A stretch of DNA of 64,000 nucleotides from the NCBI RefSeq assembly GCF_030684315.1, contig NC_081356.1:16579197-16643196 (forward strand), read 5' to 3'. Below, in pieces: positions 1-64,000 of this stretch. Source of the DNA: Stegostoma tigrinum (taxonomy: Eukaryota). The position numbers and the translations under genes are program-made. The notes beneath the pieces were generated by a model that was given only the letters and a program-made list of their open reading frames with translations, was not told the origin of the DNA and made no database searches. Numbering within the stretch: the first letter of the stretch is position 1; each line of letters begins with the position of its first letter.

Positions 1-277
1 GCTGGTGAAGTCCACATTGATACCATTGGGCTGCAGGGTTCCCAAGCGGAATATGAGTTGCTGTTCCTGCAACGTTCGGGTGGCATCATTGTGGCACTGC
101 AGGAAGCCCATGGTGGACATGTCATTTAAGGAATGGGAGGGGGAGTGGAAATGGTTTGCGACTGGGAGGTGCAGTTGTTTATTGCGAACTGAGCTCTGAT
201 GAAGGGTCTAGGCCTTTTGTGCCCCTGAGATGCTGCTGGGCCTGCTGTATTCATCCAGCCTCACATTTTATTATCTT
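1..277 (-). mobile_element. Penelope-like element fragment (GIY-YIG C-terminus) joined to an inverted copy of its terminal repeat
   Basis: 1-194 is nearly identical to 12835-13025; 195-277 is the reverse complement of the terminal repeat at 12487-12580, with the cgaaacgtcagc part deleted. Confidence 0.85.
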
Positions 278-519
278 AGAAACGCAGATGGCAAGCTTGG
301 GTTCATGCTTACAGGCTGAGTGGCATCACACAATCTGAATTTGGTCTCCCCAGTGTAGAGAAGATTACATCATTAGCGGTGGATGCAGTGGCCTTAACTG
401 AAAGCAGTAAATCTTCATCTAAAAGAAATATATGGGTTGATGAGGAGAAAGGGATTAAGAGGGCAACAGTCAAATCACCTGCATTTACATCAAGTAGTGT
501 CATGGGAAGGTGACAACAA

Positions 520-885
520 GTTGGGATGGTGATGGCCTAGTGGCATTTTCACTGAATTGTTGATCCAGGGACACAGATAACATTCTGAGGGCCTGGGTTC
601 AAATCCTGCCATGGCAGATGGTGGAATTTCAACTCAATAAATAGCTGGAATTAAGAGTCTAACAATGACTATGAATCCATTGTTGCTTGTCAGGGGTAAA
701 AAAAAAACCATCTGGTTCATTAATGCCCTTTGGGGAATGAAACTGCCATCCTTACTTGGTCTGCCCTACATGTAACTCCAGCTCCACAGCAATGTGATTG
801 ACTCTTAACAGCGCCCTGGGCATTTAGGGATGGGCAATAAATGCTGCCTAGTCAGTGATGCCTTCATCCTGTGAATGAATAAAGG
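520..885 (+). mobile_element. tRNA-derived SINE
   Basis: A-box-like tggcctagtgg, B-box ggttcaaatcc, tail gtgaatgaataaa; reverse copy at about 58788-59080. Confidence 0.7.
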
Positions 886-982
886 AGTCGGATGTGATCG
901 AGGAATGGGCCCAGAGAAAATATTATTATAGTAACTAAATTTTCACATCAGCGAAGTCCTGCCCCGGACTTCTGGTACTCAC

Positions 983-1149
983 GTAATTACAACAGGTGCT
1001 ACTTTGTTGGTGATGATGGATTTTGCCAAGCCCGCCGCAGTGTTAATATCTTCAGAACGATTGTCAAATCCAGACAGTTTGGCATCCCTGTCACATGGTG
1101 CTTGGATAGCTGGTGCAGTCTGCTTGCTGGTACTGGCAGAGGTGCCCAT
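983..1149 (-). CDS. pald1: Paladin-family (PALD1 or paralog) first coding exon; gene continues left of the window
   Basis: The - strand translation MGTSASTSKQTAPAIQAPCDRDAKLSGFDNRSEDINTAAGLAKSIITNKVAPVVI(T) matches the PALD1 N-terminus I recall (MGTTASTAQQT...AKSIIPNKVAPVVIT), with an MGxxxS myristoylation motif. Acceptor gtttAG at 1163-1164, donor GTGAGT at 982-977. Confidence 0.88.
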
Positions 1150-1269
1150 AATCAATTAACAGCTAAACAACACAAGGTAACAAAAAGCAATTTCAGAACT
1201 GTGATTAAACGGTAATTCAGTTTCTCTAGTACAAATGGCAATAACTTTAAATTTGATTCAGTCATGAAT

Positions 1270-1930
1270 GGTAGCAGACGACTAACAGGAGGTGGATTCT
1301 CCACAAATATCTCCATCCTCAACAGTGGTAGAGCTCGGCACATCAGTGGAAGGGACAGTGCTGAAGCATTTTCCACAATTTTCAGCAGAAGTGCCAAATG
1401 GATGATCCATCTCGCACTCTTTCAGATATCTCCAGCATCACAGATACTAGTCTTCAACCAATTCAGTTCACCTCAGTTAACATAAAGAAATAGTACACTG
1501 CAAAAGCTATGGGTCCTGACAGCATTCCTGCAATAGTACTGAAGACCTGCTCCACAGCTAGCTGTGGTCCTTACCAGATTGTTCCAGTACATCTACAATT
1601 CTAACACCACTGGTGTGCAAAAAGCAGAACAAATTCAACCTAGCCAATTCTACCCTGCTCTGTCTACTCTCCATCATCAGTAAAGTGATGGAAGAATTCG
1701 TCGGCTGTGCTATGAAGTGGTACTTGTAAAAGAATAACCCACTTACTGATGTTCTCTTTGGATTCCACCAGGGCACTGAGCTCCAGACCTCACTACAGCC
1801 TTGGTCTCAACATAGTCAAAAGTGTTAACTCAAGAAGTGACTGCGCTTGATATCATGGCAGGATTTGAGTGAGTATGCCATCAAAGAGCCCAAGCCAGAC
1901 TGGAGTGCATGGGAATCCAGGAGAAATTAC
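1270..1930 (+). mobile_element. Degenerate CR1/L2-clade LINE RT fragment
   Basis: Encodes KAMGPDSIPAIVLKTC...LARLFQY...P+CLLSIISKVME...FGFHQG-like RT motifs, with frameshifts. Confidence 0.7.
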
Positions 1931-4674
1931 CCTGCTCTTTTTGCTCATTATGTATATGCTACCTTTAAGAGAGTTCATCTTTAATGACTCCATTTACTTT
2001 GTGATTATAATGTCGTAACTCTGCCTGGCAGTTAACCCTCTAGTTTTGCAAGTTACACACATAGAAATAGTTGGTTGCTGTCATATCTGCCTCATAGCTT
2101 GTAATTTGTTTACTGTTTTAAACAACCCACAAAGTTAATCAATACCTGATTTCTGGTTGATTACTAGATCAGAGGAAAACATGATGTTGATAAGACCCAT
2201 TATGCTCAGAAAGTCAAGTAAATTAACTTATGAACGAAACAAGTAGTCAGCAGTCTTAAATCATGCTGAAGTGCAGGAGAAAACACTTGATGTCTTTGTT
2301 CCAGTAACAGCATGATGATTTGCAGGCAATCCTTATTGAGAAGCTGGTTTAACTCACCTGAGAAATGTTAGTGTGCTGCCTCAACAGCAAGAAAGCATCA
2401 GTCATAAACATATTGTCAGAATGTCCACAAAATTCCCCTAGTCTAAACCAGGACACAACAAACTTCCAAACAGAATTTCAAATGTTTTAAATAACATTCA
2501 GAACTATGGTTTCTATTTTGGTTATGCCTGATGCGGAAAAGCCAGCCATTAAAATTTGCTTAGCAATTGGTAAGCCTACACAGATATGACACATGAGGAT
2601 TAACCACTGAAAGATCCTGAAAATGTATAGATTACAATGGATAACCAATTCAGAGCCAGATTAAGAATCCATATTATTTGACTAGAATTTATATAATTTC
2701 TGCAATCTATAGATTACTTAATTTGCAAATACTGGCAAAAGGGTTCACAATGTGATTTTTCACATACTAAGGTAGCAAACAGAATCGTTGATTTGAGGAT
2801 TGCATCCACCCAAATGGAAGCTTTGCAGAGCAGATACTGTTGGGTAGATGAAGGTACTCAGGTCAACAAACAAGACAAACTAGTACAAACTCAACAGTTA
2901 ACAATAATCACTAGAAAATCCGAACAGAGCAATATACTCGGAAGATGCAGCTTTCTGCACGCACCAAGGGAATGCTCAATTTTCAATCAATTTTGCAAGG
3001 CACATCGTAGAAAAGGTCACCACACTCTACAATGTGTTTGCAAAATGTCACATAATCTGTCCCCTGTCATCACTCACTGCAGTAGTGCGCTGGGAATTGA
3101 GCCCCACTATTCCTGGAGTCATCACAAACATGATAAATTAATCAACTATCCAAAGCCCCCGGTGTACCTGGCTGCTGTACTCCAGTTAAAGAAAATGCAC
3201 ACCAGATTTCTGTACTTAACAAGGTGGCAGCTATTTATCACAACCCAGTTGTTTCTAATCAGCCGCAGAAAGAAAAACTCAGAACTGCTGACTGATAACT
3301 CTCTATAACTAAACGCTCTATCTCTTTTAAAAGGATGCACAGCACATACCATCAGACATACGAAGAGACAAGACAAGACACAAGTATCACATAAAGAAGG
3401 CACAAAACAAAAAGTTAGTGAAGCACAGTTCTGGTAGGAATTTATCTTACTGCTTTACTCACAGTAGGGAGATATAGATACATTTGCTTATGCACCTGAA
3501 GATACCCCAAACACTTACCGCCCTTACCCTTCTAGATAGTAGTGCTCACGGGTTTGGAAGGTCCTGGCTAAGGAGCCTTGTTAAATTTCTACAGGGCACC
3601 ACGTAGATGGTATATGCTACTGCTACTGAGCATCAGGCTGTTAAAAGAAGCCAGGTAAAAATAAAGGATGCTCTGAAGATGATTTTGAAATTCTTACTAA
3701 ATATAGGCAAGGTATCAGACGACAGGATGTCTGTGCAAGTCAAATCATTACTATAAAAGAATGCACATGATAAGCCACAGTTTTCTGGGCCAATTACACT
3801 GAACTCACTAATGGGCAAGTTGCTAGAATCCAATGCTAAGAGATAGGATTAACTCTTACTTAGAAAAGCACAGATTAACAAGAGATAGTTGGAATGGTTT
3901 TGCTCAGTTTCTTAATCTATCAATATCACTTTATAATTTTATGCTTCTATTTACAATGCTTAATATATCACCTATACTTATGATATCAACTCATCTGGTT
4001 TTGTTGCTTTTCGTTCCATCATCCATATCATTAATGGTTATAATAATCTACTTCTTTAATCAGTCAACTCCTCTAAACTGTTCATACTGTCCTGCAGTTT
4101 CTTGCAGTTTTTTGACAGTCACTAGTTCGCCTAAAAATTGGTCTAAAACTCTTTCAGATTAAATGTCCTTCAGGTATCCTTGAGCACAGCACACTTACCT
4201 GAATCAACTTGGCCAATAGCAAGGTCCAATTATTACCTATTTCCATCCATTGCTTGTTTCAGAACACTTTCTCTTCACTTTGCTTGATGCAGAAAGATCT
4301 CGCTGGAATATTTCACATGAATGCAGTCACCGTACTCATTAAGTCACCTTTTGATATTTGAAGTTGCCTATTCTGAAAGTCTCACGTTTGCTAACTCTTG
4401 GATGATTGATTTCTCTGAATTGAAAATATGAACTACTTTTCAAGGCAATTTAACTGCAATATAATTAAAAAGGCCAAACTCCAAATCATTCAAATGTTTG
4501 TTGTCTTCTAAGATAAATTTACACACAGAATTTAAAGAGACTTCAAGTATATGTACGTACACAGAAGAATCGGATAAACTTAAACTTACAAGTGGTTTAA
4601 AAAAATAGTATAACTACAGCTATATTTGCATTGGTTTGTCATTCTAAACTGTACTTATAATGAAGAATAGAAAG

Positions 4675-5065
4675 GGAAAGGCTTGCATTTAGGGTTTCTC
4701 GCAATATTAGGATGTTCCACAGTGTTTTACAGCCAATTAAGTATTTTGATGAAATGTAGCAATTACTAGAAATTAGGACAGCCAATTCACAGATAGCAAG
4801 GTCCCATAAACTTCATGTTAGAATAGCCAGACATTCTTATTTAGTGACTAAGTGATTAGTTATAAGATGAATGTTGGTCATGAGAATAAAGAGAACTTCA
4901 CTATTATTCTTTGAAATAGCACGCCCTGATATTTTACATCCACCAAGTCGAGCGGATGGGGAACTAGTTGAATGTTTCATCCAAAAGATAGCAACTCCAA
5001 CAGTGCAACATTCCCTTAGCACTATACTGGAGTGTTGAACTAGACTTTGTGCTAATGCCTCTAGA
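4675..5065 (-). mobile_element. DeuSINE (AmnSINE1/SacSINE1-like)
   Basis: The reverse complement contains acactccagtatagtgctaagggaatgttgcactgttggagttgctatcttttggatgaaac, resembling the Deu-domain consensus as I recall it. Confidence 0.65.
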
Positions 5066-6776
5066 TGATTCCAGTATTATTCTCATAAGCACATCTTTTA
5101 ATGTCTCAACTGAGTCTAGTTCTGTTCCAATTTAATTTCTATGTTATAATTCATGCAGATTTTGTAATATTATTATCAAACAACAAAAATATATTTTTCT
5201 GTCACCTCTTTATACACCATACAAAGTTGTATATACATCCTAGATTTCTCATAGTAGGATAAAGGAGACATGAGTCACCTATGTAGCATCTTTAGAATCT
5301 ATGAAAGAAATTACTTAGTGTACTGTGTAGATTATAATTTGTATAGGTCTGGCACACATGAAAGTCCATTACTATCTTTAAGAGTTGCAGACTAACTGAC
5401 TAGATAAACTGAACCATGCATGGATATTCTGTTTCCTGTGGGGTGATTATCATATCTGAGCGGTCAGAGCATAGGCATGACTATAATAAGCAGGGTTCCA
5501 AATGGCACTGTTAAGTATAGAGGCCATGATGGACTTCCTTAAACCCGTCATTGAGACATTTTCCCCTCAACACTTTGATTAGTTGGTCAGAGTGAGTGTT
5601 CAATCCTCCTCCTTGGCATGGGTTTGAGCCTACAATTATCAGATGACGAAATCTACTTCAGAGAGTTCACTTTGTCCTAAACCGCCCTTTCCCAGTTTGC
5701 CATTCTGAAGCCACTTTGGCCTCTAACAGGTACTACTAACCAATATTATTCTTCTATAAATCAGACATAGAACTTACCCTGTTTTTAGCAGTTGGATACG
5801 CACTTACATGCACAAGCTGAACACCAGATTGAATGGATTGTTAACATTTGCCTATTGTGTATTCATTGATAACACTTTGCTCCCTCCATTTGTAGGCTAT
5901 GCCACCTCAGTGATAAAGCTCAATTGTTATTCCTATTGCAGATGCAGAAGGTGTATTCTGGCAACTGAACGAATTAATGTAAATGATTTTTTCCACCATT
6001 AAAAAATATCATCAGTCTATCCAATCAGAGAAGTAATTAGCAGCAAGCCTCAGAGACATAGTTCAGTAACTTAATCTCCTATAAAAAACACCAACAAGCC
6101 TGGACTTGCTTCAACAAGTCAGCAGTTTCCTTCAAGTGTCAGTAATAAGTGGCATCATGGCAACAATGCTTACAAAGAATGATTTCTGCTGCACTCAGAA
6201 AATATCTGACCAAGGGGCAAACCCTTTGAGAGTTATTTTAAAGTTCATACTCTGCTGGACAGGCATTTTATGCAACCTAATATCAGTAAAAGCAGCGTAA
6301 CATTTGGCTGAATCATTTAGATTCTAAACTACGTGGAATTACGAAATTTTTTTTTATGTGAATCTAGTATTTGGTGTTTTCAAATAGAATGAACTGTGTG
6401 TAACACAATATGATACAATATGATTGTAGATCAATGGATTACACTATATAGTGCAGCATGTAGGTTCCTTATTTTGGTTTATCAATGCTTTACACAGTAT
6501 GCCAGACGTTACATTATGTTCTGTACAGTTCACTTCTGTAGTATATTAATGTATATACATAAATTTGATTCACTATTATAACATCAATTCCTACCATCGA
6601 AACAATGCCAGATATAGGTTCACTCCTTTGGTATATTGATGCATTTAAACCATATAATGCTGGATAAAAGTTTACCCCTGTAATATATTAATGCATTACT
6701 TCACACAGTGCAGTATATAAACACAGTGCTTATATATACACAAAACAAACGCAAATGGTGAAACTATTTCAGTTGG

Positions 6777-6993
6777 GATGTGGAGATGCCGGTGTTGGGC
6801 AAGGGTGGAAGAAGTCAGAAATCACTCTACACCAGGTTACAGTACAAAATGTTTATCTGAAATCACAAGCTTTTGAAGCGCTGCTCCTTTATCAGTTGAA
6901 GTCCTTAACTTGACAAATGAGCAGCGCATCAAAAGCTTGTGATTTTAACTAAACCTGTTGGACTGTAGCCTGCTGTGAAGTGATTTCTAACTT
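6777..6993. mobile_element. Palindromic Penelope-derived element, family 2, with degenerate hammerhead cores
   Basis: Inverted arms of about 85 bp between 6812 and 6993; the left arm's reverse complement reads ctgataaaggagcagcgcttcaaaagcttgtg (CUGAnGA-stem-GAAA core with G>A/C>T decay). Confidence 0.7.
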
Positions 6994-6999
6994 AAAATA

Positions 7000-8330
7000 A
7001 TGTAGATTTTGGTAGAGTTAATAGATTAAGTTCGTTAGGGAGATAACATTTGCTGTGGATAAAGAGGAACAGGTGGATGCATCATTCGGTGCCATATTAA
7101 AGGTTATTGGGAAAATAAAGTCTCATGGTGTAGGGGTCGCGTGTTGGCACTGATCAAAGATTGGTTAGCAGGAAGCAGAGCATAGGTATAAATATTCTTT
7201 TTCAAATTGACAAGTTATGAGAAGTGCGTCACAATGATTGCTGCTGGGATCTCAGTTGTTTACAGCTTATATGAATGCCTTAGATTGAGGTTTCGGCTGC
7301 CAAATTTGCTGACAGCAGAAAGATAGGTAGTAATATAAGTTGTAAAGACGACATAAGGAAGCTACAAAAATATATAGATAAGTCACGAAAGTGGGCAAAT
7401 ACATGGTAAGTGGAGCATAATGTGGGAAGATGTGAAATTCCCTATTTTGACAGGAGAAATTTTAAAAAAGAATACTATCTATATAATGAGTGATTGTAGA
7501 GTTTGAAAATGCAGAGGGGTCTGGGTGACCTCATGCAAGGATTGTAAAAGGCAAGTATACAGGCATAATAAATAATTAGGAAGTAATAGAATGTTATCAT
7601 ATACCATGAGGAAAATTGAATAGAAAAGTAGGGAGGTCATGCTTGGGTTATACAAGGCATTGGTGATGCCTTATCTAGAACACTGTGCACAGTACTGGGC
7701 GCCGTATTTAAGGAAGGATGTAAATTCATAAATCGGGGTAGTTCAGAGAAGGTTCATCAGACTAATACTTGGAATGAGAGATAATGGGAACTGCAGATGC
7801 TGGAGAATCCAACATGATACAATGTGAGGCTGGATGAACACAGCAGGCCAAGCAGCATCTCAGGAGCACAAAAGCTGACGATTCGGGCCTAGACCCTTCA
7901 TCAGAGAGCTTGGCCTGCTGTGTTCATCCAGCCTCACATTGTATCATACTTGGAATGGTTGGGGTTGCCTTATGAGGAAAGATTAGACAGGCTAGGGCTG
8001 TATAAGACATGATTTGACTGAAGCGTATAAAATGCTGATGGTTCTTAAAAATGTAGTTGTGGACTGGAGGCTTCATCTTATAAGAGAATCTACAGCTAGA
8101 GGTAACAATTGAAAAATCAGGGTTGCCCTTTTAAAACAGGGAATGGGCAAAATGCTTTCTGTCAGAGAGTCATCGGTCCATGGGACTCACTTCCTTAAAA
8201 GGTGGTGGAAGCAGAATCTTTAATTTTTTTTCTAGCAGAGGTAGATAGAATTCTGCTAAGCAAGATGGTAAAAGCTTATCAGGAGTAGCCTCAAGGAACT
8301 GAATGGCCTAATCCTTCTTTTAATTAATAT
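7000..8330 (+). mobile_element. CR1 LINE 3' portion (RT end plus 3'UTR), interrupted at 7777-7945
   Basis: KFAD...KIG, LY+ALV..LE.C.Q.W.P.LRKD-like motifs; CR1 tail gaatggcctaatcctt. Confidence 0.8.
7777..7945. mobile_element. Short Penelope-derived hairpin insertion (family 1) with TSD
   Basis: Terminal repeat (- strand) followed by a partial inverted arm; flanked by atacttggaatg at 7765-7776 and 7946-7957. Confidence 0.88.
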
Positions 8331-9139
8331 AGCAAATGAAAGCAGTCAGATCAGTTTCCAATTGCTCTTCCAAATAGCTGGCACAATATGATGAGTCCGC
8401 TGCTGTAAGCTTCATGGTGATGCAACATTGGTTAACTTCCGTGGTATATAAACGCTTTGTGTCAACAGCAGTTCATTTCTCTCGCCCCTTAATGGACCAA
8501 GATACTTTGCCACAATATATGAATTTATACCAAAGATGACTGAAAGCTTTGTTGGCTGGGTTTTATACATCATCTTTAAAGAGAGAGGATTGGAATAGCA
8601 AAGATGTCTTGCAAGTGAATTTCAGGAGGGAATTTCAGAGCTATAGCATGTGGGACAATTGAAGATATGACTGCTAATGGTAGAGAAAAGGAAGTAAGAC
8701 ATAAGCAAGGGATCAGAATATGAAGTATGAATAATTCACAAAGGACAGAAGATGTTCAGGGTGTTCCAGAGATAAAGGGTAATGGATAGATTTAAATGCG
8801 GCTCCAACAATATAAAAAGCATTGCTGGATTGGGAGCCAAGGTATGTCAGTGACCATAGATTTACCCTAATTAAATGGCACAATAAGAATTACCAGGCAA
8901 GCCAAAGTTTAAAGTTCAAGTTACCATAGTCCTACCAGACCACAGGCTGCTCTCTCATTACAGGCAAGCTGATCACAGTCAAACACCACAAATTCCTGAA
9001 GCTAAGCCAGTATCATGAGGAAGTCGATACAGCTCAGCATCACTGGCATTTCTTATGAAAAAACCAGGATGTTATTCATGAACAAACACAAGGTGTGTTC
9101 ACCAAGAGACCAGGATTTTCAGGTGGTACTGTACACATA

Positions 9140-9760
9140 CATCTGTTGATATTCTCCCTCTAGTTGACAGAGGTTGCAGGCTTGGAAGGCACTATTAGAG
9201 GAGACATGATGAAATACTGCAGTGCGTCTTGCAGATGGTACACACTGTTACCACAGTAAAGCAAATGAAGTGCCAGTCGAGTGGGCTGTATTGTCCTGGA
9301 TAGTGCCAGGATTCTCAGGCATTTTTGAAGCTGCGCCAATCCAGACAATTGGGAGTATTCCACACACTCCTGACTCATGCCTTATAGATGGCAGACAGAC
9401 ATTGGGCAGACAGAATCAGCATTCCCTCTAATTTTCAACCCACTGCACATGTCTCCAAGGCCCACATGTGGCACAGTGACATCCTGAACTGGAATGCACA
9501 GCATTCGGTGTGCTGACGCCGATTGCTGTGCATGGAACATTGGTGTGGCTGTGGCACACACTGCCACACAGCTTAGAGGGGAACATTGGTCAGGATGTGC
9601 TGCAGGATTCTTAGCCTCTGACATGCTGTTGTAGCCACAGGAATTGTACGGCCAGCCCAGTTCAGATTCTGGTCAATGGTGACCGCAGGATGTTTGTAAG
9701 TGGGGGATTCAGTGACAGTGATGCTTTTGAACAGCGCATTATCAATTAGTAATTTTGTGA
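9140..9760 (-). mobile_element. CR1/L2-clade LINE fragment with an internal insertion at about 9420-9605
   Basis: The - strand reads VTIDQNLNWAGRTIPVATTACQRL and SQECVEYSQLSGLAQLQ, typical of the end of a LINE RT. Confidence 0.6.
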
Positions 9761-10130
9761 TGTGCATCTCAAATTAATGAAATATATTTGCATCATTATT
9801 AAAGGAAGCTAACCAGAATAGTGCATGAATTGAAGGATTTAGGAAGCATAATATCTGCACGGGGAAGGTTGAACAAATAAATAAGAACAAGGATAACATA
9901 GGGAAGGTTGCACCAAATTTTTTTCCCCTTATCAACCTGCTCAGTGATGTTGTTACATGCCTCTGGAGCAGATGGGAATTGATCCCAGGTCTATGTCATT
10001 TTGAAGGTTAAGCCACTACCACAACAACCATAAGACGGCCCAAGTGAAGATTGTATTTGGTAAGTTGCAAATCCGAAAGCTAACTAGCCAATTCAAAAAC
10101 TTATTTGCAAAGAACTGGACTTGGATTGTT

Positions 10131-10356
10131 TCAGAGATAAAGGGAACTGCAGATGCTGGAGAATCCGAGATAACAAAGTGTGAAGCTGGATGAACACAGC
10201 AGGCCAAGCAGCATCTCAGGAGCACAAAAGCTGACGTTTCGGGCCTAGACCCTCTGTCTCTGATGAAGGGTCTAGGCCCGAAACGTCAGCTTTTGTGCTC
10301 CTGAGATGCTGCTTGGCCTGCTGTGTTCATCCAGCTTCACACTTTGTTATCTCGGA
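10131..10356. mobile_element. Near-perfect palindromic Penelope-derived element (family 1) with an intact hammerhead core
   Basis: Arms of about 90 bp (tccgagataacaaagtgtgaagctgg...gggcctagaccct and its exact reverse complement); TSD ggacttg/cgattgtt at 10117-10130 and 10354-10367. Confidence 0.9.
10258..10290 (+). ncRNA. Minimal type I hammerhead ribozyme motif
   Basis: CT-CTGATGA-A-GGGT(CTAG)GCCC-GAAA-CGTC^AG: conserved core, 4-bp stem II, palindromic ACGT in place of stem III; predicted cleavage after 10287. Confidence 0.7.
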
Positions 10357-11036
10357 CTTCGATTGTTGTTTTGTCTGATTGTCAGAATTGGACCTTACAT
10401 AAGGAGGCAACCACTCGCTAAATAATTTTGCAATGTGAGATGAAATTCTGGGGAGAGTCAATGAAGAAATCAATTTGTTGAACATAATTATGAACAAGGA
10501 GAGTATGTTTGGAATACGTTGGAAGAGAAAATTGCCTTGTATTGTGGGACGTTTCCGAGGAAAAGAGAAAGGTGTAACTACTCAAGGTTGTATAATGCAA
10601 TCTAATGCATTTTCAGTCTCCACTTTGTGATACAACTGTACATGTTTTGATATAACTACACTTAGTAATCAAATAACCACGGTATGATTTGGTAATTCAA
10701 TTCCCTTTACCTAATTATAAATATTTTTCTGAACTAATTGAACTTTATGTAAAATATGTCATTGACACATTGTTATCAGAAGGCCAACAGCGTCCAAATG
10801 TCATTGATCCTTCAATGCACAAAGCGAAAAGAAACGAATGAGCCTTACTAATTGGCATTTATTGATGTCCGGCCCTCATACAATTGTGGCGAATGGTGGG
10901 TTTCTTTAGAAATCGGGTCTAATGAGTGAGACTATATGAAAGGCGCGACACTGTTTCCTGTTATGGATTTTTTTTTCCATTTAGTTGGCTGCTAGCTTGG
11001 ATCAGCCAAGGACAAGGGGGACACGCGGAAAAGAAA

Positions 11037-11121
11037 ATGGGCTGGATTATTTTTAAATGGCTGCTCCTGGGGATCTGTACGAACTGCTTGATTCTTTCTG
11101 ACAGAAATGTTAATATTGTGG
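11037..11121 (+). CDS. lrp13: lrp13 exon 1: signal peptide
   Basis: aaaATGG Kozak context; MGWIIFKWLLLGICTNCLILSDRNVNIV hydrophobic leader; donor G|GTAAGT, phase 1. Confidence 0.8.
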
Positions 11122-11351
11122 GTAAGTTGCTAAAGTTGAGCTAATGAGATCGTCAATTCCTCGGCATTGAAGGTAATTGACTTTAGTGTATGTTGGTGAG
11201 GTTTTTAAAACCTGGGTGTGTTTTAATGTAACCTAACTTCTCTTGCGCTCGCAATGAGATTTCAGTAGTTGTGTGGTTGAATGGCGCTTCGCTGTGTGAG
11301 CGCGCACGTTATCCTTGTGGTTTCCTCGCTGACTCTCGGCTTGGCCTGCAG

Positions 11352-11465
11352 ATGGGGATCGGTGCCGACTATTTTGGCAGACACCCTGTGGAGATGGCTG
11401 TGCCCCAGTGTCTTGGCTGTGTGATGGAGATGATGATTGTCCTGGTGGTGTAGACGAACAATGCG
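11352..11465 (+). CDS. lrp13: lrp13 exon 2: LDLa 1
   Basis: ctgcag acceptor; DGDRCRLFWQTPCGDGCAPVSWLCDGDDDCPGGVDEQC; donor gtgag. Confidence 0.92.
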
Positions 11466-12224
11466 GTGAGATCACTTGCTGTTCTGTAAACGTATAACTG
11501 GGAGGGTGGGAGAGGTTCATAACGGAGATGAACCCCTGTCCCATCAATTTCATGAGGTTGTTTAAACAACTCGGTATGACCTGTTTGAAGCTGATGGGAC
11601 TTTGACCTGGGATTGTTTGGTCCAGAGGTAGTCACAGCAGTGTGACACTTTACTAGAAAAGTGTTTAGGATCACATCAAGAGGAAGGATGTGATTGGTGA
11701 AGCAAGCAACAGCCAGTATAGAAGTATGGAAGGGTGTGGGTTGAATGAAGCTGAGTAAAACTAAGGCAGACACAATAATTAGCTAACAACCTCATGTTGC
11801 TGGTGAGGCCCATTTATCTCAACTAGCTTGCTGGTACTACTATGGGCAATTAATCAATTGCTGCTGGAGACTTGAGTGACATGTCAGATGCTTTATGTTG
11901 AAGCTGGTGCTATTCATCCTGAGGGTTTTACTAAATCCAGCAGTAATTACACAATTTGTAATGCTAGTTTTTTGTACTTTGTCTGTTTTATTAATGGAAT
12001 GTCAACTTCCCAATGACTAGATTGCTTTGAATTTTTGAACCTTGATCACCAGCCTAAGTATTCTTATCTTCCTTCCCTCCTCTTTCCCCCCCCCCCCCCC
12101 CCCAACACTTCAGCATGTGCTGAAGTACTATTGCCAGTGGACTTTTAGCTTTACTGAAACATTTCTCGCTCTCGTGGGAATTGCTTTTGGACGCAGACCT
12201 GCAACTTTCTCAGAGCAAGGGAAG

Positions 12225-12486
12225 GTTAGATTTCCTACAGTGTGGAAACAGGCCCTCTGGCCCAACAAGTCCACATTACCCCTTGGAGCATCTTCTCTTC
12301 CCCACACCCCTGAACTCTATGGGCAATTTAGCATGGCCGATCCACCTAACCTGCACATCTTTGGACTGTGGGAGGAAACTGGAGCACCTGGAGGAAACCC
12401 ATGCAGACAGGGGGAGAACGTGCAAACTCCTCGCAGACAGTTTCCCCAGGCCCCTGGTGCTGTGTGGCTGCAGTGCTAGCCACTGT
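12225..12486 (-). mobile_element. HE1-like V-SINE (host of the Penelope insertion; its 5' end resumes at 14008-14020)
   Basis: cctaacctgcacatctttggactgtgggaggaaactggagcacc is the reverse V-domain; CR1-like tail at the left end. Confidence 0.85.
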
Positions 12487-14007
12487 AATAAAATGTGAGG
12501 CTGGACGAACACAGCAGGGCCCAGCAGCATCTCAGGAGCACAAAAGCTGATGTTTCGGGCCTAGACCCTTCATCAGAGAGGGGCAGATGGGGTGAGGGTT
12601 CTGGAATAAAGAGGGGGAGGTGGAGAGGAGGGGATAGGTCAGCCCAGGGAAGACAGATAGGTCAAGGAGGTGGGATGAGGTTAGTAGGGAGATGGAGGTG
12701 TGGCTTGGGGTGGGAGGAAGGGATGGGTGAGAGGAAGAACAGGTTAAGGAGGCAGACAGGTTGGACTAGTTTTGGGATGCAGTGGGAAGAGCTGGGCTGG
12801 TTTTGGGATGCGGTGGGGGAAGGGGAGATTTTGAAGCTGGTGAAGTCCACATTGATACCATTGGGCTGCAGGGTTCCCAAGCGGAACAAGTTCTGCTCCT
12901 GCAACCTTCAGCTGGCATCATTGTGGCACTGCAGGAGGCCCATGATGGACATGCCATCTAAAGAATGGGAGGAGGAGTGGAAATGGCTTGCGACTGGGAG
13001 GTGCAGTTGTTTATTGCAAACTGAGCGGAGGTGTTCTGCAAAGCAGTCCCCAAGCCTCCACTTGGTTTCCCCAATGTAGAGGAAGCCACACCAGGTACAG
13101 TGGATGCAGTATACCACATTGGCAGATATGCAGGTGAACCTCTGCTTAATGTGGAAAGTCATCTTGGGGCCTGGGATAGGAGTGTGGGGGCAAGTGTAGC
13201 ATTTCCTGCAGTTGCAGGGAAAGGTGGTGGGGTTGGAGGGCAGTGTGGAGTGAACAAGGGAGTCATGGAGAGTGAGAGAGCGTTACAAGCTGGTTGCCTG
13301 TGATGGAGACTGAGAGGTCCAGGAAGGTGAGGGATGTGCTGGAGATGGCCCAGGTGAACTGAAGGTTGGGGTGGAAAGTGTTGAAGTGGATGAACTGTTC
13401 TTGCTCCTCTAGGGAGCAAGAGGCGGTGATGATACGTTCATCAATGTAACGGAGGAAGAGGTGGGGTTTGGGGCCTGTGTAGGTGCAGAAGAGGGACTGC
13501 TCCACGTAACCTACAAAGAGGCAGGCATAGCTGGGGCCCATGCAGGTGCCCATGGCCACCCCTTAGTCTGTAGGAAGTAGGAGGAATTGAAAGAAGTTGA
13601 GGGTGAGGACGAGTTTGGCTAGGCAGATGAGGGTGTCGGTGGAGGGGGACTAGTCGGGCCTGTGGGACAGGAAGAAGCAGAGGGCCTTGAGGCCATCTGC
13701 ATGTGGAATGCAGGTGTATAGGGACTGGACGTCCATGGTGAAAACGAGGTGTGGGGGGGGGGGGGGCACCAGGGAATTGGAGGGCGTGGGTGCTGTCATG
13801 GACATAGGTGGGGAGTTCCTGGACCAAAGGGGAGAAAATGGAGTCCAGATAGGTGGAGATGAGTTCGGTGGGGCAGGAGCAGGCTGAGATGATGGTCGAC
13901 CAGGGCAGGCAGGTTTGTGGATTTTGGGAAGGAGATAGAAACGGGCCATGCGGGGTTGGGGAACAATGAGGTTGGAGGCTGTGGGTGGGAGGTCCCCTGA
14001 GGTGATG
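12487..14007 (-). mobile_element. 5'-truncated, frameshifted Penelope-like retroelement (RT plus GIY-YIG plus hammerhead-bearing 3' repeat)
   Basis: - strand ORF pieces FYLLPKIHKP, FTMDVQSLYTCIPH, AMGTCMGPSYACLF, FLRYIDE, NVVYCIHC..CGFLYIGETK..L..EH; 10-bp TSD tagccactgt at 12477-12486 and 14008-14017. Confidence 0.93.
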
Positions 14008-14384
14008 TAGCCACTGTGCCTGGTGAGCTTAGCTGCTGGAGCCAGTGTACTTAAAATTCACTTCTACAAGCAATAAATTGCAGATCATGTGCCAAGTAAC
14101 AGATTAGGATTTAGTTTGGTTGTCAACAGCATGTGGCCTAATTATATAAAACAAAAAAATTCCAAATGGAACACATGGGAGTAGAGCTTCCACTTTTGCC
14201 AACTATGAAATCATTGAATATGCTGTCCTAGTCATTTCAAATGAGCCAGTGCTGCATTAAGGCTTGTAATTAGCTTACTGCCCCCATGCAATGTGACTTG
14301 TTTGTTTCAATAATTGCCATAGCTACATGCAAAGTGAGGTATAAAAAATTACAATGTATTAATCAAATTGCCTGTTTCAACTGG

Positions 14385-14660
14385 CAATTTGGCCCAACAG
14401 GTCCACACTGACCTGCTGAAGAGCATCCCACCCAGACTGATCCCTGTAACCCTGCATTTCCCATGGCTAATGCATCTAACCTGACACCCCTGAACACTAA
14501 GCAATTTAGCTTAGCCAATCCACCCAACTGTCCCATTTGAGCTGGGAGGAAGCCAGAGACCCCTGCGAAATGTTGAGAACATGTGAACTCAAGTCACCTG
14601 AGGCTGGAATTGATCCTGGATCCCTGGCACTGAGGCAGCAATACTACATGCTGGACCATT
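14385..14660 (-). mobile_element. Degenerate HE1-like SINE
   Basis: ggcccaacaggtccacactgacc...gcaatttagcttagccaatccacc...gaggctggaattgatcctgg; similar to 12225-12486. Confidence 0.7.
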
Positions 14661-15026
14661 TGCTCTTGAGCAGCCTGGGTCTGATTTCTACAAAGGCTCA
14701 AATTGTATTGTAGTAGTGACAATTTGAAATCAAAGTAATCAAACTTCAGGTAGAAGATGGTAAAGACTGCAAATCCTGGAAGTCATCCACTAAAATGTAG
14801 AGCTGGAGAAGCACAGTAGGTCAGCCAGTATTGGAGCAGGACAGTTAATGTTTCAGGTCTGGGCCCTCTTTCAGCTCCAAAAAGAAAGTGCTTTTAAATT
14901 AAAGCAGCCAGAATTTGGTTTTAAACAATTTCTACAAATATTAAAGCAAATGGCTGTGCTATTCAGCCTGTTATGAATGTGTAGTCGTCAGTGGAGACTA
15001 ACTTGTGGAATTTGCATCTATCCTAG

Positions 15027-15260
15027 GGTATGCAAGATGTGATGAAAAGAGAATTTGGTGTAATGGTATTTTCTGCCTTGATGAGAGGAATGTGTGTGAT
15101 GGAAAAACAGACTGTGCTGATGGTTCAGATGAAATTAACTGCCCAAACAAAACCTGCCTTGGAATGCAATGGCAATGCAGGAACCAAAAATGCATCCCTA
15201 CAATTGCCAAGTGCAATGGTGTTGATGAATGTGGGGACAACTCTGACGAGGAATTCTGTG
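15027..15260 (+). CDS. lrp13: lrp13 exon 3: LDLa 2-3
   Basis: YARCDEKRIWC...CDGKTDCADGSDEINC...CNGVDECGDNSDEEFC; AG/GTGAG; 234 nt, phase 1-1. Confidence 0.93.
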
Positions 15261-16297
15261 GTGAGTTCAGTGCCATAGTCCATTGTGGTTCTAGAACATC
15301 AGATCAAACTTCCCTTCATCTGGGAGGTAGTTATCTATGGTGGGCAAGACTTAGTTTATCACTCCTGTACACTCTTTTGCAAAAACTTGTCTCCATCTTC
15401 CCAGCTAAATGTTTCAGTAAACTTTTTAATGTGGGAAAACAGTCCCAGAAAATCTCCCACTTTTAACATTGGGTTTGGACTCCAGATTAAAAAGCATTGC
15501 CTTTTAAAACAAGTGTTAAACGTTCTAATCTGGTAGAAGTGATTTTTCTTAAAGATTGATTTTTGTCAATGCAAATCTGCAATACCAATTTTGCTTGCTG
15601 GGACCCTCTGACTTGGATGAAGAAATTCTGGGTCAAAGTATGACCCCATTCCCAGACTGAATGGAAAGACAAATGGCATTCCTGTTCCTGAATGCAATTT
15701 CTGTCAAGTGCTGTGAATGAGATTAGTCTCAGCTGTTTTTCCAGGCTTTAAGCGGTGATGAAAAATCCTCCCTCAACTGAAAATCAGTGTATTGGAAGCT
15801 AATGCTGACCAACAATTCATGACAGGAATTCTTTGCTTCTTCCCCCAGGAAGCAAATGTAATTAAGAGTAAAAGATTGTTATCAATTTTGGGTTGTTAAA
15901 TGAATAGTAAGCTGGAATATATAGACCTAGTGAATACATCTGAGGTGCACAGCTTTAGTGGCTTATTAGTCCACTAATGCTTTAGTGGAATCTAAATTTC
16001 TGGATAGAAGCAGAAAGAGTTGAAGATGCCCCCATGCCATGAGCACTCAAGGTGTGCACAACCCCTTTGAGTGAAATGTGTACTAAACATAATCTTGCCT
16101 GACAAGAAGCTTAGGGTGTCAGGATGTACAATATTGGGCACTGTATTTTTCTGTCAAGATCTGTTTCATGCAGCATTGTTTTAATGCTTGGTGTTCCTGC
16201 TTGTATGTATTTTCAAAAGCAATACAGAATGCATTGGCTTTACCACTTAAAACCAGATTTTTACAATAGACTAGACTCTGCCAGTTTTTCTTTGCAG

Positions 16298-16417
16298 AAG
16301 CTAAACACAAAGAAACCTGTTCAGAATACAAATGCAGTAACAAATGCTTACCTGAGAATAAGATTTGTGATGGAATATCAGACTGCATTGATGGGATTGA
16401 TGAACCGGAATCTTGTG
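16298..16417 (+). CDS. lrp13: lrp13 exon 4: LDLa 4
   Basis: TCSEYKCSNKCLPENKICDGISDCIDGIDEPESC; tttgcag/gtaag. Confidence 0.92.
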
Positions 16418-16890
16418 GTAAGAACTGAACTCAGTTTTGGCACTAATTTGACACTTCCATAAGAAACCTTTTTAGTTCTTAGCATTTGCTTTGCCTTAGT
16501 GTGCAAATTGAAAACTCTCTCGTAATGAGTACACAGTACTCTCTGCATGCCTGTTTTTAAGTGTTATCCAAATATCAATATGCTGTGAATCCAACTAGTC
16601 CAAGTTTCTTTGGTATGACATTCAACATCATGCATCTTGATGCATGATAAAGCTGCTGACTTCAGTGGCTTGATTCATAAATGGATCATTCCACTATCTG
16701 TGCGCCACATTTTGGTGTACCTCAAGAATATTTTTACTTAATTGCCTTGGTTTATAAACTTGCACTCCCTTTTGACTAGTTAGGATTCTGGCAAGGTAGC
16801 CAGTTTGGTATTGCAGAATTGATGTGTTCTACACATGACTTTATTGTGCAAGAATTACCTGTAACTTTTATTTCCCTGCTTGCTTCTTAG

Positions 16891-17007
16891 GTAAGAAGTG
16901 TTGGGACAATGGTGGAGGCTGCAGTATGTTGTGTGAAGAAACTATTTGGGGTGTGCACTGTTTTTGCCCAGCAGGCATGATTTTACAAGCTGACAAAAAC
17001 TGTTCCA
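16891..17007 (+). CDS. lrp13: lrp13 exon 5: EGF
   Basis: KKCWDNGGGCSMLCEETIWGVHCFCPAGMILQADKNCS; cttcttag/gtaag. Confidence 0.9.
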
Positions 17008-17109
17008 GTAAGAAACTAACAATTAACTTTTTAATTATCTACTGATTTAGTTTCTCTGAACTTGTTTAGACTTGTTACATGCAGCAAAATTGTCATGTTT
17101 TAACAATAC

Positions 17110-17260
17110 ACTACCACAGATACTAAAGATCTGAAGGAACTCAACAGATCCAGCAGCATCTATAGAGAAAGCTGAATTAATACCTCAATGCAAGATGTTA
17201 ACTGCTTTCTCTTCAGATGTTGCCTGATCTGAAAAGTTCCTCCAGAAACTTCTTCATGCA
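17110..17260. mobile_element. Old palindromic Penelope-terminus derivative
   Basis: ggaactcaacagatccagcagcatct ... agatgttgcctgatctgaaaagttcc form inverted arms resembling family 1. Confidence 0.5.
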
Positions 17261-18739
17261 GTAGTTTCTTCATCTTAAAAGGCACTTTCCCATGTCTTCC
17301 TTCCACTATGATTTGGAAAAAATCTTGGCTAAGGCTGAAATTTTAAATGTGTAGTTTTAGTACTCAAATTGAATAATGCAAACATTGCTCCAACAAATCT
17401 ATGCAGTTCCTTGGGAAAATAATGGAGGAAGCTGTACCTAAAATCTCAACTTAAATCTTGAATAAATGTTTTCTCATCTACAGGATCTAGATACTGACTA
17501 GACTAATACATATTGTCTATCCCTAATTGTTACCAATGATGGTGAGATGCTTTCTTGAACTACTGCAGTCCATGGTGTGTAGGCATACCTACCTGTTGGG
17601 AGAATACTAGGATTTTTGACCCAGTGACAGTAAGGAAGAGTTCCAAATCAAGATTACAACACCAGGAGGGGAACCTTGATGGTGATCCCACACTGTATTT
17701 CCCCCTGTGACTCAGGAAGTCACTAAATTAGCTGCTTTGGAGGCAACTCAAGTTACTGCAATGCACAAGGTAGATGAACTCCAGTTCCATATACTGGATA
17801 GGGAAATAAGCGAAGGCATCAGAAGGTGCCAGTTAAGCAGACTACTTTGGGCTCTCCAGTCAAACTGCTTGAATGTTGGAGGTGCAGCCCACAAGGGAGA
17901 TGGAATATGACCATCTTTCTCCTGACTATATTACAGATGGTAAGTGGGCTTTGAGAAGTCAGGTGAGGTTACTCATGGTGGAATGTCAGTCTCTGGCATG
18001 CTCTTAACCACACCAACATAGCTAATCATTTTGTTTCTGGACAAATGTAGTCCCCAGGTTGTTGACCACAAGGGATTATGGAAATGCCATAGTGTTGAGG
18101 AACAATTTGATGATCCTCTTTGGTAAACATGGCACACTACTTGCCACATGAACCAATGCCTTGATAAGTGTTGATCTGACTCCACTAATGTTATCACCTG
18201 CAAAATTCATACCTTGCTCCTACTTAGGTTCTTGTTTTGTGTTCTCCACTCCCTCCCCAGCTGACACTTTTAAGTTTTTTATTAATTTTAAGTATTTAAA
18301 TTTTGCAACACTTTCTTTTAATTCAATGAAGCTTCAATTTACAATCTCAATGCCTCTTTCCAGACTGGGGTATGTTACACATCTCTCCTCTTGCTGGAGG
18401 CAATTAGTAAATTCCTGTTTAGTGTCTGCTTGCATTCTCCACACTTCATGCCTGAGTAAATATTTACCTACCCAGTATATCTGCACAATGTCTCAAGTCA
18501 AGTCATTAATAAAGCTTTGTTTTTGATTGTACTGACTTGGCACAAGCCTTGCCAAGCATATATGCCAATCCCACCTTGCTGCTTGTTTCAGCTGCAGTAG
18601 CTAGCACCCTGCATGTAACATTTAATCTTGCTCTGGAAGTTGCTCAGCAATTAGTGTACTAAAATGTCAGCATGCTAACAAGCTTTATGTAAATCATGTG
18701 AACCTCAAGAGAAGCACCTGAGTCAGATGTACAGCAGGC

Positions 18740-19300
18740 AGACACCTTTTTAATCCAACTCATCCAGGCTGGCCAGATATCCTAAACAGGTCTAGTCCAA
18801 TTTGGCCCATATCCTTCTAAACCCGTCCTATTCATCTACCCATTCAGATGTGCCTTTTTAAATGCTGTAACTGTACTGGGCTTCTCCTCACTTCTGGTAA
18901 TTCATTCCATACACATGCCACCCATGTGGGGTGGGGGGAATCTTATTAGTGTTTAAACTTTTTTCCTCATTTAAACTTCTGTTCTCTAGTTTGGATACTT
19001 CCCCCTCACTGGGGAAAAGGCTGCCTATATTTACCCTACCCATGTCCCTCACACTTCAAATGCCTGTTACCCTCTGACACTTCAAAAAATAGGCCCAGCC
19101 TATTAGCCTTCCCACCATTTCCCAGCTTCACCCCCCCCCCCACCCCACAAAACCTAGCAAAATTTTTATTTCCCTTCCCAACCCTCCAAGTTTCAAACCT
19201 GCTTCCTATAGCAGAGATCCCAAGAATTGCAAGCAGTATTTCAAAAAAGGCCTATATAGCCACGATCTCCAACTCCTTCACTCTGCACTGAACAAAAAGC
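18740..19300 (-). mobile_element. CR1 LINE 3' fragment
   Basis: tttggcccatatccttctaaacccgtcctattcat... is typical of a reverse CR1 3' end; similar text at 49480-49980. Confidence 0.6.
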
Positions 19301-19745
19301 AAGCTGTCTCTTGGACACTGCACTTCAGCTATAATTTTGAGCTGACTGTGTTTGTGGCTGTAAAAGGCTTATTGTAATAAGGCACTGAAGAACAAGCTGT
19401 CTGGGATTATGTGGGTACCAACATGTAATAGTCTTATAACAAGAAAATACAAGTTCTGATCTTTAATTATTAGTTTCATTCTCTAATCCAAGTGAAGAAT
19501 TTAAAATTGAATTTTAGTAGCTACACTATTTTCTCACCACTTGGTGAAAACATTTAACTCAGCTGTTGGACTTAATTGCTCAATGTCAAGTATCAATTCT
19601 TCAACTTAACTGCATGTCTTCAGAAAATGCTTGTATGATGTGCATAATCAATTCAGTTTGTATGCAATGGTCATTGCTCTTTCAAATAGCTGTGCAAGCA
19701 ACAGGTGTCCATCCCAGATGACTGACACCTTTTTTCCTTTTGCAG

Positions 19746-19949
19746 AAGGCACTACCTTCTTGGTGACAGCTGGACAGCGCAGTCTAGGGATACTGGATTT
19801 AAACAGCAGGAAGTACACATCAATGGTGGTTAACAAGGAAGTTGTGGCTGTTGCTAATGATCTAGCAAAGGCTGCTTTTTACTGGGTTGATGTTGAAGGG
19901 AATATATTTTGGTCACTAGCCAAAAATGCCAGCACTCCAATTTACAGAG
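19746..19949 (+). CDS. lrp13: lrp13 exon 6: beta-propeller 1 start
   Basis: GTTFLVTAGQRSL...AAFYWVDVEGNIF; tttgcag/gtaat. Confidence 0.88.
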
Positions 19950-21099
19950 GTAATTTTGACTTTAAATACTAGAAATGTGCATGCCTGAAGAACTCCTGTA
20001 CTCAATAGGACTTTATCTCCATCCTATGGAATTATTACACTAACTTGGTCTACTGGAGACATTTTAATCTCTTACAGTTAAATCCCTAAATATTAAATTT
20101 CAAGCATGGAATATGATTGAAGTGAAACAGGGTTTTTTTGTCTATTTAACAGACCATTTGGCTATGAAGCTTAGGCTGTTTCTAATTATCCAAACTAATT
20201 TCTTGGCACTCAGTACCTGAATACACCAGTAGAGCTGATGAATCATGGTTTTTTAGGGCAAGTATTTAGAATTAAAGCTAGCTAAACATACTCACATTAA
20301 GTGTTTTGAGCTGGTCACAGCACAAGGCCTGGGCCCACCTCTTCTTCCTCCTCCCAAGAGGACTAGGTGTGGGCATGTGGTTGGATGGTCAGCCATCCAT
20401 TTCCCCCTCCCACTCTTACCCTCAGCATTGAATGAATGCTTTTAGCTGGGGAGACAAGTCTTGTACCATGTTGATTATTCTGCAGTGTGGTGATAATGGA
20501 CTTAATTTGCAAGGGGAACTGACTGGCAGTTCTGTGACTGCTAACAAGACTCCATGTTCCCTCATGTTGGGTCAGGCATATCCTGAGCAGCTGCTGGCCC
20601 TCCCAAGGAGTGGGTGAAAAACCAGTGGTTATTGAACATTTTTGTATCAAGGACATTGGCTTAGGGGAGCCTACAACAGTAAGTTGATTAGCAGATTGAA
20701 GGATTTGTGTAGCTTTAATTTTGGCTTACTTCCAGTGCCATATGCTGCTGAGTAGACATGTGGAAAGATAAGTCAAACATGTGACTAAAAGGATAGTGTA
20801 AGAGGGAAGACCTCCAATTTTAGGTCACTTGCTATAGAAAGTGGGACCCATGTAACCATGTAGCTTCCATCTAGAGAAAGGGATCCAGGCTCCCCACAGG
20901 GAGCCTTCTCCATTTTGCTAGAAAAGTTGAAACTACCTCTGGCTGGGGCTCTCCACTTGCTCCAAACACTGGCTCTGAAATGAATTAGAGGTATACTAGT
21001 TCCTTCCTGCCAACAGATGGAAGAGACATGGCATGATGAGGCACATGGGTGCATTAAATTTTTAATGCAGAGCTTATCTAGTAAAGTGGGTGAACCTGA

Positions 21100-23765
21100 A
21101 GTGTAGACATGAATGATTACTGCCATTACTAACTTTCCCTTGAACAAAGGGAAGGACTGGCAGTTCTGCATTCCAGGATGCAGTTTTAGGCATGATTTGG
21201 ATGTAAGAGGTAGTGTTGTCCTATAGTAGTGAGATTCAACTTTTCATGGAGGAAATGTCTTTGTTTCAAAGGAAGACATCTGGGTAGAGTTTAAAAATAT
21301 AAAGGGTTGAAATCCCAGGTGACTTCAATACAGGCCTCCCATCAGACAAAGGGAGCAGATGTGAGTAATGGTTATACAGTAGGGTTTTTCAACTTTGCTA
21401 AGATTTTTCTCCAGTGACAGGATTAGACAGTGCAATTTCTAACAGTCCTACTAGAGATAGTCTAAGATGCTTTATCTGAGGGAATGAAGCCAGTCAAGTG
21501 GTTGACCACTTTGGGAATAGTGACAACACCCAAGTTTCAAGTCCTTATGGAAAGATGAGGATAAAAGTGGAAGTTGACCTGGCCTTGCCAACTTAGGCAG
21601 CTAAATATCACTGAAACAGGATCTGGCAAACACTGAGAGCAACTACTCTTGTAGTTAAAACTACATCTGGAAAGTGGAAATCTCTTAACCGGAGTTCAGG
21701 GCCAACATCTCTCAAAGGCAGAGGTGGCAAATTCCACAAACATGGATGTGGAGAACCCACCAAGAGGAAGCCTGTGGTGAAACTGAGTATTAAAGAAGCC
21801 TGTTAAGATTATGGTGTAAGAGGGTATTTGGAGGGGGCCAGTGTCTCTGGTAGATTCCCTTAAGCAAAATGCCTTGGCATTAAAAGTATGTGCCTCCCTT
21901 AAACCAAAAGGAGAGCCAGAGGATATGGATAAAGTCTTCAATGAATTTTTAAAGGGAAGTTAGGGCATTGTAGCTGAAGACTTCATCTACTGAGGGCCTG
22001 ATGGAATGTAAGCCAAGTTTGTTGGGCCCTGATTAAATACTTTGGTCACAAGTCATGTGGCAGATGATTGGCAGGGATAGATTGGGTAATGACACATCAG
22101 TTAGTCTAATCTTGGTGGTAGAGATTTTCTTTGGAAAAATCAACTTTGTCTTAAATCAACACTTAGAGGCAGAGTTGGATTGGGATAGCCAGAATGACTT
22201 TGAGGGGAATCCTGTCTAACCTAACAGGCCTGTTTCCCTTTGAAAAGATGCATTTTGAAAAAAAGCATTACCCTCAAAGTTCCCTTTGACCTCTTCACAC
22301 AGAAGGCTGGTCCAAAAGTGAAGTTGAGTGGGTGGAGAGACTCCAGTTCCTGGGGAGTAATTATAACCAACTTGTCCCAGGCTGTCAAATGTGACAGTTA
22401 AGGCACAGCAATGCCACTTGGGTAACCTGGCATGTCAGTAAGGATCCTCTATGGCTTTTAGATGCACCATTAGAAGCCATACTGCTTGGATGCATAATGG
22501 CCTAGTATGGCAACTGCTTCACCCCAGGACAGTGAAACTGTAGAAGCTTGCATGCACAGCCCAGACCAGACAGAAGCCAGACCTCCAATCCATGGGCTCC
22601 CATTTCACATGGCTTTGGCAAAAGGATACTAACAAAGACCCATGACATCCCAGTAATGCTGTCATCCATCTGCTTTCTTCAGGGAGAAGATTCAGAAGCT
22701 TGAACACCTGAACCAGCAGGTTCAAGAAGGCTTCCTGGCTATTTAGACTGAATTGACTAACTTCAAAATGTTGTTGCACTTGCCTAGTGCACATCTTATG
22801 CAACACAACCTACATACCTAAACTGTTTTAACCCTATGATCTGCATGTACTTGCTGACTATCTGCCTGTACTACTCAACTTTCTTATACATGAAATCACT
22901 TCATTGCCAAATGCACCAGTCAACTTCAGATTCAAATGGTGGAGGGTTGTGTGACTGTAAGCCTGTGACCAGTGATCACAGGGTTCAGTGGTAGGACCTC
23001 TCATATCTCTTAAATGACTTGGATGTAAATGTGGATAACCAACTCTTTTAATATATGCAAGTTACATGTATTGGTAGTATTAGTGAGCAGTCTGATCAGC
23101 TGGTAAACTGGGCAGACCAATAACAGATGGAATTTAATCTTGACGAGTGAGGTGATGCATCTTGGGAGGCCATAAGGAAAGGTACATACAATGGCTGACT
23201 CCTAATGGATACTGAAGAACAAGTGGATCTTGGTGCACTAGGCCATAGATCTCCATGTGTCAGCACAACAAGATTTTGTAAATAAAGCATTCAGGATGCT
23301 TCCTGCCTTTAGCTGGGACATAACATGGAAGTAAGGAAATCCCCTTTATGACTTCACAACATTGTGTGCCATCTTGGGTCTATCCTGTTCCTGTCAGCAC
23401 AGACAGAATGCCATGACTGCACTGGTGAACATCTCTACCTTCCCCAGGATGTTGTCTGGGAAAACTACTTGACAGACTATTTGGGTTTGTTCCCCTCAGA
23501 TCCACCCTATTTGCACTTCATTTTGTATACAGGCTCTAAGACTAGGATGAGTTATAAGGTGCAGAGTAAGTGACTCGGACCTGAGCTTTTCACCCAGGGT
23601 TGTTGGAAACATGAATGTGCTTCTCAAAGGTGGTGGAGGCAGGTATATGCTCAAAATGTAAGCATCTAGCTAGGTACTAAATGTCAAAAGTATAGACTAT
23701 GGACCAAATGCAGGTAATGGGGCTAGTGTAGTTTTTAGGATAGCATAGACATGATTGGTCAAATC
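21100..23765 (+). mobile_element. Highly decayed CR1 LINE, with another LINE 3' fragment nested at about 22330-22890
   Basis: Endonuclease/RT remnants (QG.V.GP, WA..QMEFN), CR1 tail gactatggaccaaatgcagg. Confidence 0.55.
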
Positions 23766-24443
23766 CTGTCTTAATTGACCCAACTAGGATTTACTGTCAC
23801 TTCCTAATTCTACTAGGACATAATAATAAGCTACACCATGTAAGTATACCCTCAATTGTACCTAGAATCCAGGAATTTGCCACACTGCAGAGTCATGCAA
23901 TTGTAAATAGTAACTTGGTGGGGAACTGGCAAGCAGTATCTCCATATGCTGTTCTAGTGGTGACAAACTTGGAAGAAGTCTGGGTAGCTTCCAATGTTTT
24001 ATATGGATAGCATACCACTGGTAGTGAAATTGTACTTCAAAACTTGGTGCTAATCCAGGAGGCCTTCACTTTAGGAATTACCTAGGCCATCACTCCATGC
24101 CTCCAACTTTGATCTTCCCTTTAAAGTGGGAGATGACAGCTGCTGAGGGTGTTGGTTTTAGGACATGGTTATGGTAAACTTTGAAGGCATTGTTCAAATT
24201 ATCACAGTCCAGTACAGACTTGATACCTTGCCACCAAATCTGAATCTTTATGAAATGCAAGTCAAACCTTGGTATCTCAGAAGGGAGGATACCTCTCTTT
24301 AAATTTTGCTTGTTCACCTGATCTTCCTGCAACACTGGGCACAAGCAAATTAGTATAAAATCCAAGTGATTTAAAACTGACCCATAAATCAGTGACCTAT
24401 CAAGCCATGATTGATAACTTTCAATCCTTTCTCCCCACCCCAG

Positions 24444-24609
24444 ATAAAGGAGTGACTAGTATTGCTACTGACTGGTTCACTGGGCTGATTTACTGGACCA
24501 ACCTCTTTGAGGAGAGAATTTGTGCTGGCATGTCTAATGGCAATGGATTTACAACCATCCTAGAGAAGAACATAAGACCAGAGCAGCTGCTCCTCCTACC
24601 AGCAAAAAG
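24444..24609 (+). CDS. lrp13: lrp13 exon 7: YWTD repeats
   Basis: KGVTSIATDWFTGLIYWTN...RPEQLLLLPAK; phase 1-2. Confidence 0.92.
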
Positions 24610-26074
24610 GTAAGTTTCTTGTAACTAAGATGCTGCTGATACATAATTAAGACTCCTAGTCTCACACACCTTCTTTACACTATTCATGATTAGCAATTGT
24701 GTAACAGGTCTTGCTAGATAACACGTATACTACCATGGAGACCAGTCCTTAAAGGGGAACATTTGCATATTCCCTGGTCAGCTGTTGGAAGTCTCTTCCA
24801 ACTGTCAAGGCCAAAATTTTTTACTAGAGGCTAAAGAGATCAAGATACCAGGAGAAAGCAAGATAGAATATTGGAATCATGGAGGTAACATTTGATCTAC
24901 ACCTAAAATGGGCCAAAAAACTACCAAATCTATAATAGTCCCACTTTCCAGCAGTGCCTAAGGCCTTGCACAACATCTAAGCAGATGTCTAAAAATTTAA
25001 GGCTTTTCCCACCTCCAATGTCTATAGTGCATTCCAGATTCTCCCACAGAACCTTCCCCCTAATCTCTGGCTTTCATTTTTCTCCAACAGCTCTTTTTTT
25101 CCTATTCCACTAAAAGGAGCAGTTGCTTTCAATTTACTCTAACCTTGCCCATCTGTCTTCTAGACATCCTTCCTTCTGATGGTCTCCACACCCACTGGTC
25201 TACTCCTTGTTTCAAGCAGTGAATTGTAGCATAGGATTTAATGCTTTGCGCACACGATTGTAGATGTTCACTGGTGTTTAAAATGACCTTGTAGAAATTA
25301 GATTTCCCACCCCCCCAGGATATTTAAATGGACTTTAACAGTTTTATTCCTCCTTGCTGAGCTCAAATTTAGCAAGGAAAATACTTCCTCTTCACCATGC
25401 CATGATAACCAAGTATGTACTAACATGAAATGAACCACATTTTCAGACAGTAGTTTGAATATGCATCGTAAGTCACTAGTTCTATCCTCTACAGCAACGT
25501 AAAACTTAAAAGGAAAAAACAAAACTATTGCAAACCAAACCACTTGCATGACTATTTAAATTCCTCCAAGATTTGGAAGAGCAAAAGCCAAACCAGCTTG
25601 AGGTTCATGATTCTAAATGAAGCAAATGATTGCTGGCAGAATCCAAATCTCAATTGTGGTGTGTACTTTTAGTGCCTCCTCCAGGCTCCTGGGTGAGCCA
25701 AACACTTCATGCAAACTTAGCCAGTAAAATTGCATGTTCTAACGTCCTTTCACCTCTACTCTTAACTCTATTTTCTTGGAAATTAGTATTTGAGTGAGTA
25801 ACTGTTCCATTCTCCAACTAGAGGGTCTGAGCTTACTTCAATGTTGGGACAATGTTTCTAATCAACTTGTGAATCTAAGGCCCACTCAATTGAGCAAAGG
25901 AGTTGAGTTTCAGTCTACTTGTTTCCAGTTATTGCATTATCAACTTTGCATTGGGGAGTGTCCTCTCAAGTGGGCATATAGCAGGAACTAAATTGGCTTT
26001 AATGGAGTATTATTGCATTAATCAACTGAATCTGTTCAGCTGCAAAGGATCATGAATGCAACAATCTTTTTCAG

Positions 26075-26249
26075 TTACATCTTCTGGGTAAACCAAAGAG
26101 ATGACATCTACTCCAACATTCGCATTGAGACTGCAGGAATGGATGGTTCTAGAAGAAAAGTCATTGTGGTTCTTGATTCATTGAAACCAATTGGATTCTC
26201 ACTTGATTATCCCTATGAGAGACTCTACTGGTTCAATGAAGATTACAAA
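26075..26249 (+). CDS. lrp13: lrp13 exon 8: YWTD repeats
   Basis: YIFWVN...IETAGMDGSRRKV...DYPYERLYWFNEDYK; phase 2-0. Confidence 0.93.
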
Positions 26250-26624
26250 GTAAGTGCATCTGGCCTGCTGGAATGTCTTAACTGGACATACTTTAATTCC
26301 CCTCATGAAGCTGTTTTTAAATGTTCCAGTCTGAAAGACTGTCCATACTGGACAAATGGCTACTAGTGGCTAACTTGATTAGCAGCAAAGTAGTGTCTAG
26401 TTGACACAAACATCATTCTCAACTGAAACTAATCTTTAGTGTTCAATGTTTTCAAGTATGTAGGATTCCCTACCATTTTATCACTGAGTCTTGGGGATGA
26501 GGAAGGAAAGTGTCTGACTAATGTTCCCTTATAGATTTAAGGTGAACCAATTTGGCTGAAACTTGCTGTAAAAGCTTTGCTCTTTTTAGCACAGAGGCTG
26601 ACTAACTTTGAGCTTTTTTCCAAG

Positions 26625-26841
26625 TCTGTTGAATCCATCAATGTGGATGGCACTGGGAGGTTATCAATTTCCAACTTGGACATCACAAAACCTCAAGGAT
26701 TTTCAGTATCTGACGGTTGGTTCTACTGGTCTGAAGCAAATAAAGTTTTCCGTATATCCCACCATCTGAGAAGGCCAAAGGAGGTCTTGATAGATCCTGC
26801 AGTAGCTTTCACTTTGACCATAACCAACCAGCAGCAAAAAA
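26625..26841 (+). CDS. lrp13: lrp13 exon 9: end of propeller 1
   Basis: SVESINVDGTGR...PQGFSVSDGWFYWSE...NQQQK; phase 0-1. Confidence 0.88.
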
Positions 26842-26929
26842 GTAAGTCCTGTTTTGCTCATATTTGCAAACAAACCATGAGCAATGGATGTTTCTAATCA
26901 ACCTGTTACTGTTAACAATTGACTTGCAG

Positions 26930-27049
26930 GTAGTCATCCATGTCAGAAAGCAGAATGCAGCCATATATGTTTGCTGTCTCCATTGAAAATTAAAGGCTAC
27001 AAATGTGCTTGTCCTCAAGGAATGTACCTAGTATCTGGAAAATGTGAAG
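26930..27049 (+). CDS. lrp13: lrp13 exon 10: EGF
   Basis: [39 protein letters not shown]; phase 1-1. Confidence 0.92.
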
Positions 27050-30000
27050 GTAGGTTAGCTTATATGCAATAGCACATGGCACTACTTGTTGCAGTGATTT
27101 GGATTTGTCTTGTCCCCCATTGACTAAACCAAATAGCTACTGTCACTTCAATGGCATGCAAGTAACTTGTGCCAGATTTAACAAAAGAAATTTCTCCAAG
27201 TAGCCCTAGAGACCTTATCTTTGTCAAGGGGCAGTTACCAGTGATTCTTCTTGCCAGTAGCCACAAGCTACCAGGTTATTTGGCAGGCAGGTTAAAAGGT
27301 CCCATTGCTATAAAACTTCATTCTAATGGCTGGTTGTCTTTGTTCTTTAAATTCCCATTTCTACATAGGTGTAGAACTAGAAGTAAGCCACTTGCCTTTG
27401 TCTGCTACATCATTGTAAATGATGGCATTGTTGATCTTCCAACCCACCCCCATAAGTTGCTTTTAAAGTTAACTTTTCACATTGAGAAGTTGAGCCTGTA
27501 CTCATCCTTTCAATTGCCCCATAATTGGGATCAACCAATAAACTGCCTCAATGTAGCTTTCCTTGAGGGGTAAAGACTGTTCACACTTCTAGGTACAACA
27601 ACTAGTATGTTATATAGTTTAATAAAACATCTTGCACTTTCTAATTGAGCCCATATTCAACTTGCCTCCATAATTATGGGCCAGTTACTGCCTCCAGCTA
27701 GCTTTCTCTGCAAAGCAATAGGTGTTGCCAACACCTATTGAGCAAAACCTGCCTAATCCACACCAGTTGGGTTCTGCCAAGGCCACTCAGCTCTTGGTCT
27801 TGTTTTCAGCTGAATCCCTTTTTAAGCCAAGAGTTGAATTCCAGAAGGGTGATTGCTGTTGACATCAGTGCCACATCTGACAGTCTGGCATCAAAGATTC
27901 CTGGAAAAACTGAATCAGTGGGATTTGGTAGGAGGTTTGGGAATGGAATCTTGCTTGCTTTCCCTGATCTTTACCCAATTTCTAATTTGTCTAACATTAG
28001 AACCTCATCCAAGGCTTCACTGAAATCTAAGTAGCTAAAGCTTGCTGCTCTGTCCTCCAATATTCTAGCTACATCCCAAACTCAAATCGAGTTAGTGTGA
28101 CCAGGATTCTTCCATGTACAAAGCCATGCTGACTATCCCTAATCACTCCTTACCTCTCCAAATAAATGTAAATCTCTCAATCCCTTGCACACATGGTGTG
28201 AAAATTTGCACCTATGGTAGCTTTTCAACCTGTGCAGAAAAACTCCTCCCACTATCTGTAGCTTTTCTGTAGTCTTGGACCACTTTAAATACTACTTGGC
28301 TCCTCCTCCTTTCTGCCAGTACATAACCTCATTTTCCACACTTTATCTGAAGCTTTTACCCCTCACTTGCAGACTGTCTGTCAACCAGCTTTCTCACCTT
28401 GTGTCATGTGACAACTTAGCTGTATTATGCTTTCTTTCCTCCCCACCCCCTCCAAAAAAGACCACAAAACAATTGTCCCCAACACTTTCCTAATAGTACT
28501 AGAGTGAAGGCCTCATCTTGAATACCACCTTATTCTAACTTTTTGGCCAATCTACTCTATCCCTATACTACAATATTGTAACTACTCTACAAATTTAAAA
28601 AAGCAACATTTTTGTATGCAGTACCTCTATCAAATGCCTTTTTTAGAAATCTTAATTTCCCAAATCTGGTTCCCTTTCTCCCACTTGTTACTATAAGCCT
28701 ATTTCAACTACCTCAAAGCCATGTTGGCTCTACATGATCCATGTTAGTTCATCCTTTATGGATTCTAACTTCATTCCTAGTGACTAAAGTTTGCACATCC
28801 TCACCCTCTGTTCCCTGCTGCTGTGACACCCCAACTTCTCATTGCTTGAATGCAACCCAATATAGTTGGAAGTGATTGGGGAGGGGAGGAAATCCAATTT
28901 CCTATAACCCAAAAGTTCAAACCCTTAAGTTTTTTGTTTTGAATCTGACTGAAGTATTAAACTGTTTATCCCTGAGTAAACACTGAAATTAGCTGGTTGG
29001 GCAATTAAGCAGTAATAGCTCCATCCTGATGTGTAAAGGAAAGTTAAGTGAGCTTTTTTCTCTGCAATGTTTCCCCTTTAAAAGGTAGTGTGGATAGATG
29101 GACATATGGGTGTAAATGGTGCACGTTTTTACATGCAAAAGGCATCATTGACAATGGTCCACTACTCCAGAGGTGCTACAAACAAATTCCTGTGTCAAAA
29201 ACCTGACATTCTTCCATGATAAATAGCTTCATTGTTGAGATGGTTATGGAGTGATCAGTGCAGGTTTATGATCTAGACCAGCCCACAGCCTTAAGCATAT
29301 GCCCAAAAAATTAGGTCAGAATTCTGGAATTGGGTGGCAACCCAGTCTGTTGCAACTCTACCTCCCACCTGTAAACAATATTGCTGAAAGACTAACTTTT
29401 GTACCTTAATTACAATTCTGTTCTTTCGAAAACTTTAAGATGTCAAGACTCAGATCTTGCACTTGACACATCAAGCCTTTCAATCAAATAGGTATAGATT
29501 TGGCCAGAGTTCTGACTTTTGAAATGGTGGTGATTGAGGAGTCTTCAAACAAAAGTGCAAATCTTCCTGTCATAGCCTCTAAGCTATTGTAGTTTTGGGT
29601 GGCTTTTCAAAAAGCTGATTTTCTCTTTGCCTTCTCTTGTATTTTGTTCTCAACACTTCTGGGAGAAGTGTTTTAAAATAACCTGTTTGGGACAGATCGT
29701 CAAATGTGACACTCAACCCATTTGGACACTTGTTGGTCCAGGCACTAAATTCAAAGTACATTTTCCTATGAAACACTTCCCTACATGTTCCTCTTAACTA
29801 CAATTTCAATTAAAGTATGGATTTTGGCTAAACTTCTAAAGGAATGTGCACTTGCTTTTCTAGTTTAAAGGTGATTTGGAGTCATGTGGAATAACAATCC
29901 AAGAACCTTGCCAAGAAAGGTTGGGAAGTCTAGCCATAAGCGGAATTGTTTTTATAGAAACAGATGGCAGGGGCAGTCTCGTGTTTGGGGGGGGGGGGGG

Positions 30001-30621
30001 GGGGGGGTGGGGTGTAGTTTTCCAGGTGCTTCAAGCAAAAGTGCAGTTTCTTTGCATGTAGACTGCATCAATCCAAAGCAGAGTTAATACCTTCCCAGAA
30101 CTCCAGTAGGGACAGATCACACTAATGAATATGCAGTCAATTAAGAATCTTTAGTGAAATACTTCCCTCAAGTATACTGCTAGGGAAAGGGTTGAATTAT
30201 TTTGCTGATTGGTGTACATAACTTGGCCTTGTGTAAACAAACAAGAACACCAGCAGCCTTTTGAAGGCCTGGTAACCAAATTGTAAAGTGACTCCATCGA
30301 CCAGATTTAACATCTAGCTTGTTTTAGTACTGCATCAGCTGGGAGCATGAAACAAATCTTGCACCTCCCATCAGTTTTAGTGGCTTAGTGACACTTTGGG
30401 AGAAGCCCTTTTAAAACTACCTGTTTGGTTTCTCCATAATCTTTGTTTTTCAGCAATTTTTTGCCTTTGCTAGAATGACTTTCTAGCTTCTGTTCTTTTG
30501 ACTTTAACCTGATGGCCAACTTGCCAATAGCTGTTCCTTCCACCTCAGTTTAATAATGAGGTGCCCTTTATCAGTAAGTGACGACATAACTAATACCATG
30601 CACTGGTGTTTTAACTTGTAG

Positions 30622-30735
30622 GCAACCGGTCTATGTGCACAATTAACAATGGAGGCTGTTTGGAGAGGGATACATGTATCCAGCACACTAATGGAGTTCA
30701 CTGCCTTTGTCCAGATGGTGAGGATTGTTCTCCAG
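30622..30735 (+). CDS. lrp13: lrp13 exon 11: EGF-like
   Basis: NRSMCTINNGGCLERDTCIQHTNGVHCLCPDGEDCSP; ttgtag/gtaac; 114 nt, phase 1-1. Confidence 0.82.
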
Positions 30736-31544
30736 GTAACTTTTTAACATCCTGGCAAACTGACAATTGACCTAATGCCTGTAAGCTATATCCTTCTAGC
30801 ATGGTTGTACATACTAGACTTGCTTCTAAATAGCACTTGAGATAATGGGCATAAACCATGCTAGAGAAATTCTGGCAGCCCCTGTCTTCAAACCAAAATT
30901 TTGCACAAGTCAAAACACTCTCTGATCTAGATATTAGACTTGCTCAGCCTTTCCAGCATCCTGTTTTCTGTTTTTCTTTTTTGTTTTATAGCATACAATA
31001 GTTGGGTTCTTGTCAACAGCATAGCTTTGAAATGTCAGATGACAGTCAAAAGTAGAACTGTTAACTATCAAATTGACCAGGGCATTAGAATAATACCACT
31101 CAAAATAATCCCATGTCAGTATTTGCATCCACGTAAATGGGTTCTCCAGTTAACTGTTCTGAAACAACAGTTCAGTGCTTGCTCAGTTTTGGACTACTCA
31201 GCTGTCAGAGTCCCAGAGTGGATTTGTTGGCCACAGCTGACCACTTATTTTTGAATCCCATTTAAACACTTTTTTTCTGTGGGCCTGAATGTTGGACTTC
31301 AAATTCTGCTGTGCAGAACAGAACATACTGCCTTGGAAGCCATGGTGTTATCAAGTGCAAACTTGCTAGAATCAGAATTCAAGATTTTTGGGCAGCATGG
31401 GGTGGGGGCTAGGGTAAACTAGGCAACACTGACTCTCACCTACATACAAATAGGTCATCTGATAATAATGATCTAGGACAGGCTTTCAACACTAACTTCC
31501 TGTCTTTGGTGCCAGTGGAATAATGTCACTGAACTGGGAGTTTC

Positions 31545-32130
31545 ACATGGGCTGTGTGTGATGCTTGACACATGTGGAATTTGCTCATTCTCCTTATCAG
31601 CATGGGTTTCCTCCAGGTACAGAGGTTTCTTCCCACAGTCCAAAGATGCATGGGCTAGGTGAATTGGCTGTACTAAATTGCCCATGGTGTTCAGGGATGT
31701 GTAGATTGGGTTATAGGGTGTGGGATGTTCTAGTCCATGTGGACTTATGGAAGCATGGCCTTCAGCCCAACACTAGGTTTTATGATTCAATGAATTTTTC
31801 CTCTTGTGCATTAGGAAAACAGGACAAGCAGTTTCAGCTGCTGTGCCCACTACTGGTTAGCATTGCTGTTTCACAGCTAAAAGGAGCCTAGGTTTGATTC
31901 CACCCTGTCAACTGTGCAAACAACTTTGGACATTCTTGTCATGTTTGCATGGGATTCTTTGGATGCTATAATTTCTTCCCCCACCCTGCCCCCCCCCCCC
32001 CCCCCCCCCAAACTCAGTCCAAAGATGTGCCAGTTAGGTGGATTGGCCATTGGAATTCAGGGTTAGTGTGGGTGTTTGGGTGGGATACTCTTCAGTTTGT
32101 GGACTGAATGGCCTGCTCCCACACTGACTT
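31545..32130 (+). mobile_element. Two adjacent HE1-like SINE copies
   Basis: catgggtttcctccagg...cccacagtccaaagatg and ...cagtccaaagatgtgccagttaggtggattggcca are V-domain sequences. Confidence 0.75.
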
Positions 32131-33004
32131 TCTGCCTTGTGCAGAAATGCATGCTGACCAATGCATTGCACAGACCACTAGAGTCTAAGCTGAGGTTGCA
32201 CTGAATTCTGGTAATCTAGCATTCACCTTTCAAACTGCATTTGGATTGTCTGGTTGACAAATTCTTCAGATTATACTTTGCAGCCAGTTAGCCAACTTCA
32301 CCCCCATGACCAAAAACTCAAATCCTGCAAGATCCCAATTCAATTAAAATCTATTGAGCACTAATTTCATTAAATAATCAAGAATGCTTAATCATTGCTG
32401 TCAGCATTTGCTGTTGGACTGAAAATCAGTCCAGTACTTGTGTTGAAACAAAAGCTCTTGACCAGGCAGATGTGCTGTCTAGAACTATGCTACTTTCAAA
32501 GTAGCAACTACATGAGACTAAATTAGTCCTGTTGAACTGCCAACCAAGTCTGGGGAGAAATCAATCATTAGAAGGATTGCTTCAATCTGCAGCTGCTAAA
32601 AGCAGTTAGGAATGCTCCAAATTTCAAAAATAGGAAGCAAACCTTTGTGTCCATCAACCCAAAGGATATCCTGAGAAATCACCAATCACAGGACTTCTGC
32701 TTTGAAGACAATTCTTGTATGGTGAAAATAAGACCTCCAATAATTTTGTTTGACTCAGTTCTTTATTTTGCAGCCAAGTCTTTAAATGCCCTGAGCAGCC
32801 CAGGCAAAAGGACACTGGTTTAACTCAGATCACCAGAAATTCTAGACATCACCCCAGCACTCCTAATAAGCCTATCTAATTACTAAGATTTCAGATTGAG
32901 GGTGAGAAAATAACAAGGCTCCCAAACACAATTTGTCACTGCCCAGCAGGAATCTGCTCAGTGGGGGGGAAATTATAACCTGACCACTGCTTTTTGCTTT
33001 CTAG

Positions 33005-33175
33005 ATACCTGGGAAGCTCAGCAAGACTATGGTACAACACTACAGTGTGAGCGCACCTTCTTCCTTTGTGACGATGGGTCTGAATGTGTCAGTATGGAAT
33101 ACAAGTGTGATGGTGACAGAGACTGTCCTGATGGGTCTGATGAAATTGGCTGTTCAGAAGTGTGTGATGAACCAG
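33005..33175 (+). CDS. lrp13: lrp13 exon 12: LDLa 5 (first of the 7-repeat cluster)
   Basis: LQCERTFFLCDDGSECVSMEYKCDGDRDCPDGSDEIGCSEVCDEP. Confidence 0.92.
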
Positions 33176-33399
33176 GTACTTAACACTGCTTTTGCAAAGC
33201 TTGTTTTTAGGAGCTAAAGATTGGATATAGAAACAGCAAGTTTGTACTTGCAATCTAGTCTACTGCAGCAACTGTCTACAATCCAGCCCTCCCCACATGT
33301 GGGGAGGCCAAGTGTTTAGTGACCACTTTCCAGGTCAACTTGGTACAAGCATGACCCTATCATCCTGATTTTCATGCTTGTACTACTGTCTAGGTCCAG

Positions 33400-33890
33400 G
33401 GCAGTGAAGGCCAAATGCAAGCTGGAGAAATAGCACCACCTGTGCTTAGTAACTTTTCAAGCCTTCTGGATTCGGACTGAAGCTGTCAAAATCCATAATC
33501 TGTCCTTTGCCTAGACTAACTCTTCTTCCAACAAAAAACCAGTGTTTTCATTTCATGGTTTTGCTTTTGTTCCTCCTGTCACTTGTACTGCCATATTTGG
33601 TCTGATGCCTCAGGTCTCTGATCATTCTTGACTTTTTTGCTTAACTGCCCTTCTCCTCCATGTGTCTTTCCTCTTACAGCGTAATGTGACTTTTCCACCT
33701 TGAGTTCTGAAGCATATTCACCTCCATACTTCAGTCTGAAGGGTTGCCAGACCCAAAATATTAATTGATTTTGTTCTTCAGATGCTACCAGACCTAAGAT
33801 TTTCCAGCAACAACTTCTGTATTGTTTCTCTTGCTGCTGATACAAGACTTGCTAAGATTTCCAGTTTTATTACCATCTCCAGTGCTCATT
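33400..33890 (+). mobile_element. Old Penelope 3'-end remnant
   Basis: aaggccaaatgcaagctggagaaatagcacc (GIY-YIG C-terminus-like), followed by terminal-repeat-like ctgaagggttgccagacccaaaatattaa...gatgctaccagacct. Confidence 0.45.
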
Positions 33891-34944
33891 CAGTTATTGC
33901 CAACAAGAAGCCAAATTGCTGCCTCTTGTCTTGTAACAATTGAAATGAGAAGGATGTGACCTCAGCTTATAACTGCTGAACTCTCAATACTAGAGAGAAA
34001 TAGCCCTCAGCCTGCTTCACCATGATTGGCTGACTCTTAGAACAGATCCTGATTAAGTAAAACCTTTTTATGGCTTGAATTCATTGTTCATGTGGGTTTT
34101 ATCCTGGCACCTTATTTACCAGGTTGACAGCTGAACTAGGACTTGTGTACACTTTTAAAACTAACACTGGAGAACAACATCAATATTGCTGATGTTAGAG
34201 GCTGACTACCTCCTTGGTGAATATTGTTACAGTAATGCAGCCAAGCTGAAATTAAAGTAGCACTCTATTCATGGGATGAGAGCTCTGCCAGCTAAACCAG
34301 CATTATTATCCACCTTTTTAATTGCCCTTGAAGGTGGTAAGCTGCAACTTGAACCATTGTAGCCCACTTGGGTGGCTGATTCTTTCTTCACCACCACCCC
34401 CCTGCCCTGTTGAGGTTTGCATTTTGACACCTTCAATGAAGGAATAGTGAGTAATATCAGTCCCAGCTGGTGGAACACTGCCACCTGCAGTTTCCTTTTA
34501 TCACCTGTTGATGTCCTCGAGTGGTCCATTAGAAAGTCCTATAAGGAGCCCTAGTAGAAGTCGTCTTGTGGTGCAACAAAGACAGCAGTCAAACAGCACT
34601 TGATGGAAATATTAAAACTGGAATGTAGTTTCCTCAATTGGGAATTTGCTTTTTTTGGAGCAGAGCAAGATTCCTAATCATACTTAAAGAAATTGCTTGT
34701 TCAGTCACTACTGTATTGACTATAGGCCTTGCAACATGTCTTGAGGGATTTTGACCAAGTGCAAGTAAAAGGGAAAGGTAGTGATATAAACAGTCTTGCA
34801 AACTTTAAATCGGCTGTGACCTTTCAGTGAAACATTTACTTTCCAATTTACTGCTTAATTTTAGGTACACAGGCCCTTGTACCAAAATTGTGCAAATTAA
34901 TTGCAACTTGGTATTAGTGTACTGACACATCATTATCTCTCCAG

Positions 34945-35160
34945 ATGCATTTCATTGTTCAGATGGGACCAAATGTATTCAGGGAGAGCTGCGTTGTGAT
35001 GGCATTGAGCAATGTCCAGATGGATCTGATGAAACTACCTGCAGCCAAGAAACCGATAGCTGTGGTTTCTGGTGTGATGATCACCAGAGATGTATTCCTT
35101 CAGACTGGATATGTGATGGCAGCAAAGACTGTACAGACAAAACTGATGAATTTAACTGTG
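34945..35160 (+). CDS. lrp13: lrp13 exon 13: LDLa 6-7
   Basis: AFHCSDGTKCIQGELRCDGIEQCPDGSDETTC...CIPSDWICDGSKDCTDKTDEFNC. Confidence 0.93.
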
Positions 35161-37012
35161 GTAAGATGAGCAACTTCTCCCACCTTAAAGCTGCTCATGA
35201 CCAGCTTCACAAGTCTACAGTTCTTGCAGTTTACTAATTAACTCCAAACAGCAGCAATCCAGTTCATGACCACTAAACTGATCACTACTGAGATCCCACA
35301 TCCAGTAGTCTTCAACTCTTAAAGCTGTAGAATATATAGGTGGCTCAATTAACTTTTTAACTTTGAATTTTTCAACTAAATGCAAACTTTTCTACTTCTA
35401 ACTTTAAAAGCAGAAGTGAAGGGTATGACCTCCTTTTCTATGTAGGCAAAAAGTGTAACATTAATTAAACCATAGACTCCTACAATCACTTCTGGCAAGT
35501 GATATTTCATCAATGGTATTAAAGTTAGCCACTGACTCTTGAGCCATTCTTTAGCAGTGATGCTTGGCTTGTCAGGTAGTAAAGTTGAAAGCCCTTCTAG
35601 TTATAAAAAGCACTTTGTGGTGCTAAGGAAGTAATTCATTGAAACATCCGCCTTGCTGCAATGTCCTTTTTGCAACAACTGGGGTTCGAGGCTATGGGAC
35701 AAGTGTAGATTTAATACAGCTCACTAGTACACTTGATGGGCTGAAGAGACTCTGCTATACAACATGACCTAGTGGGCTCTTCCAACCCACCAAGCAATTA
35801 AAATGCAAGGTTCCAACTTCAGTTAACATCAATTTTAAGCAATAAACTTGAGCTACATTTGGTTAAAATCTTTAATGTAGCAGATCATGCATTCTTCCAT
35901 AAATTGGCCCAGAGTTTGAATTTCATTTTTTTCAACTTCATGTCATAAGGTTGAATGAATGGTGTTGAGGTATTTTGTCTTTTTGTCTGTTCTATACTTA
36001 GCTTGGGGCCTGCCACTTATTTGGTCTACCTTTCCTCCTGACACCATTTTGTATAGACCCTGGTTGAAGTTGTGGTTAAATCTTGGTTTCCATTTGGAGA
36101 CTGAACAAGGAAAGCAATGATCACATGTAAATGCCTTCTTGGAAGGAGACCCTTCTTCCAATGAAGGAATTCTTTCATCCCCAAGTAATGCTGGCATTCC
36201 TGCTACCAGTGCAGTCAATCAGGCCACTTCTATTGGAAATGGAGACAGCATTGAGCTAGTCTGTTTGTCTTTGACTAGACATGGGACTACTGTGAAACCA
36301 ACAAATTTCCAAGTGCCTGTTCAACTATACCCATGTGAGTATTTGCACAGTTAGTTATCCCAGTAGTAGATGCTACTTTAACCTAGAAAAGGATGATAAA
36401 CCTAGCAATTGGAGTGCTTAACCATTACCTTGCCTCCCAACTGCTACAAGGCCACTTGTGAATGTAGTGTGCACTATTAACCCTTACTACTCTGTAGCAA
36501 TCAGCAATGAGGATCCTGCAGTAACTTGAACACTCTCTCTCTTCTTTTATAAAACCTCTGGCACTTTGACCTAAGTGACTTGAAACCACCTGCAGCCAGG
36601 CTACAATGAAAAATCTTAGATTGGTTGAGGGGCATTACATCTCCAAGAAAAGCATCAATTAGCAGATTTTTTGTGCCTGCATTATTTTTGTCCATAAAAT
36701 CTTTCTAGACCAAATTTAACAGCTAAGTGTTTAACTAGTTGAAGTGCAGATTTGGTGACTGTAGCAATGAATTTTGATTATCTTACCCTCTTCTCTGCCT
36801 TGATCAAGTTTTTGACTATCTGTGTCAACTTGGACTTCAACAAATAGATTGAGTTACAATGGCCCACAATATTCAATGCACAGTGAGATCCATATTGAAC
36901 AGATGTTAAATCACTTCAGAACAGTGACCAACCAGTTTTCTCTTTTGCCCTGTTTGGGTATTGGCCTGGTCTGTATATGGTCTGCAAGAAAATCTTTCTT
37001 TATATTGCACAG

Positions 37013-37239
37013 GTTGTAGCAGTGATGACTTCATCTGCAACGATGGCCAGTGTATTTCTCTCGCTTTCCGCTGTGATTCAAAATATGACTGCAAGGATCA
37101 CTCAGATGAGCACAACTGTCCAAAACAGAAACATCTTTGCAAACCTGATGAGGTGATGTGCCCTGCCAGTAAGGAATGCATAATAAAGGAGTGGTGGTGT
37201 GATGATGATGTCGACTGTGAAGATGGGACAGATGAACAG
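37013..37239 (+). CDS. lrp13: lrp13 exon 14: LDLa 8-9
   Basis: [35 protein letters not shown]...[17 protein letters not shown]; phase 1-0. Confidence 0.93.
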
Positions 37240-38181
37240 GTATGTTAGTTTGCTGGTCAAGTTCCACATGGCTTGTATAGACTTGCATTCATAGCTTGTA
37301 CTTGCTGTCTTGGCAATAAAATAGCATCATGTTGGGCTATGTATCGATTCTATTTCCAAATACAACCTTGTTGTAAATAGATTTGGTATTTACATGATGG
37401 GGGGGGGGGGGGGGGGGTAGAAATTGGTTAGCTTAGTTTGTTGGACAACTGGCTAGCAATGCCCAGTGACAGTGTAGGTTCACATCTTGTACAACCTGAT
37501 GTTGCCATGAAGGTCTTGCCTCCTGTTTCTCTCTTCACCTGAAGTGTGGTGACACTTGGTGATCATATTAGCAGCCTTGTGGTCCTCATTAGCAACATGA
37601 CACTTACTGGACTGTTTTACCCAACTAAGGAACTGACTAATGGATTGAGTAATGACTTCATATATAGGTATAATAGACTGCTCCACTTATCTTAAACACT
37701 TCCAAGATTCATTAAGTTAATGTAAAACAGCAATGCAAAAATCAATGCTAGTGTTAATTGAACTTGGACAGAACTTTCCACTTGACTTGTGGAAAATATT
37801 TAGGGTGAAGCCTATGGGTTGAACTGGATATTGACCCAGAGTAAGCAGCTAATATGGAGTCTAGAATGAAGTGACTGAGCCCCCAAAGGGACTTGAACTC
37901 CTAGAAGGAATTTTTGGCAAAAGATATCTTTCTAATATTCTGGTGGGGTTGATCAGTATTCCTAAACTAAGTATTCTAATAGAATAGAAAAATGAAATCA
38001 GTTTAGCTTGTTTAATGAGGCCAATTATTTGATTACATGGAGTGCTCTGAATCCAACATGTACCTCTGGTACTTTCACCAAAGTACAGATGAACAACTCT
38101 TACAGTGAATTATCACTAAAAATGGTGCACTGTGTTTCACTGTTTAGTTTTGAATACTCAATTTAACTGCTCTTTCCTTAG

Positions 38182-38311
38182 AACTGCAAGCTTTCAAAAG
38201 TTAAGTGTGGTGAATTTCAATGGACATGTGGTGACTACTCCCAGTGTATTCCAGACTTCTGGCAGTGTGATGGACAGAGAGATTGTAAAGATGGCAGTGA
38301 TGAAGTTAAGT
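38182..38311 (+). CDS. lrp13: lrp13 exon 15: LDLa 10
   Basis: [43 protein letters not shown]; phase 0-1. Confidence 0.93.
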
Positions 38312-38404
38312 GTAAGTAGTTCTTCAGGATATAGCTTTGTCTCTTCCAGTATCCTCAATGGTGTTTGGCACAGTCCAGTCTTTGACCTTCTGCTTCTCAT
38401 ACAG

Positions 38405-38583
38405 GCCAACCAAGACCCTGCACTAGCTCTGAATTTCAATGTGCTTCATTGATGTGCATCAACATGAGCTTGGTCTGTAATGGAAGGGATGACTGCACAG
38501 ATGGCTCTGATGAAGGAGGTGACTGTGGTGTTCAGGATTGCAAAGACTGCATGCATGTATGTTATAAGACACCAGATGGACCT
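38405..38583 (+). CDS. lrp13: lrp13 exon 16: LDLa 11 plus start of EGF-A
   Basis: [37 protein letters not shown]...[12 protein letters not shown]; phase 1-0. Confidence 0.92.
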
Positions 38584-39169
38584 GTAAGTATTGCTTAATA
38601 TCTGCAGATGCTGCTTTTTCTCAATGATTCTACAGAACAAACAATAACCCACTATCTGCAATAACTCCCAAAGGAGTTGCCCACCTAGTTCCACTCTCCA
38701 GCCATATAGTCAACCCTAGAAATTCATCACTTTTCAATGTCTTTTGAAACCTATGAAATCTGCCTGCACCAGTTTCCCTAGAGAGTGTATCCAAAAATCT
38801 TTACAACTGAGTACAGAATCTTCTCATTCTTGCCTCTCGCTGAGCCCTGAAATTGTGGCCCCCTAGCTTCTGACATACCAACTAGTGGTGACAACCGTCT
38901 GTCTTTTTACCCTGTCAAAGCTCAATTTTTGAACACCTCCACTGAGGTCACCTCTTGATCATCTCTGCTCTAGGGACAATAAGCCCAAATCTCACTTTCC
39001 CTTCTGTCCAAATCCCCCTCATCCCAAGATTCCTCTTGAGTGTCCTTTGCACTGTCTCCAAGGCTTAACTTAGTGAGCATAATAGGCCAAATATGGTATG
39101 ACAAACTTATTGAAGTATAACATCACTGTTGCATTTGTACTTGACGCCAAAGGGATTCTAAGACTCTAC

Positions 39170-39350
39170 TGAACTGCAGATGCTATAAAGCAAATGTTGT
39201 TGGAAAAGCTCAACAGGCCTGGCAGCATCAAGAAATCCACTAATGTTTCTGGTCAAGTGGACAGATTCCAAGGAAGGCTCACTTGATCTGAGACTAATTT
39301 CTGACTCTTTATCTCACCTCAGTTGCTGCCAGACCTGTTGAGGTCTTGTG
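39170..39350. mobile_element. Old palindromic Penelope-terminus derivative
   Basis: gaactgcagatgct...ctcaacaggcctggcagca and tgctgccagacctgttgag are inverted arms. Confidence 0.55.
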
Positions 39351-39765
39351 TTTTTAAACTTATTTATCCTATAAGACTACTTGCCTGGCCTCACTTCAGA
39401 AAATCATGCACAAAACCCAGGGTTCCTCCAGAGCTGTACTCAACATGGTATAAATTGACAGTGTATAGTCTCAATGTTTCTTCTACCTAAAAATGCATTA
39501 GCCCTTGTACTCTAGCATTGCAATTCACTTTTGCCAAGTATCTGCCCATCTTGACCAACTTGCCAGTTTCCCTTGTGTTACTCAGCACTATCTGCAATTC
39601 ACTATTCTCCCAACTTAGTGTATCTGTCAATTTAGACACTTTGCCCTCAACACCATCTCTAAATCCTCTTCTGCAGGAACAATGTACAATTCAGAACTTA
39701 CCTACATGTTTACAATCCTTTCTTCGGGTCAAATTGATAACTTGATTTAACAACTGTTGTTACAG

Positions 39766-39952
39766 AAATGTGGCTGTGAGACTGGGTTCAAGTTCATGGC
39801 TGACTTGCGTACTTGTATTGATGTTGATGAGTGCAAAGAACTGCCAACCAGACCATGTAGTCAAATATGTCTTAACATGAATGGAACCTACAGCTGCAGT
39901 TGTCATGCTGGGTTCCTGCTCACCAATGATGGATACAGTTGTAAGGTGACAG
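39766..39952 (+). CDS. lrp13: lrp13 exon 17: end of EGF-A plus calcium-binding EGF-B
   Basis: KCGCETGF...TCIDVDECKELPTRPCSQICLNMNGTYSCSCHAGFLLTNDGYSCKVT. Confidence 0.94.
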
Positions 39953-41646
39953 GTAAGAAAACAGGCTTTGATTTGCATCTGGAGCAAATTACTAGATGCT
40001 TTGGTTCAATGCCCCAGGATGAATAAGTTGCTACTTGAACACTTTGCCAAATTTTCTTTAGATTTCAGTAACTAGAACCTCTACAGAGTTACTAACAATG
40101 TGCCTTCTATCATTAAGACTAAGTACAATGTAATTGAACCAGGTTTCAAAATCTTGCTTCACAGTATAAGCTTGTTGGATCCCCCTGCAACTAAGGGAAA
40201 CTAGTCTTTTGAGGGCTAATGTAAACATGGGATAAGAGGAATCGAAGGCTTTGAGAAGTTGAGACTAGGATCCAGCATGAGCTTTCAGTGCTATGATTGC
40301 AAATGATTTGAGTGAAGTTGAATCTCTAATTCAAATTTTAAATCTTTCAGTTGGACAAAGCCAAATACTAACTATTGCCAACTTGTTGACTGACTAGTGT
40401 GCATCTGTCAGTTCATGGTATCAAGTGAGCAGGCACTCACTCTGATACTGGAAAGCATGTTGAATTTAACTTGCAATTTGAACACAATCCAAGATCCTAC
40501 AGCAGAAAACAGCATTTTATTGACCAGGAAACTCCTGACTTTTCCCAAAAGCCTTTGGCTCTTAAATTGGCTGGAAAAACTTTGGTTTCCAAGGCTTGTT
40601 AGAGCTGAAATTCCAGCAACTTGAACCAGTATCTGCTACTCTCTTTCTTGCCCTGCATGCCCAAGTGATTCCATTTCACTTATTGAACTTGTGATAGCAA
40701 CTTGTGTATATATGGGACTACCCCGCCCCCCCCCCCCCCCCACTTGAGCCAAACAGCAGACTTGCAAAACTAGCATATTTTAACCTGATCATTCATAGTA
40801 CAGAACAGTGGTAATGAAGAGGGCATTCTTGCTAGAACTGGATTGTGGGAAATACTAACTTGGAATGACACTGAACCTGTCTGTCTGATATTTACATGTC
40901 TGGCAATACCTTGAGTTGATATCTGGTTTAAAGCCAAGCTTGAGCAAACTAGTACATTTGCAGTGTCAATACCTGTCATTAACATGTTATGCCACATGCA
41001 CAATTTTGCACATGTCCATTCAAATACAAGACCATCTTCAACAGTTTGTTTGCTGTTGCTGAAAAGAAGTCTCTGATACCTAACTTAAATAAAATTCACT
41101 TCACTTGGTCAGTCCAAGTTAGCTTAAACTGGAATCTTTAATCTGTAGCTCTAATCTTCAAAGTTTTTTAAATGTGAATCTGGGCTGTATAAGTCTCCCA
41201 GATGATGACAGATAATGCTTGAATGTCTAGCTGCCTAAGTGCTACCTTAAATTTAATTACCCAAGTTGGTTGGAGGCTGTGCACCATAGTTGATGTAAAT
41301 GAAAAGTTGAGTTTTAATAATCTGAATTTTACACTGACACTCTGCCACTGCAACCCAATGTAGTGCTTTTAAAAGCACTACAATTCCTTGATTATTAAAA
41401 ATGTTACACTTTTTAAACTGTCATGTTTATCTACCACTAGGTAGAGCAAGCAAACTCTGCACAACTGATGTTTGCTCATACAGAGACCAATGTGAACACC
41501 AAGTTCAAAAAAGCTGGTTCCTACCACTTAGATTGCATGGACTGCAGATAATGTTGATCTTGCTCTTGCACCACCTAATGTGGTGTAACCAGTATGTCTT
41601 GCTGTGTCCAAGCTTTATCACCCAAGACCTGTCCTTGCTTACTGAT

Positions 41647-41763
41647 GGGTCTAGGCCTGAAACGTCAGCTTGTGCTCCTGTGCTGCTGCTTGGCCTGCTA
41701 TGTTCATCCAGCTCCACACTTTGTTATCTCTGGATTCTCCAGCATCTGCAGTTTCCATTATCA
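41647..41763 (+). mobile_element. Single-arm family-1 Penelope terminus with 13-bp TSD
   Basis: gggtctaggcctgaaacgtcagc...ctccagcatctgcagtttccattatc, flanked by cttgcttactgat at 41634-41646 and 41764-41776. Confidence 0.88.
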
Positions 41764-42208
41764 CTTGCTTACTGATCTACCTGTACTGTGCTCAGTTTTC
41801 ACCTGAGTGCCCATGACAAATTGCATGCTTTCTAATTCCAACACCTGTGCATGACTCCAACATTATTTCTATGTCACTAATGTTGCTCTGATCACACTGA
41901 TCTGAATGAGGTATTTAAACTGGTCATATGTAAATCTTGCTCCTTTTGCATAAGTAACTTCTGGTCTCATTTTTCACCTCAATGTTATGTTCAGAACTAC
42001 TTTTGCTTTCTCATACTTAAAGTTTTGCTAGATGTCACTGAGATAAAATAGTTGAAATTTAACTTTCACTTGGTCTAGTGCCCTCCTGTGTGGCACTAAG
42101 TATTTAGTTTACAAATAAATGCCAATGAAGAAGAATTTCAGTATTATTCAGTAGGGGTTCATGGTTTCACCACCCTCCTTGCATTCCTTTTTTTCCTCTT
42201 ACACACAG

Positions 42209-42424
42209 GTGCTGAGCCAGTTCTCCTTGTAACCATTCACCATGATATTTTGCTATATGGACTGCACAGTGCAAAAAAAGACTTTGTGCCTGAACTTGCC
42301 AAAAGTGCCATATTTTCCATGGATTATGACTGGAAAGAAAAAATAATCTTCTGGGTTGATACATACTCTGAAAGCATAAAGTGGATGAAGCTGTATCAAC
42401 AAGAGAAAGGAACACTAATCAAAG
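42209..42424 (+). CDS. lrp13: lrp13 exon 18: propeller start
   Basis: AEPVLLVTIHHDILLYGL...FSMDYDWKEKIIFWVD. Confidence 0.92.
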
Positions 42425-43862
42425 GTCAGATTATCAATTAATCTTTGCTTTTAAAACTTAATGTGGACTTGTAGTTCCCATCTGAACACTCACAGCAGCT
42501 TTTTCCACTCTTGGCCCTTCTGATTTCTGTGCTGTCTAAATCAGTCTTCAACTTCCTGAATCTTGATTTTTAGACCCATTTTTCAAAATGCAACCATGGT
42601 TAATAGTGCTATCTGAGTCCTTTTTAGGACTTACCAGGAATGACTAGTTGAGCTGCCAACCACTTTGGAAACTTTAAGCTCAGCAGAATCTGAAACTGAT
42701 GTTTGTGGTGGTCTTAACACTTTCTGAGACCTTTCCCAAATCTGCATGCAAATCAGATGCAAGTCAACTAAACGTTTCCCTCCAATTTATTGCAGTGTAG
42801 TTGAAGTTTGCTGGGTTTGTACACTATCATCGCTCCAATCTTTCAGATGACTGAAATGTAAACTTATTTTTATTGCAAACTTAAGTCTGCTGTATACACG
42901 TCACTTCAATTTCTGACTTGCTGTCTGTATAAGTCAATGGCAACAGGTGCTCAATCAAACAACTTAGCTGCACACTAGGCATTGAAACAAATGTGATATC
43001 AGCACAGTTGCTTCATGTGGCCTGTGTTACAAGCACATTCACTTTCAGTCTGAAAAAACATTGGCATGGATTTAGTTCAATAACTTTAGAAAATGTAACT
43101 TTCAAATCTTCCAATTTAATTCTTGATCTCAACTTTGCTTTTTGTATAAGGCCTGAATTTAGCCATGAAGCAAAGAATTGCACATGGTCTAGAGGAGACC
43201 CATAGCCTAAACTAAATACAAAAGATGCTTTGAGACTAATCCTTCAAAGGACTGACTAAATTTTAGTGAACTACAATACTCAGGAAGAAACATGCTATGG
43301 TCATAGAAGCTCAGGAGTAAGACATTGCAATAGCATAAGATACTGCAAGGAATATCTCCACTCTATGGTAGAATAGGGTTGGAGGAGAATCGATGTTTTA
43401 AAAACCCACCTAGAATAATTAAAGATTGAGTGGGTGTGGTGAAACACACCACCCATACAAATGTTTTGGGAAAGCTTGGCCTGAATGAGACTTTCATGGA
43501 ATGTGATACCATTTTAGTGTGTAAAATCAAAATATTCTCACTAGTGATGCTGCTGGGTCTAATCACATTCCTAAAGATTGATTTTATTCTGCCTCCCTGT
43601 ACCCACCATGTCAGATGGGAATATTTCCAGCATCCAATATTGCACTCTTACCTGGAGCAGCTAAAATGGCATGCACTTGTGATTTTGTTTAACTTTCCAC
43701 TTGCAATCAGCTGAAAGGCTGTTCTAGCCACACTATAGAGAAGCTTTGCTATCAAACACAATCCTCAAATGTAAAGAGAAAGGAACCCCTATTCAGCAGT
43801 CATCCACAAGGACAAGTCTCACCATGGCTTCTTGACAATCTCTTAACTGTATCTACTTGCAG

Positions 43863-44046
43863 AAATACATTCTGATTGCGTAGCTGTGGACTGGGTAGGC
43901 CGAAACATTTATTGGACTGATGGAGTTGCTAGCTGTATTCTGGCAGCCAGGTTGAACATGGCACTGAATGGACCCCAAGAATATACCATTGTAGTTGATA
44001 CAGATATTGACCAACCCCATTCTTTGGTTCTGCAGCCACTTAATGG
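43863..44046 (+). CDS. lrp13: lrp13 exon 19: YWTD repeats
   Basis: CVAVDWVGRNIYWTDG...DIDQPHSLVLQPLN; phase 1-2. Confidence 0.93.
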
Positions 44047-44374
44047 GTAAGTCTTCAACACTTTTTTGCTTGATATTCACTCCTGTCTCTAACTAAAGAC
44101 AAATGATACTTCAAGCTATGCTACTGATCAGCCGATGTTCCCAGTTTAACATGTGCACTAACAATGGGTGAGAAGTGCACACCTAATTGTTTTGAGGTTA
44201 GCTAATTACACCCACAATCCCCATAGGCCAAAAATTCACTTTTTTATTAAAGAAACTAATGTCCTTAACCCATATAGGTGATCAAATACTTCCAGTATTT
44301 AATGCCTGGAAGTATTTGAGCAAAACCAGGACACTAATAAACATGTGCCACAGTCATACTTTACCATTTTATAG

Positions 44375-44576
44375 GCTAATGTACTGGGCTGAGATTGGAA
44401 GCAAACCACACATTGAGAGAGCAGGAATGGATGGAACCAACAGAAAGCTCCTAATCAAAAGTAGACTAGGTTGGCCAACTAGTCTGACAATTGATCCCCT
44501 TGGCAGGAAACTACTTTGGGCTGATGGTCAACTGCATTGCATTGGTATGGCCAATTTAGATGGCACAAATATAAAG
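44375..44576 (+). CDS. lrp13: lrp13 exon 20: YWTD repeats
   Basis: LMYWAEIGSKPHIERAGMDGTNRK...GWPTSLTIDPLGRKLLWADG; phase 2-0. Confidence 0.94.
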
Positions 44577-44651
44577 GTAAGAATTTAGTAAAACTTTTTC
44601 ACTTTTAGCTCTTGCTGAAGCATGTTATTGAATAACAGTTGTTCAAATCAG

Positions 44652-44813
44652 CTTTTCCAGCTGACTCATACTCGTAGACCATTTGCTGTAGCTTTATTTG
44701 AAGATGAAATCTTCTGGTCTGACATGGAACTGAGAACTGTTCAGAAAGTTGACAGACTAGGAAAGAGCAGGACTGTCCTCTTGAAACGTGACGTTCAACC
44801 ACATGGATTGAAG
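44652..44813 (+). CDS. lrp13: lrp13 exon 21: YWTD repeat
   Basis: LFQLTHTRRPFAVALFEDEIFWSD...QPHGLK; a second in-frame acceptor lies 9 nt downstream (start 44661). Confidence 0.88.
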
Positions 44814-44895
44814 GTAAAGAAATCACTGTAGTAGAGATGTGCAGTGGAAATGTACCAAATGAATGAATAAACATGGCAACCTGTCTTGTTTGCAG

Positions 44896-45096
44896 GTAAT
44901 GCATGAGATTCTGCAGCCGCAAGCATATAACCCTTGTGAAGAAATGGGCTGCAAACACTTCTGCTTACTTGGCCCTGGACTGAAAGGGAGTTGTCATTGT
45001 GAGCCAGGCATGTTGCTGGCTGATGATGGGCTGACTTGCTTGAAATCTGAAGACAAACCTTTTCTCCTCATGATTTCTCCTACTGTCCTCCTTCAG
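44896..45096 (+). CDS. lrp13: lrp13 exon 22: EGF plus start of next propeller
   Basis: VMHEILQPQAYNPCEEMGCKHFCLLGPGLKGSCHCEPGMLLADDGLTC...PFLLMISPTVLLQ. Confidence 0.93.
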
Positions 45097-46807
45097 GTAA
45101 GACCTTGGCATGAGAGCACTTTTTATGGCTACAATTTCAGACAGCTTTGTAGCTGTTCAAAGCATAACCAATATGAACAGCAAGTTAATAACTATACCAT
45201 TCATCTTTAAATTAGTCTGGATACTAGGGTTTGCATATCTGTTTGCAGATTAATTGCCAAATCACTATCTTGGATGACCAGTTCAAACATACTAACCAAT
45301 TTGAAGTGAATTTGTATTCCTAACTTGCTAGGTTTCAGTGTGGTTAGTCCTTGTCTCCAAACAGGAAGTCTGGCTTATTTATATGGGTATCAATTCTTCA
45401 GGAGCGACTAAACTGCTTCATATTGGATCCACTGCAGCTCACCCTTGACTTGTTTTCCTGATAAAAACTAATGAGATTTTGTAGAGAATGCTCTAATCTT
45501 AAATGGACTGAGCAGAACAAATTTTGAAAAGATATTTTGATGGTGACTTTGCAATTAGAATGCTTGGAGCATTACACAATTGAAATGTTAAGGCAGTGAC
45601 ACTTGTTTATGGAGATAGATAAACTTGAGGTAGTTTGTTTCTAACAATTTTTAACCAGAATAAGAGGATGGTGACTAAGTCACCAAATTTGAGAGCTTTG
45701 CATTCTGATCCAACTCTACCTCCTGGAAACAAAGTATAGTTATTGTTTCAGTTCAAATCTTCAAATGTTGGAATCCCACAAGTGCAGGAGGATGTGGGGC
45801 AAGGGTGGGCATAATGGTCCTAAGATATGGCAGGGGCAGGGGGGGTGCAGCTGCAGAGGAGTGAGTCTGTCTAGATAATCCAAATTGAACACTGATTTTA
45901 ATGTAAATGGCTGTAGGCTACTGAACAGGACTGGCCAATATTGGTAAATGGTTCATTACAACAAAATTGGAGCAAAGATTGCAGGCAACCTTCTTTGTAC
46001 TAGGGCCTAATACAACTCTTTTCTATTGCATGGCTTGAAGCACTTGGCTCAATGCAAATGTTTGTTTGACATGTTCAATTAGTGGATGAGGTGAAAAATG
46101 CACACTTGGCCATTTGCAAGGTGTGCATAAATCCTTTGAAGGACACTTTTTAGATATGAGGGTTAAAGGTGGCTTGGATGTCTCTTTTTCAAGTCAGCAC
46201 TTTTTCCCCTCTTAGACTTGTCCTTTTTGGTCTTAGTACTAGGTTTAGCTCATGAGCAAGTGCCTGGCTAGGCTGCATCTGCTGTTGTGGTCTCTGTTCC
46301 AATGGGTGATTGCTGGCCCAACAGACAAGTAGTTAGGCAGTTTCAAGGATTTGCTTTTGGAGTGGATTTAACCACATGATAAAAATGACAGTCATGCAAT
46401 ATGAATCATCTTGTAAATGCTTGGCTGTTCAATTGAAGGCAGATATGGCCTAGCCTATAGCATTTGAACACTATGGAAGGTTACCTGAATTCTTGCAACA
46501 AACTTAATTGGCTAATTCTGCATTGTGAGCCTAAATAGAAATTGTCACCAACTGATCAAACTTTGACTTTTTTCCCTCCAGCTCCAATGTAAACATGTAT
46601 AACTGCCAGTTACTGATCTAACTTGTAGTTACTCTGGTGTTCAGGGCTCGACACCTTAGCTAAGCTGTGTCCTAGGTAACTCTTTTATTTTTGAATTGGG
46701 AATAATGATTCAACAAGCAACTTAGACTTAAGATCCTTTTCAACTTTTTAGAAAACTGAGGATGTTAACTGCCACTTTTTACCATCGGCATGTGTTTTCT
46801 CCTCCAG

Positions 46808-47342
46808 GTATACTTAAAACACCTACAACCGGATACAGGGTTAAAGGCTTTGCCAGAGCACCTAGCATACCAACTAATTAACAATCAAGTGGCCTCAGCA
46901 GATTATGTCTGGAAAGACAAATTAGTCTATTTTTCTGACTCTGAAGAAGGCATTGTTGGAAGTGTTATGCTGGGGTCAAATTCATCCTCTGTGCAAAAGA
47001 TTTTCCAGGTTAATGACATCATGTCACTGAAAGTGGACTGGTTGAGTGGTAACCTTTACTGGATCACCAGGACCCCCAATGTAATTGAAGTAGCATCTGT
47101 AAATGGTGCTTACAGACTTGTCCTGATTGACAATCTCTACCATTCAAATTCACTTTCATTACACCCACCTGATGGTATCATGTGCTTTTCTGAGTGGGGT
47201 TCAGAAGACCAAAAAGTTGGCCCAAGAATTCAATGTTCCCAAATGGATGGACAGAAAAGAAAAGTACTCTGGAAAAAGTGTCGCCTCCCTACAAGCCTGC
47301 TCCTTGCAGAATCTGGTACTCGGCTTTATTGGATTGATTTAG
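46808..47342 (+). CDS. lrp13: lrp13 exon 23: last propeller (535 nt)
   Basis: VYLKHLQ...DYVWKDKLVYFSD...VDWLSGNLYWI...RLYWIDL; phase 0-1. Confidence 0.94.
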
Positions 47343-47844
47343 GTAGGTATTAAATCAACTAAACAGTTCTCATTTGGTCTTTAGAATAAATGCCAAATTG
47401 ATAAAGCTGAGCCTCTGTCTGTCTTGTAGGCTATATTTTTCTTTCCAGCTCTAATTTCATTTGAAATGGGGGGTGGGGGGAATGCAGGCAGTCTTAATGC
47501 ATTGACCAACTTTCAACGGTCTAGGCTGCTTTAAGGTTTGTCTTGGGCAGCTAGCTAAAATGAATTAGTCACATTCCACACCCTTGCCTCCCTTTACAAA
47601 AAGGCCTGGGAATGCCTCTAGGCAGGACAAAGGACTTGAGTACACTAACACATTGTGTACACGTCAATGAAGTGGCCAAGAAGCATGCGTTCAAGCTTCT
47701 GTTTAGTACCTATAGTGGCTTAGCGACAAAGTAAATGTGTCAGATTTTACTGTAGCAAAAATTAAGACTTCAACATGTATTGATATTTGAACAGCTCCAA
47801 TATATCCTTGGAATAATTTTGTTCTCTCCTCCCTTTTTTAACAG

Positions 47845-47970
47845 GTCACAATGTTATTGACAGTGTTCTCCTGGATGGTTCAGAATTTAGAGAAATTCAA
47901 GCAGGCCTTGAAGCACAGTCTGTCTTTGCATATGGTGAGGACATTCTCTTCTGGACAACTATACATGATG
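47845..47970 (+). CDS. lrp13: lrp13 exon 24
   Basis: HNVIDSVLLDGSEFREIQAGLEAQSVFAYGEDILFWTTIHD. Confidence 0.9.
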
Positions 47971-48040
47971 GTAAGTTACACTTCAAATATTTACTAATGC
48001 AGCCTATGATCTGTATCATGACTGTAACTTTATTTGATAG

Positions 48041-48148
48041 GTTATACAAGGATGTGGTACAGCATGATGGGACAGAAAAAGCAACAATGGTTTGAAGTAC
48101 AGCAGAAAATTGTTGGTCTGAAAGTGTACAGCAGACAGCAGCAACAAG
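48041..48148 (+). CDS. lrp13: lrp13 exon 25: end of propeller
   Basis: YTRMWYSMMGQKKQQWFEVQQKIVGLKVYSRQQQQ; follows a 70-nt intron. Confidence 0.85.
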
Positions 48149-48803
48149 GTCAGTTTGGCATGTAAAATGGGCTGGAGTAGAGCATTGCTCAGCATTTGCT
48201 TGAGCTTTGTCCATACCCCTTCAGAGCTCTTACAAATGTGGAAAAAGTTAGTGATGCAGTGAGATGGAAGCAACTAGGAACTTGGTGGATGGCAAAGGAA
48301 TGGAGAATTAATTAAAAGCAGGAAGGATAACTGGACAACAAAGATTTCATTAAATTTCCCAAACTTTCTTGTGCAAGAGACCACAAAGTACTGAGGCATT
48401 CTCTAAATGTAATTTAGGGTATTTAAACAATACTTGTTAACATGACAGTTAATAATACTGCAGGTGTACTTCAAGCTAAATGGGAGCTGACAATCATTTT
48501 GAATGCATTATGCTTATTTTTAACATGGAATGTGCTGCTGAAATATACCCTAAATATCATTAAGACCATAGGGTGTTAAGTCCTTTGAATATATTTGTTT
48601 TGGCATAACTACCAACTATTGCACAAGCTGGCAAACCTCAACTCACTTTAAAGTGAAAACTCTGCACAAATGCACACCAAGTTCTACTAGTAATGGCCTT
48701 TTGTGCATGGGCTCTTCAATTATCCTAGATATTGGCTGCTATGGTTCTAATACAGGGAAATCTTGCTTTCCAAATAACATGTCACCCACTTCTTAAATTA
48801 CAG

Positions 48804-49037
48804 GGTACAACTTCTGTTCTGAGAAGAATGGTGGTTGTGATCACCTGTGCCTAGCATACCCAAGAGGAAGATCATGTAGATGTTCAGTGGGATATCTGAT
48901 CATCAATGGCAGCAAGTGTGAAGCCATGGAGTGCCCACCTGAGACTTGGCAGTGCCATGATCAATTGAGCTGCATCTTAAATGAACAAGTGTGTGATGAC
49001 AAAAGGCATTGTGCTGATGGATCTGACGAAATGGAGT
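48804..49037 (+). CDS. lrp13: lrp13 exon 26: EGF plus the solitary '+1' LDLa
   Basis: YNFCSEKNGGCDHLCLAYPRGRSCRCSVGY...CPPETWQCHDQLSCILNEQVCDDKRHCADGSDEME. Confidence 0.94.
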
Positions 49038-49479
49038 GTAAGATTCCCAAATCTTCTATTTGCAAATGAGCATGTTGACTTTAGCTTTGACAACTATGAA
49101 TGCATATCAGCAATGGTCTTAAACTTGACACTATCCCACTGAATGCATAGACTAAATTTTTTTGTCTTGATCCCTGGCTGATTGTAATAGCCAGGTGACC
49201 ATCACAGAATTTGTCTTCCAATGCTGGTCCCACATTTATCCTCTTGCAACTGTTAAATGCTGTAACATGTACAGCCTCTTTTGACTTTGGGGTTTTGATC
49301 CCTGCTACACCTGATTTCAAGTCACATCTTTTGGTACAAAGATGATTTAACTATAACTGCAATAACAAATGCTGTGATTTCAAACAGCAGCCACTTGCCT
49401 GTACCCCCTGTGCCCCCCCAAAAAACAGTGGCTATCTTGATTACATATGCAACTTGGCTCTGAGCATATGAACAAGTTT

Positions 49480-50250
49480 ACACAATGGTCCATGTTAACC
49501 ATGTCCCCCAAACTAAACTTGTCCCACTTGTCAGTGTTTGCCCCATATTCCTCTAACCCATTCCTGTTTGTATACAAACAAGTCTCTCCAGTTGTAACTG
49601 GACCTGCATCCACCAGTTCCTCTGGCACCTTATTTTCCAGAGGAAAATGTGGAATATTGCCCTGATGTCCTCTTTAAAAGGAGGGAGGACAAGATTTTAA
49701 ATGTGCTCCCAAGTGCTGAACACCACCCCCACACAAGGAAAGACTTGCTATTCCTCTTGTCTGAGCCCCTCTTTTATAAACCTTGAGCAACCTCTTTAAT
49801 GTCCTACACTTCATTTGAGGAACCCCCCAGCCTATTTACTGAACTGGAGTTTAAAAATGTCCAGTAAATATTTCACTTAATGATTCCCATTGCAGGGTAA
49901 CTAGAACTGCAGTGCTCCAAGTGGCCTCACGGTTGTACCACACCATGATGCCCCAAATTATGGTCTCAGCAAAAAGCAAATGTGCTAAATGCTGCCTTAA
50001 CCCTGGATACCAGTGATGCAAACTTCAAAAAACTTATGTACAGTTGGTTCTGATAACATGGTTGTTTGCTTAAGAGGTCACACAATCCCCATGACACTTA
50101 AAATGATGAACAGAATTGTTATACTAACACAAGCAGGGAAAGTTCATGTTTCACAAATTGGATTCTCTTGTTCTTGTCATGTTACAGCCAATTCATTTGA
50201 AGAAACCTCAGAACTGACTGGACCTGAACCCCTAGTCTGTTTGCTCTAAA
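49480..50250 (-). mobile_element. Decayed CR1 LINE fragment
   Basis: tttgccccatattcctctaacccattcctg... reverse CR1 3' end. Confidence 0.55.
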
Positions 50251-50477
50251 ATGCTACCCAGGGGCTTACAATTTTAATTGTACAAGTCTTGATCTTATTC
50301 TACCAAAATGCAATACCTCTCATCAAAACTCAATTTGTAGCACTAATATGAACATTAATGTTAGGGCCATAAGATTGCCTAAATCTTGCTTTTTTAATCC
50401 ACATTGTAGACTTGACCATGACTTATGTATTTTCTTTTTGAATTCCTGAATTAATTCAGTACTTTTTTTTTCTTTAG

Positions 50478-50967
50478 GCTTTCTAACATGGGAGAAATCT
50501 GCATTGACAACTCATGTACTTCCTAGACCGTCAGTCTCTCCCTCTGAAGAACATTCATCTAATTCTTCAAAATGGCTTCCAGTCTCTACCACACACTATC
50601 CAGAAGGTCATTCAGTCTCCTCCAGTAGTAGAGAGAAATCTTCAACAGCACTTAGTCATGAAGTGTCACTGAAGTATGCTAATGTTTCTACTGTAACAAA
50701 GGTCTCCTCCAGCCAAATGGTTAACATCAGTGTAACCAAAGGTGCTGGACGATCCAGTTCCTGTACAGCACAGATGTGTAACATGCGTGGGAGATGCTCT
50801 ATAGTCAATGGTATGATTACATGCAAATGCCATGAAGGATATACTGGAAGATTCTGCGAAGAGGAAGAGATGGAAGGAGTTAGCGTACTTCTCATTTTGG
50901 GAATACTTGCTTTGGTCCTGCTTGTTGTTGTTGGAACAATCATCTTTAAGAAGAGAGCTGCAAAAAG
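50478..50967 (+). CDS. lrp13: lrp13 exon 27: S/T-rich stalk, EGF, transmembrane helix
   Basis: S/T-rich run, then CTAQMCNMRGRC...CKCHEGYTGRFCE, TM VSVLLILGILALVLLVVVGTIIF, stop-transfer KKRAAK; phase 1-2. Confidence 0.92.
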
Positions 50968-51451
50968 GTTTGTGAACCCAATTAAGGACACCATTCAGAT
51001 ATTAGTTGAATAGTAAGCAATTGTCATTTGACCAGATTAAATTAACCTCTTCTCACTTGCAAGAGCTGGGTTTAAAAATGGATTTTGGCTGAAACTCATT
51101 CCATATTGCCCCAGATTGGTTGGGTATTGGCTCATTTTAACCAATTTAGCTGCTTCTTGAACAAACTCTTGCATATTCCAAATTGAACTAAAGGTAAATT
51201 GTTGCTGTTAAAAGGTAAATTGTTACACAGACCAGTGTAGTGAGCAAGATACCAATAAATAAAGTTTGACTGAAATATTCCTCTTTTAAACCACTAGTGG
51301 TTTAAAAACCAAACTTCAGTAACTTATCGGTCATCCTTAGCAGAGATCCACAGCAGAAAATGATCTGTATGCCAGGTAATTACTTTATTACATGTTTAAA
51401 CTGCATGCTAATTAGTATCAAAATGCAATTTCTCTTTCTTTCCTGATGCAG

Positions 51452-51533
51452 GAGAGCTAGAACCAACATGCAACAGACTACAGGCCATGGGAATCAGACC
51501 TTCAGGAATGAGGCTTTTGTAGAAGTACCAGAG
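51452..51533 (+). CDS. lrp13: lrp13 exon 28: cytoplasmic tail
   Basis: Strong pyrimidine tract and gcag acceptor; RARTNMQQTTGHGNQTFRNEAFVEVPE; phase 2-0, donor gag|gtgat. Confidence 0.72.
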
Positions 51534-51599
51534 GTGATGCTAAAATATTTGTTTCAAATTTATGCACGATTTTGTCTATGTAGGTGGCCGGAGTTGTTG

Positions 51600-52520
51600 T
51601 TGGTTGTAGACTGACAAACCAAGATTAGGGCAGATGTCGACAAGGAGAACTCAGGATACAGCAGGATGGGCTAAACTTGAGCAGAAAAATGGCAGTTAAT
51701 TTCATAGTGAAATTTAGTGCATTTTAGAAGGCCTCTTCTTAGAAGGAAGTGTGCAGTAAAGTTGTTTGTTAGCTAGGGAGACTAGGACCCATGGGCACAG
51801 CCTTAAAATTTGAGGTGGGGGGGGGGGGGGGGGTAAATTTAAAACTGAAATGAAAGCATCCATCAATTTTAATATCTTGATCTTACAAGGAATCAAGGGC
51901 TATCGGAGTGCAGGGAAGTGGAGTTGAAATGCCCATCAGCCATGATTTAAATAGTGGAGTGGACTTACTTCCCTGCCATTGTCTTATGGTCTAACACTCA
52001 ACCTCCAGAAGGGGCTGTACATACAGCCCCACAGTTTCCTGAAGGAGATGAGTGTGGCCAAGAGCAAAGTATGCTTGCCTTCATTGGTCAGGTATAGTGT
52101 AGAACTATGTAGGCCACACTTGGAATACTGTACAGTTCATGGCTCCACTAACAAGTGTGTGGAGGCTTTGGGAGGATACAAAAGGCTTACTAGCATGTTG
52201 CCTGGTTTAGAGGGTATAGCTGAGATTGGACAAAACTGGTGTATTTTCACTTATGTTAATTGAGGTGCTCTGCCAATTGAGGCATGAGTCTTTGTGCCTG
52301 ACCCCACTACCCAGAACATCCAGCACTAGGAGACTACCTTCAACTGCACTCCTGCATATTAAGATAATGAGTGGCTAGAAGGCACTGCCAGAGGACATGG
52401 AGGCAGATACAATAGCAACATTTTAAGAGTTGCCATATTCAATTATGAATAGGCAAGGAGCAGAAGGGTTAGACTATGGCAAAAGTTGAGACATAGCTCA
52501 ACAGTCTTTGGGCCACTGGG
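51600..52520 (+). mobile_element. CR1 LINE 3' fragments
   Basis: aggacccatgggcacagccttaaaatt, RPHLEYC motif, aagggctatcggagtgcagggaagtggagttga. Confidence 0.6.
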
Positions 52521-53119
52521 CTTTTTGTGCAATATTTATCCTGATTCTTTCTCCTATCCCATCAGCCATCAAATGGGAGTCAGAGCATTGTGCCAAGCAG
52601 TCTGTCCATGTGACCAATTACTGACCAGGGTCCTCCACAGTTCACCCACCAATAGGCATTAGGTTAGGGTGTATTTGGGGCATTGCAGCTAGAAAACAGC
52701 ATACAATCAAAGCCCAGGGAAGGAAAGGCTGCCTCAAGATAGAGGCTGCCACTGGGATTACAGCATGTCCCATTCTCTTAGTGATGAACTATAGACCACC
52801 CCTCAGGAAATGGTTGATATCTCACCACAAGGGCTGACAGTTCTAGTATAACTTGAAGCTGTCCAAAGATTAGCAAGATGTCAGTCAACTGGCTTTGCAG
52901 TCCCTTCCTGATTTGGAGAAACATGATTTGGTTATACCGAGGGGGCACTTTTTGATTTTAAAATGAACTATAGCTTTCAGTCCTCCAATAGGAAAAGCTG
53001 ACTGCCCTGAAGTAGTATGAGTGCAGAGGCTGAGTTATCACTTTGCCACAATTTTTGTACAATATCAACTGACACTTGTCAAGATTTCAAAGCACTAACT
53101 CTACTTTTTTCTTTTGCAG

Positions 53120-53140
53120 ATACCACAGACAAGCAATTGA
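53120..53140 (+). CDS. lrp13: lrp13 probable terminal exon (IPQTSN*)
   Basis: Acceptor tttttcttttgcag; TGA at 53138-53140; AATAAA 47 nt later. The frame depends on the exon 28 donor. Confidence 0.6.
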   Translation: MPQTSN

Positions 53141-53186
53141 AGCCTGTAGAAACTTTTTAACCTGTTGGAAATTGTATTTTAGTTCC

Positions 53187-53192
53187 AATAAA
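53187..53192 (+). terminator. Polyadenylation signal of lrp13
   Basis: AATAAA after the terminal exon, followed by GT/T-rich sequence (gggtctttcttttc). Confidence 0.6.
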
Positions 53193-56100
53193 TAGCTGCA
53201 ATGTGCCCTCGGGTCTTTCTTTTCATAAGTTTAAATTTGTGTTTAAATTCCAACACTTGTGTGTAGTTGCATTCAAAGTAATGCAGCATGCAATTCATAT
53301 ACCACCCCCCAAGGTGGTGCTCAGATGAAGCCAATCAGCATATTCCTTCATGGCTGTAAGGCATCTCATACTTGTAAAATGCAGATGGCATTTAAAATAG
53401 AATTGAGTCGTCAGAATGGTCTCAATGTCAATTAAGTTTCCTTTCCCTTTTGGCTCTACTGAAATCTACCTGCATGGTCCTAGCACCACCTGTTGTAGGA
53501 GGTAAGTAAGGTTTCTAATGTTCCTTATGCTGAAGATTAGCTGAATTTGATCACCTTTGACCATTAGCTGGACTGCATCTGATTTTGATTGAAATGCTGC
53601 TCCTGGAGTTTAAAATTAAGCAACATTGACATTCTTCAGCTGTTTGTAAAGCTAAAGACTAATGCTGCCCTATTACTGTACTTTAGGCCAACTTGAGTAC
53701 CGAATACTAGAATAGTCTTTGATCAGTCCAGTTGCTCTCTGGATATCTAATCTATGATTTTTTTATTCTTAATTTCTAGTTGACTTGTCCCTCGAGCTGT
53801 TTTTGTCACTTGCCTGTTTATCTTCTATTGTGGTAATGCCACTTAATTGCCTTTGATCCTTCTGTCATCTGGTTTGTTTTGACCTAACAGCATTTAAACT
53901 TTTAATAAACTCATCAGAATGCAATCATTGCACAATATTTCAACACCTCACATCTAATCGTCATTAATATTACACCTGGGCAGCTGGCAGTATTGATAAA
54001 ATTGTTGGAAAACAAATTGTGCACACTAGTGCTGTTCTGCCCAACACCAACTCCTGATTTTTTTGTATGGTGACCAAACAAATTCCAAGGTTGGAAGACT
54101 GGGTTCACAGAATTGCAGGGGTTGGCTGTTTGACTCAGTGCCAGCTGCCAATGTGCAACATGACTCATCTCTTGCCTTCCCCATACACTTCCATGTCTAC
54201 TTAACCTGTGTCCCACACTTCCAGATTGTGCATTCCAGACCTGAGCTGCTTGAGATGAACATCACCACTACATTTGCTAACCACCTAATTATGCTTTTTG
54301 GTCCTCTTCCCACAACTTTTTTCCACCTATCCTGTCTGGCCCATGACTAAACTTCATTCTCCATTTTGGATGCTTCTTTGTAAGAAACCAATCCCAATCT
54401 CAAACTTCCTTGGTGCAGAAACAAGATGTGGTCATTGTGCATATGACATAGCACCTAGAACTACATAGTATTCACCTAGCTAAGGTCAAATTTCAGCATC
54501 AAAGGCCCAGATACTGTTTCAGTATCTGCTGTTAGAACCTGTGACACTTCCAATGGGTGGTATGATAGCTCTGTACTTAGCACTACAGCTTCCCTGCTAG
54601 GGACCCATGCAGTCTCCCAGTGTGGGGATTGAGCATGGATTTTTGCATGTTCTCAATGTCTGCTGTCAGGCACAGATTCTGCATACATGTGTTGGCCTGA
54701 TAGGCAATGCTAACATTCATATCCAGGAATGTGCTGGCTAGTCCATTAAGATGGAGGCTTTTTGGGGTGGGATGTTCTTCAATCAGTGTGGACTCCAGGC
54801 TGACTGGCTGCCTCTTACACTGTGTAGGGATTCTGATGTAACACAGGCTGTTTCCATGAACGTCTTCCCTTTGATCCCTAATCAGCACTGTTCTCTAGAA
54901 CATGGGATATGGACATCACTGGTTGGACCAGCATTTGGCCATTCTTGGCACTGCCTTTAGATTGTGGTGAGCTATAACTTAATGCAGTGTACTTGTTGGT
55001 ACTCACTGCTTTAGTTGCATGAGTTCCAGATTTTTGCCTACCTTCACTCCGGATTCTTTCCAAGGCAGCATGGTAAGTGACCTGGAGGGAGAATGGTTGG
55101 TTTTTATTTGTGCATACAAGATTCTTCAAACTTTAGCTCAGCCTACACTCCTCCTTCCCTGCTTCTCATGATTGCACTTCCCCTAGAGTCTTCAGTCTTT
55201 TCTGGTTCTGTATTTGTACTTCCACTTGTCACTTCCTATGACGCTGCTTTTTCCAATGAAGTCAGTGTTCTACCAGCAGCTTTTCCTTCACTCCCATTGG
55301 GTTGAGCTGAGACACTCAAGCATAATCCTATACTTTACAACACACAGATCACTAGCTAGATGCTTCCTCTGAATCTATTTGACCCATCTCCTTTCGAAGG
55401 ACCAGTGTCTAAAAGCACACTGCTTTAACACTTTGCCCAGGTATACTTAGTACCAGCCCTGATCTTGCTCCAAGATCAGGATTGCCTGTTTTTGGGGTTG
55501 GTCTTTCTCCTTCTTCCAATGCCATTTGAACTTTCCTATTGGCTTGTACAACCTGACTAAGTATTTTGTGCATCTTAGTATTCTCTAACACTCAGCTTTT
55601 GAACCACTACCCCACAGTTTTTTAAAAGCCTGTTACCTAAACATCTGCAAAACACTTTGTAAGGATTGCAGCCTCAGTCCTGATCCCATGCAACCTACCT
55701 GACTTATAGGTGCCACCACCATCTTTCTCACCATGTCTTCCCTTATCTTTGCCTCCTTTTTTGTACTTGCTTATGCCTGATCTCAACATGTTTTTGAGGT
55801 TCTGATTATTTAGGTAGCTAGTAGAAAAAAATTGCAGGACCACCCCCACCTAACTCTCAGTAATGAGCACTGGAAGCTGGCTGTTTGTCTTCCTAGTGCC
55901 AATGTCAAGCTTTTTGTAGGACATCTCTCCTAGGGAAGAGTAATGGGCTGTTCCAGAGTCATAGCTATGATAAAAATGCCTCTCTTCCCCACTCTATACT
56001 ATCTTCCATTCTGTTCATGCTACAATTGTGCATCTGCTCCCTTCAGCTTCTAAAACCAAACTATTAAGGAGCTGGGCCCAAGAACTGAACACATGGCATT

Positions 56101-58111
56101 TCTAACTGGCAGGACTAGTGCATCCAATAACTTAAGACAATGTTAGGATCCATGATGGCTTACCATGTAACAGGTCACCTCTCCCATTTGACTAATAGGT
56201 TCTTACAACCAGTGTCTCCAAATGGTTTGGCATTTTGAGCCATCTGCAATGGTAAGCTGGTGCTCTTGTGTATTTTGCTCCATCACCTGGTTCACAGCCT
56301 TCCTGTTGTGCTGACCCTGAAGACTAGTCTGACTAATGCTGCCTTAATAGGTTTTTGCTGACCTGGCAGGGGACGCTTGTGACGTGCTGGTAGTGTCCCC
56401 ACCCCCCTGACCCAGACTCCTAATTTGAAATCACACCACTACATACAACACAACATCTGTCGGGTGGGGGTTAAGATTAAACTAACCACCCCATTCCTCT
56501 TGGCTCCTTTGGAATCTGTCTTCTCAGGTGGCTCAAGAGAAAAATCGATTAATTTATCTGGAATAAATGAGATGACAAATAGAACAGGGGTTGGGTCATA
56601 AAGAGCAGACAGTTTTGGGAGTCTAAATACAGAAGTCATTTATTGGCACAAATAATTAATAATGCTGGAGAAATTTGGGTTTGGTAGCATCTGTGGAGAG
56701 AAACTAACATTCAGACTGGCTTAAAACTCAGCTCTCGTCATTGACTGAAGGCTGCAATAAAGTCAGGAGCTGAGTGACCCTGACAGAACCCAAATTTGGC
56801 ATCAGTAAGCAAGTGGTGCTCAATAGTGCTGAGGATGATACCATCACTTGCTAATTTTTAAAAAGTGGTTTGATAACTGGCTGACTTGGATTTGTCCACC
56901 ATTATGTACAGGACACATTTGGGCAATTTTCCACTTTGCTGGGCAGATGCTGGTGTCTGTAGCTGTATAAGTATAACATGGCTAGGGCAGCAGTATGTGC
57001 TCCACAAACTGTCTTCATACTTTTTGAAAGATTGTCAAGGTCTGTAGCCTTAGCAGCATCCAATGTCTCTAATCTTTACACTTTGCAGAGTAAATCAAAT
57101 TGTCTGGAGTGATGTCCTGCAGAGATCCTAGGATCACATGCCCCCTTATTTTATCAGCAGATAATATTCCTTTTATTGTTCACTTGTGAAAACTAAATAT
57201 GGTCCTGTCATCTATATTGCAATACAGAAAGTATTGTTTTGCATGCTGTGTACACATTGTTCTACCCTGAATCACTATGGCAGTGCAGAATACACTGTTA
57301 CAGCCACACTGGGGTGGAGAGAACAGAATGAGGTCAGTTGAAGTGATAAAAGCAGGGAGGAAACTGCACTTGAATCTGATCATACATGTATTCAAACTTT
57401 ACACTCTTCCACTGCCTTGAGTGTAATCAGATTTGAGAAGGGGTTTTTGACTATGGTTGTGGGAAATGTAGATGGAGTCAAAGTACAAAACTAGTTTGTG
57501 TGATGGACTGGGCTATGTTCACAACACCATAGTTTGTGTTCTTGGGAAAAGCTGTTACCAAACCCCACTAATGCTGACATGTCTGAATGCTTTCTTTTGT
57601 GCATTTACAAAAACTGGTAAGAGTCCTTGTGGACATGCTGAGTTTCAAGAGACTTGTGTTTAAACCCTCTGGTCTTGCTCATGGTGAAAAGCATATTTTC
57701 AATGGAGGAAAGTATAGCCACTATATAAAAGTGATGGTTAAAAGTAACTTCAACTTGTGATCAGTTTGAGACAAGAGGGCTGATGATTCACTCCTCACCC
57801 ATTTAGCAAATGACTTCAATCTCTTTGCCCCATAGAATAGAATACATTTTAAAAAGAGGACTCATTACTTTCAGGAAATGCATTAATATCAATTTTCCTC
57901 CACCACAATCACTGGATCTCAAACAGGAAGTAGTGGTAATTCCAAAGTTTACACTTGACCAAACTGTTCTGATACTGCAGCTTGGCATCAACCCAACAGT
58001 ATGTAAACATTGCTCAAGTCCATGCTGTCCACAAAGCAGGACAAATCCAATCTGACCAATTGGTGACCTGTCAGGCTTAATCAGCAAGTGACAAACAACC
58101 TCTTGGATATC

Positions 58112-58216
58112 AAGAACTGCAGATGTTGGAGTCAGTCAGAGCTGGAAGAACACAGCAGGCCAGGGAACATCAGTGGAGCAGAAAAGCTGACATTTCAGGT
58201 GGGGGCACTTCAGAAA
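58112..58216 (-). mobile_element. Diverged family-1 Penelope terminus
   Basis: gaactgcagatgttggagtc...gctggaagaacacagcaggcca...aaaagctgacatttcagg, similar to 10140-10245. Confidence 0.65.
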
Positions 58217-58787
58217 TGACACCTGTCCTTGATGTTCAGTGGCTTTTGATAAAGCAGCCTGGTATTTGTACAGTCTCTGACCTGCCTGAGTAACTATACT
58301 GAGATTTTCATCTACCACTGAAGATCAGTATTAAACATTGTTTAGCTTATCTTAAATTACCTCCTTGCTAACATTTTTAGATGTCCTCATCTTGTTCCTG
58401 TCATTATAGGAAATTGGTATGAAATGTCTGTGCTTTGTCACACTAGCAAACTATTCTTGTACTGTTCAATTAACTGTTTCTTCATTCCTTTTGAAAATCA
58501 GGTCTGTCTAAAATTAAACCACTTTGGTTTTACCTACCTTAGACTTTTTCATCCACATTTACTCAAAGTATGTCAATCCAGGCTTCTCTTCAATCAAACT
58601 TGAGGGAAGGTAGCATTTATTGCAATAACTCTTCTGTATCACATGCAATGTAATGTGCTTAAAGGCACCGAAACACTTCATGGATTGAGCAAGAGTCTTA
58701 CTGAACAGATGACCATAAGTTTGGTCAAAAACACAGATTTTAAGCAGTGCCTTTAAAGAAGAGAAGTGAGCAAAAAGGTTTCTCCAA

Positions 58788-59080
58788 TTCATTCACAGGA
58801 TGAGGGTGTTACCAGCTAGGCAGTAATTATTGCCCAGAGGCCAGGTCAGACAATGACAATTGCATAGGTCTAGAGTCACATGTAGGCCAGACAAGGTAAA
58901 GATGGCCTTTTCCTTCCCTAAAAGGACATGTGAACCAGATGGGGGTTTTCCTACAACTGGCTTTTCATGATTATTGTTACACTATTTAATTCCAGATACT
59001 TGGAATTCAAATTCCATCTGTTGTGGCAGGATTTGAACCTGGGTCACTGAATTAACAGTCCAGTGCCTAATACCACTCAG
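58788..59080 (-). mobile_element. tRNA-derived SINE, reverse copy of 520-885
   Basis: ttcattcacaggatgaggg...acatgtaggccagacaaggtaaagatggc...ggatttgaacctggg. Confidence 0.7.
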
Positions 59081-61528
59081 CCCTCAGCTCCCTGTTTGCA
59101 GAGGTATCCTATATCTCAGACTAGGTGCCGAAGCCACTGCCACCCATGGTGAAGTCACTAAGTTTGAGTTGCTTTAGGTAGTCTAATTTAAAGCATAGCT
59201 GATACCTCATTTGTAGGGCTGCAGACTACGGTAATAAGGAGGCACTCAATTGAGAAGTGGAATGGAAGTTTCAAGTGGAACAGGTTTGGACTAAGTGTCA
59301 GTTTCAAATTGTGGTCTGCAGCTCTCAACGTTTTACTTTCTCACTTCAATTCTTAGCACAATAAGTGAATTCCTTCCACCCTTGACTCAGTGCAGGAACT
59401 AGACTGTAGCTCAAGTATAAATTTAAGTGAATCAGATTAAGTATAGTACAGATTTCAAACAATGAATTTGATTTAGTGTTGGATGGGGTGGGTGGTGTGC
59501 AGTGAAAGTGTGACTTGATTACTCAACTGTCTAATAGTTGGTTCCTATTTTGTAATAGAAGGTGCTGTTGCTGGGAAGCTACTTAAAACAAATCACTTGG
59601 TATAGTTTAAAATATGACAGGGCAGCTTGACCAAGTGGAACATACAGCCTATGGAATGTGAGAAGTCACAGATGCAACATCCACACAAAATTTCAGCATC
59701 TCCAAGTTTCAGCTCCAGGCTTCAGGACTTGAGTAATTGCTGGAGCCACTCTTGTGCATCCACAAGACAGGACTAAGCATATGGCAGATCGAGATGTCAC
59801 ACCTCAGCTTTAAGGGGTGTGAGGACTAGGGACTAATAGGTGATCAAAGATACCTAGGCAGGTACTGAGTCTCCTGAGATTTCACTTGCATTTTGGTTTT
59901 TTCACTTTTGGATATTAGTGAAGGCAATGATTCCTCTGAGCAAGGCAGTCAAAGCCAAAGCAGTAGCACCACATAGCTCAGCTTCACAAAGAGGCACTAA
60001 ATTTTTTTTCTAGCTATGGGAACAGATGGGCACATTAGCAGTCAAACAGGACTCTACCATGGTCTGGTGCCAGGGTCAAGGATTTTACAAAAAAGCTGCA
60101 GAATCAAGCCAGAGGTTTAGTACTGATACAGACCACACAACCCTAGTAAGGGGGATGAGGTTCTGAAAGCAGATTTCAGAGCTAGAAATGTGGGGACTAA
60201 CTCACTGTCTGTGTGGGACATAATTCTGGTGCACACTTTCCAATTAAGTGCATGACATCACTGAACTAGATAGCATTCACTTGTAGCTGAGGCCATGACT
60301 TCCAAATATTGAGATGCTTGCCTACTGTCAAGGGTAAAGGACATCTCCTTGCAGCAGGAGTGGGGAGGAGAGGATTCATTTATCCTTACATCTGAGTTGG
60401 GAGCAGCACTGGGCCCCTTCATACCTGCTTCACCATTTAATAACATTGTGACTATTTTGATTTGTAATTTCCTCATGTCCACCCACCCTGCTAACCCTTT
60501 GCTACCTTACTCTAGTGGTCCATGAAGGAGCCAGTGAGGCATTAAAAACAAGAGCATAATAATATTGTGGATGCTGGAAAATCAAAAACTGAACCTGCTG
60601 AAAATACTTGCTGGAGATGGAAACAATTAACATTTGCATTTGAATAATGTCTGTGCTAGTAAGACCTGGATAAATTTAGATTTGGGCTAATGAGTGGCAA
60701 GTAACACGTGTCACATGCCAACCATAATCATCTCCAGTGAGACTTTTAACTAAATGGTGGTTATTTAATAAGTGATTACAATGGGTGGTTTTTTGGTAGT
60801 GGTAAAGGCTGCTCACTTGTGTGAGACCATTTCTACTTAGACTGTCTGGTCATCTTGGGAAAACTCATCCTGAGGGAAAGAAACATACATTGCACCAAAG
60901 GATGAAAAGAATCTTGGATTAAACAGAACCAAAAAAAATGCTAGAAATCATGGCAGGTCAGGCAACATTCATGGAGAGAGCAAGCTAATGTTTTGAGTCT
61001 AGCTGACTCTTCATTTAAGGAAGACCTGGCAACTTTGTGCTTAAAATGGTATCCTTCAGTTGTGCTTTCTCTCAGCATCCTTTTTCATTAATGAAATGCA
61101 CCATTTTCTGAATCTAAAACAGTTTTGGGCAGTTGGTTATTGGAAAACACACCCCAACACATAACTGTTTTTCATTCTAGAGCTGATTTTTAAACTGGGC
61201 AGCAAACTGGCAAGAAAAGTTGTGGTTTTTTTTAAAGACTTATTTAGATCTACAACTCTGCCTTGTGAAATAAACAACATTCAAACTAACATCCTCAGTG
61301 ACTAGGGTGTTGGTTATTATGTGATTGTGGGCTGAAGACCATAATCAGATCAGCTTTAATCCTATTGAATGATGGTAAAGCTTAGGGAGACCGAATGACT
61401 TACTCCTCTTAATTCATATTCTTGTAAAGTATATTCACAAATGTAGAAGGGTTGGGCTAATTAAATTCACCCTAAAGCAGGTGTATTATTTAAAGTTTGT
61501 TTTTGGGGCCTGTGGGTCAGGTTGTGGA

Positions 61529-61774
61529 TGAGGTTGTAGACTTGCTCCCTGAGCCAGTAGGTTTGGTTCATATGTTTCATCACCCTGCTCAGTAACATTG
61601 TTTAGTGTGCCTCTAATGAAGCATTAGTGTTCTGTCCTGCCTGTTAACCGAGGCATATAAATAACACTTGGAGAATACCAGTGCTTCACTGGAGGTGCAC
61701 TAAACAATGTTACCTAGCAGGGTGATGAAACATTGCAACCAAACACTGGCTCAGCAAGCAAGTCTGCAACCTCA
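61529..61774. mobile_element. Palindromic Penelope-derived element, family 3, with degenerate hammerhead
   Basis: Inverted arms of about 110 bp (tgaggttgtagacttgct...gaagcattagtgttct / agaataccagtgcttc...agcaagtctgcaacctca); core-like ctaaacaatGTTACCtagcagGGTGATgaaacatt. Confidence 0.7.
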
Positions 61775-63156
61775 GGTGGATGATTATATTCCACAGGAGG
61801 TTGAATTTTGCCAGAAATAAAGCTCCCTATTTGCTTTACTCCGATCCTTGGCTTTCACAATGTGATTGACAGGGAATTAATTATATTGAGCTGTGATTGT
61901 GTGAATGTTCCTTTTGATCTAAATGATAGGCAAGTGGGGTGTGTAAAGAAAGCAGTCTTTACCTTGTATCTACTTGCAGAGTTGCCTAGCACTCCAAAAA
62001 AATGCACCTGACAGGCATTTTAAAGCTAGATTTTGATTATGCATTGACATTGAGTGAGTGATTTACAGATTTTGCTTTTTTAAAAAAGGAAACAATCTTG
62101 TTCAAACAGGAGTCCCTGTGTTCCACTATTCTTGACCTCATCTGTAGCTTTTTTTAATGAATGCAACAGTTTTTCTTATTGACTCTCTTCTTGCTCATCT
62201 ATTCAGTATCTGGCATCAAAGTGGGAATAAACAATAACTGTCTGTAGCACAGCTTCAACAAAAGTGGGCCTATTCTTTCCAACTCTCTAGAAACATTGCA
62301 TCTTTCTATAGTAGTCTATTTGGTCTTTGCTCCTTACTTCATTTCCATAACATGACTCAATTACAATTCTCTTAGCTGAGTTTCAAATCTTACTGTTTTG
62401 TAACACTATGAACCAAGGTAGGATGATTTTTTTTTTCCTCCTTACCACACTTCTGTTTTTGTCAAAGAAGGTTGTTTCCAATAGCTGACAGTACCTCCCT
62501 TGAACTAAAAGCTGCACATTGTGTGTAGCTCAAACAGGATGGGGTGTTTATAGGCTTAACTATGACCTCTTTTATTACACTTGCTACATTGTACAGTGTG
62601 TGGTGTTAAATATCACATTCTAAAATGAATAATGGAATTTATTTATGATAAATAATTATACAGACACAAACATACAGCAAAATGATGTGAATTCTTCTAA
62701 ATCAGATTACATTATAAACATTAGAAGTGGATAATATTATAATCCACTGCTGTCTGTACAATTTTAGCAACTAGTGATTACACTCATCATTTCTAAATTG
62801 ACATTATAGAACAATGGGAAAGAACAGTGAATTCATCATATTCACAACAGAGCTGAAAAGATACCTATTCTAAATATCTCTCTATCCCTCATTTATCTAA
62901 TTTCTCTTTCACTTTAAATGAAAGACTGAATGGCTTATTGTTATGTATATCTAAGGGACAGTGAAGTGTGAGATACAAAAGAATAAAAAGAGAAAGCAGT
63001 TAAATAGAATTCATCTTCATCAGCCACGGTCCTAAACAGGGTTTCGGGACTTAAGCAAAGTCCCTGCTCCAGGCCTACCACGGCAAGGAGTCCCCAGTCA
63101 GCCTCTGGAGACATCAGCTCCAGTAATGGCAATGTTTTCAGCTTTCTCACTTGATG

Positions 63157-63185
63157 ATTATTATTATTATTATTATTATTATTAT
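63157..63185. repeat. (ATT)n microsatellite
   Basis: About 9-10 ATT units, directly visible. Confidence 0.95.
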
Positions 63186-63369
63186 CATCAGAAACCTATT
63201 ATTTTACAAAATAACCTGTGGAAGAATATATTAAAGGGACAACTTGTGCTCTCAACAAGAATCTGGGATTTACAGGATCGTGATTTAATAGTCTGCAAAC
63301 GTTTGACTTCCAATCGCTACAAGAAGCACAAGGACACAAGATGATTCCTCAGCTACACTGTCACAGATT

Positions 63370-63423
63370 CTCACGGTTCCCCTCCCCTTCGTCCTCACGG
63401 TTCCCCTCCCCTTCGTCCTCACG
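63370..63423. repeat. 24-bp perfect tandem duplication
   Basis: ctcacggttcccctccccttcgtc twice, plus ctcacg. Confidence 0.95.
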
Positions 63424-64000
63424 TGAACTTCAGAGATTGTAACAGTCTATACTACACTCAGTGCATTTAAAGTTAAATTTTGTTTCCAATGTCATCCAAT
63501 GGTTTATTCCATAATACTTTGTGCCCTTCACAAGGGTTGTTTTTGCTTGCTGTTCAAATAGCTTACAATTTCCCTTTAATATCCTTAGAAAAGACATATT
63601 CACTCATTGAACTTTGCTTGTTGACTGAAAACAACATTTAACCATGAATTCACTTACCCAAGCATATCTCAAATTCCATTACTCTTACCTTGTCTAACAT
63701 ATTGCATTACCATTAGCCACAGAGCAGTTTTATAATTATACTCAATGACTGTTAATTAACTTTGTCAACTCCAGATTTCCATTAGGTTCTCATGTAAATT
63801 CATTACTTTTGTTCATTAAAAAAAATCACGTTGCATTTTTCAGGATTTGAGCATTTTCAAGCATTTGCCAGCTTCCTAAAGTCCATTGCATATCAGCGAT
63901 GGATGGCATATAAATGCTTTGTCCTTGATAATGTAAATCTCATTGCTTTCATTGAATTATTTATCATTAATGGATTTTTAAACAATTTTAGTCTGCAGGT

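Follow-up and report, generated by a model that had tools for sequence, protein, structure and literature searches.

Much of what a Penelope-like element (PLE) can leave behind in a genome is already in print: pseudo-LTR (pLTR) hammerheads, opposite-strand hammerhead pairs, truncated single copies, and inverted copies with tails. Described insertions contain an inverted, 5′-truncated copy, a tail at one end and duplications of 8–10 bp (PMC3846280, PMC8557442), and the formation of the inverted ends was called still undefined in PMC8557442. PLE hammerheads are reported mostly from single, truncated copies and as opposite-strand pairs 100–700 bp apart (PMC4209133). A PLE protein from the green anole, predicted to be a dimer, nicks and extends both target strands; two RNA start sites bound the 30–40-nt tail, AT-rich DNA is preferred, and the hammerhead is described as dispensable for insertion and as showing no cutting without protein (PMC11167929). 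PLE-derived retrozymes have also been published, cartilaginous fish included.

Here we describe a hairpin within a 64-kb stretch of shark DNA (the window), which a sequence-only reading had presented as a hammerhead-bearing palindromic mini-retroelement with exact inverted arms of about 90 bp and a 14-bp duplication with one mismatch. Both measurements were confirmed. The arms (10164–10253 and 10267–10356) are 90 nt each, 100% complementary and separated by a 13-nt spacer, and the region has a minimum free energy of −204.4 kcal/mol (z = −26.2), which none of 200 shuffles equalled. Because other genomic copies stop at 10352/10353 and at the mirror position 10167/10168, we assign 87 nt to the element's own arms and the final GGA of the 90-nt match to the target duplication, which is thereby 14 bp long. 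The two duplication copies are identical at 13 of 14 positions at an offset of 237 nt (for a fixed offset, the probability of such a match by chance is about 2.5e-7). The left arm extends 36 nt beyond the right arm, to 10131, an extension that the sequence-only reading had overlooked, and the insertion as a whole (10131–10353) is 223 nt long and has no ORF.

The hairpin is very probably a severely 5′-truncated PLE insertion, consisting of two head-to-head 3′ ends with a 36-nt tail and a 14-bp duplication, likely dead and neutral, with its hammerhead predicted to be trapped. It shows a pLTR linked to a reverse transcriptase (RT) and GIY-YIG endonuclease (EN), a head-to-head, 5′-truncated inverted copy, a tail at one end and, across the family, duplications of variable length. 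The 5′ truncation, inverted copy, head-to-head layout and variable short duplication are those of the inverted-pLTR-plus-tail insertions described in PMC3846280, PMC8557442 and PMC8969392, and the tail falls within the 30–40 nt given for one end of PLE insertions (PMC3846280, PMC8557442, PMC11167929). It differs from these products in that both copies are cut to about 100–123 nt, and the shark duplications (10–14 bp) are slightly longer than those of the rotifer copies. It is thus the shortest form of a known product. The non-LTR retrozymes (bioRxiv 10.64898/2026.07.22.740005; PMC7229834) are likewise short, protein-free and PLE-derived with a type I hammerhead, but are reported to consist of directly repeated tandem units that carry two or more complete hammerheads, whereas the shark hairpin is an inverted pair with one core. 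Coordinates of all features are collected in Table 1.

Table 1. Features of the hairpin insertion, the neighboring gene and related copies (positions in the window; a dot marks features without strand).
Position	Strand	Feature	Remark
1–276	.	Third head-to-head junction: antisense PLE body (1–194) and sense pLTR	Other end beyond the window
7777–7945	.	Second independent hairpin of the family (7765–7957 with duplications)	Exact 12-bp duplication; different center
10117–10130	.	Left target-site duplication, 14 bp	Matches the pre-insertion site
10131–10166	−	36-nt PLE tail, on left arm only	Same extension in copies at 7777 and 41643
10167–10253	−	Inverted 87-nt pLTR	5′-truncated within the hammerhead, without CUGAUGA
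10254–10266	+	13-nt unpaired center	PLE body end and first half of the hammerhead core
10260–10287	+	Minimal type I hammerhead core	Cut predicted after 10287
10267–10353	+	Sense 87-nt pLTR arm	Stops at the family's tail-less end point
10354–10367	.	Right duplication copy	Single G>C change at 10360
11037–11121	+	First coding exon (signal peptide) of LDL-receptor-family gene	Gene extends to ~51536
12487–14007	−	5′-truncated, frameshifted Neptune-like PLE, intronic in the receptor gene	RT, CX4CXXC linker, GIY-YIG with CCHH
14792–14867, 58114–58199	−	Older pLTR-like copies, diverged	68% and 83% identity
41643–41763	+	Solo non-inverted pLTR with tail	13-bp duplication; degraded core

The origin of the arms can be traced within the window. 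The hairpin arm matches the 3′ end of the RT/GIY-YIG element at 12487–14007 with 91.7% identity over 84 nt, which upholds the PLE origin that had been proposed. The arm had, however, been taken for the terminal repeat of that very element; the shared family is borne out, but not the direct derivation, since the element is frameshifted, tail-less and mutated in its hammerhead core, and is therefore a relative of the hairpin rather than its source. The element is flanked by a 10-bp duplication and shows 79% identity over two blocks to protein P0025, which matches GIY-YIG above and RVT_1 below the Pfam cut-off (RVT_1, E 9e-5). None of three fragments of the element alone matched Pfam, so that its identity was established via homologues; a PDB search with protein P0024 gave no match to E 1. 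The RT–EN linker reads FPCNCRKCYTC in the element and FPCNRRKCYTC in P0025. A CX2-5CxxC linker at this position is reported as common to Neptune and Nematis and absent in Penelope/Poseidon, and judged by this motif, which could be of either Neptune or Nematis type, the hairpin's family is Neptune-like. A Poseidon-type label had been considered and was dropped, as the linker motif excludes Penelope/Poseidon. PAc, the Poseidon element of the green anole, likewise has two end points that delimit a tail, as well as AT-rich flanks and a pLTR hammerhead (PMC11167929), but belongs to the lineage described as lacking the linker. A search of published papers, as distinct from repeat libraries such as Repbase and Dfam, found no description of the shark family. 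Within the PLE body, a stretch rich in pyrimidines and containing TTCCAG (12570–12625, minus strand) immediately precedes the hammerhead and resembles a splice acceptor; in Drosophila virilis Penelope, an intron is described that terminates at the hammerhead. Another repeat, presumably of the shark V-SINE type, lies at about 12226–12486, 14379–14530 and 31589–31701, and the element at 12487–14007 is inserted into one copy of it.

The window contains at least seven copies of the family. The second hairpin lies 2.3 kb from the main one with the same polarity and carries an A>T change in its core, and no two of the window's three inverted junctions are alike. Duplications were found in four of the five copies examined (14, 12, 10 and 13 bp in the main hairpin, the 7777 hairpin, the intronic element and the solo pLTR, respectively), two of them confirmed by empty sites, and none was found at the copy at 58140. 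This variability is consistent with the retrotransposition that had been suggested, against which a fixed duplication length would have counted. At 38 comparable arm sites, neither hairpin shows a difference between its own arms, whereas the two hairpins differ from each other at five, which indicates that the mirror half of each hairpin arose by copying when that hairpin inserted.

Evidence on empty sites, ends and joints came from public contigs aligned to 7600–11200 of the window. A single 5205-nt contig of a relative (relative B) spans 7600–7764, 7946–10123 and 10361–11200, with the pieces contiguous in contig coordinates. It skips 181 nt and 237 nt, precisely the offsets of the two hairpins' duplications, and relative B thus has neither the hairpin at 10131–10353 nor that at 7777–7945. 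At the mismatched duplication position relative B has the letter of the left copy, which indicates that the right copy mutated when the element inserted or later. Between the flanks and relative B there are 145 letter differences and 22 gaps over 2178 nt (about 7%), and the insertion differs internally at one of 101 duplicated positions (87 in the arm and 14 in the duplication). The empty site and the low internal divergence show that the insertion is younger than the split from relative B. It is recent, as had been surmised, and lineage-specific, with an age estimate that is rough because inverted arms may be homogenized. Separate contigs enter the element from each flank; those of run X3, possibly the source sample, penetrate it by 26 nt and 25 nt, the left side falling below the 31-letter bridging rule.

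Other copies in public contigs end where the hairpin ends. Among the 24 of 2610 rows considered in run X3, the best-supported loose ends fall at 10167/10168 (1018 and 826 records) and their mirror at 10352/10353 (610 and 598 records), and the flanks of these copies are A/T-rich. The centers are more diverse. From the best 15 of 1695 joints, 11 antisense-to-sense joints were mapped at nine different centers (sense coordinates 10258–10313), four of the 15 being left out of the center count; the shorter side of such joints is 20–27 letters, called at 85% likeness, a level prone to mis-assignment. Copies that share the center of the main hairpin align straight through and so are absent from this set. 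One other copy does cross that center (10189–10293, with 10 differences and 4 gaps), and 1-nt gaps at 10254/10256 occur in X3 (56 and 49 contigs) and X8 (38 and 34 contigs), although part of these contigs may be ordinary body–pLTR copies. A recurring center therefore exists among genomic copies, which is expected, as the CCCT microhomology alone would give one. The joints 7905→10258/10259/10261 mark a further recurring, near-perfect palindromic center immediately upstream of the core (commonest row, 26 contigs in X3 and 28 in X8), and this arrangement gives two complete hammerheads on opposite strands.

A single locus of this kind matters little, being one of very many PLE fragments. As a young hairpin with a confirmed empty site, it is nevertheless a clean specimen that displays both priming ends and the center in 223 nt, and the numerous short young copies for which a relative shows an empty site are a natural data set for the origin of PLE inverted ends and tails. 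The RNA 3′ ends of the hairpin both point outward, and each coincides with a different one of the two family end points. We lean towards a mechanism in which a GIY-YIG endonuclease supplied by an active member of the family would nick both target strands 14 nt apart and each nicked 3′ end would prime reverse transcription on element RNA. One cDNA would start at the tail-less site and the other 36 nt further on, both would stop after about 100–123 nt, and the two would be joined through CCCT, a probable 4-nt microhomology at 10250–10253.

Fold-back offers another route to the same product, which we consider possible but not probable. A cDNA would prime itself on the AGGG/CCCT stem to make a double-stranded, hairpin-derived intermediate, whose asymmetric resolution by the endonuclease would leave one arm with the tail. 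The identity of the arms within each copy fits this scheme more simply than, or at least as well as, priming at two nicks, and at the center of the main hairpin 4 nt are available as a stem around a loop of 13 nt. The authors of PMC3846280 favor self-priming, with an antisense template, and PMC8557442 ascribes the tail to endonuclease resolution, whereas PMC11167929 explains it by two RT start sites. The position of the extra central sequence, which lies on the tail-less arm in the main hairpin and on the tailed arm in the 7777 hairpin, speaks against it: the main hairpin cannot arise by simple snap-back of a tail-less cDNA primed at the target. Junction homology in the 7777 hairpin, read from the sequence, is only 1 nt. 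Fold-back would in any case alter the mechanism alone and not the identity of the element, and two-nick priming is the mechanism we favor.

The sequence-only reading had treated the hairpin as a distinct, MITE-like mini-element. This is not supported, given that the layout is a described outcome of PLE insertion and that centers vary among copies. A stronger version, a palindromic, non-autonomous, hammerhead-bearing retroelement ("retro-MITE") that is transcribed and reinserted as a unit by a PLE protein acting in trans, appears improbable. Other copies do cross the same center, and pLTRs are reported to suffice for mobilization in trans (PMC3846280). Joints of the tail-less end to the tail end (10352→7777 and 7777→7817), on opposite strands, were seen in X3 (48 and 31 contigs), a pattern that concatemers or circles would produce; none is present among the rows listed for the relative. 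However, at least nine centers occur among the 11 mapped joints, the three junctions within 64 kb differ, non-inverted solo and long truncated copies have the same ends, and the microhomology already predicts a recurring center. The end-to-end joints could equally reflect insertion beside an older copy, since PLEs often integrate adjacent to copies already present (PMC6765202). We give similarly little credence to the narrower proposal that a subset of the shark hairpins, the main center included, is mobilized as a unit by a Neptune-like protein via concatemeric or circular intermediates; if units were copied, the tail-less-to-tail-end joints would record such intermediates.

The hammerhead itself is complete in sequence, as had been reported. 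The hairpin holds a single intact core, CTGATGA-A-GGGT/CTAG/GCCC-GAAA-CGTC, on the plus strand, and no CTGANGA was found on its minus strand. The core comprises the CUGANGA, stem II and GAAAC–GUH elements with a palindromic stem III that a minimal type I hammerhead requires, with a stem II of 4 bp, an extra A after position 9 and a palindromic ACGU instead of stem III. The minimal hammerheads of metazoan PLEs share this core, including the extra nucleotide between 9 and 10.1, the G10.1–C11.1 pair, the palindromic 15.2–16.2, the lack of a loop 3 and the location in the pLTR (PMC4209133). Stem II and stem I are 4 bp and 2 bp in the shark hairpin, compared with 7–8 bp and 4–5 bp in Schistosoma; a 2-bp stem I is also reported in Drosophila virilis (PMC4209133). 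In the shark core, stem I runs into a U–C mismatch after 2 bp and is shorter than the 4–5 bp given for the class. The assignment to the minimal type I, dimer-forming class thus stands for the core elements but not for stem I. Unlike the metazoan PLE hammerheads, the putative shark hammerhead is embedded in a perfect hairpin. An Rfam search had been recommended as a check, and none of its 11 matches up to E 10 was to a hammerhead model, which is likely explained by the absent stem III.

Predicted folding disfavors activity throughout, in nearest-neighbor energies that ignore proteins, helicases and tertiary contacts. When the full element is folded, the probability of stem II is below 1e-6, and a fold constrained to the hammerhead is 49.9 kcal/mol worse than the hairpin. 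In folds of the growing transcript, arm-to-arm pairing exceeds 0.998 once stem II has been transcribed. The right arm alone favors an inactive fold by 7.5 kcal/mol, and for a dimer the protein-free estimate is −5.5 kcal/mol for the active and −38.0 kcal/mol for the best inactive form. In read-through RNA from the plus strand, the antisense arm would be transcribed first and zip up the core, and RNA from the minus strand would hold no complete core. Self-cleavage of read-through transcripts, which the sequence-only reading had envisaged, is therefore unlikely at this locus, because, by prediction, the core is captured during its transcription by the antisense arm that comes before it. These predicted folds agree with reports of low or protein-dependent activity of PLE hammerheads (PMC4209133, PMC11167929). 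Within the window, one of six copies of the hammerhead region has an intact core, as expected for decaying passengers, and the hammerhead is probably a passenger of the pLTR.

Downstream of the hairpin lies a gene whose Lrp13-like character had been proposed together with a distance of about 700 bp to its ATG. The insertion lies 670 nt upstream of the ATG at 11037, and this ATG aligns with residue 1 of three shark LDL-receptor-family homologues. For one exon, identity is 96% with a protein of the whale shark and 87% with one of the bamboo shark, which makes a carpet shark the likely host. The most similar homologue, P0001, the exons of which map across the window, has seven LDLa repeats and one more near the membrane, preceded by an extra N-terminal LDLa/YWTD module (assigned by eye). 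Teleost Lrp13 is described with 7–13 LDLa repeats and one extra C-terminal LDLa, and the proposed Lrp13-like layout is thus supported. None of 23 homologues is named Lrp13, the names including LRP1-like, LRP2-like, VLDLR-like and vitellogenin receptor-like; from its layout an Lrp13-like gene is plausible, and an egg-yolk receptor is likely. The shark product has about 1740 aa and the ray and skate homologues about 1250 aa. Homologues at 37–45% identity in mole, armadillo, whales, sheep and woodpecker suggest that an Lrp13-like gene may persist in some amniotes. An LDLa exon at 11354–11479 matches bamboo shark and catshark proteins, is absent from the whale shark isoform and is likely alternatively spliced.

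It is very unlikely that the insertion acts on this gene, whether through a pLTR promoter, dsRNA or small RNAs, spreading methylation or cleavage of an upstream transcript. We found no supporting evidence, and any effect would be species-specific. The insertion is close to the ATG, and its perfect duplex of 87 bp, once transcribed, would serve as a dsRNA substrate; dsRNA from the hairpin is possible only given transcription of the site. Promoters can also be carried by pLTRs (PMC3846280, PMC6765202). The relative, however, lacks the insertion at the orthologous position, the predicted fold sequesters the ribozyme, and with so many family copies in the window, proximity to a gene is unremarkable. 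In run X13 (kind unrecorded), a 162-nt contig over 10983–11121 stops at the exon-1 donor and looks like spliced RNA. Its 5′ loose end is apparently a Tn5 adapter. No contig among the pieces listed links the hairpin to exon 1, and neither X13 nor X16 (kind also unrecorded) covers 10383–10866, a hole in contigs that proves nothing. A promoter scan returned no sites, with a bacterial model that is uninformative for shark.

MITEs of DNA transposons are short, non-coding insertions with inverted repeats and a duplication. The hairpin shares this appearance, with its long inverted repeats and lack of coding capacity, but a DNA-transposon MITE or an assembly artefact is hardly tenable when the arms correspond to the 3′ terminus of an element that encodes RT and GIY-YIG, the ends are asymmetric, the center and the length of the duplication vary, independent contigs enter from each flank and the relative has a clean empty site. 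Annotators should beware of mistaking hairpin stubs of this kind for MITEs or microRNA hairpins. Two older, imperfect palindromes in the window (6812–6993, 81%, and 61561–61744, 84% complementary) show no match to the pLTR of the hairpin, and no duplications were found adjoining them. The mimicry extends to Rfam, where the top matches to the hairpin, all below the cut-off, were microRNA models.

Follow-up and report, generated by a model that had tools for sequence, protein, structure and literature searches.

A 64,000-nt stretch of DNA from the zebra shark (Stegostoma tigrinum), which we call the window, contains a gene of 29 exons at 11037–53140 (see the table). When the exons are joined by their coordinates, they give a single open frame of 1,778 amino acids. 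All 28 introns are GT-AG, the only stop in the joined frame is the terminal one, and the start (ATG at 11037) and end (TGA ending at 53140) agree with the initial annotation, which was made by reading the sequence. We refined that gene model by setting the acceptor of exon 21 to 44652, which matches the RefSeq and whale-shark models. The product has, in order, a signal peptide, four LDLa repeats (cluster I), an EGF domain, a propeller, two EGF domains, seven LDLa repeats (cluster II), two propellers, one LDLa repeat, a stalk, an EGF domain, and a transmembrane helix. The initial annotation had claimed that a module with a signal peptide, four LDLa repeats, an EGF domain, a propeller, and two EGF domains precedes the seven-repeat cluster in frame, and our GT-AG exons, Pfam matches, profile search, and structural model confirm this. 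Its 4+7+1 arrangement of LDLa repeats is also correct, as a pattern count finds 12 LDLa cores in that arrangement.

Features of the zebra-shark gene (positions count from the first nucleotide of the window)
Feature	Position	Strand	Basis or remark
CpG-rich region, likely promoter	10501..11500	+	around exon 1; CpG obs/exp 0.73-0.74
Exon 1, signal peptide (aa 1-28)	11037..11121	+	ends in phase 1
Exons 2-4, cluster I, 4 LDLa	11352-11465, 15027-15260, 16298-16417	+	Pfam PF00057
Intron 2, position of extra LDLa in sevengill shark, missing here	11466..15026	+	alignment gap
Exon 5, EGF	16891..17007	+	PF14670, E 6e-8
Intron 5, position of relatives' second EGF, missing here	17008..19745	+	alignment, tblastn
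Exons 6-9, propeller 1	19746-19949, 24444-24609, 26075-26249, 26625-26841	+	profile, model, fold match
Intron 9, 88 nt, RefSeq split point	26842..26929	+	
Exons 10-11, two EGFs	26930-27049, 30622-30735	+	Pfam
Intron 10, place of missing propeller 2	27050-30621	+	
Exons 12-16, cluster II, 7 LDLa, start of EGF	33005-33175, 34945-35160, 37013-37239, 38182-38311, 38405-38583	+	Pfam
Exons 17-22, EGF, calcium-binding EGF, propeller 3, EGF	39766-39952, 42209-42424, 43863-44046, 44375-44576, 44652-44813, 44896-45096	+	Pfam
Exons 23-25, propeller 4	46808-47342, 47845-47970, 48041-48148	+	profile
Exon 26, EGF and single membrane-proximal LDLa ("+1")	48804..49037	+	PF14670, PF00057 E 4.2e-6
Exon 27, Ser/Thr-rich stalk, EGF, transmembrane helix	50478..50967	+	
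Exons 28-29, short cytoplasmic tail, stop codon	51452-51533, 53120-53140	+	
AATAAA, likely polyadenylation signal	53187..53192	+	

Pfam was run on 24 of the 29 exons, one exon at a time. It found LDLa repeats (PF00057) in exons 2, 3 (two), 4, 12, 13 (two), 14 (two), 15, 16, and 26, with exon 2 scoring slightly below the curated cut-off, and EGF-type domains in exons 5, 10, 11, 17, 22, 26, and 27. The product matches a zebra-shark RefSeq model at about 99%, and its C-terminus is identical to that model's. It is also 92.1% identical to whale shark XP_048451324.1 (1,782 columns, 4 gaps), so the domain layout is not due to chance; both proteins have 129 cysteines. A catshark model with the same layout is 73% identical from end to end. 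The two 500-nt bins around exon 1 have the highest CpG ratios in the window (median 0.06). We found no tandem repeats in 11000–54000. Nor could any neighbor gene in the 64-kb window be named (in teleosts the conserved neighbors are rchy1, smad2, tia1, and upb1): two flanking frames had no Pfam match, and the ESM Atlas was uninformative for the upstream exon.

Exons 6–9 have no Pfam match when taken one by one, but together they score 258 bits across 254 positions of a propeller-1 profile that we built. (Propellers 3 and 4 score 401 and 347 bits against their profiles.) In the AlphaFold model of the N-terminal RefSeq protein, this domain has block pLDDT values of mostly 80–95, and it superposes on the propellers of LDLR and LRP6 across about 260 columns, at 2.3–2.9 Å for most chains. 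The model and the superposition indicate that propeller 1 is complete. The N-terminus encoded by exon 1 is shared with the whale shark, the sevengill shark, and rays, and exons 2–4 are most similar to cluster I of the sevengill shark, newt, mouse, and salmon.

Compared to the fuller form of the protein in other vertebrates, which is described below, the window's gene lacks one LDLa repeat, one EGF domain, and propeller 2. In intron 2, tblastn with the extra LDLa repeat recovers only the other repeats. In the DNA of this window, neither tblastn (best E 0.88, in intron 10) nor a profile search found a remnant of propeller 2, and the same methods found no hidden or decayed exons for the second LDLa repeat or the second EGF. 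With propeller 2 gone from intron 10, the EGF domains of exons 10 and 11 are adjacent. The evidence for these losses is this assembly and five other shark models. We also considered that the N-terminal module (exons 1–11) might be decaying in the zebra shark. It evolves faster than the rest of the protein, with 32 zebra-lineage changes in 527 positions versus 34 in 1,026 (Fisher p 0.016). However, the ratio of zebra-shark to whale-shark changes is alike in both halves (32:17 vs 34:16, p 0.83), so we rejected decay that is specific to the zebra shark. The aromatic residue that precedes the fourth cysteine of an LDLa repeat usually contacts the ligand; it is present in 1 of 4 repeats in cluster I versus 5 of 7 in cluster II.

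The gene is an Lrp13 orthologue, as the initial annotation had supposed: phylogeny places its propellers within the Lrp13 clade and not outside of it. In a quick tree, propellers 1, 3, and 4 lie in clades with newt and mouse proteins (SH-aLRT 99–100). The clades for propellers 3 and 4 (SH-aLRT 100) include eel XP_035291565.1, gar si:dkey-88l16.3, newt KAJ1204826.1, turtle, and mouse, and stand apart from LRP1/1B/4/5 and LDLR. The eel and gar proteins have been named as Lrp13 (PMC9935665, PMC12480657). The window's protein also has the Lrp13 traits of a single LDLa repeat near the membrane (exon 26) and of a main LDLa cluster that is followed by EGF domains and two propellers. Its tail has an FxNxxF motif and no NPxY. 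LRP1, LRP1B, and LRP2 contain the same modules, are the source of misleading RefSeq names, and (for LRP2) give the best matches among solved structures. But they have four clusters, about eight propellers, and about 4,500 amino acids, LRP1 and LRP2 have NPxY tails, and their clades are separate from Lrp13. The ESM Atlas returned only generic LDLR-family clusters for the catshark protein. VLDLR and VLDLRc proteins, with 8 or 6–7 LDLa repeats per unit, one propeller for each unit, and an NPxY tail, do not match either.

Cloned teleost Lrp13 (or LRX+1) proteins are orthologous to the window's protein and share cluster II, two propellers, and the single membrane-proximal LDLa repeat; for instance, eel XP_035291565.1 is 41% identical across 1,230 columns. 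These proteins have one cluster of 7–13 repeats (7+1 in white perch and eel, 10+1 in amberjack, and 13+1 in cutthroat trout; PMC9935665), while the window's protein has 4+7 in two clusters, with cluster I, an EGF domain, propeller 1, and two EGF domains as additional parts. So the statement in the initial annotation that teleost Lrp13 has one N-terminal cluster and a single repeat holds for cloned cDNAs, but not for many genome models (salmon, herring, dragonet, remora, and croaker), which include the N-terminal module. These long models and the cloned Lrp13 of perch, trout, and zebrafish may be different paralogues.

The fuller form, with about 2,100 amino acids and four propellers, is found in sevengill shark, lungfish, newt, turtle, birds, salmon, and mouse, although most of the relatives that we compared are computer gene models rather than cDNAs. 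The mouse protein (Gm19410; 2,098 amino acids) is curated by RefSeq, and the newt has a transcriptome contig (6,680 nt) with the complete coding sequence of an lrp13 of 2,136 amino acids (PMC11772764 Table S1). The long proteins from lungfish, newt, turtle, chicken, and mouse were already filed as lrp13 in that 2025 supplement. They resemble the window's protein in having two LDLa clusters, propellers 1, 3, and 4, the "+1" repeat, and an FxNxxY/F tail motif. They differ in having five cluster I repeats (some degenerate), a second EGF domain, propeller 2, and about 2,100 instead of 1,778 amino acids. Because our LDLa pattern misses degenerate repeats, a cluster I that we scored as 4 in a relative is often really 5. 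Among the 120 matches listed, propeller 2 is present in 93, propeller 1 only in 6 (all elasmobranchs), and neither in 19; the other 2 are below the cut-off. Rays and eel lack the entire N-terminal module.

The fuller layout of lungfish, newt, bird, and mouse suggests that the two-cluster layout is probably old, and partly trimmed in this shark gene, instead of being a shark invention. Thus, the initial annotation was right that the layout is ancestral, in that it predates sharks, but wrong to treat it as special to cartilaginous fish. Judging from the spread of forms, the ancestor of jawed vertebrates would have had 5 LDLa, 2 EGF, two propellers, 7 LDLa, 2 EGF, two propellers, and 1 LDLa. Galeomorph sharks would then have lost propeller 2 through an in-frame exon deletion. 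Rays and the eel would have lost the entire N-terminal module, and in rays the signal-peptide exon would have been joined to the equivalent of exon 12.

The initial annotation also linked the extra module to the very large eggs of sharks. Five galeomorph shark models contain the intact module and cloned teleost cDNAs lack it, as expected if it were gained or specifically retained by sharks for such eggs. However, the presence of the fuller form in mammals, birds, amphibians, lungfish, and salmon contradicts a gain. Furthermore, placental mammals without yolk keep the fuller form, rays lack the module, the window's own form is a deletion relative to the sevengill shark's, and the ovary-specific multiplication of ectodomains that has been reported for sharks belongs to VLDLRc2 and VLDLRc3 (PMC10015161). 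The link to giant eggs is therefore unsupported, and we consider it highly improbable. VLDLRc2 and VLDLRc3 are likewise shark receptors with several LDLa clusters each, and were proposed to serve yolk-rich oocytes, but they are shark-specific tandem repeats of the VLDLR ectodomain from another gene lineage (PMC10015161).

We predict from the gene structure that a single transcript spans all 29 exons. RefSeq instead annotates two models, of 456 and 1,264 amino acids, with the boundary at intron 9: the shorter model runs on into the intron, and the longer one begins at a methionine in exon 10. If RefSeq is correct, then a secreted N-terminal piece that ends in retained intron 9 is made alongside a separate C-terminal receptor. 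Intron 9 is short and its acceptor is poor in pyrimidines (10 of 18, the second lowest among 28), there are AATAAA sites at 27537 and 27621, and comparable splits occur in frog and wrasse, each on one contig. But the C-terminal model starts within an EGF domain and has no signal peptide, there is no CpG peak before exons 10–12 (obs/exp of at most 0.21 in bins 25001–34000), and the models for whale shark, bamboo shark, catshark, and horn shark all cross the junction of exons 9 and 10. Two products seem very unlikely to us. It is somewhat easier to imagine, though still unlikely, that the main ovarian isoform skips exons 2–11 to give a ray-like 7+1 protein, with the long form being a minor or somatic product. 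The end of exon 1 and the start of exon 12 are both in phase 1, the skipped product (1,251 amino acids) would be colinear with the sawfish protein (1,245 amino acids) from residue 1 at 64.6% identity, and the eel cDNA is 7+1 (PMC9935665). On the other hand, the N-terminal module retains every cysteine and is 89–92% identical to the whale shark's, and the newt contig encodes the long form.

We propose, with a probability of roughly 0.8, that the zebra-shark Lrp13 gene encodes one two-cluster membrane receptor of 1,778 amino acids, which is likely a trimmed version of the four-propeller layout and probably binds vitellogenin on the surface of the oocyte for uptake by endocytosis. In receptors of the LDLR family, LDLa repeats bind the ligand, the tail recruits adaptors, and propellers aid release at low pH. 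By analogy, the calcium-bound LDLa repeats would bind basic patches of vitellogenin, the FxNxxF motif would recruit endocytic adaptors, and the propellers would help to unload the cargo when the pH is low. Since cluster II is what the vitellogenin-binding short forms of fish retain, it is probably where yolk protein mainly binds; cluster I probably serves as an accessory site or takes a second ligand. Fish Lrp13 binds vitellogenin and is expressed in the ovary (PMC4651544, PMC12009396). We found no expression or binding data for shark Lrp13 in the literature.

The family does more than take up yolk, as the mouse gene has been kept in the absence of yolk and is a marker of layer-5 extratelencephalic neurons of the cortex (PMC12868666). 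Many placental mammals have full-length open frames, yet placental mammals lack vitellogenin genes (PMC10015161). So the main conserved job might be to bind another ligand, such as in neurons, with cluster II serving yolk uptake in egg-layers. This is unlikely, since expression is restricted to or biased towards the ovary in zebrafish, eel, mullet, and newt, and since 7 of 13 zebrafish knockouts had ovarian degeneration.

Yolkless-type vitellogenin receptors of protostomes (tick, mantis shrimp, stick insect, spider, centipede, and abalone) have 4–5 LDLa, two propellers, 7–8 LDLa, and a propeller, which resembles ancestral Lrp13. They do not match the window's protein itself, as their three propellers are arranged 2+1 instead of 1+2 and they lack the fourth propeller and the "+1" repeat. 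The initial annotation had called for a phylogeny that included such receptors, and their kinship with Lrp13 gains support from it. With concatenated propellers, a site-mixture model, and two long rows removed (the mantis shrimp receptor and one LRP2-type protein), Lrp13 is sister to the arthropod and mollusc receptors, apart from LRP1 and LRP2 (support 98/97, with long branches). On the same reduced alignment, AU tests rejected Lrp13+LRP2 (p 0.008) and gave p 0.038 for Lrp13+LRP1. An outgroup-rooted quick tree retains the clade (SH-aLRT 95), and cluster I size (4–5) and the role in oocytes are held in common. It is nevertheless quite possible that the likeness is convergent, with Lrp13 and those receptors being separate fast offshoots of an LRP1/LRP2-like giant that are joined by their long branches. 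The stem branch of Lrp13 has 1.5–2 changes per column, the p value for Lrp13+LRP1 is modest, single-propeller trees do not resolve the relation, and LRP1 and LRP2 start with the same cluster-propeller-propeller-cluster order. Also, among the best 150 representatives, no invertebrate protein scored like Lrp13 propeller 1. Propellers 1 and 3 pair at only 85 in the single-propeller tree, so an internal duplication is not established.

We tentatively suggest, at a little under even odds, that Lrp13 is the vertebrate orthologue of insect, crustacean, and mollusc Yolkless; that the ancestral two-cluster, four-propeller form is intact in yolkless mammals as the neuronal marker Gm19410; that the n+1 cDNAs of teleosts are derived or skip the module; that galeomorphs lack propeller 2 through a deletion that they share as a derived trait; that rays lost the whole module; and that the chicken oocyte protein LRP380 may be the same gene. 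LRP380 is likewise a large LDLR-family protein of oocytes, whose complete structure had yet to be delineated in 2012 (PMC3521959), and chicken lrp13 has a listed length of 2,417 amino acids (PMC11772764 Table S1); that they are the same is a guess.

In itself the locus is unremarkable, belonging to a known family and differing by a new set of deletions (4+7+1, with three propellers). Its value lies in comparison, and the picture of Lrp13 as one cluster plus one repeat describes a derived state. The missing module could contribute to the gap between the predicted and observed masses of Lrp13 (PMC12480657), although glycosylation is a simpler reason. The natural series of forms with four, three, and two propellers lets one ask what cluster I and propellers 1–2 do. 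If the kinship with Yolkless is true, then one receptor lineage has been involved in yolk uptake since before the split of protostomes and deuterostomes and was retained in mammals for something else, and Gm19410 gains a family and a testable function.

The extra N-terminal module described in the initial annotation is real and was read correctly: 4 + 7 + 1 LDLa repeats lie in one frame, and the first propeller is complete. LDLa, EGF, and YWTD-type exons appeared only on the plus strand, in six-frame motif scans and in the raw sequence of the window. With exon limits set by AG/GT boundaries (one acceptor was refined against homologues), 29 exons give a single frame of 1,778 amino acids (~199 kDa). 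The protein begins with a signal peptide, 4 LDLa (cluster I), EGF, propeller 1, 2 EGF, and 7 LDLa (cluster II), followed by 2 EGF, a propeller (propeller 3), EGF, a propeller (propeller 4), EGF, 1 LDLa, a Ser/Thr stalk, EGF, a transmembrane helix, and a short tail. The module runs from cluster I through the two EGFs that precede cluster II. Run on 24 of the 29 exons, Pfam recovered 12 of 12 LDLa; it had no match for exons 6–9 (propeller 1) taken singly. Propeller 1 is complete despite this silence, because it scores 258 bits against a profile from 17 long relatives, its predicted structure has high confidence (for the RefSeq N-half, modelled with an alignment of 21 sequences), and the predicted fold matches most LDLR and LRP6 propeller chains at 2.3–2.9 Å over ~260 columns.

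Features of the window, with their coordinates
Feature	Position	Strand	Remarks
56-codon frame	982–1149	minus	ATG to GT donor
Lrp13 gene, exons 1–29	11037–53140	plus	ATG to end of stop codon
Exon 5	16891–17007	plus	Left out of the RefSeq N-half model; may be alternative splicing
Exon 11	30622–30735	plus	RefSeq donor is 18 nt earlier; may be an alternative splice choice
Open frame	62944–63195	minus	In a CpG-rich bin (0.54), adjoining a short ATT repeat

The 56-codon frame, for which Pfam and the ESM Atlas gave no name, is a candidate first coding exon for a neighboring gene transcribed away from Lrp13; it may resemble paladin (PALD1). The open frame near the other end, which had no Pfam match, could be either an exon or a repeat.

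The gene is a member of a known family, Lrp13. With exon 23 as the query, we found 23 relatives among 422 candidates, with whale shark on top (96%). By cluster look-up, a zebra shark RefSeq model is 99.3% identical to the window protein from residue 509 to the end. The whole model is 92.1% identical to whale shark XP_048451324.1 (1,782 amino acids; 4 gaps) and 73.3% identical to a catshark model (1,777 amino acids). A quick tree built from 94 single propellers put the window's propellers 1, 3, and 4 in clades with SH-aLRT of 99–100. The clades for propellers 3 and 4 contain eel XP_035291565.1, which is named as an Lrp13 orthologue (PMC9935665), and gar si:dkey-88l16.3, which is lrp13 in PMC12480657; LRP1, LRP1B, LRP4, LRP5, and LDLR-type rows lie outside. 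This phylogeny bears out the proposed placement in the Lrp13 clade.

RefSeq annotates two products in zebra shark, parted at intron 9: a 456-amino-acid model that runs into this 88-nt intron, and a 1,264-amino-acid model that starts at an internal methionine in exon 10. So we also considered that the locus yields two products. However, the 1,264-amino-acid model lacks a signal peptide, and the highest CpG peak of the window is at exon 1 (0.73–0.74, versus a median of 0.06), while CpG never rises above 0.21 from 25001 to 34000. (The second- and third-ranked bins, at 0.57 and 0.54, are outside the gene.) Furthermore, models from four other sharks span the exon 9–10 junction, the complete 2,136-amino-acid lrp13 of a newt is encoded by a single 6,680-nt transcriptome contig (PMC11772764, supplementary Table S1), and the curated mouse record is 2,098 amino acids long. 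We therefore infer that exons 1–29 form one transcript.

The sawfish C-terminal region had 381 matches, and we scored the 120 listed with four propeller profiles. Propeller 2, the second propeller of the fuller relatives, was present in 93 of these 120. Six had propeller 1 without propeller 2 (whale, bamboo, cat, horn, and basking sharks, and an electric ray remnant), and 19 had neither, with 2 more below the cut-off; many of the 19 models start within the gene and look incomplete. Among the matches listed, the full form (~2,050–2,170 amino acids) occurs in sevengill shark, paddlefish, salmon, lungfish, and caecilians, and likewise in newts, frogs, turtles, squamates, birds, and many placental mammals. 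Additional searches (58 matches to propeller 1, and the best 150 of 11,425 representatives) yielded teleost models with the module from remora, croaker, snailfish, herring, and dragonet, and N-halves from sea bass, flounders, and others. Cluster II has 14–34 LDLa in ray-finned models (34 in herring and 28 in dragonet; also reedfish, wrasse, and salmon), versus 7 in elasmobranchs and lobe-finned vertebrates. In gar and bowfin models, cluster I is fused to cluster II (17–18 repeats, no propellers between), which is a possible route to single-cluster forms rich in repeats; a longer gar model (2,453 amino acids) is in Table S1 of PMC11772764.

Relative to the sevengill protein, the window gene has no propeller 2 at all and is also missing the second LDLa and second EGF; we found no remnants of these three pieces in the window's introns. 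In sawfish and devil ray, the signal peptide is joined straight to the equivalent of exon 12; skipping exons 2–11 of the window gene would leave 1,251 amino acids, colinear with the ray form. In the electric ray, cluster II follows a single LDLa and half of propeller 1, possibly a decaying remnant of the module. The simplest reading is that the ancestor had the four-propeller form, of which galeomorph sharks lost a part, and rays and eel a larger part. So the suggestion of an ancestral two-cluster layout holds in that the four-propeller form is widespread and likely old, but this layout is not confined to sharks and the window copy is likely trimmed: the gene is a new deletion variant, not a shark innovation. 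There are 129 cysteines in the window protein and 129 in that of whale shark. Change in the N module is ~1.8 times faster than in the C module, and this holds alike for the zebra and whale shark lineages, so this comparison gives no sign of decay peculiar to zebra shark.

Vitellogenin receptors from tick, mantis shrimp, and stick insect, as well as spider, centipede, and abalone proteins, have 4–5 LDLa, two propellers, 7–8 LDLa, and one propeller, a two-cluster layout described before (PMC4394447). Single-propeller trees did not resolve how these insect-type receptors relate to Lrp13. In a concatenated tree of the first three propellers (24 rows, 793 columns, two long rows dropped; the window gene, lacking propeller 2, is not among them), Lrp13 grouped with insect-type receptors, against LRP1 and LRP2, with support of 98/97. 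AU tests, on groupings picked after the tree was seen, rejected Lrp13 with LRP2 (p = 0.008) and weakly rejected Lrp13 with LRP1 (p = 0.038). When six rows assigned by layout to the LRP4 and LRP5/6 types served as outgroup, a quick tree kept the clade (SH-aLRT 95). But long-branch attraction may be behind the grouping, given the great length of the Lrp13 stem.

Receptors of the LDLR family grip basic patches of their ligands through calcium-bound LDLa repeats, in which an aromatic residue usually makes contact, and are internalized. By analogy, shark Lrp13 would do the same with its ligand. Cluster II is likely the main ligand site, because it is common to all forms and is richer in aromatic contact residues than cluster I. 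The cytoplasmic tail has no NPxY; its FxNxxF/Y motif, common from sharks to mouse, probably serves endocytosis. Fish Lrp13 binds vitellogenin Aa (PMC4651544). Zebrafish lrp13 is ovary-specific and co-precipitates with vitellogenin 1; at 28 °C, the ovaries were degenerate in 7 of 13 knockouts (PMC12009396); newt lrp13 has ovary-biased expression (PMC11772764). Nothing in the present evidence ties the module to egg size, and the proposed link to very large shark eggs is unsupported: the fuller form persists in mammals that have no vitellogenin, and the module is missing from rays. The ovary-specific ectodomain multiplication reported in sharks is that of VLDLRc2 and VLDLRc3 (PMC10015161, whose main text has no word beginning LRP). 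A sawfish protein of 2,141 amino acids, with units of 8, 6, and 7 LDLa and one propeller each, fits the three-unit VLDLRc2; its contig is equal in length to the one that carries sawfish Lrp13. The mouse orthologue, Gm19410, is full length with both clusters; it marks layer-5 extratelencephalic neurons (PMC12868666) and is on a brain gene panel (bioRxiv 2025.06.20.660790). No primate protein was among the matches listed for exon 23, the sawfish C-terminal region, or propeller 1.

Chicken, mouse, and dog orthologues were reportedly described by Reading et al. 2014. The long layout or the link to Yolkless, the insect-type receptor, may already be stated there, in Mushirobira 2015, or in Andersen 2017. 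In the literature searched, which excluded most subscription papers, we found no paper that treats a shark Lrp13 or the two-cluster layout, or that links Gm19410 with Lrp13 in its main text. Table S1 of PMC11772764 gives lrp13 lengths for lungfish (2,155 amino acids), newts (2,136), turtle (2,060), chicken (2,417), mouse (2,104), and gar (2,453); three accessions are shared with our matches and lungfish agrees by length, and the accessible text does not discuss two clusters. The accessible portions of PMC1933434, PMC7579821, PMC7303178, and PMC8834532 have nothing on layout, and chicken LRP380 had no full structure as of 2012 (PMC3521959). The interest of the zebra shark gene is the family history to which this variant points.
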